DNA of 64,000 nt from assembly GCA_963845185.1 (NCBI GenBank), contig CAWJRG010000005.1, forward strand, positions 32,001 to 96,000, in the 5' to 3' direction. Of this stretch, positions 1 to 64,000 are shown piece after piece. The translations under genes were made by a program, and so were the position numbers. Origin of the DNA: an uncultured bacterium (GTDB lineage: Bacteria; Oederibacteriota; PGYV01; CAWJRG01). The notes beneath the pieces are model-generated. The model saw only the letters and a list, made by a program, of their open reading frames with translations, ran no database searches and had not been told where the DNA came from. How positions within the stretch are numbered: position 1 is the stretch's first letter; each line of letters opens with the position of its first letter.

Positions 1-805
1 CTGCAACATATACGTTCCCGCTGCTGTCTACTGCCACTCCCCATGGCCAATTAAACTGCCCATTACCGGTTCCTGCGCTGCCCCATTGTGTTATATATGT
101 GCCTGTACTGCTGAATTCTTGGACCCTGTTATTAATATAATCTGTAATATATACTCCATTACTGTTTACTGCTATTCCGGTAGGATAAATAAACTGACCG
201 TTGCCATTTCCGCTACTTCCCCATGCAGTTACAAACATTGCAGTCATGGTTGCTGTTTGTTGCGCAGCCTGGGCTGTCGCTGTTTGTTGAGCCTGTACAG
301 TTGCTGTCTGTTGCGTCTGCACCGTGGCTGTCATATTAGGCGTATTTGTGGATGTTGGCGTTGCTGTTATAGTAGTTGTAATTGTTGAAGTATGTTGCGC
401 TTGGGCAGTGGCTGTTTGCTGCGACTGAGAAGTTGCTGTTTGTTGTGCCTGCGCTGTTGCTGTTTGCTGCGCCTGGGCAGTTGATGTCTGTTGTGCTTGG
501 GCTGTTGCTGTCTGCTGCGCCTGCGCAGTGGCTGTTGCCTGCGCAGACGGCCCGGCTGTCTGCAGATACGCAGCTGTGGATGTCGCCACCGCTTGCTGCG
601 TAGCAGTAACCTGAGCCTGTGCGGTCGCCGTTGCCTGTGCGCTCGGTCCGGCTGTCTGCAAAGCTATGGCTGTCTGGGTTATTTGCGCGACTGCCGTTGC
701 AGTGGCGTTGCCTGACTGGTTTGGCATGGTCGGGTTTTTTAATTTCCTCGCGCATGCGTATAGGATAACTCCTAAAACTAGCGTCAATAATAAAATTTTT
801 TTCAT
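1..805 (-). CDS. NHL-repeat lipoprotein with QQTATAQA-repeat stalk (3' end runs off window)
   Basis: Read manually (not in ORF track). ATG at 805 with AAGGAG RBS. MKKILLLTLVLGVILYAC lipobox, repeated QQTATAQA, then NHL repeats (WGSSGNGNGQFIYPTGIAV; WGSAGTGNGQFNWPWGVAVDSSGNVYVA). Open to base 1. Confidence 0.85.
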   Translation of the reverse strand, partial: MKKILLLTLVLGVILYACARKLKNPTMPNQSGNATATAVAQITQTAIALQTAGPSAQATATAQAQVTATQQAVATSTAAYLQTAGPSAQATATAQAQQTATAQAQQTSTAQAQQTATAQAQQTATSQSQQTATAQAQHTSTITTTITATPTSTNTPNMTATVQTQQTATVQAQQTATAQAAQQTATMTAMFVTAWGSSGNGNGQFIYPTGIAVNSNGVYITDYINNRVQEFSSTGTYITQWGSAGTGNGQFNWPWGVAVDSSGNVYVA

Positions 806-830
806 ATTTATACTCCTTTTTAATAATTTT

Positions 831-925
831 CAATACCTCTTGTCTTTAGCAAGCTAAAGACTTGAACGGGTACTTGATAGCGTAATATTTTGTTATCGCC
901 TTCGGCTCAACAAAATAAACGCTAT
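831..925 (-). repeat. Two-hairpin dispersed element, copy A (inverted relative to other copies)
   Basis: Reverse complement reads ATAGCGTTTATTTTGTTGAGCCGAAGGCGATAACAAAATATTACGCTATCAAGTACCCGTTCAAGTCTTTAGCTTGCTAAAGACAAGAGGTATTG, matching copies at 2828, 3397 and 26870. Confidence 0.9.
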
Positions 926-962
926 AAGTTTTCAGTTTTCAATTATCAATGAAAAACCAACC

Positions 963-1685
963 TTAATTAATAATTATTTTATAAGTTACCACGACCTGAC
1001 GATTTTGCGGGTCAATTCCGGCCGTCACAGGAAATGCGGCGTGGATGAAAAGCATGTCCGCCAGGGTATATACCACCGCAACGCCTGTAATAGCGCCGAA
1101 TATTTCATAAGTAGTAAACTTATTTTCGGTTGAAGTTTTTATGCTCATAAGCGAATTATAATTATCCATCGTGGTATTATCAATCTGCGCATAGGTGTTG
1201 TTATAACTATTCACCGCGTTATTATAATTCATGTAATTGGATATTGAAAAGCCGGCCAATACGACATCTGCTCCCAGCACTACCCATTTAAAAGGCGAAT
1301 CGTTTGGCTTGCCCGCAGCCGTGGACATTGCCGCAGGCGGCATTGTAATTTCCTGTGTTTCAGCCTGCGCGCCGCTTGTTGCCTTAATGTTGTCAATCTG
1401 CGACTTTAGACTATCGTCACCCGTAAGCTTATATGCTTTATTAAGATATTGAAGGGCTTTGGCAGGGTTATTTAAAGACATATACGTATAGCCGCCGTAA
1501 GTAAGCGCGTCTGTGTTCTTGGGGTTGATTTTTAACACGGTATCATAGGCAGACGCAGCTTTGCTGTAATTCTGATTTTGATAGCATTTATTGGCGTAAT
1601 CCAACCATTGCTGTTCGAGGGATTTTGATGATATTAAGAATGGGACAAATATAAGCGGGATTAACATCAGCGCGGTTTTTTTCAT
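963..1685 (-). CDS. TPR-containing exported/membrane protein
   Basis: Signal peptide, TPR-like helices (AASAYDTVLKINPKNTDALTYGGYTY...ALQYLNKA), C-terminal hydrophobic segments, GGAGG RBS. Confidence 0.8.
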   Translation of the reverse strand: MKKTALMLIPLIFVPFLISSKSLEQQWLDYANKCYQNQNYSKAASAYDTVLKINPKNTDALTYGGYTYMSLNNPAKALQYLNKAYKLTGDDSLKSQIDNIKATSGAQAETQEITMPPAAMSTAAGKPNDSPFKWVVLGADVVLAGFSISNYMNYNNAVNSYNNTYAQIDNTTMDNYNSLMSIKTSTENKFTTYEIFGAITGVAVVYTLADMLFIHAAFPVTAGIDPQNRQVVVTYKIIIN

Positions 1686-1734
1686 CCCTTTTGTCCTCCT
1701 TGCTTTGTTGTTGTTTGCTTAACTCTTAAACACA

Positions 1735-1763
1735 ATTATACAGCATTAAAGCTGCTTTTACAA
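1735..1763 (-). promoter_or_regulatory. Putative sigma70 promoter of the TPR gene
   Basis: TTGTAA-17 nt-TATAAT on minus strand. Confidence 0.5.
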
Positions 1764-1803
1764 GGTTATTTCGGGAATTGTGTTGTTGGATATGCGCTTT
1801 ATC

Positions 1804-1832
1804 GTACAGACGGCCCTGCGGGTCGTCTGTAC
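1804..1832. repeat. REP-like palindrome (GTAC variant of the GTAG family)
   Basis: GTACAGACGGCCC-TGC-GGGTCGTCTGTAC hairpin. Confidence 0.65.
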
Positions 1833-1867
1833 ATTAACCGCCCTAAATCCCCTTGTTTTCTCCATTC

Positions 1868-1919
1868 GTAGAGAGGCGGCTTGCCATGAACCGAAATGAT
1901 ACATGGCTTGCGGCCTCTC
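1868..1919. repeat. GTAG REP-like palindrome with a 23-bp internal insert
   Basis: GTAGAGAGGCGGCTTG is identical to the left flank of IS copy 1; CTTG is repeated around CCATG...CATGG. Confidence 0.55.
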
Positions 1920-1971
1920 GTTTTTACTGTTAATGGGATTTCTGTAATTCCGTTTGTTTTGCCGGCTAATA

Positions 1972-2229
1972 TTACCTTTTATTGATAATACGCGCTATAA
2001 TAACCGTATTGTTTTTTTCACGCTCAAAATATATAGCCGTTGAATGAATTACACAACAAAAAAAATCAGCCTTTACTCTATAAGTATCTTCATATTCGTC
2101 CATTGGCCTGTTTCGCCTGCTTAATTCGTCATAAATAAACTCATGAACCTGCTTTTTTAACTGGTTATGCAGGGCCGCCAAATCCAGCCCTGCCTGGTCT
2201 GTTATCATTACAAGATTCATTGCAGACAT
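1972..2229 (-). CDS. Divergent RelE/ParE-like putative toxin
   Basis: 85 aa; N-terminal ITDQAGLDLAAL and C-terminal IYFERE...VIIARIINKR pattern typical of the RelE/ParE fold; TAATG overlap with the upstream small gene. Confidence 0.5.
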   Translation of the reverse strand: MSAMNLVMITDQAGLDLAALHNQLKKQVHEFIYDELSRRNRPMDEYEDTYRVKADFFCCVIHSTAIYFEREKNNTVIIARIINKR

Positions 2230-2468
2230 TAAACTTTTAGCCCTATCTTTTTCGCAAAATCGGAATAGCCGGTTGCGGTTTTTTTGCCGTGTTTGATATA
2301 TTCCTCATAAATCATCAGGTCTTCTTTCATGGTTTCACGCTCAATTTCATGGGTTATGGCGTTTCCTAAAAACGCGTATATCTTAATTCCGTGCTTTTCG
2401 CAGAAATCACGCATTAAATCCCTTTTGTCGTCCTCAATCTTCGCTGCAAATGGAACTACTTTAGGCAT
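2229..2468 (-). CDS. Putative RHH-type antitoxin
   Basis: 79 aa; beta-helix-helix-like N-terminus and C-terminal YSDFAKKIGL typical of RelB-like antitoxins; strong AGGAGGTG RBS; coupled to the RelE-like gene. Confidence 0.55.
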   Translation of the reverse strand: MPKVVPFAAKIEDDKRDLMRDFCEKHGIKIYAFLGNAITHEIERETMKEDLMIYEEYIKHGKKTATGYSDFAKKIGLKV

Positions 2469-2624
2469 TTTTAATCACCTCCTGGATTGTGGAGCCCCCC
2501 GCCTTTACAGGCGGAGCGCCTTTAAAAATTCTCACATGCTCCCTCCCCGGAGCGCTATCAATCCCGCCTCAACAACAGGCAGGGTTTTTCGCGGAGCGGG
2601 ATGAATTTCTTTCTTAATATAATA

Positions 2625-2673
2625 ATTGTATCATAAATAATTTTATTATCAAGAACTAAAGTAATACTTTAGT
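2625..2673 (-). promoter_or_regulatory. Promoter and palindromic operator of the putative TA pair
   Basis: TTGATA-16 nt-TACAAT with extended -10 TG; perfect palindrome ACTAAAGTA-A-TACTTTAGT (2655-2673) directly upstream of the -35. Confidence 0.5.
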
Positions 2674-2710
2674 ATCATTTTTACCCGGACAGCATTGGCC
2701 GCGGCGAAAC

Positions 2711-2833
2711 ATGGTCAAAACCTGCGAATGCGAATCCGGCTGCCCCTCCTGCGTCTACTCCCCCAAATGCGGCAACAATAACAACCCGATAGATAAACTT
2801 GGTGCGATTTTGATGCTGGAGGAACTAACATGA
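2711..2833 (+). pseudogene. C-terminal fragment of a DUF1998 (MrfA/SftH/Hrq1-type) helicase Zn-binding domain
   Basis: Manual translation MVKTCECESGCPSCVYSPKCGNNNNPIDKLGAILMLEELT*; matches the CxCxxGCPSC...PKCGN...DKxGA C-terminus of this family; rest of the gene absent. Confidence 0.75.
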
Positions 2834-2926
2834 TAGCGTTTATTTTGTTTAGTCGAAAACGACGACAAAATATTACGCTATCATGTACCCGCTCAAGTCC
2901 GGGCTTCACCCGGACAAGCGGTATTG
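2828..2926 (+). repeat. Two-hairpin dispersed element, copy B
   Basis: ACATGATAGCGT...ACGCTATCATGT stem followed by TACCCGCT-CAA-GTCCGGG-CTTCA-CCCGGAC-AAGCGGTA. Confidence 0.9.
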
Positions 2927-2948
2927 TTTAATTTATTATTTAAAGCCA

Positions 2949-3344
2949 TCATGGGTGGAATTTTTCAATTCTGGTATTACCATCATCCGAAACATATACG
3001 TTCCCGCTTCCATCCACTGCTATTCCATCAGGCCCATTAAACTGCCCGTTACCGCTTCCTGCACTTCCCCATTGTGTTATATATGTCCCACTGTCGCTGA
3101 ATTCCTGAATTCTGCTATTTAAAGTATCTGCAACATACACGTCTCCGCTGCTGTCCGCTGCTATACCCCAAAGATCATAAAACTGCCCGTTGCCAGTCCC
3201 CTGACTTCCCCATTGCGTTATATAACACGGCGGCGAATCAGCCATGGCATGGGAATTTATTATGAAGATAATAAGGATTATGAATATTGGGCTTAAAAAT
3301 TTTTTCAATTGCCGCCTCAGATTCAAATAATTTTTAATTTTCAA
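2949..3344 (-). CDS. Short secreted NHL-repeat protein (about two blades)
   Basis: Signal-like N-terminus; two WGSxGxGNGQF...GIAxD...VYVxD repeats; DNA very similar to 1-240; start codon uncertain. Confidence 0.7.
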   Translation of the reverse strand: MKIKNYLNLRRQLKKFLSPIFIILIIFIINSHAMADSPPCYITQWGSQGTGNGQFYDLWGIAADSSGDVYVADTLNSRIQEFSDSGTYITQWGSAGSGNGQFNGPDGIAVDGSGNVYVSDDGNTRIEKFHP

Positions 3345-3396
3345 TTCTCAATGTTGTCAATTAACTGCTTTTAATTGAAAATTGAAAACTTTTAAC

Positions 3397-3493
3397 TCAT
3401 AGCGTTTGTTTTGTCAAGCCGAAGGCGCTGGCAAAACATTACGCTATGAAGTACCCGTTCAAGTCTTGAGCTTGCTAAAGACAAGCGGTATTG
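3397..3493 (+). repeat. Two-hairpin dispersed element, copy C
   Basis: TCATAGCGT...GCC-GAA-GGC...ACGCTATGA then GTACCCGTTCAAGTC...GACAAGCGGTAT. Confidence 0.9.
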
Positions 3494-3498
3494 GTAAT

Positions 3499-6400
3499 TT
3501 ATTTCACTACCGCCATCTTTCCCCAAGCTTTTTTCTTGTCCTTGCCGTCCGCTGCCTCTATCCTGTAAATATATATTCCGTTTGCCACTGCCCTGCCAGA
3601 TTTATTATTTCTGTCCCAGTATATGCTGTTCATACCCGGCTCGCCCTGCTGCGTTATTTCCCTCACAACCTCGCCGCTTATTGTGTATATCTTTACATTT
3701 ATTTCTGCCGCGTCGCATAACTGATAAATTATATTTGTGCCGTTTGAAAATGGGTTCGGCGAATTTTTATATAAAGTCAGGCAAAGCGGTATTACCGGCG
3801 TAGGCGTTACTGTTATTGTGCATGTTATGCTTGGCGTGGGTGTTGGTGTTTTTGTATTTATATTTGGCGTAGGGCTTATGGTCAAAGTCCACGTCGGGCT
3901 GACTGTGGCTGTTGGAGTCGGCATAATACCCAGGCAATATGCAGGCGGCAAAGAGAACAGGCCAACCTGGTTGCCGCTGCAGGCATAAACGTGAAGGTTT
4001 GACGGGTCTATATTAATGGCAATGCCGCTGCCGCTGTTTAACGGATAGCACTTGTAAAGGAATGTCCATGGAGTTGTGGATTCGTCGAAAACATTCCATC
4101 CCCCGCTCTCGTCTGCCACGTGCACGCGCGTAGAGCCGGGTTCATAGAACATGTAGGTGGGCCTGAACCCGGGCGAAGAATAAACCGTGGCGTCATAGGA
4201 GTAATGCACGCCGTCCGTGGTCGTCCAGCGCACTATGCGGTTGTTCCAGTCATCCGCCACGTAAACTGTATTGCCCTGCGCCAACACGCCAAAAGGATTA
4301 TCAAACTGGTTGGTCCCTGACCCTGTAACCCCTGTTGTCCCGAAAGAGGCCACCTGGGTAAAAGTATTGACCGGATTCTCGTGGTACCGCCGCACCGTGG
4401 CCCGGTCAGTCACATAAACATCACCGCCATTGTCCACGCAAAGTGCCAGCCCGCCCCACAGGTCGCCGCCAAAGGAAGCCATTACAGCGCCTGTTGTGCT
4501 GTTCATTTTCAGTATGCTGCTCCCGTTTATGCAGGCCGCGTACAACGCGCTGTTATCCGGGCTTAATCCAAGCGCAAGCGGGTTAGGAAGGCCGTAAGGT
4601 GTTCCGGTAAATGCCGCGACCCATGCTCCGGTAGCGGCATTGAACTGGTTAATGCGGTTATTGCCAAAATCAGAAACGTAAAGATAGCCATTTCCTGCAG
4701 CAGGCCCGCTGGCGCCGTTGAACTGGCCGTTGCCCGTTCCTGCGCCGTTCCCGTAGGTTTGCACCGGGTTAAAGCAAGTGCAGGGTATGGGAACGGGCGT
4801 GGGCACTGTGCCGGGAAACGGGCTCCAGTAAATAAGTACACGCGACCTGTCAGGGTCGGTCATGAAAAGGTTGCCGTTGCTGTCAAAAACCTCGGAGTAA
4901 GCGCCCATGGACTGGAAATCATTCATGTAAGCCGAAGGCACGTCAAACTGGGTTAAAGGGTTATAAAAACCAACCGGCCAGCGCGAACCGACATAACCCA
5001 TGGTACCAACAGTCATCACCATGTCGTCGCTGCGGAAAGCAGGCTGCCATGGCCCGCACGGGCTCAGGCTCTGGAGGCTAAAGGGGTAACATCCCACAGG
5101 CCCAAAATTCCCGTTCTTTGCATAGACATGGGAAGCCGCTACATTAAAAATGCAGTTAGCCGTTGTGTTTTGCACCGAAGCCGCGCTGTACTCCAGGAGC
5201 CTGGCGTTCCCGTTTGACTCCAGGGAAAAATCCGAAACATATATATTCCCGTGGTGATCCATGGTTACGGCGCCCGGAAGATTCAGGGTATAGGCGCTCT
5301 CCACCCCTCCCTGATTTATGGCATTGGAAACAGCATCAGGTTGCCCCAGGATGATGTCCACCTGCGGGCTTGTAAGCGGGTTCCGGATACGGATAACACG
5401 GTTGTTCATGGTGTCGGCAAGCCAGAGATATTGCCCTGTTGGGTCCACCGCAATACCTTGCGCACTCCATGTTAAAGAGCCTCCCCCAAGCACTGGAACC
5501 GACGAGTTAATGACCGCCGACCCGGTTTGCCATGATACCAGCGGCAGGTTGTAAGTCTCCACCCAGACACCACCGCCGTTTGCATGTAATGTCCAGAGAT
5601 GCGGCTGGGGCGACGCAGAGTCCGTGCAAATACGGCCGAACCAGTCTCCGGCGAAATAAAGATACGTGGATGGAGTCGTGGCTGCAAAGCCGTCCGCGGC
5701 TTTACCGTTGGTCAATCCCAGAGAAGGTTGGTTCGTGTAGTCCAGGTTCCAGTACATCAGCCTGTGGCCGTCTGCGGCGATGAGCTGCGTAATTCCCGAA
5801 CCCGAGCCGATCGCCAGTCCCAGGGCGCCTACAGTATAGTTCGACACATGGTTGCTCATGCCTCCCGCACCCGGGTTTTGTTGCGGTTTGAATACATCCA
5901 CATCCGGCGCATGCGCCTCGCCCGCGTTTGGAAGATTGACAGTATAAATCCCGCCTGAATAATTCAGTCCCGGTATGGGAGCCGGATAGCGCAGTACGTC
6001 TATCATGGGGTCCATGAAGCTCACGAAAACATTTCCTGCCGAATCCACTCCTATACCGCCCCAGTTGTCATGAAAATATTCCGGGCACTGGGAGCAAAGC
6101 GTACTGCTGGGCGGAGATGTGTAATTGGTGAAATCCGGGCCGTCCGCGCTGGTTGGGTCAACTGCTGCTCCGCTGCCCGGATAAAGCTGGTAACGCAGCA
6201 AAAGTTTTAAAGGTGTGGCAGTTGGAGGCGTGGTTGAGAAATCTATATTGTATTCTATGACCTGGGTGTTCAACGAATCAGCCACCCATAAATTGCCTGA
6301 AGGGTCAAACTCAAGACCTGTCGGCCGGTTCAGGCCAAAGGTAATGACACCATCGGGAATTTGGCCGTTATTGTATTGAGGCACCCCATTAACTATAGAA

Positions 6401-7415
6401 ACCGGCTTAAAAATAAGTACCCGGCCGCCCTCAATCCTTGTCCCTGTCGGCGGCGGATCGTCTGACACAAAAACATTGCCGTTTGGGTCTACCCTTATTG
6501 AACCCGGGTAGTAAAAATGTGACAAGTCCTGGTCGTCCGTAGCCGGCACCCCGGTCTGGCCCAAAATCAGGTCTGCGGTCGTTGAGGGTAAGCCCGGGTT
6601 TGGAGCATTGGGGTTTGGGAACCTCAAAACCCGCAAATTTCCCGTATCAGTCACCCAAAGGTTCCCCACGCTGTCTATGGCCACGCCGGCATTCAAAATA
6701 CCGCGCTGGTTCATAAAAGATAATGTACTGTTTGCAGGCGCCCCTCCCTGGTTTGGCCTGTAACTTGTGAAGTCAGGCTGGCCCCAGACGTATGAGGCTG
6801 CTTCGTTGGTGTAGGTCGGTGCATTATATCGCAGGATACGGTTGTTATAATAATCAGGCACATAAAGGTTTCCCTGGTAATCCACTGCCAACGTGGCGTT
6901 CGAGCCTGATTCTCCCGGCGAGACCACTCGCGGGTCCAAAGGCACAGGCTTGAAGCCGTGGGATTCGGGAGCGGGTCTGTGCTGGAAAGATAAGCTCCAA
7001 ATGGGAAACCCGGGAAGTTCTGAAGCTGGCAGTCCCCGTTGGCGTAAGCGTGGTTGAAGTCTGCCTGTCCCAGGACAATGTCCGCGCCAAAACCCTGAGC
7101 CGCGTTCAGGTTGGGCGTGAAGTTATTGATGTTGCTGAAACATAAAATCCTGTTGTTGCCTGAATCGTACACGTATAACCTCTGCGGATTGGAGACACGG
7201 TCCACAAACACGCCGCCGGGCCTGTTCAGGCGCATGTTGTCCACGTAAAAGCTGTTCATGGCAGCAAAATCATACTGACCCAGCACTACATCTGCCCAGA
7301 GGTCGCCTGCCACGCCCCGTACAGGCGCAGGAAAAATATTGCCGCAGAAATAAAAAGGCAAAATTATTAAATACAGGAGGAATAAAAAAATTTTATAAGC
7401 TTCGCGTTTTCTCAG
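3499..7415 (-). CDS. Large secreted NHL/beta-propeller protein with Thr-Pro linker and C-terminal FlgD/CTD-like domain (one frameshift near 6940)
   Basis: ORFs 6711..7499 and 3499..6945 join at SLCL/LDPRVV by a 1-nt indel in a T run; ADxxLGQxDF and NHL motifs; C-terminal PNPF...IYTISGEVV...YWD...G.AVANGIY; probable CTG start at 7415 after a GGAGG RBS. Confidence 0.75.
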
Positions 7416-7533
7416 AATACGGCCTCCTTCTATATAATATATTAATTCCATGTTTGATAATATACTTGTTTTGACAACAAATATCGGAAAAAGTTCCATT
7501 AAAGCTCAGCCCTATCCCTCAATGGGATTTGAA

Positions 7534-8986
7534 TTATTTTATATGCTGGTGCCGGGCGTCATGCTTCCAGTCAGGCGGGTTGCCCCTGAGATAAGAAATA
7601 AATGCCCCCAAAACGCTTATCACAAATGATACTGTAAATAGTATTCTCAGCCCTGAAATAAATTCCTTCACGGCAATGCCTTTTGACCCGACTTGAGTTC
7701 CTGTAAATAAGTCCGGAAAATGCTTCGGGCGTAAGGCACGAGGTAATGACAGCCATGGAAAGCGCCATGCTGATTACCATGCCCACATTATTTATCATTG
7801 TCCTGACGCCGCCTGCGATCCCCCTTCTTTCCACAGGCACGGCTTCCATGATTGACTTGTTGTTGGGCGGAAAGAACATGCCCGAGCCTGTGCCTATAAC
7901 TATCATCGCATAACGTCAATTGCAAATAGGATGTTTCAGGCTTTATCCCGACAAGGCCTAAAAATCCCATGAGCGCATACAAGCAGGCCTATTGAGCTTA
8001 GCATCCTGGCGCCTATCCTGTCTGCCAGCCATCCGCTGACAGGGGCTATTATCACTTGCGGAAGGACAAAAGGTATCAGCATGACAGCTGCCTGGATAGG
8101 GTCAATCGCTTTTATTCCCTGAAAGTAAAATATCAGAAGAAATGTCACTGCGCCCGCGGGCAATGCCGTTCATGAGATTGGAGCCGTAAGCAAAGCCCAG
8201 CAGCCTCGACTCAAAAAGCCTCATGTCAAGCATGGGTTGGTCTGAATTAAATTCGATATAAATGAAAAGCGGCAGCAGCACAACAGCCGCGGCCAGCATG
8301 ATATACTGCCCCGGCTTGTTCCAGCCGTAAAGCCCGCCGAAAGTCAGATAAAGCAGCAGGCAAAGCATTCCCATGGTGAAAATAATGGTTCCCAGCCAGT
8401 CAAATGTTTGTTTTTCCGGCAGTATGTCGAGTTCCTTAAGCTGCATTAGCGCCCATATCGTGCCGAAAATACCAAAAGGCACGTTTATATAAAATATCGA
8501 CCGCCAGCCCATGCTTATCAGTAAACCGCCGAGAATCGGGCCGATAACTCCGCCCACGCTTATTATCATGCCGTTAATTCCCATTGCCATGCCGAGTTCT
8601 TTCCTGGGGAAAGCGTCTGTAACTATTGGCACGCTGTTCGCTGCCAGCAAAGCACCGCCAATTGCCTGGACCATCCTGTATAAAAGCAGGTCTATTCCCG
8701 ACCTCGAAAAAGCGCATAATAAGGACCCGATGGTAAATACAACGAAACCTCCGACAAAAAGTTTTTTCCTGCCTATCATGTCCGCTACCCTTCCTATTGC
8801 AGGCACCAGTATGCTTATAATGAACATATAGCCCATCATTGTCCATACAATTTCCTGGAAAGTCGCGTGTAAATCCTTCATTATAATAGGCAAAGCTACA
8901 ATAAGGGTGTTCCCGCTCATGACGGAAAAAAATGCGCCCAGCGAAGTGCATGAAAGCGCTATCCATTTGTATTCAATCTTCTTCAT
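7534..8986 (-). pseudogene. DHA2/EmrB-like MFS transporter, split by about 4 frameshifts
   Basis: GRVADMIGRKK motif A and GPILGG motif C; ORF pieces 8102..8986, 7936..8163, 7788..7982, 7571..7906 and a final frame ending at TAA 7534 join into one 14-TM-type protein; may be sequencing error. Confidence 0.75.
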
Positions 8987-9090
8987 GTATTCTCCTTGTT
9001 ATGGAAAAAAATTATAAAATATATGCGCAGGGTTGTTAATTGGAAATCGGCTTCTTCAAAGAATATATGCAGTTGTAGAGAGGCGGCTTG

Positions 9091-10704
9091 GAGTCTGTCT
9101 CAAAACTCTTTTAAACGCCTTGCATTGCCTACACTTATCGCGTTTTTTAGCCCCTATCTTTATTATTTCTCTTCTTTTCGATTTGTGGTTCTTTTCTTGT
9201 CAGGTTGCGAACCTTAATTTAACCTTACCTTCCCTCCACAAGGCATACATTGTCTTTATGTTATGGGCGGCGCATATAAAAGACCATTGTGTTTTTACGC
9301 TTTCGATTCCTCTAACATTAAATCTTGTAAAACCAAGTACGTTTTTTATACGTCCCAATAATGGCTCAACTATTGTTTTTCTCTTTCGAAGCTGTTCTTT
9401 TCAGTTATTGACCCTAGCTTCTTCTCTGTATATTGACACTATCTCCTCATACTCATGCTTATTTGCTTCTATTATCCTTCCGGATTTTACCTTGCTGCAT
9501 TCGTATTTATAAATACAATCCCTATGATCCCCGCATCGGTATATCATTGTCTCTTTTCCGTTTTTCTTCTTCCTTATACTGGTATATTCAAGCCTGCCAT
9601 TTTTAGGACATACATATTCGTTTTTTTCTTTGTCGTATTTAAAATGCGCTTTGCCATACGGCCTATCGCTGTCATCCTCCGGCAAGTTAACAATTATATT
9701 CCTTTTTTCTTCTTTGGCTTTTGCCAGTTCTTCCGGTGAATAATACCCTCCATCCGCAAGCGTTACTCCTGATTTTTGTCCGGTATTCGACTCTGCTTTT
9801 TCTATCATATCATTCAGCATGTGAGCATCCGATTCCTTGTTTGTCACATTCTCTGCCACAATTATCTGTTTCTTTGCGTCCACAACAACCTGTGAGTTAT
9901 ATGCCTGTTGCAGTCCTTTACCTCTTGTCATCATGAACCGGCTGTCTCTATCTGTGGGGTTTTCAGTTGTTTTTCCTTCACTTTTCATACGTTCTATATG
10001 TTCTCTTATTACCTGACGCAGTTTCTCCTTTTCCTGCAATTCTTTTGGCATTCCGCACTTACTTTTGCCCTCTTCATCGTCTTGTTCGTCATTTTTCTCA
10101 ATTTCCACCATTATTTTGTCTATTTCTCTGTCTAATTCTTGTATTTTTTTATTCATGTCTTTTATTGTTTTGGTCTTTTCCTTATTTACATCTGCCTGTA
10201 TTTTTGTGCCGTCCACGGCTTGAATTTCAAAACCAACCAAATTGTTGTTTGTTGCCACACGCACCGTCTCCTTCAGTAAAACCCTTATCTGCTCTTTATT
10301 TCCTTTAAAAAATCTCCATAGCGTATTATGGTCGGGATGATTATTCCCGGTTATCCATATCATCCCCATTGAATCGTAAGTCATTTTTTCAACTTTTCTG
10401 CTGCTCTTTTTTCCTTCCAGTATGCCGTACATCCATGCCCCAAGTAAAAGATCTACAAAATATCCCGGTCTTCCGGTTTCTTCTTCCATTTTAAAACCCA
10501 TCTCTTCAAGCGGTAATTCTTCTACGAATTCTACGACAAATCAAGCTAAATGATCTTTTGAAACCCAATCTTCTATTGCCGGTGGCAGTAGATACATTTG
10601 ATTTCTATCGGCTCTTATCGTTGGCATTTGGTTTCTCCTTCGCTAAATTTTGAAACCATTATACCATTTATGTCAAAGAATTAAGAGGCTTTTGAGACAG
10701 ACTC
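9091..10704 (-). mobile_element. IS1182-family element, copy 1 (1614 bp)
   Basis: 15-bp TIRs GAGTCTGTCTCAAAA/TTTTGAGACAGACTC; 4-bp TSD CTTG (9087-9090, 10705-10708); near-identical to 28881..30494. Confidence 0.95.
9200..10627 (-). pseudogene. IS1182 transposase with two nonsense mutations
   Basis: Relative to copy 2: CGA>TGA (10543) and TGG>TGA (9401). Confidence 0.9.
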
Positions 10705-10759
10705 CTTGCCCCTTCTCTACAAATACTTTTACCAAATTTATTTATAATTTATGGTTTTT

Positions 10760-12592
10760 CTATCTTAATGCTATAAACGGGACGATTCTTCTTATCGCTT
10801 CTTTGCCTTCTTTGTCCTCTGCCGTCAGGACGCAGTAATACATTCCGCCGGCAATGTTTCCCAGCTCCCCGGCGGATAAATTTATTGCATAATGTCCTGA
10901 TATATAAGCAATGGAATCAGCCGGCCATGTCTTGTCCAGAATCAGCCTGAAAGCAAAAGTGAAAACTCTCATTCTTACTGATTGCGGCGGGCGTGTTATG
11001 ACCATACACACGCTAAGCGTGTCTTTCACCGGCTTTATCGGATTTGGATAAACAAGGACATTGTTTATTGAAAATTCGCTGCCTATTGTTGCAGTCGGGG
11101 TTATGGTCGGCGAACATATGGGCGTAACAGTCAGCGTAGGTGTGATTGTCGGGCTGGGGATGTAAGGAGGAATAACAAGCAGTTCCATTTCGCTCGGCAA
11201 AAGATTCACTGTAAATGACACGCCAACGGCCTGGGCCTGCCCTGCAATTGAAGCCAGGCTCGCAGGCGCCGGGTTGACATTCCCGTTTATCTGGATATCA
11301 GGCGCTTCCTGCGGCGCGCCCGAGGCGCTGGTGCCTGACGGCAGCATCACCCATGCGCTGGCCGTATAAGCAGGGTTAAACCCGGACAATGTGATTGTGG
11401 CGGGATTGCTGTTATCCGGGTCGTTGTTTACAATGAAAATGGTAAGGTCCCCGGATGAGTCCATGGCAGCGTATGCCCTCACAATGGTTTCGCTGCTTGT
11501 GCATGAAACCATATTATTTCCGAACTTACCGGTAAGCATCGGGTACACGTAATAATTCGGATATGGTGCGTCTGTGCTGGTATTGATGAATCCGAAATCC
11601 GGGCAACAACCGTTTTTCGTTGCCCACAAATTTGTTCCTATCCAGCCGTTTTTAGCGCATTCCAAGATCCACTGTGAGCAGAACATCGCGTTTATATATT
11701 CGTTGACTAAAGCAGTGGGATCAACGTTGATGTTGAATTCATCCATATAATATTTCACCTGACCGACATATGTAGTGCCCAAATATGCAGACACCATGTT
11801 GTCCATGCTGATTTTTTGGATGCCGGGCAAAGCGAGATTGGCCAGGGAGGCGTCATCGACAGCCGTCCCGGTACCTGATGGGCCCGGATAGTTATGTATG
11901 ATAAGGAAATCCGGGACAACACCTGCGGCTGCCGCGGCAGTCAACACCTGCGGCGTCCAGCCGCTATAATTTGTCGCGTACGGGCATGCCACTGCCCCAA
12001 TCATGATTGTGGGATCCACAGCCTTCATGGCTGTATAGTAATCGGCAAATTTCTGGCCATAGTCCGTGCCGTTCGTGTATCCCTGTTCCCAATTGCCGTA
12101 ATCCTCGTTGCCTATATCCCAATATTTCGCTCGAACCGGAGCCGGCAGGGACAGGTTTGACGCCACCCATGATACAGCCAGGGCCACTGCCTGGCTATGG
12201 GTATACTGGGTGTTGCACCAGTAACCGCTGAAATTACAGATGGGATGCATGCTTCCGCCGAATTCCTGAAGAAAGGAAATGTATTCGGGCGTTGTGACTT
12301 CATAACTTGCCTTGCACTGGATATTGCTCCAGTCCAACTGGTCGGCCCATGCCCCTCCGGGCCAGCGTATGTTGCGGCTGCCTGAAACCTGCATGGCAGC
12401 CACATAAGCCGCGTCCGAGCCGCTGTTGGTATTGACCCATGGCGCCATATTGTTTCCGTAGATTTCCGGAGGAATCTTAAGCAGGATTGCGGAAGCGTCC
12501 ACTGTAATGCTGATTTGGCCGTATAAAGCGGAAAAGCCGGCCAAAAAAAGCATTATTGTAAAGCTCAAAAGCGCGATTTCTAATTTTTTCAT
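10760..12592 (-). CDS. Secreted clan GH-A glycoside hydrolase (GH51/GH44-like) with TPT linker and C-terminal CTD-like domain
   Basis: Signal peptide; RWPGG, WDIGNEDYG and MDEFN motifs; C-terminal VYPNP...GMYY. Confidence 0.75.
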   Translation of the reverse strand: MKKLEIALLSFTIMLFLAGFSALYGQISITVDASAILLKIPPEIYGNNMAPWVNTNSGSDAAYVAAMQVSGSRNIRWPGGAWADQLDWSNIQCKASYEVTTPEYISFLQEFGGSMHPICNFSGYWCNTQYTHSQAVALAVSWVASNLSLPAPVRAKYWDIGNEDYGNWEQGYTNGTDYGQKFADYYTAMKAVDPTIMIGAVACPYATNYSGWTPQVLTAAAAAGVVPDFLIIHNYPGPSGTGTAVDDASLANLALPGIQKISMDNMVSAYLGTTYVGQVKYYMDEFNINVDPTALVNEYINAMFCSQWILECAKNGWIGTNLWATKNGCCPDFGFINTSTDAPYPNYYVYPMLTGKFGNNMVSCTSSETIVRAYAAMDSSGDLTIFIVNNDPDNSNPATITLSGFNPAYTASAWVMLPSGTSASGAPQEAPDIQINGNVNPAPASLASIAGQAQAVGVSFTVNLLPSEMELLVIPPYIPSPTITPTLTVTPICSPTITPTATIGSEFSINNVLVYPNPIKPVKDTLSVCMVITRPPQSVRMRVFTFAFRLILDKTWPADSIAYISGHYAINLSAGELGNIAGGMYYCVLTAEDKEGKEAIRRIVPFIALR

Positions 12593-12687
12593 TTTTCACT
12601 CTCTTTCCAGGTTATTAATTTTTTAATCCAAAATCCCAAATTGGTTTCCATTGAAAATTGACAATTTTTAATTGATAATTGTTTTAA

Positions 12688-13717
12688 CTACTGCGCCCAC
12701 CACACGTCATTTAAACAGCCGTTGCTGCTGGACCCTGCTATCACCCACATTAGATTGTTATATACCACGCTGGTATGGTTACTCCTTGCGTTGAAAGCCG
12801 CTGCCGTTGTTGCTTCTGTCCAGCTTGCGCCGTCGCTTGAATACCAGACATCATTTAAATTAATACTGCCATTATACCCACCTATCACCCACATTTCATT
12901 GTTATATACCACGCTGGTATACCATCCCCTTGCGCTGAAAGCCGCTGCTGTAGTAGCTTGTGCCCAGTTTGCGCCGTCGCTTGAATGCCACACGTCATTT
13001 AAATAGCTGCTATTCTGCCCGCCTATCACCCACATTTCATTGTTATATACCACGCTGGTATGGCCCTGCCTTATGCTGAAAGCCGCTGCTGTCAGTGGCT
13101 GTGCCCAGTTTGCGCCGTCGCTTGAATACCATACATCATTTACATTGTACCATCCGCTGCTTGAATTGTAGCTTTCCCCGCCTATCACCCACATTTGATT
13201 GTTATATACAACGCTTGTATGGCTGTCTCTCACGCCAAAAGCAGCTGCTGTTGTGGTGCATCCCCAGTTTATCCCGTCGCTTGAATACCATACATCATTT
13301 AAAATCGCTGCTGTTACTCCACCCGCCTATCACCCACATTTCATTGTTATATACAATGCTGGTATGCCACGCCCTTGCGCTGAAAGCCGTGCCGGTTGTC
13401 GCTTTATCCAGTTTGCGCCATTGTTTGAATACCAGATGTCATTTAAACAGCCGGTGTTGTAATTATACCCGCCTATCACCCACATTTCATTTTTATATGC
13501 CACGCTGGTATGGGCCTGCCTCGGGAATAAAGCACTGCCTGTCTCATCATGCCATATACTTCCGGATAGAGGCGTGGGTGTAATCGTGGGTGTAACGGGT
13601 GTGTAAGGAGTGTTTGTCGGTGCCGGTGCCGCCGGGCTGCTTTTTCTTCGCGCATGCGGAAATAAAAAAAGCCGCCAATAATATAACTCCAAAAAATATT
13701 GCTGTTGATTTCTTCAT
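12688..13717 (-). pseudogene. Kelch-type beta-propeller lipoprotein, 3 frameshifts
   Basis: ATG 13717, MKKSTAIFFGVILLAAFFISAC lipobox; six repeats RxxHTSVVYNNxMWVIGG...LNDVWYSSDGxxW; indels near 13645, 13405 and 13300. Confidence 0.75.
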
Positions 13718-13778
13718 TTATATGCCTCGGGTCTTAATTTTTAATTCTAAAACTGCTGCAATTTTTTAAAGTGTTATG

Positions 13779-13807
13779 ATTATATCTTCTTAAAAATGCA
13801 TTGTCAA
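13779..13807 (-). promoter_or_regulatory. Consensus sigma70 promoter of the kelch gene
   Basis: Perfect TTGACA-17 nt-TATAAT. Confidence 0.75.
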
Positions 13808-13839
13808 TAAAAAGGCAGGGCCATATAATTTATAAAATA

Positions 13840-14000
13840 GTGTGTAATTTTAATTTTTATTATTATCTAAAAAGAATTTTCCCTCTCCCTCGACGGGAGA
13901 GGGCGGGGTGAGGGTGAAAATTTTTATGGTTTCTCCGCACCCCTCACTCTGGCTCTCTCCCTCAAGGGGAGAGAGGTTATTTGTTTTTGAAATTACACGC
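13840..14000. mobile_element. Putative MITE enclosing a CCCTC-REP doublet
   Basis: Imperfect 14-bp TIRs GTGTGTAATTTTAA/TTGAAATTACACGC flanked by AATA direct repeats. Confidence 0.45.
13881..13976. repeat. Inverted doublet of CCCTCACC...CTCTCCC-TCAA-GGGAGAGG REP/RIME-like repeats
   Basis: Two ~37-bp hairpin units in opposite orientation; same family at 27005, 44643, 46130 and 50836. Confidence 0.85.
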
Positions 14001-14019
14001 AATAGTGTACACTAAAGCA

Positions 14020-14036
14020 GGGCTCTATTAGAGCCC
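14020..14036 (-). terminator. Possible terminator hairpin after the hemerythrin gene
   Basis: GGGCTCTA-A-TAGAGCCC-type hairpin just after the stop; U tract is weak. Confidence 0.35.
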
Positions 14037-14039
14037 GGA

Positions 14040-14570
14040 TTATTTCAGGCCTTCTATTAGTTTTTTATATTTCTCATGAATCATTTGCCTGTCATGCTCA
14101 TAAAATTCCGCCAAGCATTTCATCAAGTTCTTTTTCGCTGAAATATCCCATTGCGAGCGGAAAAAATGTTTTGTCTTCCTTGCCAATATGCCTCGGGTAA
14201 AAATCAGCGATAATCCTGAGGTTCTCCATCACTTCCCGTAGTAGCGTTCCAGCCGCCTGTCCTTTGCCTTTCATTTGCAGCCATCAGGTTTACGATGGTT
14301 TTTCTGACATAAATATGGTCGTTTATCAGGGCCTCCATTTGTGCTGCATGTTCTTTTAAAAGGCTCTTTTGTTTGAGCGCCTTGAAAAGTATATGCTCTT
14401 CCTTTCCTTCATGCGTCCTTTCTGCGTAGGTCATGAAAAAATCAACGGCTAATCGATAAATGCCGTGGGAATCTTTTTGCCTTTTTCCGCTTTTTTACTT
14501 CCGAATTTATTACAGGCACTATCTGCTCAATAAGCCTGTGCTCGCTCAGCAGCATATCCAAAGGTTTCAT
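14040..14570 (-). pseudogene. Hemerythrin/HHE cation-binding protein, frameshifted
   Basis: MKPLDMLLSEHRLI..., HEGKEEHILF and HIGKEDKTFFP motifs distributed over several frames. Confidence 0.7.
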
Positions 14571-14648
14571 ATTGTGCCTCCATGTTATAAAATTCTTAAA
14601 TAAGTATATGTCACTCTTGATTTATTTTCAAGAAAGTAAATTTTATTT

Positions 14649-14676
14649 GTAGAGACACGCCATGGCGTGTCTCTAC
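14649..14676. repeat. Intact GTAG REP-like perfect palindrome (empty IS1182 target)
   Basis: GTAGAGACACGC-CATG-GCGTGTCTCTAC, identical to the reconstructed target of IS copy 2. Confidence 0.9.
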
Positions 14677-14682
14677 CTTGAA

Positions 14683-15636
14683 TTATTTCCCCGATTTTAT
14701 CTGCTTGAACCTGTCAAAAAGTACCGCGCCAAGAAGTATCAGCCCCCGCACCACATACTGGTAAAAAGACGGGATATTAAGCAGGTTCATTGCATTCTGC
14801 ACCGTGCCCATTATAAGCACTCCCACTATGACGCCCGTCATGGTGCCTATGCCGCCGGTCAGGGATATGCCGCCGAGCACGCAGGCAGAAATCGCCTCGA
14901 GCGCAAACCCCTGCGAGGTCATCGGCTGGCCGCTTGTCATGCGCGAGGCAAGTATTATTCCCGCAAAAGCCGATACAACGCCCTGTACGCAGAATATAGC
15001 TATTTTTATCCAGTCAACGTTTATGCCTGCCAGCCTTGCTGCTTCTTCATTGCCACCGATTGCCAGCGTATTGCGGCCGAAAGCCGTGTTATTAAGTACA
15101 AAACCGAATATTATGAAACATGCTATTGTTACCCATATCGGCACAGGCAGGCCGAGAAATGCTGCGTTTCCCAGCGCGTAAAAAGCTGCCTGCTTTATGC
15201 CTACGGCCTGGCCTCCTGCAATTATGTAACCAAGCCCGCGCACTATCTGCATGGTGGCAAGCGTGGTGATAAGCGCGTTTATTTTTAATTTCGCTATTAC
15301 CACGCCGTTGACAAATCCTATTAATGCGCCGGCTAAAATGCCGAAAAATATGCCGAGAAAAATACTGCCTGTAGAGTTCATGACAACCGCGGCAAGCACG
15401 CCGGCCGCTGCCACGACAGCTTCTACCGAAAGGTCAAAATGCCCCGAAGCCAGGCAGAAAAGCATGGTGCACGACACCATTCCCACCATGGAAACAGACA
15501 GGGCCAGGCCCTTCATGTTTATAAGCGTAAAAAAATTCGGGACAAAAACAGAAAGCAATATAAAAAGTATGAAAAATATGCCGAGCATGCCCGCATTTTC
15601 CCATAATGACTGCAGTTTATCTTTAATATTTACCAT
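14683..15636 (-). CDS. araH: L-arabinose ABC transporter permease
   Basis: CLASGHFDLSV, INALITTLATMQIVRGL, GGNEEAARLAG and SRMTSGQPMTSQG closely match AraH. Confidence 0.9.
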   Translation of the reverse strand: MVNIKDKLQSLWENAGMLGIFFILFILLSVFVPNFFTLINMKGLALSVSMVGMVSCTMLFCLASGHFDLSVEAVVAAAGVLAAVVMNSTGSIFLGIFFGILAGALIGFVNGVVIAKLKINALITTLATMQIVRGLGYIIAGGQAVGIKQAAFYALGNAAFLGLPVPIWVTIACFIIFGFVLNNTAFGRNTLAIGGNEEAARLAGINVDWIKIAIFCVQGVVSAFAGIILASRMTSGQPMTSQGFALEAISACVLGGISLTGGIGTMTGVIVGVLIMGTVQNAMNLLNIPSFYQYVVRGLILLGAVLFDRFKQIKSGK

Positions 15637-15748
15637 GTTATAGCCTTTCTTTATTGTTTTCTGCTTTTCACGCAGCACATCGCACGCCGCACTATTCCTG
15701 TTGTTCGCTTTTCACATAGCACACAGCACATACCACGCTGCACTGTCT

Positions 15749-17256
15749 TTAATGCCGTTTGCCTGCGGGCAAAGCCATCTGCATCACTTTTTCGCTGTCT
15801 GCCTGCTGCCTCAGCAGCCCGCCCTTTATCCTGCCCTCACACATCACCACAATCCTGTCACATACGCCGAGTATTTCGGGTAAATCGCTTGATACCATTA
15901 AAATGCCTATACCCTGCGACGCCAGCGTGTACATAAGTGAATATATCTCGCTTTTTGCGCCAACGTCAATGCCGCGCGTGGGCTCATCCAGCAGCAACAC
16001 CTTTATATTTTCGGAAAGCCATCTCGCGAGTATTGCCTTTTGCTGGTTGCCGCCTGATAAATTTTGTATAAGCTGCGACAAAGACGGGGTTTTTATTGCG
16101 AGCTTTTCAATCATGGCTGACGCGTTGCTTTTTTCCCAGCTGTCGTCCAGCATGATGCCTGCGATCATGTTATTTCTCCTTGCGCTTAAATTAATGTTCT
16201 CCAGCACTGACCGGCACGGGATAATGCCTTCTTTTTTCCTATCTTCAGGGCAGTACATCATGCCGTTTTTTATTGCGTCAATCGGCTTTTTTATGTCAAC
16301 CTGCTTTCCTGCAATCCGTATTGTTCCTGATTGCCGCGGAAGCGCGCCGTATATCAGTTTTAAAAGTTCTGTACGTCCTGCGCCTACGAGCCCGAATATC
16401 CCTACTATTTCGCCTGAAGCTGCTGTCAGCTCGCAAGGCGCCGATAACCCTGGGCCAGTCACATGCCTTTGCATCGAGCACCGGACCGCTGATTTTTCTC
16501 GGCGTATAGCCGTATATGTCTGATATGCTCCTGCCCACCATCTTTTCGATAATTTCCTCAGGCAGACACTCCTTTTAATGAGCCGTAGGTTATTACTTTC
16601 CGCCCGTCCCTCATCACGGTCAGCGAATCGCATATCCTGAAAACTTCGTCAAGGCGGTGCGTAACGTATATTATTATCCTGCCTTCTGCGGCCAGGCTCT
16701 TTATCATGGTAAAAAGTTTTTCTGCCTCGTTGGCCGTAAGGCTGCTCGTTGGCTCGTCAAAAGCTATTATTTTTGCGCCCCTTGTCAGCGCCTTTGCTAT
16801 CTCAAGCATCTGCCTCTGCGCTATGGAAAGGTATTTGACTTTCGCGTCAGGCCTGGCTTCCTCGCCTATCTTATCCATCTGCCCCAGCGTATCGCTTAAA
16901 AGTTTATTTTTATCCAGCATCCCGTATTTTTCGGGCAAATGGCCGAGGTACAGGTTCTCGCTGACAGTCATCTCAGGTATAAGGTGAAGCTCCTGGTGTA
17001 TTTTTGTTATGCCGGACAAAAAAGCGTCGGACGGCGAATTAAAAGCAACCGGTTTCCCGTTGATAAAAATCATGCCGCTGCTCTGGCCGAACACCCCGTT
17101 TAAAATATTCAGAAGCGTTGATTTTCCCGCGCCGTTTTCGCCTACTATTCCATGTATCGATCCTTCATTGACTTCAAGGGAGACATCGTCAAGCGCCTTT
17201 ACGCCAGGGAAAAACTTTGAAATTGATTCAAACCTGAGATAAGCTGTTGCTGCCAT
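15749..17256 (-). CDS. araG: L-arabinose ABC transporter ATP-binding protein (two frameshifts near 16560 and 16467)
   Basis: GENGAGKS Walker A, IAFDEPTSSL, LSGGNQQK and LDEPTRGIDVGAK; bridging frame EKMVGRSISDIYGY. Confidence 0.85.
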
Positions 17257-17320
17257 TTTTAATAATCCTTTAGTGTGTTACGAATAACAATAGAAATCAT
17301 GCTCCTTGCTCATAATTAGT

Positions 17321-17417
17321 TTGCCGCAGCGGTTTATGTAGAGTCCGGAGCGTTTGATTATAATTAATTTACAACAAATATCAGGCGATCCGATACCGGA
17401 ATAAATCGCTGCGGCAA
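17321..17417. repeat. Intercistronic inverted repeat after the binding-protein gene
   Basis: TTGCCGCAGCGGTTTAT...ATAAATCGCTGCGGCAA 17-bp arms; such stems often stabilise SBP mRNA. Confidence 0.6.
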
Positions 17418-17430
17418 CTGTTATTCAAAT

Positions 17431-18444
17431 CTATTTTATTCCCTGCTCTTTTAGTATCTCCATATAATTATCCCTTGTTATGAGTATTCCTGTTGTCCTT
17501 GTGTCTTTGGCCGGTTCCTTGCCTGTTGTTATCCATTCATACATCATAGCGGCGGTTTTATAGCCGTGCTCCCTTGCCGAAAGCAGCATTGACCCGTAAA
17601 ACCCCGTAACCTGTTTTTTTTCAAACTCAGTTACAGCTTCGGTCCCGTTTATACCGACCCCTATCGTGTTTTTTTCGTTGAACCCGTGGTTTTCCATTGC
17701 CCTTATCGCGCCAAGCACTGCGTTGTCGTTCATGCCGCATACAAGCCAGTTTTTTACTTCAGGATGCTGTGTTAAAAGCACGTTGACCGCGTCGAACGCG
17801 CCCGGTATATCCGATGTCTTTTGCGGAGCCTTGTATATTTTATTTTTCGGGAACCCCGAACTTACCAGTCCCTGTATAGCCCCGTCTGTCCTTTCGCGGG
17901 CAGTGTCGAGCTCCTCAAATGTCACTACGCAGACTGCGGTATCCGCAGCCTGCCAGTTTCTCTTTTTCATTTCGTCGAACAATGTTGTGCCGACATTCTC
18001 TCCTATTTTGCTTGCCGATATGCCAAGGTAAACAACGTCTTGCATTGGCTTGCCGTCCGGCCCCAGGAATCTGTCGTCAACCGCAATAAACTTCAGATTA
18101 TTTTTATTTGCTGCCGCGACAATTGCCGGCCCGAGCCTCACGTCCGGCGTACAAATAATAAATCCCTTTGCTCCGTTCGCCGCAAGGTTGTCTATCGCAG
18201 CAAGCACTTTTTCGCCGTCTGTTGCCCCTATTTTAATAACATCAAACCCCAGTTCCTTTCCTGCCTTGTCCGCGAACTTCCATTCATACTGGAACCAGGG
18301 CTCTTCAGGCTGTTTTACAATAAAGCCTATTTTTAATTTCTTTGACCCTGCGTTATTATTGCACGCAGTCATGGTAAAAATTACGCTCAGCCCGAATACA
18401 AACAAAATAAGTACTGCAACTCCGAACAATTTCCTTGATTTCAT
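17431..18444 (-). CDS. araF: L-arabinose ABC transporter substrate-binding lipoprotein
   Basis: GFIVKQPEEPWFQYEW, GAKGFIICTPD and GMNDNAVLG match AraF; MTAC lipobox. Confidence 0.9.
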   Translation of the reverse strand: MKSRKLFGVAVLILFVFGLSVIFTMTACNNNAGSKKLKIGFIVKQPEEPWFQYEWKFADKAGKELGFDVIKIGATDGEKVLAAIDNLAANGAKGFIICTPDVRLGPAIVAAANKNNLKFIAVDDRFLGPDGKPMQDVVYLGISASKIGENVGTTLFDEMKKRNWQAADTAVCVVTFEELDTARERTDGAIQGLVSSGFPKNKIYKAPQKTSDIPGAFDAVNVLLTQHPEVKNWLVCGMNDNAVLGAIRAMENHGFNEKNTIGVGINGTEAVTEFEKKQVTGFYGSMLLSAREHGYKTAAMMYEWITTGKEPAKDTRTTGILITRDNYMEILKEQGIK

Positions 18445-18458
18445 AATCACACCTCCGT

Positions 18459-21353
18459 CTAATTCGTCTTAACTTTTGCCGTGGCTGTCTTCAGCCCCTT
18501 TGATGATGCCGTAATCTTTATATCCCCCGGTGTTTCATTTGAACGGATAATTGCGAGGCACATGCCGTGGAAAGCCCTGCACTCTTTGGCGTTAAAAAAC
18601 GCGTGGTTTATGGAATTCCCGTTGCCTGTCGCTGCAAGTATTCCGTTGCCGCTGACCTTGAATTTTATATTGTTATCCGCGTCCGGGCATACCACGCCTT
18701 TGCTGTCAGTCACCCTGACCGTTATATAAGCCAAATCATCGCCGTCCGCTGATATTTCAGGCCTGTCGATTGCAAGTGTTATATTTTCAGGTTTGCCTGC
18801 AGTCCTGACATCCTGCCTGCATATTTCCTTGCCCTGTTTTTTTGCCACTGCCGTGATTTTACCCGGGGTATATGGCACCTGCCATTCAACGTGCAGTTGG
18901 CGCGTGTCTGCCATATTTTTCTCGCCAAGCGATTTGCCGTTCAAGAAAAGCTCAACAGAATCGCAGTTGCTGTAAACCCAGACCGGTATTTGCTTTCCCT
19001 CGTAACCTTTCCAGTTCCAGTGGGGAAGGACATGCACCATTGGCGTATCTGTCCACTGGCTCTGGTAAATATAATAACGGTCCTTGGGGAATCCGCATAA
19101 ATCCGTAATGCCGAAATATGAAATGCATGACGGCCAGTCATACGGCGTGGGCTCTCCTATGTAATCAAAGCCTGTCCAGACAAATTCGCCCGCCACCCAG
19201 GGTGAATCTTTTAAAGCCCTTAAAGAATCCTCTGCATTGTTTCCCCATCCGGGTTGGCACACATCGTATGAAGAACATTGCGAGTTTAGCCGCGGCTCGA
19301 TGACAGGTTCTCCCTGCTCCAGCACAAGGTTATATTCCCCCCTGGTGCTTACCGCCGAAGCTGTTTCAGAGGCGATAAGTTTCCTCATTCCCTTATATTT
19401 TTTATAGGCATATATGTTGTAATTTATGCCTACCACATCAAGCTGGCCTGTTATTATGCTGTCCGGACCGTTGCATGCCGCTGTAACAAGCCTTGACGGG
19501 TCTTCCCTGTGGCAAATATCAACGAGCTTTCCGGCTATGCTGGAAGCCGCGTCTTTGTCGCTTGACCATTGCTCAAGAACCTCGTTTCCTATGCTCCACA
19601 TTATTATGCAGGCATGATTCCTGTCGCGGTGCAGCATGCTTACAAGGTCGCTTTCGCTCCAGTCGTCAAAAAACCTGCCGTACCCGTATTGTGTCTTGCT
19701 TTCTTTCCATTCGTCAAATGCCTCGTCCATTACAAGCATGCCCATGCGGTCGCATATTTCTAGGAGCTCAGGCGCTGGCGGGTTATGGCTCGTGCGTATC
19801 GCGTTGCATCCCATGGCCTTCATTATCTCAAGCTCCCGCTCTATTGCCCTTTTATGCACTGCTGTGCCGAGGTATCCCTCGTCATGGTGCAGGCACACTC
19901 CTTTTATTGCCACATGCTTTTTATTCAGGAAAAATCCTTCATCCTCGGTGAATTCTACTGAACGTATGCCGAATGTCGTCACGTAAGCGTCCTTTGCTTT
20001 ATTATTGACAAGTACCATGGAAAGAGCCGTATATAAATCCGGCGAATCAGGCGACCACAGCATTGGTCTTGCAATTTTCATCTCCTGACCTATTTCCTTT
20101 TCGCTTTTAGCGCTGATTTTCTCCGTTGAATCGGCTGTTGCGCATACGCTGTTGTTTTTGTCTATGATTATAGTCTGAAGCGTGATTTCCGTCTCTGAAT
20201 CGCCGCTGTTTTCTATGCTTGTTTTCATATTGATTTTTGCTTCCGAATCCAATATTTCCGGCGTTGTTATATATGTGCCCCATTTTGCTATATGCACCGG
20301 GTTTACAGCCACTAGCCTTACATGCCTGTATATGCCTGCGCCCGAATACCACCTGGTACAAGGCTGTTCTACGTTCACGCGCACCGCTATCAGGTTCTCC
20401 CCGTTTCCGTATTTTAAATACGGCGTGAGGTCATAACCGAAACTCGTGTATCCGTAAGGATGGTTTCCCATGTGAGTGCCGTTTATCCAAACGTCGCTGT
20501 CCATGTAAACGCCGTCAAACTCAATGCCGGTGATTAAATTTTTCATCGATTCCGGCAGTTTGAAATTTTTCCTGTACCAGCCTATGCCTCCCTGCAAATA
20601 GCCGTTGCCGCTGCCGCCTTCAGACCCCCTGTTAAAAGGGCCTTCTATCAATTCAAGCTGTTTATCAGCCCAGATACCCGCGTTTCCCTGCCCGTTATAA
20701 ACCCTGACAGCTATGATATTTTTTTCGCCGTATTTTATCAGCTCAGGCTTGATTTTGTACTCCCTGTAATAATTCCATGCGGTCTTGTATTTTGGAGGCA
20801 ACGTGCCCATGCCCCCTATAAACTCGCCGTTAAGATAACTTTCGTCCACATCGTCTATCATGCCGAGGTCTATGATTATAACTTTGCCTTTCATCGAAAC
20901 AGGTATATCTATCTCCCTCCTGTACCACCCATAGTCGTTATCGCCAATGTAATTGGAGTGTTCCTGCCATGTGGCAGGCAGTTGTACTTTTTGCCAGCCG
21001 CTGTCATCATAATCAGGAGCCTTCCAATTCATGTCGTCGCCTTCTTTAAACTTCCATTCTCCGCGGACTATTGACAATTCCTGTGTTCCTGCTGTGCTTG
21101 CATTTGCTGTTGTTTTAACGCAGCCCTCTATGCCCCAGTCATGCGGCAGGTCAATATTGCGCCACGAAGAATTGTCAAAATCCGGTTTTGACGCGTTTTC
21201 CACGTCGCCTCTCTGGAATTTCCAGCCCTTGTCAAACGCTATAATTTGCCTGGAGGTGCTTTTCCCGCTTTCCGATGAAACTAAAATACTCTTATTAATA
21301 AACAAAGATAAAAACATTACCGTGATGAACAACAGTAATCCTATTTTTTTCAT
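18459..21353 (-). CDS. Exported GH2 beta-galactosidase-like glycoside hydrolase
   Basis: LPHDW, FDGVY, RWYSGAGIYR, NAIRTSHNP, WSIGNE and WTGFDYIGEP motifs. Confidence 0.9.
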   Translation of the reverse strand: MKKIGLLLFITVMFLSLFINKSILVSSESGKSTSRQIIAFDKGWKFQRGDVENASKPDFDNSSWRNIDLPHDWGIEGCVKTTANASTAGTQELSIVRGEWKFKEGDDMNWKAPDYDDSGWQKVQLPATWQEHSNYIGDNDYGWYRREIDIPVSMKGKVIIIDLGMIDDVDESYLNGEFIGGMGTLPPKYKTAWNYYREYKIKPELIKYGEKNIIAVRVYNGQGNAGIWADKQLELIEGPFNRGSEGGSGNGYLQGGIGWYRKNFKLPESMKNLITGIEFDGVYMDSDVWINGTHMGNHPYGYTSFGYDLTPYLKYGNGENLIAVRVNVEQPCTRWYSGAGIYRHVRLVAVNPVHIAKWGTYITTPEILDSEAKINMKTSIENSGDSETEITLQTIIIDKNNSVCATADSTEKISAKSEKEIGQEMKIARPMLWSPDSPDLYTALSMVLVNNKAKDAYVTTFGIRSVEFTEDEGFFLNKKHVAIKGVCLHHDEGYLGTAVHKRAIERELEIMKAMGCNAIRTSHNPPAPELLEICDRMGMLVMDEAFDEWKESKTQYGYGRFFDDWSESDLVSMLHRDRNHACIIMWSIGNEVLEQWSSDKDAASSIAGKLVDICHREDPSRLVTAACNGPDSIITGQLDVVGINYNIYAYKKYKGMRKLIASETASAVSTRGEYNLVLEQGEPVIEPRLNSQCSSYDVCQPGWGNNAEDSLRALKDSPWVAGEFVWTGFDYIGEPTPYDWPSCISYFGITDLCGFPKDRYYIYQSQWTDTPMVHVLPHWNWKGYEGKQIPVWVYSNCDSVELFLNGKSLGEKNMADTRQLHVEWQVPYTPGKITAVAKKQGKEICRQDVRTAGKPENITLAIDRPEISADGDDLAYITVRVTDSKGVVCPDADNNIKFKVSGNGILAATGNGNSINHAFFNAKECRAFHGMCLAIIRSNETPGDIKITASSKGLKTATAKVKTN

Positions 21354-21382
21354 CAAGTCTCCCTTAGATTTCGTTTATTTTA

Positions 21383-21685
21383 TCAAGACGTCTTAAACTG
21401 AATTAGCGTCTGCTCAAACTGCTGTTTCTGGTCAACGTTTAATTTGTCAAAATTACCCACAAGGCAGTATGCTGTAACACCTTTAAATTTAAATTTATAA
21501 ACAGGGTTGCCCTGTTTGAGTTCGTCGCCAAAAACATCCACAGTGACCTCGCCTTCCACATTAGCCATTTGCAGGTCGGAATCAAACTCGTTTTTTCTTT
21601 CCGGCGGCAGCGTAATCCATTTTTTTAACGAAACGGTTAAATTTTTATTAACGCAATGTTTTAAAAAAGCCTCTCCTTTTATCAT
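21383..21685 (-). CDS. Hypothetical protein (~100 aa)
   Basis: In-operon ORF with AGAGGTG RBS before ATG 21685. Confidence 0.6.
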   Translation of the reverse strand: MIKGEAFLKHCVNKNLTVSLKKWITLPPERKNEFDSDLQMANVEGEVTVDVFGDELKQGNPVYKFKFKGVTAYCLVGNFDKLNVDQKQQFEQTLIQFKTS

Positions 21686-21759
21686 TTCAAACACCTCTTT
21701 TGGTTTTCATTCAGCATTCAACACTCAACAATCAACAATCCACATTCCGATTCCCGTTA

Positions 21760-22578
21760 CTATATTACCGGCCCGCCGGCTATCATGTCATTGCACCTTA
21801 TGCAGTCTGCCTTGTCGCAGTGCGTAATTTCCGGCTTAATCTGTATTGCCGCAGCCGCGCGTTTTAAAAAAGCTGACATTGGAAAAACCCTCCATAAGCT
21901 TTCTCCTACTTTAATCTTTTTTTCAAGAACCGACAAAACCGGCGCGAGTTTCTCAAAACCCTCGGAGCATCCGCCTATTTCAGCCTGGATAATTTTTTTA
22001 TCAGGCCCGTTTGCCCAGCGTATGAACATTTTCCTGCCCGCTGTCTGCTCTGCAAGATGAATTGCAGTCATCCTGTTTAAACCCACACCCATGAGCAGTA
22101 TAAATCCGTTGAATAACGCGAGCTCACGCAAAGGCGCGTAAACATCCATGGGTTGCTGCTCTTTTACCAGTTCCTGCGCATAGGGACCAATTGCCGCAAA
22201 TGAATCAAGCGGGTGTTTCCCTCTTACCCTTTCTTTCATCCTGATAATTTCAGCAGGTATCGAGCCCATATCCCTGTTTATTTCCCTACTTTCCAGTGAA
22301 TAAACCATATCTTTTTCTTTAGGGTCAATCCACCACACTTTACTGTAATCTATGCCGTTTTGTTTTATCCTTTCATTTTCCGGGGGCATAACCTGGTAAA
22401 TATCCGAAAAAGCCGGAACCAGCATCGTGCATTTTTCTTTTAAAAAAGCCTTGATTATGGTTTTGGCGCCCCCGTCAACCTCGCCGAATGACTTCAAAGA
22501 CGAATGCACGCACATCGCCTTGCCGGATAAATTCAATTCTTTAATGGCTTTTATTATATCCTTTTCTTTGACCGGCAT
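21760..22578 (-). CDS. AAC(3)/YokD-family N-acetyltransferase
   Basis: VHSSLKSFGxVDGG, HPLDSFAAIG and LLMGV...TAIHLAE motifs. Confidence 0.85.
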   Translation of the reverse strand: MPVKEKDIIKAIKELNLSGKAMCVHSSLKSFGEVDGGAKTIIKAFLKEKCTMLVPAFSDIYQVMPPENERIKQNGIDYSKVWWIDPKEKDMVYSLESREINRDMGSIPAEIIRMKERVRGKHPLDSFAAIGPYAQELVKEQQPMDVYAPLRELALFNGFILLMGVGLNRMTAIHLAEQTAGRKMFIRWANGPDKKIIQAEIGGCSEGFEKLAPVLSVLEKKIKVGESLWRVFPMSAFLKRAAAAIQIKPEITHCDKADCIRCNDMIAGGPVI

Positions 22579-22582
22579 CCTG

Positions 22583-23371
22583 TTATGCCTGTCTTCCGGC
22601 TATCACTTCAAGCCTTTTCATTTCAAGCGTCAAAATACCTTTTGAATCCGCCGGGTGCTTTTCAATATATCTTTGAAGTATTTCATTTAAAAATTCCTTT
22701 TTTAATTTTTCCGGCACCCTTTGTATATAAGGCAGCCATGTTGTCCTTATCCATGCCGTCATGCCCGCTTTGTCCTGCCTCATTATCCTGGTTAAAATCT
22801 TCACGTTTTCAGGTTTCAGCCCTGCTTCTCCCAGCCATGCCCTGTATTGTTTTGCCCCGTAAAATCCCCAGGGGAACGAAAACTCCCTGAAATATTTTTT
22901 CCATTTCTTTTTCCTTATTATTTCGTTTACATTATTGACCATCATTTGCGCGTTGCCTTTGCCGCCCATCTGAATAAATATTTTCCCGTTTGGTTTTAAT
23001 GCCTTTTTTATCCTTTTTAAGAGTGATCGGTGGTCAATTACCCAGTGCAGGCATGAATTTGAAAGTATAAGGTCGAATTCATTTTTAAAACTGATTCTTC
23101 GTGCGTCCTTTGTCATAAATGCAAGATTTTTATATTTTCCGCCCTTAAATTCATTTTTGGCATGACCTATCATGCTTTTCGAATTGTCAATGCCCAGGAC
23201 ACTGCTGTTTTTTGCTTTTTCAGCCACAATGGCAGTCAGCCTGCCGTCGCCGCAGCCTATGTCAAGCACATGCCAGCCCGGTTTCATTTTTATCTTTGCG
23301 ATAAGTTCCCTGGCCCATTGCTCCTGGTATTTTGAATTCTTCTTATAGTCTTTAGCGTCCCATTTGTACAT
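22583..23371 (-). CDS. Class I SAM methyltransferase (trans-aconitate methyltransferase-like)
   Basis: VLDIGCGDG and FDLILSNSCLHW motifs. Confidence 0.85.
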   Translation of the reverse strand: MYKWDAKDYKKNSKYQEQWARELIAKIKMKPGWHVLDIGCGDGRLTAIVAEKAKNSSVLGIDNSKSMIGHAKNEFKGGKYKNLAFMTKDARRISFKNEFDLILSNSCLHWVIDHRSLLKRIKKALKPNGKIFIQMGGKGNAQMMVNNVNEIIRKKKWKKYFREFSFPWGFYGAKQYRAWLGEAGLKPENVKILTRIMRQDKAGMTAWIRTTWLPYIQRVPEKLKKEFLNEILQRYIEKHPADSKGILTLEMKRLEVIAGRQA

Positions 23372-23381
23372 GTTTTAATTC

Positions 23382-24299
23382 CTATTTGTCCATTGTCGTC
23401 CTGTTTTTTCCGGCATTTTTGCTGTCATACATTAATTTATCCGCCCGGCTTACAATGCTCGCTATGTTCTCGTTGGGTTTAGCTATTGTAGCGCCTATTG
23501 AGACGGTAACTTTCAGCGGTTCTTTGTCAACAGTCACTCCGGAGCTGGCAACAAGTTCCCTTAATTTTTCAGCAACGCCGTATAAATCCTCGGTATCTAT
23601 GCTTGATACTATTACTATAAATTCCTCCCCTCCCCATCTCCCGACAAAATCTTCTATCCTTACATTGGTAAGCATGGTTTTGGCAACATACTTTAATACC
23701 CTGTCCCCTGTTTCGTGGCCGTAGGTATCGTTGAATTTCTTGAAATTGTCTATGTCGACAAACAGCACGCCGAATTCGCCCCTCCAGGGATGGCGCTGCC
23801 ATTCCTCAAACTTTGTAAGCAGCCTTATTTCCGTATAGCGTCTGTTGCCGACTTCGGTTAATTCGTCTATGAATGCAAGCGCCTGCAGCCTTTCTATTTT
23901 CTGGAAAGCAATAAGATTTTCAGTATTATTCCTGAATATCTCCACGGCTCCGATTACTTTTCCATGCTCATCCCTTATCGGGGTAATGCGCGTGGAAACA
24001 GGTACGCGGTAGCCGTCCTTGTGTTTCAAAAAAATCTCTTCTTTAACCATCCTGTTTTCCTTCATTGCCAGCTCAGCCGGGCATTTGCCGGACTTGCACA
24101 GGTTTTCGCCCTTTGCGTTCACATGCACAAGTATATTATCAAAGCAATGCGTTCCCATTATTTCTTCTTTTACATAACCTGTTATTTCTTCCGCTGCTTT
24201 GTTCCAGAATGTTATCTTTCTTTCCCAGTCGCAGTAATAAACGCCGTCATGCAGGTTGTCAAGCAAAGTCTTGTAAAAATCATCATCTTTTCCGTCCAT
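23382..24299 (-). CDS. PAS-GGDEF diguanylate cyclase
   Basis: PAS (WNKAAEEITGY), DIDNFKKFNDTYGH, RIED I-site, GGEEF active site. Confidence 0.92.
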   Translation of the reverse strand: MDGKDDDFYKTLLDNLHDGVYYCDWERKITFWNKAAEEITGYVKEEIMGTHCFDNILVHVNAKGENLCKSGKCPAELAMKENRMVKEEIFLKHKDGYRVPVSTRITPIRDEHGKVIGAVEIFRNNTENLIAFQKIERLQALAFIDELTEVGNRRYTEIRLLTKFEEWQRHPWRGEFGVLFVDIDNFKKFNDTYGHETGDRVLKYVAKTMLTNVRIEDFVGRWGGEEFIVIVSSIDTEDLYGVAEKLRELVASSGVTVDKEPLKVTVSIGATIAKPNENIASIVSRADKLMYDSKNAGKNRTTMDK

Positions 24300-24348
24300 T
24301 TTCTCTCCTGATATTTTCAAGCTGTTTTAATAAATGGGACTAAAATAA

Positions 24349-25371
24349 TTACCAGTTTTCCCTGTCTTTTATTCCGAGGTTCTTTACCAATTTCGCCTTA
24401 ATAAAACTGGCACCGTAAATAAAAAGCGTGATAAAACACACAACCGGGTGGTACAGCCAGGCTGTTTGCCTTTTCCTGATAAAACCCGCAATCATCTGTA
24501 TTAAAAGAGGTATTATAGTTACGCAGCAAACGCTGAATAATAGTATGCCCGTCAGAGGAAATTTGCTCCACGGATAAGTCCTTTCGCTGCTTTTGTTAAA
24601 ATAAAGGAAATCAAGTATGCGCCTCTGCTGTTTTTTTATGAATGATTTCAGGTTTCTTGAATATATATGCACTATGCCTGTCTTTACTTTTACGAACCTG
24701 TTAAATCCCTGTTTTACAAGCTCGTAAACAATATCAATGTCAAACATATAAGGCGCGTATTTTGTTTTTAAAAGCATGCCTTTCCTCAGGAAAGTGCCGT
24801 TTGCGCCTATTGTCGGGATATTTTTTTTATCCAGGTTAATAACGATTTTATTTTCGTCTTCTTTGCAGTCAAGCTTGAACCCGGTCCATTTGCCCGTTAT
24901 ATAGCTGTACTTGTCATAATTGCCTATAAAAAGGCACAGCGGGTCATTGGCCCCTGACATGGCAAAATACTTTGTCAAGGGGGTGTCTTTTTCCCTGTAA
25001 ACAAAATACAGCGGCTCAGTGCCTATTATTTCGGGCATAAGCTCAAAAGGCTCGGCCATTTTTTGTATATAATCCGGACCGGGCATTATGTTATCGCTGT
25101 CAATGAACGCAAGTATGTCGCCTTTTGCCTTGTCTATCCCGACAGATTTTCCCGCTTCGCCTGTTTTTAACGGGTTCGCGTGTATGCTTATGCTGATTTT
25201 ATCCTTATAGGAATTCACTATTTCAAGGGTTTTATCCTTTGAGCCCGCGTCAACTATTATGAGCTCCAGTTTTTCTTCCGGGTAATCCTGGGATATTATG
25301 GCGTCAATACATTCGCCTATCACGTTTTCCGAATTATAGGTGGGGGTTATTATTGATATATATGGCTGCAT
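24349..25371 (-). CDS. GT2 glycosyltransferase with C-terminal TM helices
   Basis: ISIITPTYN, IVDAGSKD and FIDSD motifs. Confidence 0.9.
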   Translation of the reverse strand: MQPYISIITPTYNSENVIGECIDAIISQDYPEEKLELIIVDAGSKDKTLEIVNSYKDKISISIHANPLKTGEAGKSVGIDKAKGDILAFIDSDNIMPGPDYIQKMAEPFELMPEIIGTEPLYFVYREKDTPLTKYFAMSGANDPLCLFIGNYDKYSYITGKWTGFKLDCKEDENKIVINLDKKNIPTIGANGTFLRKGMLLKTKYAPYMFDIDIVYELVKQGFNRFVKVKTGIVHIYSRNLKSFIKKQQRRILDFLYFNKSSERTYPWSKFPLTGILLFSVCCVTIIPLLIQMIAGFIRKRQTAWLYHPVVCFITLFIYGASFIKAKLVKNLGIKDRENW

Positions 25372-25407
25372 TTGTTTTTGCTCCGCAATACGCAATCCTC
25401 AGTTTCA

Positions 25408-26856
25408 TTATTTCTTGTCCCTTTTAAAGTCCATTATATGGCCCATAGCCGCCTTGCCTGCCTTAAAAAGGAAAGTAAAATCTTCCCAGGTTCTGATTTC
25501 AGCGAACTGCCTCATTATGAATTTCGGCGTCATAAATGCACTGTAGATGTCGTCGCATATTTTCATTACGTCGGCAGGCTCCATGTCGGGAAATTTAAAA
25601 ACCGGCCTTGTCATGTCGAATTTTTCCCAGTCCCCCGGAGTAAACCTCAGCCAGCTATTTTCCACTGCCTGCTTGTATAAGGGCGTGCCCGGGTAAGCGA
25701 TTACAACCGTTGCCTGCAGCATGTCTGCCAGGCCCTTGTCAAGCAGCCTTTTTGCCATGTCGTATGTCCTCATAGCGTCTTCTTTTGTTTCCCACGGGTA
25801 ACCTACCATTATGGTAAGGTGCACGCCGATGCCGGCATCTTTCGCTATCCTGCAGCCTTTTTCAATATCCTCAACCTTTGTGCCCTTGCACAGCCTGTCA
25901 AGCGTGTGCTGGTTCGCGGATTCAAGCCCGAACTTTAAAAGCCTGAAGCCCGCTTTTTTCATCAAAGGCGCTATCGTCTCGTTTATATAGTCGAACCTGA
26001 AATTCGCCATAAGCGATATTTTGTATTTCCTGTCCAGCACTCCCTGGCAGAATTTCTTCAGCCACTCACCCCTGGGGAATGTGCCTGTATCGTCAAAAAT
26101 TTCCCTTATCCTGTAGTTCTCAATCAGCAGCCCGATTTCGTCAAGCAGGCTTTCCGGAGACCTTGTCCTGAATGTCGGAAAAAGGGTTGTCCATGAACAG
26201 AATGTGCATTTTGCCCACGGGCAGTCCCTTCCGGTCATCGTGTAAGTATATGGGCTGTATTTGAAAAATTTTTCGCCGTATAATTTCCATTTTGTGAGTT
26301 CCCTGTCTATAAAAGGAAGCGTGTTAAGGTCATGGTCAAGCTTGAACTTCCCCGTGTTTTTTACTTCTCCCGAATCCCTGTACCATATGCCCGGCTCAAG
26401 CGCTGCCTTCCCCTGTATCCATTCGGCAATGTTTAAAAGCAGGAAATCATAATCCCCGCCCGTCAGCACAAAATCAGTTTTCGAATTTTGCATTGTTTCG
26501 TCGGGCATTGCCGTCACGTGGTCGCCCATCATTACCACTTTTGCTTCCGGCAGTGCGTATTTAATGTCCTCTATTATGCACCAGTGCTGTTTGACGACCG
26601 GCGTTTTTGTTTCGATTGCTATTAAATCGGGTTTTTCCTCGATAAGCAGTTTCATGTAGTCTTCCAAAGACTTTTTTTCGGCTATGTAGTCGTTCCATAT
26701 AACGTCGTAACCTTTTGACTTTAATAGCGTGGCTGCCGACGCAGGAACCATCGGATAAATAAACGACGGGTTGTGGAACCACTGAAACTGCCTGTTCTGG
26801 CCTAAAGTCGGCGTCCCCTCGCCCTGCAAAGGCGGGTAGGATATCATGATTTTCAT
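25408..26856 (-). CDS. B12-binding radical SAM protein
   Basis: N-terminal cobalamin-binding-like region; CPWAKCTFC cluster motif; FGLESANQ. Confidence 0.88.
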   Translation of the reverse strand: MKIMISYPPLQGEGTPTLGQNRQFQWFHNPSFIYPMVPASAATLLKSKGYDVIWNDYIAEKKSLEDYMKLLIEEKPDLIAIETKTPVVKQHWCIIEDIKYALPEAKVVMMGDHVTAMPDETMQNSKTDFVLTGGDYDFLLLNIAEWIQGKAALEPGIWYRDSGEVKNTGKFKLDHDLNTLPFIDRELTKWKLYGEKFFKYSPYTYTMTGRDCPWAKCTFCSWTTLFPTFRTRSPESLLDEIGLLIENYRIREIFDDTGTFPRGEWLKKFCQGVLDRKYKISLMANFRFDYINETIAPLMKKAGFRLLKFGLESANQHTLDRLCKGTKVEDIEKGCRIAKDAGIGVHLTIMVGYPWETKEDAMRTYDMAKRLLDKGLADMLQATVVIAYPGTPLYKQAVENSWLRFTPGDWEKFDMTRPVFKFPDMEPADVMKICDDIYSAFMTPKFIMRQFAEIRTWEDFTFLFKAGKAAMGHIMDFKRDKK

Positions 26857-26869
26857 AATTGATCTCCTT

Positions 26870-26970
26870 TGATAGCGTTTATTTTGTCAAGCCGAAGGCG
26901 CCGACAAAATATTACGCTATCATGTATCCGATCAAGTCCGAGGCCGCAAAGCCGAGGACAAGCGGTGCTG
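26870..26970 (+). repeat. Two-hairpin dispersed element, copy D
   Basis: TGATAGCGT...GCC-GAA-GGC...ACGCTATCA then GTATCCGATCAA-GTCC-GA-GGC-CGCAAA-GCC-GA-GGAC-AAGCGGTGC; abuts the RBS of the radical SAM gene. Confidence 0.9.
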
Positions 26971-27004
26971 CTATTCTTGTTTGCTCTATTGCTGTCCAAA
27001 GAAA

Positions 27005-27088
27005 TTCACCCTCATCCTGGCTTTCTCCCGTCAAGGGAGAAGGAAAAAACACCCCCTCTCCCCTTGCGGGAGAGGGTAGGGTGAGGGG
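27005..27088. repeat. CCCTC REP/RIME-like inverted doublet
   Basis: Same unit as 13881, in the opposite relative arrangement. Confidence 0.85.
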
Positions 27089-27097
27089 TCTATTCTT

Positions 27098-28105
27098 TTA
27101 TTTTGGACAAGAATGAGTCTGCTCGTCTTTTAATTTTTTAGAAAATAAGCCTTTAATAAAGTATATTCCATAATATACATGTGTCAACAGTATTCCAAGT
27201 ATCACATGTGCGGAATATTTTATATTTTTAACCCTTATTCCGTCTATTAAAAGCAAAACAAGGTAAATCATGGCAGGCGCAAGCCACAAAAAACACAATA
27301 TTTTACCGCAGTTGACAAAAAAGGAAAAAACAAAGCTTAAAAGATAAATCACAAAAAAAGTCGGTATGAAATAGGACAGCCTGAATGAAGTCTCGGGGAA
27401 CCTTTTGACAAAATATCCCCTGTGGGTGGCGTAATTTTTCACCTGGTTTATGTGCCCTGTAAAAAAATTCCTCCTGTGGTGAAAAACTATTACGCCCGGG
27501 TCGTATACTATCCTCATTTTTAGGTCCTTTACTATTTTCAGGCATATTACCGTGTCCTCGCCCGGCCAGAAAGCCGTGTTAAAACCCCCTATTTTATTAA
27601 GTATATCCCGCCTTATTATTAAATTGCTGGATGGGTAATCGTCAACATCGCGTCTTTTTTCCGGCATATACCTGTACCTGTAACCGCCGCCGCCCAAAAA
27701 GGAAGAGTATATAAATCCACTTACTTTTTGCAGGAAAGAATCCGACTCGGGAGTTACCGCCGGCCCGCATACCGACGCGATATTTTTGTCTTCGTTGAAT
27801 ATTTCAATCGCCCGCTTCAGCCATGTCTTGCCCGGGAAGACGTCGTCGTCTATAAAAGCTATTATCCGCCCTGCCGCATGCTTCAGGCCTATGTCCCTTT
27901 TCGCGCCCGGGAATATGTGCCCGGTCGGGATTATTTTTATTTTAAACGCGTGCTTCTTTACGCTCTTGTCTTTTTTATCGGGTAATATGATGACTTCCAG
28001 GTCTTTCCTTTTGAAATCAATAGAGTTGATATACGAAAGCGATTCTTTTATATAATCGTTTATTTCCTTTACGGGTATTATTATGCTTACTTTTGAAGTT
28101 TTCAT
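27098..28105 (-). CDS. GT2 glycosyltransferase with C-terminal TM helices
   Basis: VSIIIP, AFIDDD and PGEDT motifs. Confidence 0.9.
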   Translation of the reverse strand: MKTSKVSIIIPVKEINDYIKESLSYINSIDFKRKDLEVIILPDKKDKSVKKHAFKIKIIPTGHIFPGAKRDIGLKHAAGRIIAFIDDDVFPGKTWLKRAIEIFNEDKNIASVCGPAVTPESDSFLQKVSGFIYSSFLGGGGYRYRYMPEKRRDVDDYPSSNLIIRRDILNKIGGFNTAFWPGEDTVICLKIVKDLKMRIVYDPGVIVFHHRRNFFTGHINQVKNYATHRGYFVKRFPETSFRLSYFIPTFFVIYLLSFVFSFFVNCGKILCFLWLAPAMIYLVLLLIDGIRVKNIKYSAHVILGILLTHVYYGIYFIKGLFSKKLKDEQTHSCPK

Positions 28106-28833
28106 TGCGTCTTGTCATAATATCGCAGTATTCTCAGCCGGTAAAAAACTGCTGCGGTATCCCACATCATATTAAATATCGCCATAAAAGTTATATGGCC
28201 AAATCTGCCTTTATACTCTACGACAACCGGCGCTTCAGATATTTTAAAGCCGTTGTGATGTGCCAGCACGAGAAGCTCGAGGTCAAAAGCGTATCTTTTT
28301 ATAAGTACTTTATGAAAGACCTTTTCCAGTACTTCTCTTTTAAAAAGTTTAATGCCTGTCTGGGTATCGCGGAGCGGCAGGCCGAAAAGCAGCTTAACGA
28401 TAAAAAAATAACCAGCGGACATAATCCTCCTTCTCACCGGGTAATGTAAAACCGATCGAGGGTGCCTTTTTGACCCTATTACAACATCGGCATTTTCTTT
28501 ATTCATGGTGCCAAACAGCACTTCGAACTGCTTCGGGTGTATATCAAGATCCCCGTCAAGAAACATAACAAGGTCGCCGCTGCTTTTCCTGAAGGCTTCT
28601 TTTAACGCTTCTCCCTTGCCCTGGTTTTTGGCCAGCTTAAATACTTTAATATGCTCCTTGTTTATCTTTGAAACTTTATCAAAGGTCATATCCCTGGAAC
28701 CGTCGTCCATGACTATTATTTCATAACTTAATTTCAGCTTTTTAAAGTATTCATCGGTTTCCAGTATGTTTGCCGCTGCATGCATTTCCTCGTTGTACAT
28801 CGGCATCAGAACCGATAATTTTTTAAATTCCAT
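28102..28833 (-). CDS. GT2 polyprenol-phosphate sugar synthase (DPM/DPG-synthase-like)
   Basis: MPMYNEE, DDGSRD, NQGKG, DGDL, DTQTGIK and FDLELL motifs. Confidence 0.88.
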   Translation of the reverse strand: MEFKKLSVLMPMYNEEMHAAANILETDEYFKKLKLSYEIIVMDDGSRDMTFDKVSKINKEHIKVFKLAKNQGKGEALKEAFRKSSGDLVMFLDGDLDIHPKQFEVLFGTMNKENADVVIGSKRHPRSVLHYPVRRRIMSAGYFFIVKLLFGLPLRDTQTGIKLFKREVLEKVFHKVLIKRYAFDLELLVLAHHNGFKISEAPVVVEYKGRFGHITFMAIFNMMWDTAAVFYRLRILRYYDKTQ

Positions 28834-28880
28834 CATCATTCTCCGTTCTTTATTCTTTCTTATTGTAGAGACACGCCATG

Positions 28881-30494
28881 GAGTCTGTCTCAAAACTCTT
28901 TTAAACGCCTTGCATTGCCTACACTTATCGCGTTTTTTAGCCCCTATCTTTATTATTTCTCTTCTTTTCGATTTGTGGTTCTTTTCTTGTCAGGTTGCGA
29001 ACCTTAATTTAACCTTACCTTCCCTCCACAAGGCATACATTGTCTTTATGTTATGGGCGGCGCATATAAAAGACCATTGTGTTTTTACGCTTTCGATTCC
29101 TCTAACACTAAATCTTGTAAAACCAAGTACGTTTTTTATACGTCCCAATAATGGCTCAACTATTGTTTTTCTCTTTCGAAGCTGTTCTTTCCAGTTATTG
29201 ACCCTAGCTTCTTCTCTGTATATTGACACTATCTCCTCATACTCATGCTTATTTGCTTCTATTATCCTTCCGGATTTTACCTTGCTGCATTCGTATTTAT
29301 AAATACAATCCCTATGATCCCCGCATCGGTATATCATTGTCTCTTTTCCGTTTTTCTTCTTCCTTATACTGGTATATTCAAGCCTGCCATTTTTAGGACA
29401 TACATATTCGTTTTTTTCTTTGTCGTATTTAAAATGCGCTTTGCCATACGGCCTATCGCTGTCATCCTCCGGCAAGTTAACAATTATATTCCTTTTTTCT
29501 TCTTTGGCTTTTGCCAGTTCTTCCGGTGAATAATACCCTCCATCCGCAAGCGTTACTCCTGATTTTTGTCCGGTATTCGACTCTGCTTTTTCTATCATAT
29601 CATTCAGCATGTGAGCATCCGATTCCTTGTTTGTCACATTCTCTGCCACAATTATCTGTTTCTTTGCGTCCACAACAACCTGTGAGTTATATGCCTGTTG
29701 CAGTCCTTTACCTCTTGTCATCATGAACCGGCTGTCTCTATCTGTGGGGTTTTCAGTTGTTTTTCCTTCACTTTTCATACGTTCTATATGTTCTCTTATT
29801 ACCTGACGCAGTTTCTCCTTTTCCTGCAATTCTTTTGGCATTCCGCACTTACTTTTGCCCTCTTCATCGTCTTGTTCGTCATTTTTCTCAATTTCCACCA
29901 TTATTTTGTCTATTTCTCTGTCTAATTCTTGTATTTTTTTATTCATGTCTTTTATTGTTTTGGTCTTTTCCTTATTTACATCTGCCTGTATTTTTGTGCC
30001 GTCCACGGCTTGGATTTCAAAACCAACCAAATTGTTGTTTGTTGCCACACGCACCGTCTCCTTCAGTAAAACCCTTATCTGCTCTTTATTTCCTTTAAAA
30101 AATCTCCATAGCGTATTATGGTCGGGATGATTATTCCCGGTTATCCATATCATCCCCATTGAATCGTAAGTCATTTTTTCAACTTTTCTGCTGCTCTTTT
30201 TTCCTTCCAGTATGCCGTACATCCATGCCCCAAGTAAAAGATCTACAAAATATCCCGGTCTTCCGGTTTCTTCTTCCATTTTAAAACCCATCTCTTCAAG
30301 CGGTAATTCTTCTACGAATTCTACGACAAATCGAGCTAAATGATCTTTTGAAACCCAATCTTCTATTGCCGGTGGCAGTAGATACATTTGATTTCTATCG
30401 GCTCTTATCGTTGGCATTTGGTTTCTCCTTCGCTAAATTTTGAAACCATTATACCATTTATGTCAAAGAATTAAGAGGCTTTTGAGACAGACTC
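28881..30494 (-). mobile_element. IS1182-family element, copy 2 (1614 bp, intact)
   Basis: Same 15-bp TIRs; TSD CATG (28877-28880, 30495-30498). Confidence 0.95.
28990..30417 (-). CDS. IS1182-family DDE transposase
   Basis: SSRKVE, PDHNTLWRF, VDGTKIQAD, TDRDSRFM, ADGGY and RKTIVEPLLG motifs. Confidence 0.93.
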   Translation of the reverse strand: MPTIRADRNQMYLLPPAIEDWVSKDHLARFVVEFVEELPLEEMGFKMEEETGRPGYFVDLLLGAWMYGILEGKKSSRKVEKMTYDSMGMIWITGNNHPDHNTLWRFFKGNKEQIRVLLKETVRVATNNNLVGFEIQAVDGTKIQADVNKEKTKTIKDMNKKIQELDREIDKIMVEIEKNDEQDDEEGKSKCGMPKELQEKEKLRQVIREHIERMKSEGKTTENPTDRDSRFMMTRGKGLQQAYNSQVVVDAKKQIIVAENVTNKESDAHMLNDMIEKAESNTGQKSGVTLADGGYYSPEELAKAKEEKRNIIVNLPEDDSDRPYGKAHFKYDKEKNEYVCPKNGRLEYTSIRKKKNGKETMIYRCGDHRDCIYKYECSKVKSGRIIEANKHEYEEIVSIYREEARVNNWKEQLRKRKTIVEPLLGRIKNVLGFTRFSVRGIESVKTQWSFICAAHNIKTMYALWREGKVKLRFAT

Positions 30495-30562
30495 CATGGC
30501 GTGTCTCTACTTTAGTTTATAAAAAATCCTTGCCTCATCCGTTAATATTTGACAACTTTAAC

Positions 30563-31825
30563 TCACAGAAGTTCCTCTTTACTTTTCCTGCCTTTTTTTT
30601 GCCTGATATTGATGGCAATAAGGCTGAAAGCAAGTATAAAAAACGTGCTGATAAAAAGGCTGAATAAAACCTGGTAAAAATTCGCATGCAAAAACCACAG
30701 CAATATTCCGTATATTATGATGCCGCCATACATTGCGTAAATGAACAAATATTTGTGCACGGCCAGGCTGTAATTGATGACGACATTAAAAAGCACAAGC
30801 GGCAGAATCGCGAACCCGAATACCCTGACAATATAATCGATGTTGAGAAACTGGTTGCCGAAAAGAAGGCGTATTATGAATTTCGGGAACAAAAAGCAAA
30901 ATAAAACCCCGGCGAGTGTTATTGATGCTGTCAAAAGCAGGCTTTTGTAAAAAAGATTCTTGGAATCTTCTTTCATGGCAAAATTTTCTGATACTTTTGG
31001 AAAAAGCGCCATGGCGATTGCCGACGGAAAAAACAAAAACGCCTTTCCTACTATTGATGTGGCCGAATACAGGCCGGCTTCATACGGAGGGTAAAAATGC
31101 TTTACCGCAAAAACGTCCATGTAACTTAAAAGCGAAAAACCCGTCATTGTAATAAAAACCGGTATTGTATATCCGAAAATGTCCCTTTTCCTGATTGTTA
31201 TGCCTTTTTCCTTGTATTTAAATATAAAACTCAGGTAAATAAGCCCGATAATATATGCGGCTGCTACGGAAAAAAAGCTTGATGCGAGCGCGCCTCTTAC
31301 CGACCATCCGATGGCCAGTACCAAAACCAGGGTTAAAAGCCTCAGAACCGCGTCCGTTATCATATTAACGCCCAAAGCAACAAATTTTTGAATTCCCTGC
31401 AAAAGCCCCCTTACGGCCGGTATGACCATGCTGGCAACCGATATACCGCCCACAATTACTATCATTAACCTGTCTTTTATATGAAAAAAATCCTTGATTA
31501 TATTCGAAGCCAGAAAATACACCATAAATCCGGCCATGCCCAGTACAAAAAACCAGATGTTTGTTTTTATGAAAAGTGTTTTTATGCCGCCCCAGTTTTC
31601 CCTGGCTTTAAAATCAGCCGCCTTTTTGGCTACAGTCATCTGAAGCGATGCTGCGGGCATCATCACCACAATAAGCATCGCCAGCATTGTCACAAGCACT
31701 CCGTAATTTTCAGGCCCAAGCTTCCTGCTTGCGTACATATGAAACAAGAAATTTGCCAAATTTACTATGCTGGTGGCTACAAACAAAATAAATGAATCCT
31801 TGATGAGGTGATCTGTTTTTCCCAT
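30563..31825 (-). CDS. Wzx/MOP-family oligosaccharide flippase
   Basis: About 12 TM segments; SRKLGPENYG and AGLYSATS motifs. Confidence 0.85.
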   Translation of the reverse strand: MGKTDHLIKDSFILFVATSIVNLANFLFHMYASRKLGPENYGVLVTMLAMLIVVMMPAASLQMTVAKKAADFKARENWGGIKTLFIKTNIWFFVLGMAGFMVYFLASNIIKDFFHIKDRLMIVIVGGISVASMVIPAVRGLLQGIQKFVALGVNMITDAVLRLLTLVLVLAIGWSVRGALASSFFSVAAAYIIGLIYLSFIFKYKEKGITIRKRDIFGYTIPVFITMTGFSLLSYMDVFAVKHFYPPYEAGLYSATSIVGKAFLFFPSAIAMALFPKVSENFAMKEDSKNLFYKSLLLTASITLAGVLFCFLFPKFIIRLLFGNQFLNIDYIVRVFGFAILPLVLFNVVINYSLAVHKYLFIYAMYGGIIIYGILLWFLHANFYQVLFSLFISTFFILAFSLIAINIRQKKGRKSKEELL

Positions 31826-31859
31826 TAAACCCTGTATCCTGTCGTAATTTGATTTTGTT

Positions 31860-32867
31860 TTATTTAAACCCTGGCTTTATTTTGATTATCTGGCTCCTGT
31901 TCATTTCGGATACATAAATAATGTCGTCTTTGTCAATTGCTATGCCGAGAGGCGTGGCAAACAGCGGTTTGTCCTGCAAATCGGTTTTTATTGTGCCAAG
32001 GTATTTGGGTTTTTTATTATTCGTATTCAGGCTGTATACCCATATATCGCCTGTGGCCGAAGATACCGCGTACAGGTTGTCTTTTGAGTCAACAGCCAGC
32101 ATTGGCCACGTGGGGTCGTTTTCCTGCCACCCTGCTACTTTTATTTTGCCGATATATTTCAGGTCCTGCGTAAAGATATTTATTCTCTTGTTGCCGTGGT
32201 CCGCGGCATATACATTGCCTTTTGAATCAAAGGCGAGGCCGAATATTTCGTTAAATTTTCCCGAGCCGCTTCCTATGCCGCCTACAGGGTTCCCGAACCT
32301 GTTTCCTTCAAGGTCGAACCTGTGCAACCTGCTTGTCCCCGTATCCGCTACATATAACAAATTGCCGTTTACGCCCACGTTCCTTGGGCTGTAAAACCCG
32401 CCTTTTGTTCCGCCTATTTCCAGCAGATACTTGCCGTTTGCGTCGAATTTCTGTATTCTTCCGTTCCATGCGTCCGCCACATACACATTGCCGTCCTTGT
32501 CCGCCGCGATTCCCGACGGCTCGTTAAATTCCCCTTCTTTTTGGCCTTTTTGTCCCCACATTTTTACGAATTTGCCGTCCAGGGTAAATTCGTCAACCCT
32601 GACATTGTTCATGTCCACTACAAATACAAACCCCTTTGGCGATATTGCTATGCCCCTTGGCCCGTTAATGTCCCCCGGTCTTTCACCGGCAGTTCCCCAG
32701 GCGCCGAGGTTTTCCGCTTTTATATATTTGACCGGCTCAGGCTGCCTTGATTTTGCCACAATAAAGACAAGTACTATTAAAGCAACAAGGACAATAAAAA
32801 CATTGCGGTTTCCTCCAGATTTTTTTCCTGCCCTTTTACTTTTCTTTTTAGTTTTTCTTTTTGCCAC
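31860..32867 (-). CDS. Membrane-anchored NHL beta-propeller protein
   Basis: Basic N-terminus, one TM, six NHL repeats. Confidence 0.88.
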   Translation of the reverse strand: MAKRKTKKKSKRAGKKSGGNRNVFIVLVALIVLVFIVAKSRQPEPVKYIKAENLGAWGTAGERPGDINGPRGIAISPKGFVFVVDMNNVRVDEFTLDGKFVKMWGQKGQKEGEFNEPSGIAADKDGNVYVADAWNGRIQKFDANGKYLLEIGGTKGGFYSPRNVGVNGNLLYVADTGTSRLHRFDLEGNRFGNPVGGIGSGSGKFNEIFGLAFDSKGNVYAADHGNKRINIFTQDLKYIGKIKVAGWQENDPTWPMLAVDSKDNLYAVSSATGDIWVYSLNTNNKKPKYLGTIKTDLQDKPLFATPLGIAIDKDDIIYVSEMNRSQIIKIKPGFK

Positions 32868-32919
32868 TTTATACCCTCCTTGATTTTAGTTCATATCAGC
32901 CGGTTTCGCCGGCAAAAAA

Positions 32920-33912
32920 CTATTTGCTGTCTTCTTCATCCGTAAAAGTTATAAGTTTGTTATATCCCGAATCCGTCACATATATTTTTTTATCCGCGCC
33001 CAGCGCTATTCCAAGCGGACAGGTAAACATGCCCACGCCGGATTTATCCTTTAAAAATATTTTCTTCTTTTTGCCGTCAAGGCTATAGCGCAAAACCCTG
33101 TGGTTTGCCGAATCGGTGATGTAAATCAACCCTTTTGCCTTGTCAATCGACAGATACGGTTCCATCAAGCATCCGCCCACAATCTGTCCCTCGGCCCAGC
33201 CGTCCACCTTGAATTCCTTCAGGTATTTGCCTTCCGTGGTTATTACCTGCAGCCTGAAATTTTTCCTGTCCAGCACATAAAGGTTGTTGTCCGGGCCAGT
33301 AGTTAAGCCGAATGGCTCCTGGAATTCCAGCGCCCCGGAGCCTTTTTTGCCGAATGCTATTACAAATTTCCCCGTCTTGTCAAATTTCAATATCTTGCAA
33401 TTGCCCGTATCTGAAACATACACGTTCCCGTCTTTATCCACGGTCAATGCCCTTGGCCCCCACATTCTCTGATCGCCGCCGAACATTCTTACAAAACCTC
33501 CGGCGTCGTTAAATACCTGTACCCTGCCGTTCCATGTATCGGCCACGTATATGTTTCCGTCCGGGCCTATGTCAATGCCGCACGGCTCTTTAAACTCGCT
33601 TTGCTTGTCGCCTTGCTTGCCCCACGCCAGCACAAAAATCCCGGCTCCGTTAAATTTCTGTATCCTGTTGTTTTTTGAATCCACTATATATATATTGCCG
33701 TCCTTGTCGACTGCAACGCCGCGCGGAATACTAAACTGCCCCGATGACGACCCTGCGCCTCCTCCGGACGACAGTACATTCGCAGGCGCAGAAGGCTGTT
33801 TCCTTTCGCCGCCTGTGGGCACAAACATTATTCCAAGCACAATAAGTATGCCGGCCAAAAGCCCTACAATGATGAGTTTTTCCTGTTTCGACATCAAAGA
33901 AATGTCAATCAT
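32920..33912 (-). CDS. Membrane-anchored NHL beta-propeller protein
   Basis: One TM plus six NHL repeats (PRGVAVD, VADTWNGRVQ). Confidence 0.88.
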   Translation of the reverse strand: MIDISLMSKQEKLIIVGLLAGILIVLGIMFVPTGGERKQPSAPANVLSSGGGAGSSSGQFSIPRGVAVDKDGNIYIVDSKNNRIQKFNGAGIFVLAWGKQGDKQSEFKEPCGIDIGPDGNIYVADTWNGRVQVFNDAGGFVRMFGGDQRMWGPRALTVDKDGNVYVSDTGNCKILKFDKTGKFVIAFGKKGSGALEFQEPFGLTTGPDNNLYVLDRKNFRLQVITTEGKYLKEFKVDGWAEGQIVGGCLMEPYLSIDKAKGLIYITDSANHRVLRYSLDGKKKKIFLKDKSGVGMFTCPLGIALGADKKIYVTDSGYNKLITFTDEEDSK

Positions 33913-33927
33913 TTCTTTATCCTCCTA

Positions 33928-34010
33928 TGATGATGTTTATTTTGTAAAGCTACTGCTGCAACAAAATATTACAGCACTCAAGCACCCGGTCAAGTCCCGA
34001 GTTTGCGAGA
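33928..34010 (+). repeat. Two-hairpin dispersed element, copy E (divergent; second hairpin interrupted)
   Basis: TGATGTTTATTTTGT...ACAAAATATTACAGCA then GCACCCGGTCAAGTCC; followed by a 27-bp palindrome at 34011-34037. Confidence 0.7.
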
Positions 34011-34172
34011 GTCAAATAGTCCACTGGACTATTTGACGGGTAGTTTCCATAAGTTATTATCATATAAAAACTGCCCTGAAGATGTGCCTGTTTATTTTAC
34101 AAACTTTTCCGGTGCGGTAAAATATTATTGTTGCCCGCACTCATTCCAGTCAAAAACCGGATATAGCATTAG

Positions 34173-36062
34173 CTATCTAAAATATTTTTCCAGGTCTTTT
34201 CTTACATATACTATAAAATCATACGAGCCGAGCGGGCTCCAAATGTCCCTGTACATATACCTTTTCCAGAGCCAGCTTATTTTTTCCTGCAGCGTAAACT
34301 TCTTGAAAGCCTCGACATCAGGCGCCCACCACTCCCTTAATTTATACCTTGTCCCCACATAATCATCTTTTAAAAGTTGTTTTACCATATCATCATGCCC
34401 GGGAGCAGCCACTTCTATGCCTGAAAGTATTATTGGTTTTCCTTTGTCGCCCTCTGATATCGGATGCGGGTAAGATACTGCTTTAAAATCCCTCAAATAC
34501 CACGCGAACGGCCACGAGCAGTAATCTTCGCATACTATCTGCAGGTCCTCCCCGCCGGGAATGTTTAATTCGGAAGTGCCCTTTACATCAAGCGCCATTT
34601 TTTGTATCCTTTTTACAACCATAGTCACGTCTGTAGATGTCTGGACGTAAACGAGTGATTCATACGGGCTTGCCCCGGATCCGTAAAAACACAGGTAAAT
34701 TGCCCCGTGTATGGAACCGAGCGTGAGCAATATAGCCACGACTATGCCTGTTATCCTCCAGCTTTTCCATTCTGTGTTAGTGATAATTTCGCCTATAAAT
34801 TTGCCTGCCAGTATAAGGTAAGGCGTAAGCACATGCAGTATAAGCCAAGGCATCCTTTCGCCTGCGTACGAATAAAGTATGGTCGCGCCCACCGCCCAGT
34901 AAACCAGGAAAATGTTGAACAATGTCCTTTTTTCCCTTTTCATCACATAATAAACGCCGGCTATTATTCCGAACAAAGTCGAAATAGTCTCGTAATACGG
35001 CATCAGCAAAATATAGTAATACCACGGCTGTGACCCTCTTTTGACCTCATGCTGCCCCATCCAGTAAGTGAGGGAACTTGTAAAAGCGTCTATTATGCCT
35101 TTCCAGTATGAAAACATTGTAGTATACAGGAAAAGGCATATGCCGAAAAACACAAGGAAAGCCGCAAACAATACACCTCTTCCCTTGCCCATCAGGTACT
35201 CGACCGTGAAATGAATTACATTTTCTTCCTTGAATTTTTCAGTATTGCGCAGGGAATACTCCCACAGCCACCTGAAGAAAAAGTATGATCCGAAAATCGC
35301 GAGTGTGATATATGTGGCCTCTTTTGTGCACCATGAAAGCGCCAGCCCCGTAGCCGCAAGGTACAGCCAGCCGGGTTTGCGGCTGTCAAAAAATCTGAAA
35401 AGCCCTATTACAAGCATTACAGTGTCAACCGCCATGAAAATATCTTCCCTGATAAACCTTGCCTGGTACATAAAAGCCGGAGAGACAGCCATTAAAAGCG
35501 CCGTGACCATGGCACCTACTTTTCCAAGATACGGCCTGTAAAAATAAATCAGCAAAACCCCGATAAGCCCGTATATGGCCGGTGCCACGCGCGAAGTATA
35601 ATCGCATGTGCCAAAAAGGAAATAAATAAGCGCGTTGGCGTGGTAATGGAACGGCCCGTGCATCATAGGGTTGTACTGGTAGCCGTCGCCCTTAAAAAGT
35701 TTCCAGCCGTAAAATGCATGCATGCTCTCGTCGTGATGCAGGGGTTTTGTGCCCAAATCCGCGAACCTTGTAATGAGTGTAACTATAATAATAAGAAGCC
35801 AAATGATTGTTTCCCAGTTTATCGCAAATCCGCCTACCATAAAACCTTTTCCATCTGCTGCTTCCCCAAATACCTGGGAAACATGGTCGCCTTCTTTGCC
35901 CTGTTTTTTTTCCGTTCTTAACAGTTTTTCAGGCTTCTCTTTTACCACCGGTTCCTGTTTTTTTACCTCTTCTTTTACAAGTTTATTTCCGCATGTGTCG
36001 CAAAATTTATTTGTTTTCGGGTTTTCCGCGCCGCATTTTGGGCATTTGATTGTATCAGCCAT
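34173..36062 (-). CDS. TIGR03663/Agl23-like GT-C (PMT-like) membrane protein with N-terminal zinc ribbon
   Basis: HHDESMH (DE) and MMHGPF (HGP) signatures, RFIRED, many TM segments; N-terminal CPKC-x10-CDTC. Confidence 0.82.
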   Translation of the reverse strand: MADTIKCPKCGAENPKTNKFCDTCGNKLVKEEVKKQEPVVKEKPEKLLRTEKKQGKEGDHVSQVFGEAADGKGFMVGGFAINWETIIWLLIIIVTLITRFADLGTKPLHHDESMHAFYGWKLFKGDGYQYNPMMHGPFHYHANALIYFLFGTCDYTSRVAPAIYGLIGVLLIYFYRPYLGKVGAMVTALLMAVSPAFMYQARFIREDIFMAVDTVMLVIGLFRFFDSRKPGWLYLAATGLALSWCTKEATYITLAIFGSYFFFRWLWEYSLRNTEKFKEENVIHFTVEYLMGKGRGVLFAAFLVFFGICLFLYTTMFSYWKGIIDAFTSSLTYWMGQHEVKRGSQPWYYYILLMPYYETISTLFGIIAGVYYVMKREKRTLFNIFLVYWAVGATILYSYAGERMPWLILHVLTPYLILAGKFIGEIITNTEWKSWRITGIVVAILLTLGSIHGAIYLCFYGSGASPYESLVYVQTSTDVTMVVKRIQKMALDVKGTSELNIPGGEDLQIVCEDYCSWPFAWYLRDFKAVSYPHPISEGDKGKPIILSGIEVAAPGHDDMVKQLLKDDYVGTRYKLREWWAPDVEAFKKFTLQEKISWLWKRYMYRDIWSPLGSYDFIVYVRKDLEKYFR

Positions 36063-36168
36063 TTCTTCTTTCCTCCTTGATGATGTTTATTTTGTAAACC
36101 GTTATCAGTTTTCAATCATCAATAAGAACCTAAATTGAAAATTGACAATTTTTAATTAATAATTATAT

Positions 36169-38598
36169 TTAATTCCTTGTCTTGTAAATTACCGTATCGG
36201 CCCTGTTCATATAAACCATATCCATAAACTGGGCAAATTTGTCAAACGCCTCTTTCGGCGCAGCCCTGTATTCGGGCTTTATTTTTTCAAGTATTCCCAC
36301 ATAAACATATTTTATATTGTATTTTTTTATCAGGCTCTGCGCCTCGTTAATATCCATCGTGGTGTATATTTTTTGTATATCCGCCATTCTTTTCCCCTGC
36401 TCGTCCCATGTCCCTCTCCACTGAAGCTCATGTCCCGGCCATCCAAGCACGGTAGGCAGCCCGGTAAAAGATGAAATCCTGGCGTATTCAGTGTATTCCG
36501 CCCCGTCTGCCTCGAGAATAACAGGCGTGTCTTTAATATTCTTTTTAATCCAGTCAATAGCCTGGTAATCGCCCGGGTATCTTGCGCTGAAAAACTCCGT
36601 GCCGTCAAGCGTCACGTAACCATTGAACCCGTTTGTTTTGACAATTGACGCTGCCATCGGGTAAAACAGGCCTGTAAATATGAAAAACGCGAAAACCGCG
36701 TACCATATAAACCTTATATAATTCGGTTTGAATTTAAGGTAAAAATGCTTTACCCAGAAAAATCCGTAAGCCGCTGCCACGGAAAACAATATCCAGGTCT
36801 GGTAATAAAACTTAAAAACCGTGTTCATCCTTTCCAGGGATGAATGTTCGCCTTCCTTGCCGAACGTGTCTTTTATATGCAGGAACTCGCATCCGAGCGA
36901 CAATAAAAAACCTGTAAAAATAAGAAGTATTACAAACTGGTTTTCTTTCATTTCAACCTTTGTAATAGCCAGCAGAAACACGATGCTCAGCATTACGACC
37001 ATCACTGCCGAAAAAAATCCATAATGCGGCTTGTCTATAATTGATTTATATACGAGGAAAATAAAGCCTATGGCAAATACCACGGCCGCCGACATGTATA
37101 TTTTATTGCTTTTGTAAGTATTGGGGTCTATGAGGAATTTAAAGAATGAAATTGCCTCCTCGTTGCCTTTTTTTATCGGCAATTCCACGCCTCCCAGCAG
37201 AAGCTCCTCGCCGCTTATTTTATACCCGCACTGCCCGCATATTGTCTTTCCTTCCCTGAATTCAAACGAGCACCTCGGGCAAAAAAGGCTCCTTTTTTTC
37301 GTCTTCAGCCCGGCAATGCCCTGGTATTTGATGGCGTAAATCCAGTTTGCTATCCTGCAGGCTATAAACGACAGGATCGGAAAAAGCATTATGCCGTATA
37401 TAGTCAGGTAATCCTTTATCCTCGTGTTTGCTTTTGTTATGCCTATGCCGCTTGCCTGTGACTTAAAAAATAGCGTGAAAGGCAGGTATGCTATTATGCC
37501 TATGCCGAGCACCAGCCCGATGCTGATTAGGGCGTCGTTCATCCATTCCTTTGGTTTTTCGTCCATCGAAAATTTATAGGAAAGTATGGACAGGGCTATG
37601 ATGAAAAAATATGTCGGGAAATCCCAGCTGTTTAAAAACCACAGCCCGCCAAGGAGCAGCCCCGCAAAAACGATAAAGGTTATTTTTTCAAAGTTTTTCT
37701 CAAATATTTTCTTATCCTCGTATTTGATGAAAGTAAGGGCTATATTCATGGCAAGAAGCACAAAAGGAATCGCTATCTGGTGAGGGTGTATGTCTCCGAG
37801 CAGGAATGAAAAAAACGGGAACTCGTTTATTGTGGTATCGTAATCCTTGTAATCGATTATCCTCGAGGTATGCCACCAGTTAAAATCAGTCAGGGTCCAG
37901 TTGTGCTGCACCACCTGGATAAAGCCGTCTATATTGCTGATTAAAAGCAGGAAAGCCGCAGCGAGAAAACCGATCATAAAATTTTTCGTGAGGTTATATA
38001 CAAGCCCGACCATTGCCAGCGCGCTCATTGCGACTACGTATGTGAGCGCGAGGTTGTAAGCTACCCCGTTCGGGATATTCACAAGCTTCATCATTATGGA
38101 CATCATAAGGTAACCGAAATAATAATAGCTTATATGGAAAGCGTCGCCTGCCATCCACGGGTCAAAAGGCGGCATCTTATCTGCCCTGGCTATCGAGTTC
38201 ATGAAAGCAAAATCCATGAATTTCTCAGTGCCAATGATATCCGGCTGGTATGACCTGAAAAGCGCGTAAGCTATGAATATCAGGAGGTAAAAGAGCTCGG
38301 AAATTATGATAATCGCCGGTTTTTCATTCATGAATTCAAATATTTCATTTTTTGTTTTGGTGAAAAGGTAGGCCGAAAAGCCGGTCATAAGCACTATTAC
38401 GATTATTATTGTAGACATGGAAAATTTAAAGAACCCAAAAAGCCATGAAAAATAAGATACTATAAACAATGCTATTATTTTTGAAAAAAGCCATCCTTTT
38501 TCATGCGATTTCTTAAACAGGAAAAAACTTATTGGATATGCCAGCAGGCCAAGTATGACTGAAATTAACCACCATTTCATTATGTAACCAAATGCCAC
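36169..38598 (-). CDS. Chlor_Arch_YYY (TIGR03662/DUF2298) membrane protein with inserted zinc ribbon
   Basis: EKFMDFAF, DPW, SYYYFG, INEFPFFSFLLGDIHPH, NSWDFP and RMNTVFKFY motifs; internal CPRC-x10-CGQC. Confidence 0.88.
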   Translation of the reverse strand: MAFGYIMKWWLISVILGLLAYPISFFLFKKSHEKGWLFSKIIALFIVSYFSWLFGFFKFSMSTIIIVIVLMTGFSAYLFTKTKNEIFEFMNEKPAIIIISELFYLLIFIAYALFRSYQPDIIGTEKFMDFAFMNSIARADKMPPFDPWMAGDAFHISYYYFGYLMMSIMMKLVNIPNGVAYNLALTYVVAMSALAMVGLVYNLTKNFMIGFLAAAFLLLISNIDGFIQVVQHNWTLTDFNWWHTSRIIDYKDYDTTINEFPFFSFLLGDIHPHQIAIPFVLLAMNIALTFIKYEDKKIFEKNFEKITFIVFAGLLLGGLWFLNSWDFPTYFFIIALSILSYKFSMDEKPKEWMNDALISIGLVLGIGIIAYLPFTLFFKSQASGIGITKANTRIKDYLTIYGIMLFPILSFIACRIANWIYAIKYQGIAGLKTKKRSLFCPRCSFEFREGKTICGQCGYKISGEELLLGGVELPIKKGNEEAISFFKFLIDPNTYKSNKIYMSAAVVFAIGFIFLVYKSIIDKPHYGFFSAVMVVMLSIVFLLAITKVEMKENQFVILLIFTGFLLSLGCEFLHIKDTFGKEGEHSSLERMNTVFKFYYQTWILFSVAAAYGFFWVKHFYLKFKPNYIRFIWYAVFAFFIFTGLFYPMAASIVKTNGFNGYVTLDGTEFFSARYPGDYQAIDWIKKNIKDTPVILEADGAEYTEYARISSFTGLPTVLGWPGHELQWRGTWDEQGKRMADIQKIYTTMDINEAQSLIKKYNIKYVYVGILEKIKPEYRAAPKEAFDKFAQFMDMVYMNRADTVIYKTRN

Positions 38599-38608
38599 AT
38601 AACACCTC

Positions 38609-38713
38609 CAAGCAAGAGTAATTTTTGCAAACCGTCAACAGGTGCAGCAAAAATTTTACTCTTGCTTGCACCCGTTCAAGTCCGAGGCTCAAAAGGCCGG
38701 GGACAAGTGGTGC
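38609..38713 (+). repeat. Two-hairpin dispersed element, copy G (second subfamily)
   Basis: CAAGCAAGAGTAA...TTACTCTTGCTTG then GCACCCGTTCAAGTCC-GA-GGCT-CAAAA-GGCC-GG-GGACAAGTGGTGC; abuts the RBS. Confidence 0.88.
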
Positions 38714-38770
38714 GGATAAACATTTTTCCCTTTAAATTGTTGTGTTTTTGGGAATTATTAAACAGGTTGA

Positions 38771-38799
38771 ATTATACTTAATATTTTTCTTGTTGTCAA
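38771..38799 (-). promoter_or_regulatory. Consensus sigma70 promoter of the GT-C locus
   Basis: Perfect TTGACA-17 nt-TATAAT. Confidence 0.78.
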
Positions 38800-38823
38800 C
38801 GGGATTATTGGGTTTAAAAATTG

Positions 38824-41412
38824 TTACTTTAAGATTAAAAACGGCATAACATTTGACTTAACTTCTTTTCCGCCCTGCCTTGCAATCAGTATAAAATAAT
38901 ACAGGCCTGGAGCATATGATTTTAAATAATTTGGCAATATAACGCCGGTTTGTTCATCTGCCTGGAGCGAGCTGCCTATTTGTATTTTACACACCAGCCT
39001 CAGGCCTGATGAATATATCTTTGCGTATACTTCATCCGCGTCCTGCGTAAGTGTATACTTTATATTCAAGCCTGCACCCTTTGTGCGGTTATACGGGTCC
39101 GGGAATGCAACAACGGAATTAATTCCGAATTTATTGGACGCAAACGTTGAAGATTGTGTCTTGACATTTACTGATGCGGACGCTGGGCCCGTATTCCCGC
39201 AAATATCAACAGCAACCACCGTATAATTATAAGCCGTGGCCGTAGTAAGCCCTGTGTCACTGTAAGAAATTGCGGCTGTAGAGCCGATGAATATGCCGTT
39301 CCTGAATACCTTATAATACGAAACGGCATTATTGTCCGTTGCCGCATTCCATGAAAGGTCTATTTGCGTCGTAGAAACAGCGCATCCTGCAAGGTTTGCC
39401 GGCGCTGTAGGCGGTGTAGTGTCTGTTATATTGGCGGAAACATAAACTTTTGTTACCTTAACCCCGCCTCCCATGGCTTTCAATCGTATTGAGTGGAGCC
39501 CTTTTGTTAAAGTTACATAATGCGCCGGCGTTTGCTGGCTGGAAGAGCCAAGTGTATCCGTAGCCAGAACAGGGACTCCGCCGTCAATGATAAATGCCAG
39601 GCTTCCTGCCGTGCCTGTATAATTGGCCGTGGCAGACACTGCATACGCGCAGGTCATTGGTATATCAAAAAGATAGGAACGCCATTCCCCGCTGCTGATT
39701 GTTATTGGGCCAGTGTTTGGCGCATACCATGCCTGAAATCCCCAATGAAACATTCCGCCGTCCACAATCGCAGGCACAAAATTGCCGAAGTCAAGGGCTT
39801 CGGGCGTATTGGCGCTTAAGTCTGCTATGGCATTAAGTTTTGGCGTGTTAAGGTTCAGCACATCCGTTGTAAATCCCCATTGATAATCGCCGGTCAGGCA
39901 GAGATAATTTAAAACGCTTCCGTTATAAGTGCTCCATGCGTTATGATGGGCTACTACGTTTGTTTCCATGCGGCTGTCGTTTACAGCCGCGGCCTGCACC
40001 GCGTCAAGTGTGCTGTTGCCGGTCTTGTCCAGGCTTGGCCCTCCTTCATAGGACGTCCTTGTCATGCCGAATGTCGAGCATATTTCAGCGTTCATTGTGA
40101 CATCGCCATATACCCAGTTACTGACATTCATGGTGTCGCTGTTCCATATTGTATTGATATCGAAACTCGCGCCCGAGCTGTGGTCCGGGTTATAGTATGC
40201 CGCGCCGCCCCCGCCGTAAAAATAATAACTCACTGCCCTTGTAGTGTCATATGCCCCTTCTATATAATTCAGTTCCTGCATGCCCGTATCCCCGTTTACC
40301 TCCTGCCAGCACAGCACAGGCCTTATGCGGGCCATCATCTGGCCGGCGCCGAATGCACCCCTAAAAATAGCGCTTATATCCGCAGCCCTCTTTGCCCCAT
40401 AACGCCATGCCCAGTAATAGTTATTGTTGCAATTGTCAAAATTCAGGTGATACGGGTCGCCCGTGGCAACCGTTGTTGTCGCGTTATCATATAAATATTG
40501 CGCGTCCACGCTGTACGGGTACGCCCAGTTCCAGAATTCATTGGTGTATTCAATGTAAAGGTTCAGGTTCGGATTAAGAGGAGGGTGCACAGGGCTGGGC
40601 TGGGTAGCCGTGTAAGGCGTGCCGTTTGCGTCGCTTCCGTACATAAAAAGGTTTGCCAGGTTCTGGATATAGTTATCATCCACCTGTGACGGCACGTTTA
40701 TCCATGCGTCCTTGCCTGTCTGGTTTGCTATTTGTATTAAGCATTCCCACGACGCGCCTAGGCTGCCGCCGTCAAGGCTGTTAAAAGAAGAGTAATCCGG
40801 CGGTGTCCGGTCGCTCCATGTCTTTTGCGGATTCGCGTCGGTTTCCATGAATCCCATATATCTTATTGTAGAAAACAGCGCAATCGCGGCTTTGAACTGG
40901 TCGGTTACAAAAGAACCGGCCGCATAGCTTACCGTACTGCTCGGATAGGTCGGCCGCATGAGCGAGATGTTTTTCACGCCCTTGCCGTTTGTATTTGTAA
41001 ATTGCATGGCAAAATTTTCAGAATCAGAATAAGTAAAAATCATATCCGCTGTCCACGTGCCTGCGTTATAGGTAACATTCTGGAGCGTGGCTGATGCCCA
41101 TGGGAACTGCACGGTTACGGTAGAATCGCCCGTAAAGGAAAGCTGGTAAGTCCCCTGCATATTATCGTTTGCCCATATGCATGCCATGGCGTCCTGCGTC
41201 GGCCAGCCGTTCGAATCAACTGAAGCAAGGGTGTTCCCCCAGTCCCCCACCTGATACCATTGCCTTGCTGTTTTCATTACATCTGTAAAAATACGGTCTT
41301 TTGTCCAGTCAGCGGGCCAGCTTATGTTAATCCCAATATCTGCCCTTGCCCATATTAAACCCGGCGATATTAACAACGCAAATAATATAAGCCGAAGTTT
41401 AATATTTTTCAT
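38824..41412 (-). CDS. Secreted putative GH-A-like polysaccharide-active protein with CBM-like, Fn3 and C-terminal CTD-like domains
   Basis: Signal peptide; IRYMGF, DAWINVP, YIEYTNEFWN and YEGG motifs; DTTPPTAP...LSWNAATDN Fn3; C-terminal AFPDPY...GLYY. Confidence 0.72.
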   Translation of the reverse strand: MKNIKLRLILFALLISPGLIWARADIGINISWPADWTKDRIFTDVMKTARQWYQVGDWGNTLASVDSNGWPTQDAMACIWANDNMQGTYQLSFTGDSTVTVQFPWASATLQNVTYNAGTWTADMIFTYSDSENFAMQFTNTNGKGVKNISLMRPTYPSSTVSYAAGSFVTDQFKAAIALFSTIRYMGFMETDANPQKTWSDRTPPDYSSFNSLDGGSLGASWECLIQIANQTGKDAWINVPSQVDDNYIQNLANLFMYGSDANGTPYTATQPSPVHPPLNPNLNLYIEYTNEFWNWAYPYSVDAQYLYDNATTTVATGDPYHLNFDNCNNNYYWAWRYGAKRAADISAIFRGAFGAGQMMARIRPVLCWQEVNGDTGMQELNYIEGAYDTTRAVSYYFYGGGGAAYYNPDHSSGASFDINTIWNSDTMNVSNWVYGDVTMNAEICSTFGMTRTSYEGGPSLDKTGNSTLDAVQAAAVNDSRMETNVVAHHNAWSTYNGSVLNYLCLTGDYQWGFTTDVLNLNTPKLNAIADLSANTPEALDFGNFVPAIVDGGMFHWGFQAWYAPNTGPITISSGEWRSYLFDIPMTCAYAVSATANYTGTAGSLAFIIDGGVPVLATDTLGSSSQQTPAHYVTLTKGLHSIRLKAMGGGVKVTKVYVSANITDTTPPTAPANLAGCAVSTTQIDLSWNAATDNNAVSYYKVFRNGIFIGSTAAISYSDTGLTTATAYNYTVVAVDICGNTGPASASVNVKTQSSTFASNKFGINSVVAFPDPYNRTKGAGLNIKYTLTQDADEVYAKIYSSGLRLVCKIQIGSSLQADEQTGVILPNYLKSYAPGLYYFILIARQGGKEVKSNVMPFLILK

Positions 41413-41427
41413 TGCGGACTACCCTCC

Positions 41428-43437
<2,010 letters not shown>

Positions 43438-43469
43438 TTATCTTCCGTCCCATTTTCAATATATTATTT

Positions 43470-43907
43470 TTATTTCTTCTTTTTCCCGAAACAGAGCCAA
43501 GATATAAACTCTATTATTACTGTCGCAATTATGCAACTAATGAATCCTACTACAAATACCATTATTATTGATGGTTTTACAAAATCTGAGGCATGTTTGC
43601 TTGTCATTAATTCATTTAAAATTTTTTCAGTAATAAACATATATAATAAATAAAGAATTGCAGAAACAACAACTGAAACGCCTATCCGAGCCAACTTTGA
43701 TATTTTTTTAGAACTATGTATCAAATATCTTTTAATGTAAGCTTGGTCGTCATATCGTTCATCAACAGCAAAAGTTACTAGTACAACTACAAACAAAAAA
43801 TTACCAAAAAATCCAGAATAATATAAATTCAATCCCAATATTTTATTTAACAAAAGTATAAATAATAAAGTTATTACACCTAATACTAAAAGTTTCCAAA
43901 TTTTCAT
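43470..43907 (-). CDS. Hypothetical 4-TM membrane protein, AT-rich
   Basis: 145-aa ORF with GAGGGG RBS and four hydrophobic segments. Confidence 0.65.
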   Translation of the reverse strand: MKIWKLLVLGVITLLFILLLNKILGLNLYYSGFFGNFLFVVVLVTFAVDERYDDQAYIKRYLIHSSKKISKLARIGVSVVVSAILYLLYMFITEKILNELMTSKHASDFVKPSIIMVFVVGFISCIIATVIIEFISWLCFGKKKK

Positions 43908-43943
43908 CGCTCATCCCCTCGTGGTAGCAAAAGTTATGGATTT

Positions 43944-44582
43944 TTACTTCCGTTTTTTTGACTTCTTTAAACGTCTTTCCAAAACTTCCATCCTGCTGCA
44001 AAGCCTCCTTATTTCCGCTTTTTCGATATCCGGCAAGTCACCGTGCAACAGCGTATCTTCAGGATGTTTTGTGCCCTTAATCCTCACAACTTTGCCAGGT
44101 ACGCCGACCACGGTTGAATTTGGCGGCACAGGATGCACGACAACTGAGCCTGCGCCTATTTTTACATTGTCCCCTATTGTAATCGGCCCCAGCACTTTGG
44201 CTCCTGCTCCCACTACAATGTCGTTTCCGAGTGTCGGATGCCTCTTGCCTTTGTCTTTGCCTGTCCCGCCGAGCGTGACTCCCTGGTATAAAAGCACGTT
44301 ATCGCCTATTTCGGTTGTCTCGCCTATGACCGTGCCCATGCCATGGTCTATAAAAAACCTGTTTCCGATTTTAGCTCCTGGATGTATTTCAATGCCGGTC
44401 AAAAACCTGGAAAAAGCAGATATCATCCTTGGTATCAGCGGTATGTGTATACGGTATAAAACATGCGCTATCCTGTGAAGTATTATCGCGTGAAGACCTG
44501 GATACATGAAAATAACTTCTATAATATTAGCCGCAGCCGGATCCCTGTCAAAAACTACCTTTATGTCGTCAATTAGGAACAT
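43944..44582 (-). CDS. cysE: Serine O-acetyltransferase
   Basis: [19 protein letters not shown] and GKRHPTLG motifs. Confidence 0.96.
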
Positions 44583-44642
44583 GGATACCTCCATATAATT
44601 AATTAAATTAGCGCTAACTTTGTCAGCGATTTTAAGAACACT

Positions 44643-44819
44643 CCTTCCCCCTCGACGGGGGAAGGCCGGGATGGGGGTGAGGTAGCGGCTAATTCCGTAT
44701 CACTCACGCTAACATCCAATCCCGAAACTTCTTTCCTATATTTCGCATTCCATATTTAAATTATATAGTTGTTGCTGCTACTTCACCCTCACCCTACCCT
44801 CTCCCGTCAAGGGAGAGGG
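44643..44819. repeat. CCCTC REP/RIME-like inverted doublet with extended inner arms
   Basis: Units 44643-44680 and 44782-44819; inner GTAGCGGC/GCTGCTAC arms; homologous to 50836-50964. Confidence 0.85.
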
Positions 44820-44840
44820 ATATGTGTCGGAATGTTTTAA

Positions 44841-46127
44841 TTATAAATATTCTTTCGCCAGATAAAAACTTCCTCCGACAACAACAACCCCATTGCCTTT
44901 TATTTTCATGGCTTTTCTCATGGCTGCCTTGTTGTCCGGTTCCATACTGTACCTTATTTTATATTTTACAATATAATCCCTTATTTTTCCAATACTTAAT
45001 GCCCTTGTGTTATTGTGTATTTGCGTAATAATAACTGCCAATTTTTTGTATTTTTTTATTACCCTAGCTATCGCATCCATGTCTTTGTCTTTTAAAACTG
45101 AAAAAACATAAACTATTTTCCTATTTTTAGAAATATCCTTTAATGAAGCAAGCATTTCATCAATAGCTTCGTAATTGTGCGCCACGCTTATGTAATAGCC
45201 TTTTTTGCTGTAAGACAGCCGCCCCGGCAGCACTGTCTTGTAAATAGCCCCTCTTACCTTTTGCACATCAAATTTAAACCCTGATTTTTCCAAAACTTTC
45301 AGGCAGCTTAGCACTGTTCTGATATTTTCCGCCTGGATTGATTCAGTCATTTTTGTTTTAAGACTTATAATTATATTATTTGGAATATCCTTGTAATCAA
45401 CGCTAAGGACATTGTTTACTCTTTCTCCCATGCTCATGCTGTAAAACGTGTCGTTAAAAAATATTCTTTCCCTGAATTTTTTCGCCAGGTGCACCCTTAA
45501 ATCTGCCTGCTTTATCCCTGAAACGCACCAACCACTTCCTATTATCTGTTCTTTTTCATTCAATATGCTCATTTCTGTTTTTCCGAGCCAGTCAGTATGC
45601 TCAAGCGCTATTGACGTAATTACGCTTAAAAGTTTTCTTTTGTAACCCACATTCGTGGCGTCAAGCCTGCCGCCAAGCCCGGTTTCTATAATTGCAATGT
45701 CTATTTTTTGCTTTTTAAAAATCACAAAGGCCAGAGCAGTCAGAAACTCAAAATAAGTAAGTTTTATCTTTTTCTTTTCTATCAGATTCTTTAGTTTTAT
45801 TGCCTCGTTATAAAATAACTCTCCTACCACTGGTTTACCGTCTACGCTGATTCTTTCCGTGATGTCTTTTAAGTGCGGAGAAGCATAAAGCCCTGTTTTA
45901 TAGCCGTGCTCCCTGAAAATGTTAGCGAGGTAAGCGCAAACCAAGCCTTTGCCGTTGCTGCCGGCCACGTGGATTACCTGATATGAATTTTGCGGGTTGT
46001 TTAATAATTTAATGCAGGCCTTGATTCTTTTTAGGGAAAAATCAAACTTGAATTCGTTGAGTTTTATAAGGTATTCGTTAACAAATTTTTTTTTATTGAT
46101 TCGTCCCCTGTTAATTTCAGAAACCAT
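44841..46127 (-). CDS. folC: Folylpolyglutamate/dihydrofolate synthase
   Basis: HVAGSNGKG, SPHL, TYFEFLT and ETGLGGRLDATN motifs; follows accD. Confidence 0.9.
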   Translation of the reverse strand: MVSEINRGRINKKKFVNEYLIKLNEFKFDFSLKRIKACIKLLNNPQNSYQVIHVAGSNGKGLVCAYLANIFREHGYKTGLYASPHLKDITERISVDGKPVVGELFYNEAIKLKNLIEKKKIKLTYFEFLTALAFVIFKKQKIDIAIIETGLGGRLDATNVGYKRKLLSVITSIALEHTDWLGKTEMSILNEKEQIIGSGWCVSGIKQADLRVHLAKKFRERIFFNDTFYSMSMGERVNNVLSVDYKDIPNNIIISLKTKMTESIQAENIRTVLSCLKVLEKSGFKFDVQKVRGAIYKTVLPGRLSYSKKGYYISVAHNYEAIDEMLASLKDISKNRKIVYVFSVLKDKDMDAIARVIKKYKKLAVIITQIHNNTRALSIGKIRDYIVKYKIRYSMEPDNKAAMRKAMKIKGNGVVVVGGSFYLAKEYL

Positions 46128-46129
46128 TC

Positions 46130-46232
46130 TTCACCCTCTCTCTAACTCTCCCCCGTCAAGGGGGAGAGGTTTATTATCTGTCCTAATATAATTTCCCTCT
46201 CCCCGCCGTGGGAGAGGGATAGGGTGAGGGGG
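46130..46232. repeat. CCCTC REP/RIME-like inverted doublet
   Basis: Two inverted hairpin units between accD and folC. Confidence 0.85.
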
Positions 46233-46259
46233 TATATGCATTAATGTTTTCAACTGCCA

Positions 46260-47108
46260 TTATTTTGAGTTTGAGGTTAGGTGTCTCAAAAGGCTTGCTA
46301 TTGTCTTTTTCATCTCTGTCCTGTTTACTATCATGTCCAGCATTCCGTGCTCAAGCAAAAACTCGGATCGCTGGAATTCAGGCGGCAGTTTCTGCCTGAT
46401 GGTCTGCTCGATAACCCTGGGCCCCGCGAACATGATGAGCGCGCCGGGCTCCGCGATATTGATGTCCCCGAGCATGGCAAAGCTTGCCGTGACTCCTCCG
46501 CCTGTCGGGTCGGTGAGGACAGCTATATATGGCAGCTTACTGTCGTACATTTTAGCTAAAGCCGCTGAAATTTTCGCCATCTGCATCAACGATACTATAC
46601 CCTCGTGCATCCTCGCGCCGCCGCCTGAAGACGACATCAGGATAAGCGGCAAGCGCTGTTCAAGCGCCAGCTCGATAAGCCTTGTTATCCTCTCGCCCAT
46701 GACCGAGCCCAGGCTGCCTCCCAGGAAATTAAAATCTGTAATGCCTATTGCCACTTTCAGCCCGTCAAGCTTGCCCGTGCCTGTAATAACAGCTTCTGTT
46801 AAATCTGTTTTCGCCGCTGATTTTTCAAGCTTGTCCTTATACTGCGGAAAATCAAGGAAATCCACGGTCGCGACATCCTCGAACATCAGCTCAAATGTTT
46901 CCGGGTCTATGATTGACTTGAGCCTCGTCACTGCGTCTATCCTGTGATGAAACCCGCATTTCGGGCAGACGCTTAAATTTTCCTCAAGCTCTTTTTTCAG
47001 GAGTATGGCGCCGCATCCCCCGCATTTCACCCACATTCCTTCCGGTATCTTGTCCTTTTTATCCTCTTTTTTTATTATTGTATATTTTGTCCTCTGGAAC
47101 CATGCCAT
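46260..47108 (-). CDS. accD: Acetyl-CoA carboxylase carboxyltransferase beta subunit
   Basis: C4 zinc finger, GGSLGSVMGE, GGARMHEG and GGVTASFA motifs. Confidence 0.97.
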   Translation of the reverse strand: MAWFQRTKYTIIKKEDKKDKIPEGMWVKCGGCGAILLKKELEENLSVCPKCGFHHRIDAVTRLKSIIDPETFELMFEDVATVDFLDFPQYKDKLEKSAAKTDLTEAVITGTGKLDGLKVAIGITDFNFLGGSLGSVMGERITRLIELALEQRLPLILMSSSGGGARMHEGIVSLMQMAKISAALAKMYDSKLPYIAVLTDPTGGGVTASFAMLGDINIAEPGALIMFAGPRVIEQTIRQKLPPEFQRSEFLLEHGMLDMIVNRTEMKKTIASLLRHLTSNSK

Positions 47109-48815
47109 TTATTTCACCTTTTTCTTTTTAAAATATTTTTCAATAGCGCTGATAGCTGTTTCCGTTATATCCGGGTCAAACTGCGTTCCCGCGCACCTTC
47201 TTATTTCCTCTATGCAGGTTTCGAAAGGCAGGCCCTTCCTGTACGGCCTGTCCGAACTCATCGCGTCAAAGGTATCGGCTATGCTGATAATCCTCGCTAT
47301 GTATGGTATATTTTTCCCGGCAAGCCCGTCAGGGTATCCGTTTCCGTCATACCTCTCATGGTGGTGCTTCATTGCCGGTATTATTTCTTTCAGTTCAGGT
47401 ATGGACTCAAGTATTTTCACGCCGTTTGTAGGGTGTTTTTTTACTTCCGCAAATTCCTCGTTGGTCAGCTTGGCAGGCTTTCTTAAAATGCTCTCGTCCA
47501 CTCCTATTTTTCCTATGTCATGCAATATTGCCGCAAGCCTTACGTTTTCCATTTCCTTATCCGAAAAACCCATTTCCTTTGCTATCAGCAGGCTGAACTC
47601 GGTCACCCTTTCGGAGTGGCCCCTTGTGTAAATATCCTTTGTTTCTATTGCCGCCGCAAGCGTTTTGACCGTGTTTAAAAAGAACTGCCTTAAATTTTCA
47701 TACAGTTTCGCGTTCTCTATGGCCACGGCAGCCTGGTTCGCGAGAGCCTGCAGCAGGCCCATGTCTTCCTCGTTAAAAAGCTCGCTGTTTTTCTTGTTTA
47801 AAACCTCCACCACGCCCGTTACTTTTTCTTTTGTCTTCAGGGGCACGGCTATTATTGATCTTGTGACAAACTCGGTTTTCTGGTCAGCCTGTTTGTAAAA
47901 ACGCGGGTCTTTCTGCGCGTCTGCTATTAAAACCGGTTTTTCTTCCCTTACAACCCACCCCACCACGCCCACGCCCACAGGTACCCTTATTTCCTTTATC
48001 TTTTCTTTTTTCTCCCCTGTCGCTGCCGCTATCACAAGCTCGTTTTTTTCCTCATCCACGAGAAATATAGACCCGGCTTCGGCGTTCAGGGTGTCGGTCG
48101 ATATCTGTAGTATCGAATCCAGGAGTTTTTTCAGTTCCAGCGTGGAATTTACGAACTTTGTCACTTCTATCAGGTGTTCAAGCCTGTTCACCCTCTTTTT
48201 CACATCAAGAAAAAGCTGGGCATTTTTTATAATAAGGGATATATACGGCGTGAATGTTTCAAGGATTTCAAGGTCATTCTGCGTGAAGCTTTTGTTTCCC
48301 GCCTTGTTGATTAGTTCCACAACTCCGAGTATATCGTCTTCGACTTTTAGCGGGGCGCACATTATATTCCTGGTCTTGTATTCTATTTCCAAGCTTATTT
48401 TTTTCTGGAACCTAGGCTCTTTTTGCACGTCAGGCGTTATCAGCGGCTTGCCGGAATAAGCCACCCATCCTGCTATGCCTTCACCCAGCGCCAGCCTGTA
48501 ATTTGTAAGCTTGTACGCCTTTTCGCCTTTTGCCACGGCAAAGTAAAGCGTATCTGATATTTTGTCCACCAAAAGCAAAGAACCCGCCTTTGATTCAGTG
48601 ACTTCCATGACTATTTCAAGGAACCTGTCCAGTATCTTGTTTATATCAAAATCTTTTTTGGTTATCTGGCTGACTTCCCTTAGAATATTGATTTCTTTTT
48701 CAAGTGTTTTTATTTTTTCCGCGTATTTATTTTCATGCGTGTCTGTTTTCACGGTTCTTGTGGCGGCTTTGACCGGCTTTTTGACTTTTTTTCCCTTTTT
48801 ACTTTTTCCCGGCAT
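47109..48815 (-). CDS. GAF-GAF-HD-GYP cyclic dinucleotide phosphodiesterase
   Basis: Two GAF domains; HSERV, LHDIGK and HHERYDGNGYP motifs. Confidence 0.93.
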   Translation of the reverse strand: MPGKSKKGKKVKKPVKAATRTVKTDTHENKYAEKIKTLEKEINILREVSQITKKDFDINKILDRFLEIVMEVTESKAGSLLLVDKISDTLYFAVAKGEKAYKLTNYRLALGEGIAGWVAYSGKPLITPDVQKEPRFQKKISLEIEYKTRNIMCAPLKVEDDILGVVELINKAGNKSFTQNDLEILETFTPYISLIIKNAQLFLDVKKRVNRLEHLIEVTKFVNSTLELKKLLDSILQISTDTLNAEAGSIFLVDEEKNELVIAAATGEKKEKIKEIRVPVGVGVVGWVVREEKPVLIADAQKDPRFYKQADQKTEFVTRSIIAVPLKTKEKVTGVVEVLNKKNSELFNEEDMGLLQALANQAAVAIENAKLYENLRQFFLNTVKTLAAAIETKDIYTRGHSERVTEFSLLIAKEMGFSDKEMENVRLAAILHDIGKIGVDESILRKPAKLTNEEFAEVKKHPTNGVKILESIPELKEIIPAMKHHHERYDGNGYPDGLAGKNIPYIARIISIADTFDAMSSDRPYRKGLPFETCIEEIRRCAGTQFDPDITETAISAIEKYFKKKKVK

Positions 48816-49596
48816 TATTTACCTCTTTAAGGAATTTATCAATAAAAACTCCGGCGCTTTCAAGCAATCTTTTCCTGCTTTTTCCGTATTTCTCTATCAG
48901 TTCCACAAACGCGCTTCCTATTATTATACCGTCGGTATGCTGCAATATTCCCTTTGCCTGCCCGGGCTTTGATATGCCAAAACCGGCGAAAACCATTGCT
49001 TTTGCCTGTTTTTTGATGTCTTTTATTGCCTTAAAATCAAGGCTTAACTTTTTCCTTGCCCCAGTTGTCCCCTTCAGGAGTATATAATACAGGAATCCCG
49101 ATGTTTTTTCTACTATTTTTTTAAGCCTTGCCCCGGTGTTAGTGGGCGCGGCAAGGTAAATGATGTAAAAATTCTTTTTCAAGGCATATTTACGCAGAGC
49201 CTGCTCCTCGTCAAATGGCAAATCAGGTATTATCGCGCCGTCAAGCCCTGCTTTTTTTGATTCGTCTACAAATTTTTTTGTGCCGTAATTATAAATAAGA
49301 TTGTAGTAGGTCATGGCGACCATGGGCGTTTCTGTTTTTTTCCTCACTTTTTTTACCAGGTTTAAAACATCGTCAATCGTCACTTTATTTTTCAGCGCGC
49401 GTTCGCCTGCCCTTTGTATTGTAGGGCCGTCAGCTATGGGGTCGGAGAAAGGTATTCCGAGTTCTATCAAAGAAACCCCTTTTTTTGCCATGAGATAAAC
49501 CAAGCTTTCAGTCGTGCCTAAATCCGGGTCTCCAGCCATAAGGTATATTACAAGTTTTTTCCTTTTAGTCTTTTTAAGCAAATCAATCCTGTTCAT
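48799..49596 (-). CDS. trpA: Tryptophan synthase alpha chain
   Basis: [17 protein letters not shown] and GFGI motifs. Confidence 0.97.
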
Positions 49597-50780
49597 TTAA
49601 TCCCCTTTTTATTAATAATATTCCTTACCGTATCGACATCCTTGTCACCCCTGCCCGAAACATTGACTATTACAATGTCTTTCTTTTTCAATTCCATTTT
49701 TTCAAGATATGCCACTGCGTGAGCTGACTCGAGCGCAGGCATTATGCCCTCAAGCTTTGTCAGCGACATGAACGCGTCCAAAGCCTGCTTGTCTGTGACA
49801 TAGTCGTATTTTACCCGTTTTGTATCTTTTAAAAAACTATGCTCAGGCCCTACGCCGGGATAATCAAGGCCTGCGGAAATAGAGTAAGTGTTCATTATCT
49901 GCCCATTTTTGTCCTGAAGAAGATAAGTCTTTGTTCCGTGAAGTACGCCCACTGTGCCTTTAAACAAGGTTGCCGCGTGCATGCCCGAACCTATGCCGAG
50001 CCCGCCTGCCTCGACGCCTATCATTCTAACTTTTTTATATTTAAGAAAAGGATAAAAAAGTCCCATCGCATTTGACCCGCCTCCAACGCATGCCAGCAAA
50101 TAATCAGGCATTTTGCCTTCTGCTTTTATAATCTGCGTCCTTGCTTCCCTGCCTATAACAGACTGGAAATCCCTGACCATCACCGGGTAAGGATGAAATC
50201 CTGAAACACTGCCTATAAGATAATAGGTTGTATCCACATTTTGCAGCCAGTCCCTTATGGCCTCGTTCATGGCATCCTTTAAAGTTTTTGTACCTGATTT
50301 TACTGGGTGGACTTTTGCGCCCAAAAGCTCCATCCTGAATACATTAAGTGCCTGACGGGCAACGTCTTCCTCTCCCATGTAAATCTCGCATTGCATGCCA
50401 AACATTGCCGCTACCGTGGCTGTGGCAACTCCGTGCTGGCCAGCGCCTGTCTCGGCTATTATCCTTTTCTTTTTCATCCTGAGGGCAAGTAAAATCTGGC
50501 CGAGGCAATTATTTATTTTGTGGGAACCTGTATGGTTTAAATCTTCCCTTTTTAAATATATTTTTGCATTGTATTTTTTAGAGAATTGCTCAGCATAATA
50601 TAAGGGAGACGGCCTGCCCGCGTAATTTTTAAGGTAATACTCAAATTCCTGCTTGAACTTTTTATCCTTTTTCGCCTTAAAATATTCCATTTCAAGCTCT
50701 TCTATAACGGCCATCAAAGTTTCAGGCGCGAACCTGCCGCCAAACTGTCCAAAATGCCCTGTTTTGTCAGGAATACTCAT
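49593..50780 (-). CDS. trpB: Tryptophan synthase beta chain
   Basis: [20 protein letters not shown] and GGGSNAMG; real start MSIPD at 50780. Confidence 0.97.
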
Positions 50781-50835
50781 AATGTTATCTCCAATTTCGA
50801 AAAAGTAAATTACCGCTGACTTTGGCAACGGAACC

Positions 50836-50964
50836 CCTTCCCCCTCGATGGGGGAAGGCCGGGATGGGGGTGATGTAGCAGCTGAGACTGTTTCACTCAT
50901 GCTGTTAATACTATTTCGCTGCTGCTTCACCCTCACCTTTATCCTCTCCCATCGAGGGAGAGGA
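50836..50964. repeat. CCCTC REP/RIME-like inverted doublet with extended inner arms
   Basis: Homologous to 44643-44819, including the left flank AAATTAxCGCTxACTTTG. Confidence 0.85.
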
Positions 50965-51007
50965 TACCACCGACTATATACCGGTGGATTATGTTTTCAT
51001 TTAGTAC

Positions 51008-51649
51008 TCAACTTTTAACAGTCTTTCTAATATTTTTAAATAACTTCCTTATCTTTTCCCTGCTTTTTTTGCCCGGACTGGTTTCCACGCCCGAGCCCAC
51101 GTCCACACCGTGCAGACCTTTTGTTTTCAACAGCAAACACACATTGTCAGGCGTTATGCCTCCTGCCACAAAAAAAGGCTTCTTGATTTTTAGATTTTTG
51201 ACAAGGTTCCAGTTGAATGTTCTCCCGGTGCCGCCGTAAGTGTGCCTTAGATATGTGTCAAACATGAACAAATCCACATAGTCTTCATAAATCCTTATTT
51301 TTTTAAGAAGGTTGCTTTTATCCTTAATCCTGACGACTTTTATTACGCCCGCGTTTTTTATTTTTTTTATGTAATTAACGCTCTCATTGCCCGAGAGCTG
51401 CACCATATCAAGCTTTGCCTTTTTTATCACGCTGTTTACTTTCCTTACATCCTCGTTGACAAATACCCCTGCCTTTAATACTTTTTTCGGGATTTTTCTT
51501 ATTATTTTGGCTGCTGCCTCAGGCGTCATTCTCCTTTTACTGTCCGCAAAAATAAATCCGACTATGTCGGCGCCCGACCTGGTCGATAGCAGGGCATCCT
51601 CCAGATTTGTTATCCCGCATATTTTGACTTTAACCATGTTTTGGTGCAT
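51008..51649 (-). CDS. trpF: Phosphoribosylanthranilate isomerase
   Basis: VKICGIT, GGTGRTFNW, AGGI and DVGSGVE motifs. Confidence 0.95.
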   Translation of the reverse strand: MHQNMVKVKICGITNLEDALLSTRSGADIVGFIFADSKRRMTPEAAAKIIRKIPKKVLKAGVFVNEDVRKVNSVIKKAKLDMVQLSGNESVNYIKKIKNAGVIKVVRIKDKSNLLKKIRIYEDYVDLFMFDTYLRHTYGGTGRTFNWNLVKNLKIKKPFFVAGGITPDNVCLLLKTKGLHGVDVGSGVETSPGKKSREKIRKLFKNIRKTVKS

Positions 51650-51657
51650 CCATGGGG

Positions 51658-52455
51658 CTACTCATTACCCGCCCTGTACAGCATATAGTTCACGTATTGT
51701 TTTATATTTTTTTCCTTTGCTTTCATGAGCATCGTGCCGACAAGTACGCCTCTTATCCTGCTGTCTATAAGTACTTCTTCTATATCTTCGGGCTTGTTAA
51801 TTCCGCTCTCGCATATTACTATCCTGTCTTTCGGGATTTGTTTTACCAGCCTTGATACCACTCCAAGATTTGTCTTGAATGTTTTTAAGTCCCGCGTGTT
51901 TATTCCTATAATCTCAGCCCCGCTTCCCACGGCTTTTCTTATATCATCTTTGCTGTGCACCTCAACCACGGGCGTCAAATTAAGAAACCTCGCCTTTTTC
52001 ACAAAATTATAGAGTTCCCTCTTGTCAAGAATCGCCGCGATTAAAAGCACGGCATCTGCCGTCGCTTCCCTGGTTTCATAAATCTGGTATTCGTCTATTA
52101 TAAAATCTTTCCTTAAGACAGGAACCCCTGACATTTTTTTCACGTCTTTGACGTATTCCAGCCTGCCGTCGAAGAATTTCTTGTCGGTAACCACGGATAT
52201 CGCTTTAATGCCAGCGTCCTCGTATATTTTTGCAATCTTGCCTGCGTTGATATTTGTGCGCATGACTCCCTGTGAAGGGGCTTTTTTCTTTATTTCGCCA
52301 ATAACCACAAAAGCATTGTATTCAAAAACATCCCTGAAATTCCTGTTTGCAGGCGTTTTCATTATGCTCTTTAAAAGTTCCTCCTGCGGTACTTTCAACT
52401 TTCTCAATTTGAGCTCGTTTTTCTTGTATTTCACTATCTTGCTTAGAAAACTCAT
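51658..52455 (-). CDS. trpC: Indole-3-glycerol phosphate synthase
   Basis: LRKDFIID, GINTRDL and ESGI motifs. Confidence 0.95.
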   Translation of the reverse strand: MSFLSKIVKYKKNELKLRKLKVPQEELLKSIMKTPANRNFRDVFEYNAFVVIGEIKKKAPSQGVMRTNINAGKIAKIYEDAGIKAISVVTDKKFFDGRLEYVKDVKKMSGVPVLRKDFIIDEYQIYETREATADAVLLIAAILDKRELYNFVKKARFLNLTPVVEVHSKDDIRKAVGSGAEIIGINTRDLKTFKTNLGVVSRLVKQIPKDRIVICESGINKPEDIEEVLIDSRIRGVLVGTMLMKAKEKNIKQYVNYMLYRAGNE

Positions 52456-52471
52456 GTGTTCCTCCTGTGGA

Positions 52472-52555
52472 ATAATTTTCAATTTTCAGTTTTCAATTAT
52501 CAATTAAAAACCATACTTGCCTTTAATTGAAAATTGATAATTCTTAATTGTCAAT
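52472..52555. repeat. Inverted arrays of degenerate 7-nt repeats (TTTTCAA/TTATCAA ... TTGAAAA/TTGATAA)
   Basis: Same family at ~926-952, 3335-3392, 12650-12683 and 36105-36165. Confidence 0.7.
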
Positions 52556-52560
52556 CCTTG

Positions 52561-53574
52561 TTATTTGTTGGAACATTCCCTGAACTGGTTCAGCTTTTCC
52601 ATAACTTTCCCTTCAGTAATCAAGGCGCGCGCCGTTTCCATGCCTTCCTTTGCTTTAGCGACTTTGTCGGCCGTATAAAGCGCGAATCCGCTGTTTATCA
52701 CAATGGCGTCGTAATAAGCGTCTTTCCGTTTGCCTTCAAAAATTTCAACCAGTATCCTGGCGTTTTCTTCAGGGCTGCCCCCGTGTATCGCTGCCAATGG
52801 CTGTTCCTTGATGTCATATAATGACGGTTTAATCCTGTATGTTTTTATGCTTCCGTCTTTCAACTCGGAAATTTTAGTATAGCCCGAGAGTATTACTTCG
52901 TCAATACCGCCTTCGCCGCAGACAACAAGGGCGTGTATTGAACCCAGCCGTTTTAAAACGCCTGCCATTTTCTCTGTTAATTCCTCGGAAAAAACGCCAA
53001 GTAAATGATGGGTGTTTTTCGCCGGGTTTGTCAGGGGGCCAAGAATATTGAATATCGTCCTTATGCCTATTTCTTTCCTTACATTTCCAGCGTATTTCAT
53101 TGCCTTGTGAAAATTCGGCGCGAATAAAAAACCTATGCCGACATTATCAATGCATTTCTTTACCTTGTCCGGAGACAGGTCTATGTTGATGCCAAGCGCT
53201 TTTAAAACATCTGCGCTTCCGCTTTTGCTCGTGGCAGCCCTGTTGCCGTGTTTTGCCACCGCTATGCCTGCCGCGGCCATGACAACAGCCACGCCGGTCG
53301 AAATATTTATTGTCCCCGACGAATCGCCGCCTGTCCCGCATGTGTCAAGAATCACGTCCTTTTCGAGGTCAAACGGCTCGGCTTTTTCGCGCATAACCAC
53401 AGCCGCGGCTGTTATCTCGTCTATTGTCTCGCCCTTGACGCGTAAAGCAGTTAAAAAAGACGCTATCTGAGCGTCGTTTGTTTTCCCGCTCATTATCGCA
53501 TCCATTGCTTCCTTCATTTCATCAAAAGTGAGGTCTTTCCCGTCAACCATTTCTTGAACGAATTTTTTAAGCAT
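52561..53574 (-). CDS. trpD: Anthranilate phosphoribosyltransferase
   Basis: DTCGTGGD, NIST, KHGNR and GSAD motifs. Confidence 0.97.
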   Translation of the reverse strand: MLKKFVQEMVDGKDLTFDEMKEAMDAIMSGKTNDAQIASFLTALRVKGETIDEITAAAVVMREKAEPFDLEKDVILDTCGTGGDSSGTINISTGVAVVMAAAGIAVAKHGNRAATSKSGSADVLKALGINIDLSPDKVKKCIDNVGIGFLFAPNFHKAMKYAGNVRKEIGIRTIFNILGPLTNPAKNTHHLLGVFSEELTEKMAGVLKRLGSIHALVVCGEGGIDEVILSGYTKISELKDGSIKTYRIKPSLYDIKEQPLAAIHGGSPEENARILVEIFEGKRKDAYYDAIVINSGFALYTADKVAKAKEGMETARALITEGKVMEKLNQFRECSNK

Positions 53575-53593
53575 TATACACTCCCGATACTAT

Positions 53594-54361
53594 TTATATT
53601 TCGAACAGCTTTTCAGCGTTCGCCGTGGTTATACGCTCCACTTCCTGCGGCATCATGTTTTTCAGGGCTGCTATTTCGGCCACTACATACTGCAGATAAG
53701 CCGGCTCGTTCCTTTTGCCCCTGAAATTCTGCGGCGCAAGATACGGCGCGTCAGTCTCCAGTACCACATGTTCCAAAGGAATTTTCTTTACAGCTTCCTT
53801 TACCACTCCGGCATTTTTAAAAGTAACAACCCCGCCTATGCCTATGGCAAAACCAAGGTCTATGAATTTTTTCGCAATATCGTATTCCACTCCGAAGCAG
53901 TGCAGCACGCCTTTTTTCTCCACGCCATGCCGCTTGAGTATGGCATAAACATCATCATAAGCCTCCCTGCTGTGTATTGCAACAGGAAGGCCCGTCTCTT
54001 TTGCGAGCAAAAGCATGCGCTCAAAAACTCCTGCCTGAATATCCTTCGGTGATTCGTTTTTGTAATAGTCAAGCCCTATTTCGCCGATTGCCTTTATATT
54101 CCTGCATCTATTCACAATATCTTTTATTTCATTATAAACATCGTCGTTGAAAGCCGTAGCGCAATGCGGATGAAATCCTACCGAAATGTAAATCCCGTCA
54201 GTACAGGCTTCCGCAAACTCCGCGATTTTCCTGTCCTCTTCAATGTCCGCACCGACGTTTATCAGTTTATGCACTCCGGCGTTTTTCGCGCGTTTGAGTA
54301 TTTGGCCCCTGTCCGGATCGTATACGGGGTCGCATAAATGAATATGCGTGTCTATTATCAT
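53594..54361 (-). CDS. tatD: TatD-family DNase
   Basis: DTHIH, GFHPH, GEIGLDY and ETDAPYL motifs. Confidence 0.93.
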   Translation of the reverse strand: MIIDTHIHLCDPVYDPDRGQILKRAKNAGVHKLINVGADIEEDRKIAEFAEACTDGIYISVGFHPHCATAFNDDVYNEIKDIVNRCRNIKAIGEIGLDYYKNESPKDIQAGVFERMLLLAKETGLPVAIHSREAYDDVYAILKRHGVEKKGVLHCFGVEYDIAKKFIDLGFAIGIGGVVTFKNAGVVKEAVKKIPLEHVVLETDAPYLAPQNFRGKRNEPAYLQYVVAEIAALKNMMPQEVERITTANAEKLFEI

Positions 54362-55932
54362 TTGCTTTTCACTTCCTGGTCCTGTATGCGCGGGAAAAGA
54401 GGCGAGCCCTTTTCCACTTTCATGCCGGCTGTAATTTTCCCGAATTCCATTTCTTTATCCAGGTTAATCCGCTGCATGTCCAGGTTCATTTTTAAGTTCT
54501 GTTTCATTATTGCCTGCGCCACCCTGGGCATTACCGGCGCTATGGCCAGGGTAACCAGCCTTATGCTTTCGCAAAGCAAATACATGACGCTGCCCAGCTC
54601 TTTTATCTTGCCCTGCTTTTGCAGGTTCCACGGCGCCTCGTCCTCAATTAATTTATTGGCTGCCCTTACAAGCTCCCACGCGAGCTCCATGGCGCCCGAC
54701 AAATCAAACGCTTCCATTTTCTCCGCGTACTTTTTAAACAGGTCCTGCGACATTTCCATAATCTTGTTCATTTTGCCGTCAAGGCCCGGCATATCGAGCG
54801 CAGGCACCGTGCCCGCGAAATATTTTTCCACCATATTAAGCGACCTGTTTATCAGGTTGCCAAAATCATTTGCCAGGTCGTTGTTATACCTTGTTTTGAC
54901 TGCTTCTTCCGTACATTCGCCGTCCTGCCCGTTTGTGATATGCGCCGCGAAAAAATACCTTATCGGGTCAGTGCCGAAAGCAGTGCCCGCAAAAAGCGGG
55001 TTTGCCGCGAGCTCGACAGGGTCCACAACGTTCCCGCGTGTCTTTGACATTTTCTCCCCGCCGCTTAAAAGGAAACCATGTCCGAATACTTTTTTAGGCA
55101 GGGGCAGTCCGGCGGACATGAGCATTATGGGCCAGATTATACAATGGAACTTTATTATATCCTTGCCTATTATGTGCGCGTCAGCCGGCCAGTATTTGGC
55201 GAACTTTTTGTCATCAGCCGGGAACCCGGAAACCGTTATGTAGTTTATAAGTGCGTCAAACCATACGTAAACCTTATGTTCAATATCAAAGGAAAGCGGT
55301 ATTCCCCACTTCTGGCCGTGCCTTGACACGCTGATATCTTTCAGGCCTTCCTTTATCATATTTACTGTCTCGTTGCGCCTTGTTTCAGGCTCTATAAATC
55401 CCGGGTTGTCCCGTATGTGCTTTAACAGCCTGTCCTGGTATTTTGTGAGCTTGAGGAAATAATTCTCCTCTTTCAGCACGTCAGGCTTTGTCTTATGAAC
55501 CGGGCACTCGCCTTCCACCAAATCGGATTCCATGTAAAAGGCCTCGCATGAGCGGCAGTACCAGCCCTCGTAGTTGCCTTTGTAAATATCACCCGTGTCA
55601 AAGCATCTTTTAAAAAGCTCTGCCACTGCTTTTTTGTGCCTGTCTTCTGTCGTCTGTATGAAATCGTCGTAAGATATTTGGTACTGCGCGTAAACGTCCT
55701 TGAAAACCTTGGCCATTTCATCGCAGTAGGCCTTCGGGTCCTTTCCCTGCTCGACTGCCTTTGTGTAAACGTTTATACTGTGCTCGTCCGTGCCCGCGGA
55801 GAAAAGCACGTCAAAACCGCGCATCCTTTTATAGCGCGCTATTATATCCGCCGTTACCTTCTCGTACGCGTGCCCAATGTGAGGCTTCGAGTTGACGTAA
55901 TCTATGGCTGTTGTTATGAAAAATTTTTTCAA
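54358..55932 (-). CDS. metG: Methionyl-tRNA synthetase (short form, no C-terminal tRNA-binding domain)
   Basis: HIGH, GTDEH, YVWFDAL and KMSKT motifs; probable TTG start at 55932 after GAAGGA. Confidence 0.96.
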   Translation of the reverse strand: MKKFFITTAIDYVNSKPHIGHAYEKVTADIIARYKRMRGFDVLFSAGTDEHSINVYTKAVEQGKDPKAYCDEMAKVFKDVYAQYQISYDDFIQTTEDRHKKAVAELFKRCFDTGDIYKGNYEGWYCRSCEAFYMESDLVEGECPVHKTKPDVLKEENYFLKLTKYQDRLLKHIRDNPGFIEPETRRNETVNMIKEGLKDISVSRHGQKWGIPLSFDIEHKVYVWFDALINYITVSGFPADDKKFAKYWPADAHIIGKDIIKFHCIIWPIMLMSAGLPLPKKVFGHGFLLSGGEKMSKTRGNVVDPVELAANPLFAGTAFGTDPIRYFFAAHITNGQDGECTEEAVKTRYNNDLANDFGNLINRSLNMVEKYFAGTVPALDMPGLDGKMNKIMEMSQDLFKKYAEKMEAFDLSGAMELAWELVRAANKLIEDEAPWNLQKQGKIKELGSVMYLLCESIRLVTLAIAPVMPRVAQAIMKQNLKMNLDMQRINLDKEMEFGKITAGMKVEKGSPLFPRIQDQEVKSK

Positions 55933-55943
55933 TGTTTTTCCTT

Positions 55944-56043
55944 CAAGCATGAGTATTTTTTGCAAGCCTTATGGGCGCAGCAAAATATTACTCTTGCTTG
56001 CACCCGTTCCTATCCAAGGCTGCAAGGCCGAAGACAAGTGGTG
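55944..56043 (+). repeat. Two-hairpin dispersed element, copy H (second subfamily)
   Basis: CAAGCATGAGTA...TACTCTTGCTTG then GCACCCGTTCC...GGCT-GCAA-GGCC...GACAAGTGGTG; abuts the metG RBS. Confidence 0.85.
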
Positions 56044-56130
56044 AAACCGCGCATTTTTAAATACCCCGTTACAAATAATATAAGTTGAAAATATGACCCC
56101 TGCATTTTGCTTGCTGAATTTTGGATTTCC

Positions 56131-56892
56131 TCAGCCTTCGTCCGTCCAGCTCACATCAATCTCAGTATCAATAGGCGTCTCAGCAACGGGTTCATCCAGT
56201 ATGTTCTCAATGCCTGTTTCTTCCTCGGCAGGTATCGGCAGTATTGGCTTCACCGCCTGCTCGTATTTTTCGTAAGCAAGGCAGCAGAGCAGCCTTCCGC
56301 ACACCCCTGAAATCTTCGAGGGATTCAGGGGCAGTCCCTGCATCTTGGCCATTCTTATGGTTATGGGCGTGAAGGCTTTCAAAAACTTTTTGCAGCAGCA
56401 TATTCTGCCGCATATTCCCAGGCCACCGATTTTTTTGGCGTATTCTCGCCTGCTTATTTGCCTGAGCTCTATTTTAATTCTGAAAGTCTTGACCAGGTCC
56501 TTTAAGAGTTCCCTGAAGTCCACCCTGTTTTCCGCCACAAAGTAAAAAATAACTTTCCTTAAGTCGTCCGTGTATTTGACATCGACAAGCCTCATTTGCA
56601 GTTTTCTTTCATCTATCCTTTTCGCGCAGAACTCCCACGCGCGCCTTTCCATCTTGAATTTTTTTTGCGCGAATACTTCTTTGCGGTCTGTCAGGTACCT
56701 TAATACCATGCGCAAAGGCGCGTAAACCTTGTCCGGCTCAAGGAAAAAGTTTGGCAAAACAACCTCGGCTTCCTCGGAGCCCGTGATGGTCTCAATAACG
56801 CACTTTTCGCCCTTTTCGAACTGCATCTTCTGCGGGTTATAATAAAGTATCTTGTCATCGTCTTTTAGCTTTATTCCGACTACCTCAATCAT
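56131..56892 (-). CDS. ricT: PSP1-domain protein (YaaT/RicT)
   Basis: RVDFRELLKDL, GGLGICGRICCC and KISGVCGRLLCCL; conserved holB-yaaT-metG-tatD context. Confidence 0.9.
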   Translation of the reverse strand: MIEVVGIKLKDDDKILYYNPQKMQFEKGEKCVIETITGSEEAEVVLPNFFLEPDKVYAPLRMVLRYLTDRKEVFAQKKFKMERRAWEFCAKRIDERKLQMRLVDVKYTDDLRKVIFYFVAENRVDFRELLKDLVKTFRIKIELRQISRREYAKKIGGLGICGRICCCKKFLKAFTPITIRMAKMQGLPLNPSKISGVCGRLLCCLAYEKYEQAVKPILPIPAEEETGIENILDEPVAETPIDTEIDVSWTDEG

Positions 56893-56895
56893 TCC

Positions 56896-57942
56896 TTAAC
56901 CTTCTTTCCTTATGTTAAAAAATAAGTTTGTAAAAAGCAGGCTTATATTGGCGTTCTGCATCAAATCCCTCTGCGCCGATTCAATAAGGCTGATTATATT
57001 CGCCAGGCTTCTTATGCTGTAGACCCTTATTTCGCTTTTAATCAAGCCGTATTTCCTCGATAAAAGCTCTTTTATGCCCAATTTTTCGAGAATTAAATCT
57101 TTATAAATATATGACAGTATCTTCAAAATATCAAGCAAAAACATCCTGCCTCCGCCTGTTTTCGAGGCCTTTTTGCCTGCCTCTATATACTGCAAAGATT
57201 CAAATATGGTACCGATATCGGTTTTTGGCGAGGATATCTTCCTGAAAATGTCGGTCGTATATTTTATTTCTTCCTTTATCTCCTCGTAGTGCAGGGCAGC
57301 GCCTATTTTTCCTTCGGCAAATTCTGCAGCCTCCAGTATCTTTTCCTCGTCCCAGTCAGGCATAAGCGCCCTTAATTTGCTTTCTATTTCCTTTTTTCCC
57401 GTTCTTTTCAGCTCGATTTTATAGCACCTGGAAATAATGGTGGGCAGAATTTTTTCTATATTGTTTACCAGGAGTATGATAATCACGTTATCGTGCGGTT
57501 CCTCAAGTTCCTTTAAAATCGAATTTGCGGCTTCCTTGTTCATCTTCTCCGCATCGTTGATAATAACTGTTTTTTTCTTCAGCTCAATCCTGCCGTATGA
57601 ATTCATTTCATTAAGCTTGTCCCTTACGAGCTCTATCGAAAGCTGCGCTTTCTCCGTATTTACATAAAGGATATCCGGATGAGGATTTTTCTGCATGCCA
57701 TCCTCGTCAAGGTCCGCAAAAACCTTGTTAAGCAGTGTGCAGTTCCTGCACGCGTCGCAAGAGTCGTGATTTGTGCCGGGGTTAATGCAGTTGATCGCTT
57801 TGGCAAACTGCAGAGCCGCGAAACTTTTGCCTATTTCTTCCTCGCCCGTGAATATATACGCGCGTCCCTGTTTTTCCTGCATGGCTATTGAAAGCAGAAT
57901 GTCTTTTGACAGCGGGTTTCCTGCTATGTCTTTTATTGCCAT
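56896..57942 (-). CDS. holB: DNA polymerase III delta-prime subunit
   Basis: AYIFTG...GK, zinc cysteines, HPD, ANSILKELEEP and TIISRC motifs; TGATG overlap with tmk. Confidence 0.92.
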   Translation of the reverse strand: MAIKDIAGNPLSKDILLSIAMQEKQGRAYIFTGEEEIGKSFAALQFAKAINCINPGTNHDSCDACRNCTLLNKVFADLDEDGMQKNPHPDILYVNTEKAQLSIELVRDKLNEMNSYGRIELKKKTVIINDAEKMNKEAANSILKELEEPHDNVIIILLVNNIEKILPTIISRCYKIELKRTGKKEIESKLRALMPDWDEEKILEAAEFAEGKIGAALHYEEIKEEIKYTTDIFRKISSPKTDIGTIFESLQYIEAGKKASKTGGGRMFLLDILKILSYIYKDLILEKLGIKELLSRKYGLIKSEIRVYSIRSLANIISLIESAQRDLMQNANISLLFTNLFFNIRKEG

Positions 57943-58565
57943 CAAATTATCCTTTTTTTCCCGAGGCACAAAAGCGTTTCGTTGAAAATTTGTTCGAAAT
58001 TTTTATTATCGGTTTTTATGATTGTGCAATTACGCATTTTTTTTGCTTCATTTAAATAAGCGAGCCGCACCATGGCGTGAAATACTTTTTTCTCAAGGTC
58101 AAGCCTGTTTTTTTTGCCTCTTTTTGCCATGCGCTTTTCCGCCTCGTTTAAAGAGACATCATAGACTATTGTCAAATCGGGCCTGATCCCGTCAAGCACA
58201 AATTTATTCAGGCCATGTATTATTTTTTTGTCTATATTTCGCGCATACCCCTGGTAAACCAGAGTCGATAAAGTAAATCTGTCAAGAAGCACAATGAAAC
58301 CTGATTTGAGAAAGCCTTTGATTTTTTCCTCTATTATCTGCGCCCTGCTTGCTATATAAAGCAAAAACTCAGTTTTGAACGAGATGTTTTTGTGTTTTGG
58401 GTCAAGGATTATGGCCCTTATTTTCTCGGAAATGACAGTTCCGCCCGGCTCGCGTAAAAGAGTGGTTTTTTTGTGTTTTGCCCTTATATATTTGAATATT
58501 TTTAGAGCCTGAGTGCTCTTTCCAGAGGCCTCCGGCCCCTCAAAAATGATTAGTTTGCCTTTCAT
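57942..58565 (-). CDS. tmk: Thymidylate kinase
   Basis: FEGPEASGKSTQ, REPGGT and LDRF motifs. Confidence 0.96.
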   Translation of the reverse strand: MKGKLIIFEGPEASGKSTQALKIFKYIRAKHKKTTLLREPGGTVISEKIRAIILDPKHKNISFKTEFLLYIASRAQIIEEKIKGFLKSGFIVLLDRFTLSTLVYQGYARNIDKKIIHGLNKFVLDGIRPDLTIVYDVSLNEAEKRMAKRGKKNRLDLEKKVFHAMVRLAYLNEAKKMRNCTIIKTDNKNFEQIFNETLLCLGKKRII

Positions 58566-58778
58566 AATATGCTCCCTTGCAACGATTCCAATCCTAAATC
58601 AGCAGAGTGGAAAAAAAATGTTGCCATTTTGTGAAATCTCAGTTTCGCTATTATACACAGCATTGAATATATTTTCAATATTTTTAATTAGCCTTGGAAA
58701 CATGATAAAATTTGATATTTTTTACAAAGATTTTTCAAAGGTTTGAATTTCAGAGTGTTTGCTTATCTCTGTTGTTTA

Positions 58779-61700
58779 TTAATCCGTTTCAGCCCTTATT
58801 AACGCAGATATCTTTACTATTTTCCTTGTTTTGTTGCCTATATTATCCACGCCTTCAACCACGCATATATATGTCCCGCTCGATACTTTCTCTCCGCCTA
58901 CGCCTTTTAAATCCCAGTTTATACTGGCTGCTCCAAGGTCACCGGCAAGTGTCCTTACAAGCTCACCTGCTATATTGTATATTTTTATTTTTATTGTACC
59001 GCCCGCGCTTGGCTGCCATGTAAATATTAAAGGGGTTGTAGTGTCTCCAGAGTATGGATTCGGCAATGACTTTACAGTGCCAAGCACATCGGTATTTCCT
59101 TCGTTAAGTATGGTAATTGACTTACTCGTAATTACAGTGCTGCCCTGGCCTGTTTTTACCACAAGCTGCACTTCATATACCCCGTTCTGCACATAATTCC
59201 CCTGTGAATTTTTTCCGTCCCATGATAACGGGGCGGCTGTGGAAGTGTAACTAATTGTTATCGGCGGCGCTCCCTTTCCTACTGGCAATACATAATTCTT
59301 ATTGCCGTTGGTGTTGCTTACGTCCAGCGATACCTGACCGTTGCCGTTATACGGCGCTGTTATCGTCTGCACAAGCTCCCCTGCGCTGTTGAAAATATTT
59401 ACCTGCACATAATGGTTTGTTCCAATTGCTGTTATCTGTTTTGTTATTACATTCGTATGCCCGTAAGGGTCGGTTGTAGTTTCTTTTATGTAATAAACCC
59501 CGTTTACTACGTTCTGGCCTGCGCTGTTTGTCCCGTCCCATGTAAAGTCAGAGTATGTACCTTTCTGCTGGTCAGGCGTTTGTATGCCTGGAATTCTTAT
59601 TGTAACCGCCGTGCCTGAGCCAGGCGAAACTACGCCTGTCTGGTTTCCGTTCAGCAGCAGTTCCACCTGCTGCGCTTCACCTGATGCCGTTGTATTTGTT
59701 ATTGTTTTCACCAGTTCCCCTGCCTCGTTATACACGCTTATATTAATAACATACTGGAATGGTTGCGGCGTAATCGTTATAGTCAACGTTTGCGTTATAG
59801 TGGCTGTTGCAGTGTCAGTAAGTGTCTGTGTGCTCGTCGATGTATATGTGTAAGTGCTTGTCTGCGTAAGTGTTCCCGTGTAGGTAACGCTGGCAGTGTC
59901 AGTAAGCGTCTGCGTGCTCGTCGATGTGTAAGTAGAGGTGCTAGTAGGCGTAAATGTTATTGTATATGTATATGTGCATGTCGGCGTATCGCTTGACGTA
60001 GGTGTAAACGAAGGTGTGTTTAAAGATGTATTTGTATATGTGCATGTTTCTGTTTGTGTATCAGTAACAGTATTTGTGGATGTGGCAGTGCTTGTATCGG
60101 TATACGTGCTTGTGGCTGTATATGTAAAAGTCTCGGTAAGCGTTATTGTATATGTGGGTGTGAATGTCGCCGACAGAATTATAATAGTATATGTCATTGT
60201 TATCGTATATGTCGGCGTATGCGTGCTTGTGGGCGTAGGCGTTTCCGTACTTGTGTATGTTACTGTTTCCGTATATGTGTCTGTGGGCGATGTCGTGTTT
60301 GTGTATGTCGGCGTATTTGTATTCGTGTCTGTCTGCGTGTAAGTTGGCGTTATTGTTTTTGTTATGGTGTAAGTAGGCGTAAACGTAGCTGACAGTATTA
60401 CCACGGTAAAAGACGTTGTTATAGTGTATGTCGGCGTATGTGTATTTGTAGGTGTAGGCGTTTGCGTGCTTGTGTATGTTACTGTATCCGTGTATGTGTC
60501 TGTAGGAGACATCGTGTTTGTGTATGTCGGAGTATTTGTCCGCGTTGACGTTTGCGTGTATGTCGGCGTTATTGTTAATGTTTCTGTCCGCGTTGACGTG
60601 GACGTGGCTGTATATGTAAATGTATACGTAACTGTCTGTGTATATGTTGGTGTCGGCGATGCCGTGTTTGTGTATGTCATCGTTGCTGTCGGCGTAGGCG
60701 TCTGTGTGTAAGTCGGCGTATATGTTTTGGTGAATGTTATTGACACTGTGTTTGTCACGCTAAAAGTAACTGTCCGTGTCGCTGTCACAGTATCTGTATA
60801 AGTGTAAGTATAGGTTACTGTATTTGTATTAGTGTATGTCACTGTCGATGTTCTTGTAAACGTAACAGTCGGGGTGTTCGTCAGCGTATATGTTCGTGTG
60901 TAAGTGAATGTTGGCGAATTTGAATTTGGCGTCGGCGTTGGTGTCCTTGTCGGCGTTATGGTGAATGTTGGCGACATGCATACAATATTAAATACTACCG
61001 GGTTTGAAAATTCCGATACTATATTTGTCGCTCCTATGCCTCCGACATTTGTAAAGCTCTGGGCGCATGCATTCGTTGATGCCCACCACGTATATGAACC
61101 GCTCTGGTCGCTTATGTTACCCATGTTCCAGCTAACCATCGGATTTGTTGTCGCTGCGCCTGGGTTTGACCCTGCGTATGTCAGTCCTGTCGGTATCGTG
61201 TCGTATAATGTCGCGTTTGCCGCCACCCTCGGCACAAGTATTGCAAAGTTATTATATGCATCCTGTACTGTTCCGTTGCCGTCACCTGACTGGTTCCCAA
61301 CACCAGGCCTCCAGTCAGTATATGTTGCGCCTGCGCCGCAGTTAAAACCTGTAGTTGCCGCGCCCGTATCTGTAAATGATACCTGGTACCCAGTCGGCTC
61401 TGGCTGCCCAACCTGCCATACTTTCGCATTGAATATATAATCATTTCCGTTTTGCGTCATATATGTCTTTGTCCTGTACCATGTATTGCCGACTATTGTT
61501 ATCGCGCTTGAAGCACCATTATATGTACAGCTTGACCCCGCACATTTCTGTATGGCCATGTATGCGCCTGCTGGTGCAGTATCAATTGATAAAAGCAGGC
61601 TGTATGCTTCGGCATTTCCGCCTGCTTGTCCATTGCTCCTTAAAATCACCAGTCCGTCTGCTCCGGGATATGTGCCAGGGTTTATATAAACATCTGCTTC

Positions 61701-63026
61701 AACTATCCCTGTGCATATCTGCACATTCGAAGGCGTCGGGTCGTCAAGAAGCATGGCCGGATATGACGATGACTGGCCGGCTCCTGTCAGTATCCTGTCT
61801 CCTGTGCTGCAAGGGTCGCTTATTGTCCATGTGCCGTAATCAGTGTTATACGGCAGCATTTTCCATCCTGCCGGCGGTTTATTGGTTATGCCGTATGTCC
61901 CCGTCGTTGTATCGTCAAACGCCCTTAATGCCTGAAGTTTGTCTCCGTTTACCTGGTAATCGAGATAGTATGTTATGGTCACGGTAGCATTCGTGGCTTT
62001 CATAAATGTGCTCACGCTCTCCAGTTTTTGCACTGATATTGCTGCCTGGCCCACTATCAGCGTGGCTGACGCGCTGTCATTGGTTGAACCGCTCGTCGCG
62101 TTTGCCGTGTTCGGCACTGACGTGCCTGATGCCATTGCTGTTGTCATCCTCATCAATATCCATACTGTGCCTGTTTTTGTGTATGTTGAATTCGGGAATG
62201 TCCATGTTACCGTGCCTGACGTGGCTCCCACACCAGGTGTTGTCACGCTTCCTGATGTTATTGAGCTCGGCCCGACCGACACCAGCGCGAGGCTTCCGCC
62301 TCCGGGCAGGCTGTCTGTTATTGTAAGCGGTCCGTTGCCGTAAGTGTAGTCTATGGAAAACAAAACAAGGTCCCCTACTGACTGCAGAACGCCCTCAACC
62401 CTTTTATCCAAAGTAACTGAATTGGCAGGCGGCGTTGGTAATGACCAGCTTAATACTGTTCCGGAGCCGCTTGAACTGCATGCGCCATTTGTTAAAGCAG
62501 CCCAGTTACTGCTACCAAAATATGAACTGTCTCCGCCTATTAACAAATTAAGAGTCGTCGCCCCGCACGCTGTCCCCATCTGCTGCGCGCTCGGCATTGT
62601 CAGGTTATACGACTCTGTGGCTAATCCAGCCTGGTTCCCCGAACCACCGCAGTCATTGCAATTTCCATAAGAGGGCGGCGCTGCTAAAACGTAGCCAAAA
62701 TCATTGCCTCCACTTGCGTTATTCGGGTTTGTGTCTGGGATATTAATGCCGTCTTTGCTTACCAAAAATATCTGTCCCCCTGTATTTGCCGGCTGGAAAG
62801 TGCTGCTCGTGCTCACTGCCACAAGCAGTTCATTGGTATTATACTCGTCCAGGCACATCTGCAAGGTTAAGATAAATTGCTGGCCCCAGCCCGGATTTGC
62901 AGGCGCTATGTTTACAGAAACTACTTGAGGAGTGCCAGCATAAATCAAGCTGCCTGATAATAAAAGCATGAATATAATTATTTCGATTAAAATATTTATC
63001 TTTTTTATGTTTTTTCTCATTTTCAT
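58779..63026 (-). CDS. Large secreted surface protein: DUF11-like and lectin-like domains, ~400-aa TxT tract, three tandem FlgD/CTD-like domains
   Basis: Signal peptide; Thr at nearly every second residue over ~59765-60975; three repeats of (Y/F)NxAGELV...WD...G..V..G.Y. Confidence 0.88.
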   Translation of the reverse strand: MKMRKNIKKINILIEIIIFMLLLSGSLIYAGTPQVVSVNIAPANPGWGQQFILTLQMCLDEYNTNELLVAVSTSSTFQPANTGGQIFLVSKDGINIPDTNPNNASGGNDFGYVLAAPPSYGNCNDCGGSGNQAGLATESYNLTMPSAQQMGTACGATTLNLLIGGDSSYFGSSNWAALTNGACSSSGSGTVLSWSLPTPPANSVTLDKRVEGVLQSVGDLVLFSIDYTYGNGPLTITDSLPGGGSLALVSVGPSSITSGSVTTPGVGATSGTVTWTFPNSTYTKTGTVWILMRMTTAMASGTSVPNTANATSGSTNDSASATLIVGQAAISVQKLESVSTFMKATNATVTITYYLDYQVNGDKLQALRAFDDTTTGTYGITNKPPAGWKMLPYNTDYGTWTISDPCSTGDRILTGAGQSSSYPAMLLDDPTPSNVQICTGIVEADVYINPGTYPGADGLVILRSNGQAGGNAEAYSLLLSIDTAPAGAYMAIQKCAGSSCTYNGASSAITIVGNTWYRTKTYMTQNGNDYIFNAKVWQVGQPEPTGYQVSFTDTGAATTGFNCGAGATYTDWRPGVGNQSGDGNGTVQDAYNNFAILVPRVAANATLYDTIPTGLTYAGSNPGAATTNPMVSWNMGNISDQSGSYTWWASTNACAQSFTNVGGIGATNIVSEFSNPVVFNIVCMSPTFTITPTRTPTPTPNSNSPTFTYTRTYTLTNTPTVTFTRTSTVTYTNTNTVTYTYTYTDTVTATRTVTFSVTNTVSITFTKTYTPTYTQTPTPTATMTYTNTASPTPTYTQTVTYTFTYTATSTSTRTETLTITPTYTQTSTRTNTPTYTNTMSPTDTYTDTVTYTSTQTPTPTNTHTPTYTITTSFTVVILSATFTPTYTITKTITPTYTQTDTNTNTPTYTNTTSPTDTYTETVTYTSTETPTPTSTHTPTYTITMTYTIIILSATFTPTYTITLTETFTYTATSTYTDTSTATSTNTVTDTQTETCTYTNTSLNTPSFTPTSSDTPTCTYTYTITFTPTSTSTYTSTSTQTLTDTASVTYTGTLTQTSTYTYTSTSTQTLTDTATATITQTLTITITPQPFQYVINISVYNEAGELVKTITNTTASGEAQQVELLLNGNQTGVVSPGSGTAVTIRIPGIQTPDQQKGTYSDFTWDGTNSAGQNVVNGVYYIKETTTDPYGHTNVITKQITAIGTNHYVQVNIFNSAGELVQTITAPYNGNGQVSLDVSNTNGNKNYVLPVGKGAPPITISYTSTAAPLSWDGKNSQGNYVQNGVYEVQLVVKTGQGSTVITSKSITILNEGNTDVLGTVKSLPNPYSGDTTTPLIFTWQPSAGGTIKIKIYNIAGELVRTLAGDLGAASINWDLKGVGGEKVSSGTYICVVEGVDNIGNKTRKIVKISALIRAETD

Positions 63027-63135
63027 TTTAGCTCACCGTTGTGCATTTTTCATATTTAAACCTTTAATTTCAATAAGTTTTTAGACAATAAAAAATGGGT
63101 TTAGTTTCGTTGTTTTTAATTAAATTTGACTGATA

Positions 63136-63164
63136 CTTATATCGCATTATGAAACTCTTGTCAA
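63136..63164 (-). promoter_or_regulatory. Putative sigma70 promoter
   Basis: TTGACA-17 nt-TATAAG. Confidence 0.65.
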
Positions 63165-63337
63165 GTGAAACTAAAGCAGCGAAATGCTGCAGCAGTAAAG
63201 TATATAAGGTTGATTTAATTCAAATTTAAACATATTTAGAGTTTTTTTGAAATAGATTGCTTTAAGTTTTGGATTATTTGAATTTATATTAAATTTTTGG
63301 AGTGGTTTGAATTACCGGATACGTTTTTTTCCTTTTA

Positions 63338-64000
63338 CTATTCCGCTGTAGTACCTATAATGGCAAATATCTTTACTATCTTCCTCTCTTTGTTTCCTGC
63401 ATTATCCACGCCTTCTACCACGCACACATATACCCCGCTAGCTACTGTCTGTCCGCTTACACTCTTTAAATCCCAGTTTATGCTCCCTGTACCAAGATCG
63501 CCTATCAGTGTTCTCACAAGCTCTCCCGCCATGTTGTAGACTTTTATTTTTATTACTCCGCCCGCGCTTGGCTGCCATGTGAATTTCAATGGTGTTGCCG
63601 TATTTCCTGTGTACGGATTCGGCAATGATTTCACAATACCAAGCAAATTAGCTGTCCCTTCATTTAATATAGTAACTGTTTTGCTTATGCTTGTGTTATA
63701 ACCCCTGTTCGTATTTACAACAATCTGTATTTCATATACTCCGCTTTGCAAATAATTTCCCTGCGTGTTTTTCCCATCCCAGGTTACAGCGTTTGTTGCA
63801 GTGTAATTGATTGTTATCGGCGGAGCTCCATTTCCTACCGGCAATACAGCATTATTATTGGTATTATTGGTTATATTCAAAGACGTCTGGCTGATGCCGT
63901 CATAAGGTGCCTTTATTGTCTGTACAAGCTCTCCTGCGCTGTTAAAAATATTTATTTGCACATACTGTGTTTCGTCAAGTGCTGTTACCTGCTTGGTAAT
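63338..64000 (-). CDS. C-terminal part of a paralog of 58779..63026 (tandem FlgD/CTD-like domains; 5' end outside window)
   Basis: Frame open to the window end (ITKQVTALDETQYVQINIFNSAGELVQ...); closely matches the last ~220 aa of the neighbour. Confidence 0.9.
   Translation of the reverse strand: MTKQVTALDETQYVQINIFNSAGELVQTIKAPYDGISQTSLNITNNTNNNAVLPVGNGAPPITINYTATNAVTWDGKNTQGNYLQSGVYEIQIVVNTNRGYNTSISKTVTILNEGTANLLGIVKSLPNPYTGNTATPLKFTWQPSAGGVIKIKVYNMAGELVRTLIGDLGTGSINWDLKSVSGQTVASGVYVCVVEGVDNAGNKERKIVKIFAIIGTTAE

Follow-up and report, generated by a model that had tools for sequence, protein, structure and literature searches.

The 64-kb stretch of DNA analysed here (the window) comes from the genome of an uncultured Oederibacteriota bacterium (G000; other G and L labels denote genomes and loci of its relatives) and contains short intergenic sequences that fold into two hairpins, which raises the question of what kind of element they are, whether they move and how they come to lie where they do. 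The preliminary description listed seven copies and a fragment (36078-36098); the seven align at the places given and score as one family, and the fragment is present with slightly wider limits (Table 1). Copy A, taken there to be sense to its neighbouring genes, proved to be so. Copy E is real but is not a plain short copy: another small element, M2, interrupts its hairpin 2, and behind M2 lies a further, decayed copy. By eye, 25 of the 29 oriented copies of M2 lie in or on the element.

Table 1. Copies of the double-hairpin element and related features in the window (SD, Shine-Dalgarno sequence; M2 and M3, other small repeats; gene strand in brackets)
Feature	Position	Family-score match	Strand	Context
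Copy A, full	833..928	832-925	-	sense to neighbouring genes; not at SD; left flank is M3
Copy B, full	2830..2924	2832-2925	+	not at SD; left flank is that of the paralogous copy G000:C5:29042
Copy C, full	3396..3491	3399-3492	+	left flank is M3
Copy D, full	26869..26968	26871-26969	+	adjoins SD of radical-SAM gene, start 26856 (minus)
Copy E, hairpin 1 and part of hairpin 2	33927..34010	33929-34020	+	adjoins SD of NHL-repeat gene, start 33912 (minus)
M2, inside hairpin 2 of copy E	34011..34076		+	27-nt palindrome and hairpin
Decayed further copy behind M2	34088..34158		+	E 0.0019
Left-end remnant	36077..36101		+	adjoins SD of gene starting 36062 (minus); M3 next
Copy F, full	38610..38713	38615-38713	+	adjoins SD of DUF2298 gene, start 38598 (minus)
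Copy G, full	55945..56044	55949-56043	+	weak SD of methionyl-tRNA synthetase gene (minus)
Empty paralogous target site in host repeat X	2536..2559		+	insertion after 2547 or 2546

The genome-wide copy-number scan that the preliminary description had called for found 190 copies of this gene-less repeat of about 95 bases, not just the local few, and none in a reversed-genome control. Tandem arrays also occur. The copies fall into many subfamilies and are dispersed over 8 contigs, before housekeeping genes and in intact operon junctions, unlike integron attC sites, which bound gene cassettes arrayed with an integron integrase. Its boundaries, taken from empty/filled site pairs and from the alignment, enclose a sequence too short to code and show no terminal inverted repeats; both hairpins extend to the very ends. 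It contains neither an SD nor an ATG, both being host sequence that persists at empty sites, and an internal sigma-70 promoter was rejected, the single match being weak, located in copy D and close to chance level. As the preliminary description supposed, it is not a known Rfam family: a search of the window against Rfam 15 gave no match at gathering score, only sub-threshold miRNA-type hairpin matches around copy D. A pattern scan of a genome collection yielded a single match, without the fold, and a viral scan two, both without hairpin 1.

The paired structure is kept among the copies. In the alignment 89.7% of the cells are paired and 27 of the 36 pairs have changed on both sides; none of 500 shuffles was as good, and slid controls reached 37-46% pairing. 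Single copies (four, on both strands) gave fold z-scores of -4.9 to -10.5, equalled by none of 200 shuffles. The sequence confirms the compensatory arms reported earlier, together with the CAA internal loop, the GYACC/GGTRY base and, in copies A, C and D, the GCC-GAA-GGC cap. GAA loops do occur but are a minority cap (14/107), a 7-nt loop being more frequent, and GNA triloops were for this reason dropped as proof of DNA folding. Other recurrent features are a T/TT bulge in the stem (98/107 copies), an AA/GCN internal loop in hairpin 1 (47/107) and GA/GA or AA/GA in long hairpin 2 apices (39/58); the asymmetric loops are conserved across the order. Hairpin 1 is untagged and hairpin 2 has a paired RYAC at its foot; neither shows an unpaired GTAG or CGTC there.

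The claim that G-T wobbles are confined to one strand is true of hairpin 2 (93 G-T versus 11 A-C, over 45 different column patterns) but not of hairpin 1, which is nearly strand-symmetric (65 versus 47) and can also fold in the mRNA, ending just before the SD. By folding energy the strand proposed earlier is the better one in 89/128 cases with RNA parameters and in 71/128 with DNA parameters, so that the strands are barely separated. The favoured-fold strand is C-rich and is the leading-strand template in 168/182 copies; it is antisense to the host mRNA in G000 and sense in the relatives. Orientation tracks the gene and not the fork (7/90 SD copies are head-on, p 0.07 against 13.6%), and replication-strand targeting was accordingly rejected.

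The element is mobile, and its predominant landing site at the exact edge of the SD, absent from the preliminary description, is its most striking property. The left end lies 1-3 nt from CTCC, the complement of the SD core, in 78/82 copies and at exactly 2 nt in 59/82, while its distance to the ATG varies from 8 to 17; the left junction is thus fixed to the SD and not to the start codon. CTCC sites are occupied in 75/895 cases where a start codon lies downstream and in 2/533 where none does (about 24-fold), a difference that a target of 4-5 nt alone cannot produce. Altogether 81/1423 (about 6%) of the G000 start sites with a GGAG core carry the element. Other repeats are not at CTCC (motif matches at most 4 nt away, 0/78 and 2/59). 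Open-access word searches, which do not prove absence, retrieved no paper describing small elements that insert 5' of ribosome-binding sites.

Empty sites, also sought at the suggestion of the preliminary description, document the insertions. Host repeat X, which has no start codon, is filled at G000:C6:76379 and C10:198789 and empty at more than 20 loci. A short intergenic site, G000:C1:292177, is empty in this genome and filled in L197 with both flanks intact. Such pairs, four of them clean, indicate precise insertion without target duplication beyond one ambiguous base; the base after CTCC matches the base after the right end in only 20/64 parsed cases (Y/N classes). Leader length is equal in filled and empty pairs, so the idea that insertion deletes adjacent DNA as far as the next constrained sequence was rejected. 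Comparison of G000:C9:686506 with L234 reveals an older copy separated from the SD by a newer one, a re-insertion at an occupied site. Copy number, two-sided pair changes and empty/filled sites together bear out the earlier proposal that the structure is kept and that the element spreads. They also refute decayed local duplications or chance palindromes, a reading now hardly credible: copies A and B do belong to duplicated segments (with C9:656519 and C5:29042, respectively), but the number, contig spread and subfamilies of the copies, the precise empty sites and the order-wide asymmetric loops stand against it.

In sister genomes the same fold occurs on the sense strand, just behind intrinsic terminators, and the left target is a T-tract instead of CTCC. 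In family f10 the junction lies 5-10 nt past the terminator stem in 16/20 chosen loci, and in L083 it lies directly behind a tRNA CCA. Some sites recur between genomes: five share the one after fabG and four the one before radC. Between congeners 15-16/28 orthologous sites are empty (about half differ), one site is occupied by three different subfamilies in three genomes, and the relatives' sites examined are empty in G000 in 7/7 cases.

The best explanation, to which we give about an even chance, is that of an orphan PATE/REP-like single-stranded-DNA element moved by a HUH (Y1/RAYT-type) transposase in trans. The gene-less element inserts precisely, with its left end leading, against the 5' edge of SD sites here and behind terminators in the sister genomes; it would be cut and re-joined as folded single-stranded DNA. 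Copy number, paired structure, boundaries, landing sites, re-insertion and the lack of terminal inverted repeats and target duplication are direct observations; the single-stranded substrate is suggested by the strand-specific G-T pairs and purine-rich loops of hairpin 2 and by its strand being antisense to mRNA here and sense in the relatives. A HUH enzyme is likely by analogy with the PATE/IS200-IS605 pattern, and from CTCC here and the T-tract in the relatives we infer a pyrimidine-rich left target. On the other hand, the near symmetry of hairpin 1 and the terminal, not subterminal, position of both hairpins count against the HUH reading, and the old site after fabG in the relatives has no pyrimidine tract.

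The comparisons that follow draw on excerpts of the cited papers. PATEs are described there as having no inverted terminal repeats, near-terminal palindromes, no target duplication and a 5' target of 4-6 bp, and smaller repeats are said to invade them within the palindromes (PMC3119063). The element resembles PATEs and IS200/IS605 in being gene-less, in its two palindromes without terminal inverted repeats or target duplication, in its short left target and heterogeneous subfamilies, and M2 likewise invades its palindromes. It differs in that no IS605-type parent was found, its hairpins reach the ends, a 4-6 nt left target is insufficient and start-codon context is needed, and the target class varies by lineage. 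The lagging-strand template is the target of IS608 and ISDra2 (PMC6006769); the element, folding on the leading-strand template, has no preference for it. Group 2 REP/BIME-RAYT systems share hundreds of intergenic copies, irregular stems and a strand-specific fold (PMC8266576, PMC3733652), as well as composites of two hairpins and tandem arrays. TnpA-REP of E. coli needs an AA-GC mismatch (PMC8266576), which the AA/GCN loop of hairpin 1 resembles. Unlike REPs as described in these excerpts, the element has no unpaired GTAG/CGTC tag, consists of two unlike hairpins in the same orientation, is not beside RAYT genes and is fixed to the SD, whereas REPs are fixed to gene 3' ends. For REPs and CGTC repeats, too, the rules of target choice have yet to be settled (PMC8266576, PMC3733652).

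The preliminary description had proposed a HUH/RAYT substrate, which is still the likeliest mechanism, and had suggested a scan for an adjacent cognate nuclease or transposase gene, but none was found beside any copy. Two RAYT-like genes were detected in G000 by motif scan; each has its own, different GTAG repeats and no copy of the element within 6 kb. Y1_Tnp family searches for an IS200-type TnpA and searches for TnpB gave no match in G000; the RRXRR search gave none either, but its control was silent too. Run over 33 loci, of which 30 came from the 62 Y1 matches of the order and three were others, the element model detected no true copy and gave only weak GC-hairpin matches, at L125. When 1000 ORFs around 329 sites were clustered, no transposase-like group was seen by eye in the 45 largest clusters, and the genes between close copies are ordinary. 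The IS families resident in G000, one IS110 besides DDE types, were rejected as movers, their targets being different. G000 also has three tyrosine recombinases.

RNA-end-guided or RNA-primed insertion, in which the left end would be joined, or synthesis primed, wherever the 3' end of an RNA is base-paired to nucleic acid, and a reverse transcriptase (RT), for example a group II intron protein, would make the copy, appears unlikely. The candidate ends are the 16S anti-SD on the start site, the terminator U-tract and the tRNA CCA. The junction at the end of the anti-SD match, the need for a start codon, the f10 and L083 junctions, six intact RT-coding introns in G000 and an excess by eye of left-end-only remnants at an SD (about 10, versus about 4 right-only pieces) agree with it. 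Against it, an RT was found in only 2/24 genomes of the order, the favoured fold lies on the would-be cDNA strand and not on the template RNA, both flanks are intact, and the copies in repeat X have no start codon. In these genomes specialised group II introns use the same two classes of landing site, IIC targeting terminators and IIB1 start or stop codons (PMC12584367, in part), but G000 has both intron types, so that the parallel does not discriminate. The element, at 95 nt, has no intron domains or RT gene, and intron guidance was rejected because the resident intron's target is not enriched at its sites (ATGA in 44/81 versus 621/1342, p 0.17; TATGA, p 1.0). That the element represents a new class of tiny mobile element finding its landing sites through RNA 3' ends, with the anti-SD of 16S rRNA, paired at a start site, as possible guide in this genus and, in sister lineages, the U-tract of terminators and the CCA of tRNAs, is quite improbable. 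The mobile structured RNA of the preliminary description is weakened in G000, since the strand with the favoured fold begins at the edge of the anti-SD and runs antisense to the host mRNA.

A selected cis-regulatory structure of leaders and 3' ends, spread by recombination or gene conversion and kept for mRNA stability or translation tuning, seems very doubtful. Neisseria REP2 and Borrelia IR-A/IR-B are likewise two stem-loops without terminal inverted repeats, immediately upstream of unrelated genes, and REP2 carries a promoter, an RBS and an ATG of its own (PMC3184786, as excerpted). The mRNA fold of hairpin 1 before the SD and the sites common to several genomes would suit such a role, as would a TATAAT-like box after the right end (11/30 f10 matches versus 7/106 in G000). 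The element, however, uses the host SD and ATG and, unlike REP2, folds best on the other strand, its wobble pairs favouring the non-mRNA strand in G000; the target genes are unrelated, and the differences in sites and subfamilies between genomes described above also speak against it.

It is highly doubtful that the hairpins are substrates of a small Ssn-like GIY-YIG nuclease specific for single-stranded DNA, whose cuts at the hairpin foot would seed recombination that spreads the repeat. Ssn nucleases cut single-stranded DNA beside cognate hairpin repeats (NTS/SRM) in a strand-specific manner (PMC11893778, in part), and the hairpins that flank small GIY-YIG genes in G014, G020 and G021 have an apex (GAGGAGC-N3-4-GCGACGA) identical to the hairpin 1 apex of the G014 copies. 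However, 0/131 copies fit the published SRM pattern, the element is three times longer, and 23 GIY-YIG/DUF559 loci contain no copy. The only GIY-YIG genes of G000 are one of 91 aa without flanking repeats and one of 614 aa, and Ssn is not known to integrate DNA.

The element remodels 5' leaders throughout the genome without touching coding sequence or SD. One lineage has it at functional start sites and another at terminators, which makes target choice by gene-less repeats a question that can be tested. Were targeting by RNA 3' ends true, this would be the first case of a DNA element guided by ribosomes or paused transcription complexes, one whose target preference switches between lineages while its fold is kept. 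The enzyme, if found, may allow short DNA to be written at start sites.

Profile searches gave evidence of a high copy number for the double-hairpin element in the host genome. The positions of the seven copies and one fragment reported for the window in the preliminary description were confirmed, and the genome-wide scan that it had proposed returned 190 matches at E ≤ 0.01 (iterated profile; 3.5 Mb, 99% complete), 133 of them near full length, while the same profile gave no match in the reversed genome. The 162 loci comprise 143 single, 14 double and 4 triple arrangements and one of seven copies. The view that this is not a known structured RNA was upheld for the window, where Rfam gave no gathering-score match and, around copy D, nothing beyond sub-threshold hairpin matches.

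Compensatory changes in the arms, claimed earlier from few copies, were recovered in 40 chosen diverse copies (39 from the host, one from the relative G001), in which 89.7% of cells are paired and 27 of 36 pairs vary on both sides, counts that kinship among copies inflates; none of 500 shuffles was as good, and slid-alignment controls gave 37–46% paired. Hairpins were parsed in 107 copies, 21 of the 128 unique copies failing to parse. Hairpin 1 consists of two 9-bp stem segments separated by a T/TT bulge (98/107), followed by a 2x3 loop, which is AA/GCN in 47/107, and by a short cap. The base of hairpin 2 is 5+3 bp; a CAA/A loop and then 4 bp follow, with a GA/GA or AA/GA pair in 39 of the 58 long apices. 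The strand-specific fold proposed earlier holds for half of the element: hairpin 2 shows 93 G-T against 11 A-C wobbles spread over 45 column patterns, whereas in hairpin 1 the asymmetry is weak (65 versus 47), and folding energies barely tell the strands apart. A host subfamily carries hairpin 1 inverted with respect to hairpin 2, with a third small hairpin in front (see table), which suggests that hairpin 1 is a separable module. In three relatives (L002, L005 and L007, from G021, G003 and G001), a lone hairpin 1 adjoins a stop codon from the opposite strand, in tandem and next to an extra copy of the 3' part of that gene.

In the host, the element lies mostly against the Shine-Dalgarno (SD) sequence of genes on the opposite strand. 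By crude gene calls, both flanking genes are on the opposite strand in 139 of 184 matches, and a start codon stands 9–18 nt from the left end in 85 of 153 left-intact copies. An SD is abutted by 90 of 134 parsed left ends; the outermost pair is 2 nt from CTCC, the complement of the SD core, in 59 of 82 copies and 1–3 nt in 78, with the distance to ATG scattered between 8 and 17 nt. The 1–3 spacer bases track subfamily (CT in 10/11 of one, TT in 8/10 of another), and the junction is therefore placed at the end of CCTCC or within one base of it. Of the GGAG sites that have a start codon and an open frame behind them, 81 of 1423 carry the element, compared with 6/1888 non-coding sites lacking these and 7/13492 coding ones; in unique AT-rich contexts only, the figures are 75/895 versus 2/533 (odds ratio 24, p 2e-13). 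Other host repeat families lie next to CTCC in 0/78, 0/10 and 2/59 matches to their motifs, where a palindrome counts once per strand. In 168 of 182 copies, the strand whose fold was described earlier is the C-rich one that serves as template for the leading strand; 86% of host genes, however, are co-oriented, and of the 14 exceptional copies 7 lie against the SD of a head-on gene (p 0.07), so that copies take their orientation from the gene. Among 145 right flanks of host copies, 30 open in the manner of a second left end, and nine open with the outer arms collapsed into a mini-palindrome.

Insertion could be followed at empty and filled sites. Filled repeat X, a host repeat that also occurs empty, has lost nothing, and at most one base is shared at the insertion; in the paralogous pair C9:213409/C9:361326 the junction agrees to within one base. 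A metagenome scan gave 93 loci, the analysis covering the 80 listed, many from congeners with gene identity of 75–90%. For 51 relatives' copies compared with the host, an orthologous flank was present for 28 and absent for 23; the 28 sites were called by script as 16 empty and 12 filled, one 'empty' being a copy split by a second small element, M2. Locus L197 against C1:292177 shows a clean insertion within a very short junction, C10:854387 carries a different subfamily in each of three genomes, and at C9:686506 a newer copy sits between the SD and an older one that stands alone in L234. By eye, tandem loci usually have a damaged left arm in the distal copy, and about 10 left-end-only remnants at SDs and about four hairpin-2-only pieces were found, automatic classes being too strict. 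M2 (63–71 nt) comprises a 27-nt palindrome and a hairpin; it has inserted mostly into arms or loops of the element, in or on which 25 of 29 copies lie (by eye), as SMR-A does in PATEs.

Coordinates of features in the window and in the host genome (G000)
Feature	Location	Remark
Repeat X, empty	window 2536-2559	repeat 2536-2590
Repeat X, filled	C6:76379, C10:198789
Small antitoxin-like ORF	window 2232-2468	by repeat X; one of a six-member family beside element copies
M2	window 34011-34076	28 other places
Inverted-hairpin-1 copies	C9:934956, C10:695749, C9:137908, C10:122651, C9:17947, C9:19060, C5:749322, C5:740377
RAYT-like genes	C1:234017-234622, C5:416746-417519	L020, L021
Group II introns	C9:700382, C9:812638, C9:846479, C10:384782, C10:831832, C11:63009, C1:269459	L011-L016
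DDE (DUF772) insertion sequence	window 9073-10705, 28860-30510	15 copies; target GTAG-type REPs
Long G/C-rich hairpin repeat	window 27008-27089	type flanking DUF559 gene at C10:215445
ORF-less IIC-type intron relic	C10:404965	behind terminator; L287

Half of the genomes searched in the order (12 of 24) contain matches to the covariance model; a search of 75 further genomes from the phylum, with stricter filters, gave none. G001 holds two copies of the SD type. In family f10 (G014, with at least 18 copies, G023, G019 and G020), sense-strand copies stand directly behind hairpin-plus-T-tract terminators, the left end lying 5–10 nt past the stem in 16 of 20 loci, which were chosen out of 32 as terminator type and include repeated orthologous sites. 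Another copy stands behind a tRNA CCA (L083), and after fabG in five genomes a copy follows the stop codon, its outer pairs varying along with that codon. Seven sites of these kinds checked in the host were all empty. In L106 the left arm was later split by an ORF-less IIC-type intron; a relic of such an intron also lies behind a terminator in G014 (C16:53297, L275).

The cognate nuclease or transposase gene envisaged earlier was not found adjoining copies of the element. The host's two RAYT-like genes, which the family search did not pick up, come with GTAG repeats of their own around and within the reading frame. Small GIY-YIG genes of G014, G020 and G021 have flanking hairpins that share their apex with hairpin 1 of G014, and such repeat-flanked genes are a lead towards Ssn-like nucleases (excerpts of PMC11893778); the published SRM repeat pattern of these nucleases matches 0 of 131 element copies, and the host has no repeat-flanked gene of that kind. 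In relatives, small GIY-YIG genes flanked by GA-GC-loop-GC-GA hairpin repeats (L158, L159, L160, L153, L171, L148, L172) are candidate Ssn-like pairs. Hairpin repeats of other kinds are the targets of an IS110 family and of a second family of DUF772 type.

That the element requires a start codon here, and uses terminators instead in relatives, leaves room for insertion guided by RNA ends; as a class of mechanism this seems unlikely, and in its boldest form more doubtful still. Host group II introns (six near-identical, intact and RT-coding, one degenerate) insert one base past the start codon in GGAGG-N5-ATGA, domain VI supplying its own SD and ATG at the 3' end, and introns targeting start or stop codons are an already described kind (excerpts of PMC12584367); a variant guided by them is disfavored, as element sites are not enriched for SD-N5-ATGA and, among 24 genomes from the order, RT genes are present in 2.

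A literature word search for a small element of this kind found no matching paper. The nearest analogue by position is REP2, which, unlike the element, brings its own RBS and ATG (excerpts of PMC3184786). As PATEs are described in parts of PMC3119063, the element resembles them in lacking inverted ends and duplication, in inserting 3' of a short pyrimidine-rich target, and in its two irregular hairpins with one strand favored, which the smaller M2 invades. It differs in that the short target is not sufficient and the strand is not the lagging-strand template, and it is therefore regarded as behaving like a PATE and not classed as one. Because of this pattern, together with an AA/GC-type loop reminiscent of E. 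coli REPs (as presented in part of PMC8266576), the element may, with roughly even probability, be an orphan single-stranded-DNA element moved in trans by a HUH enzyme.
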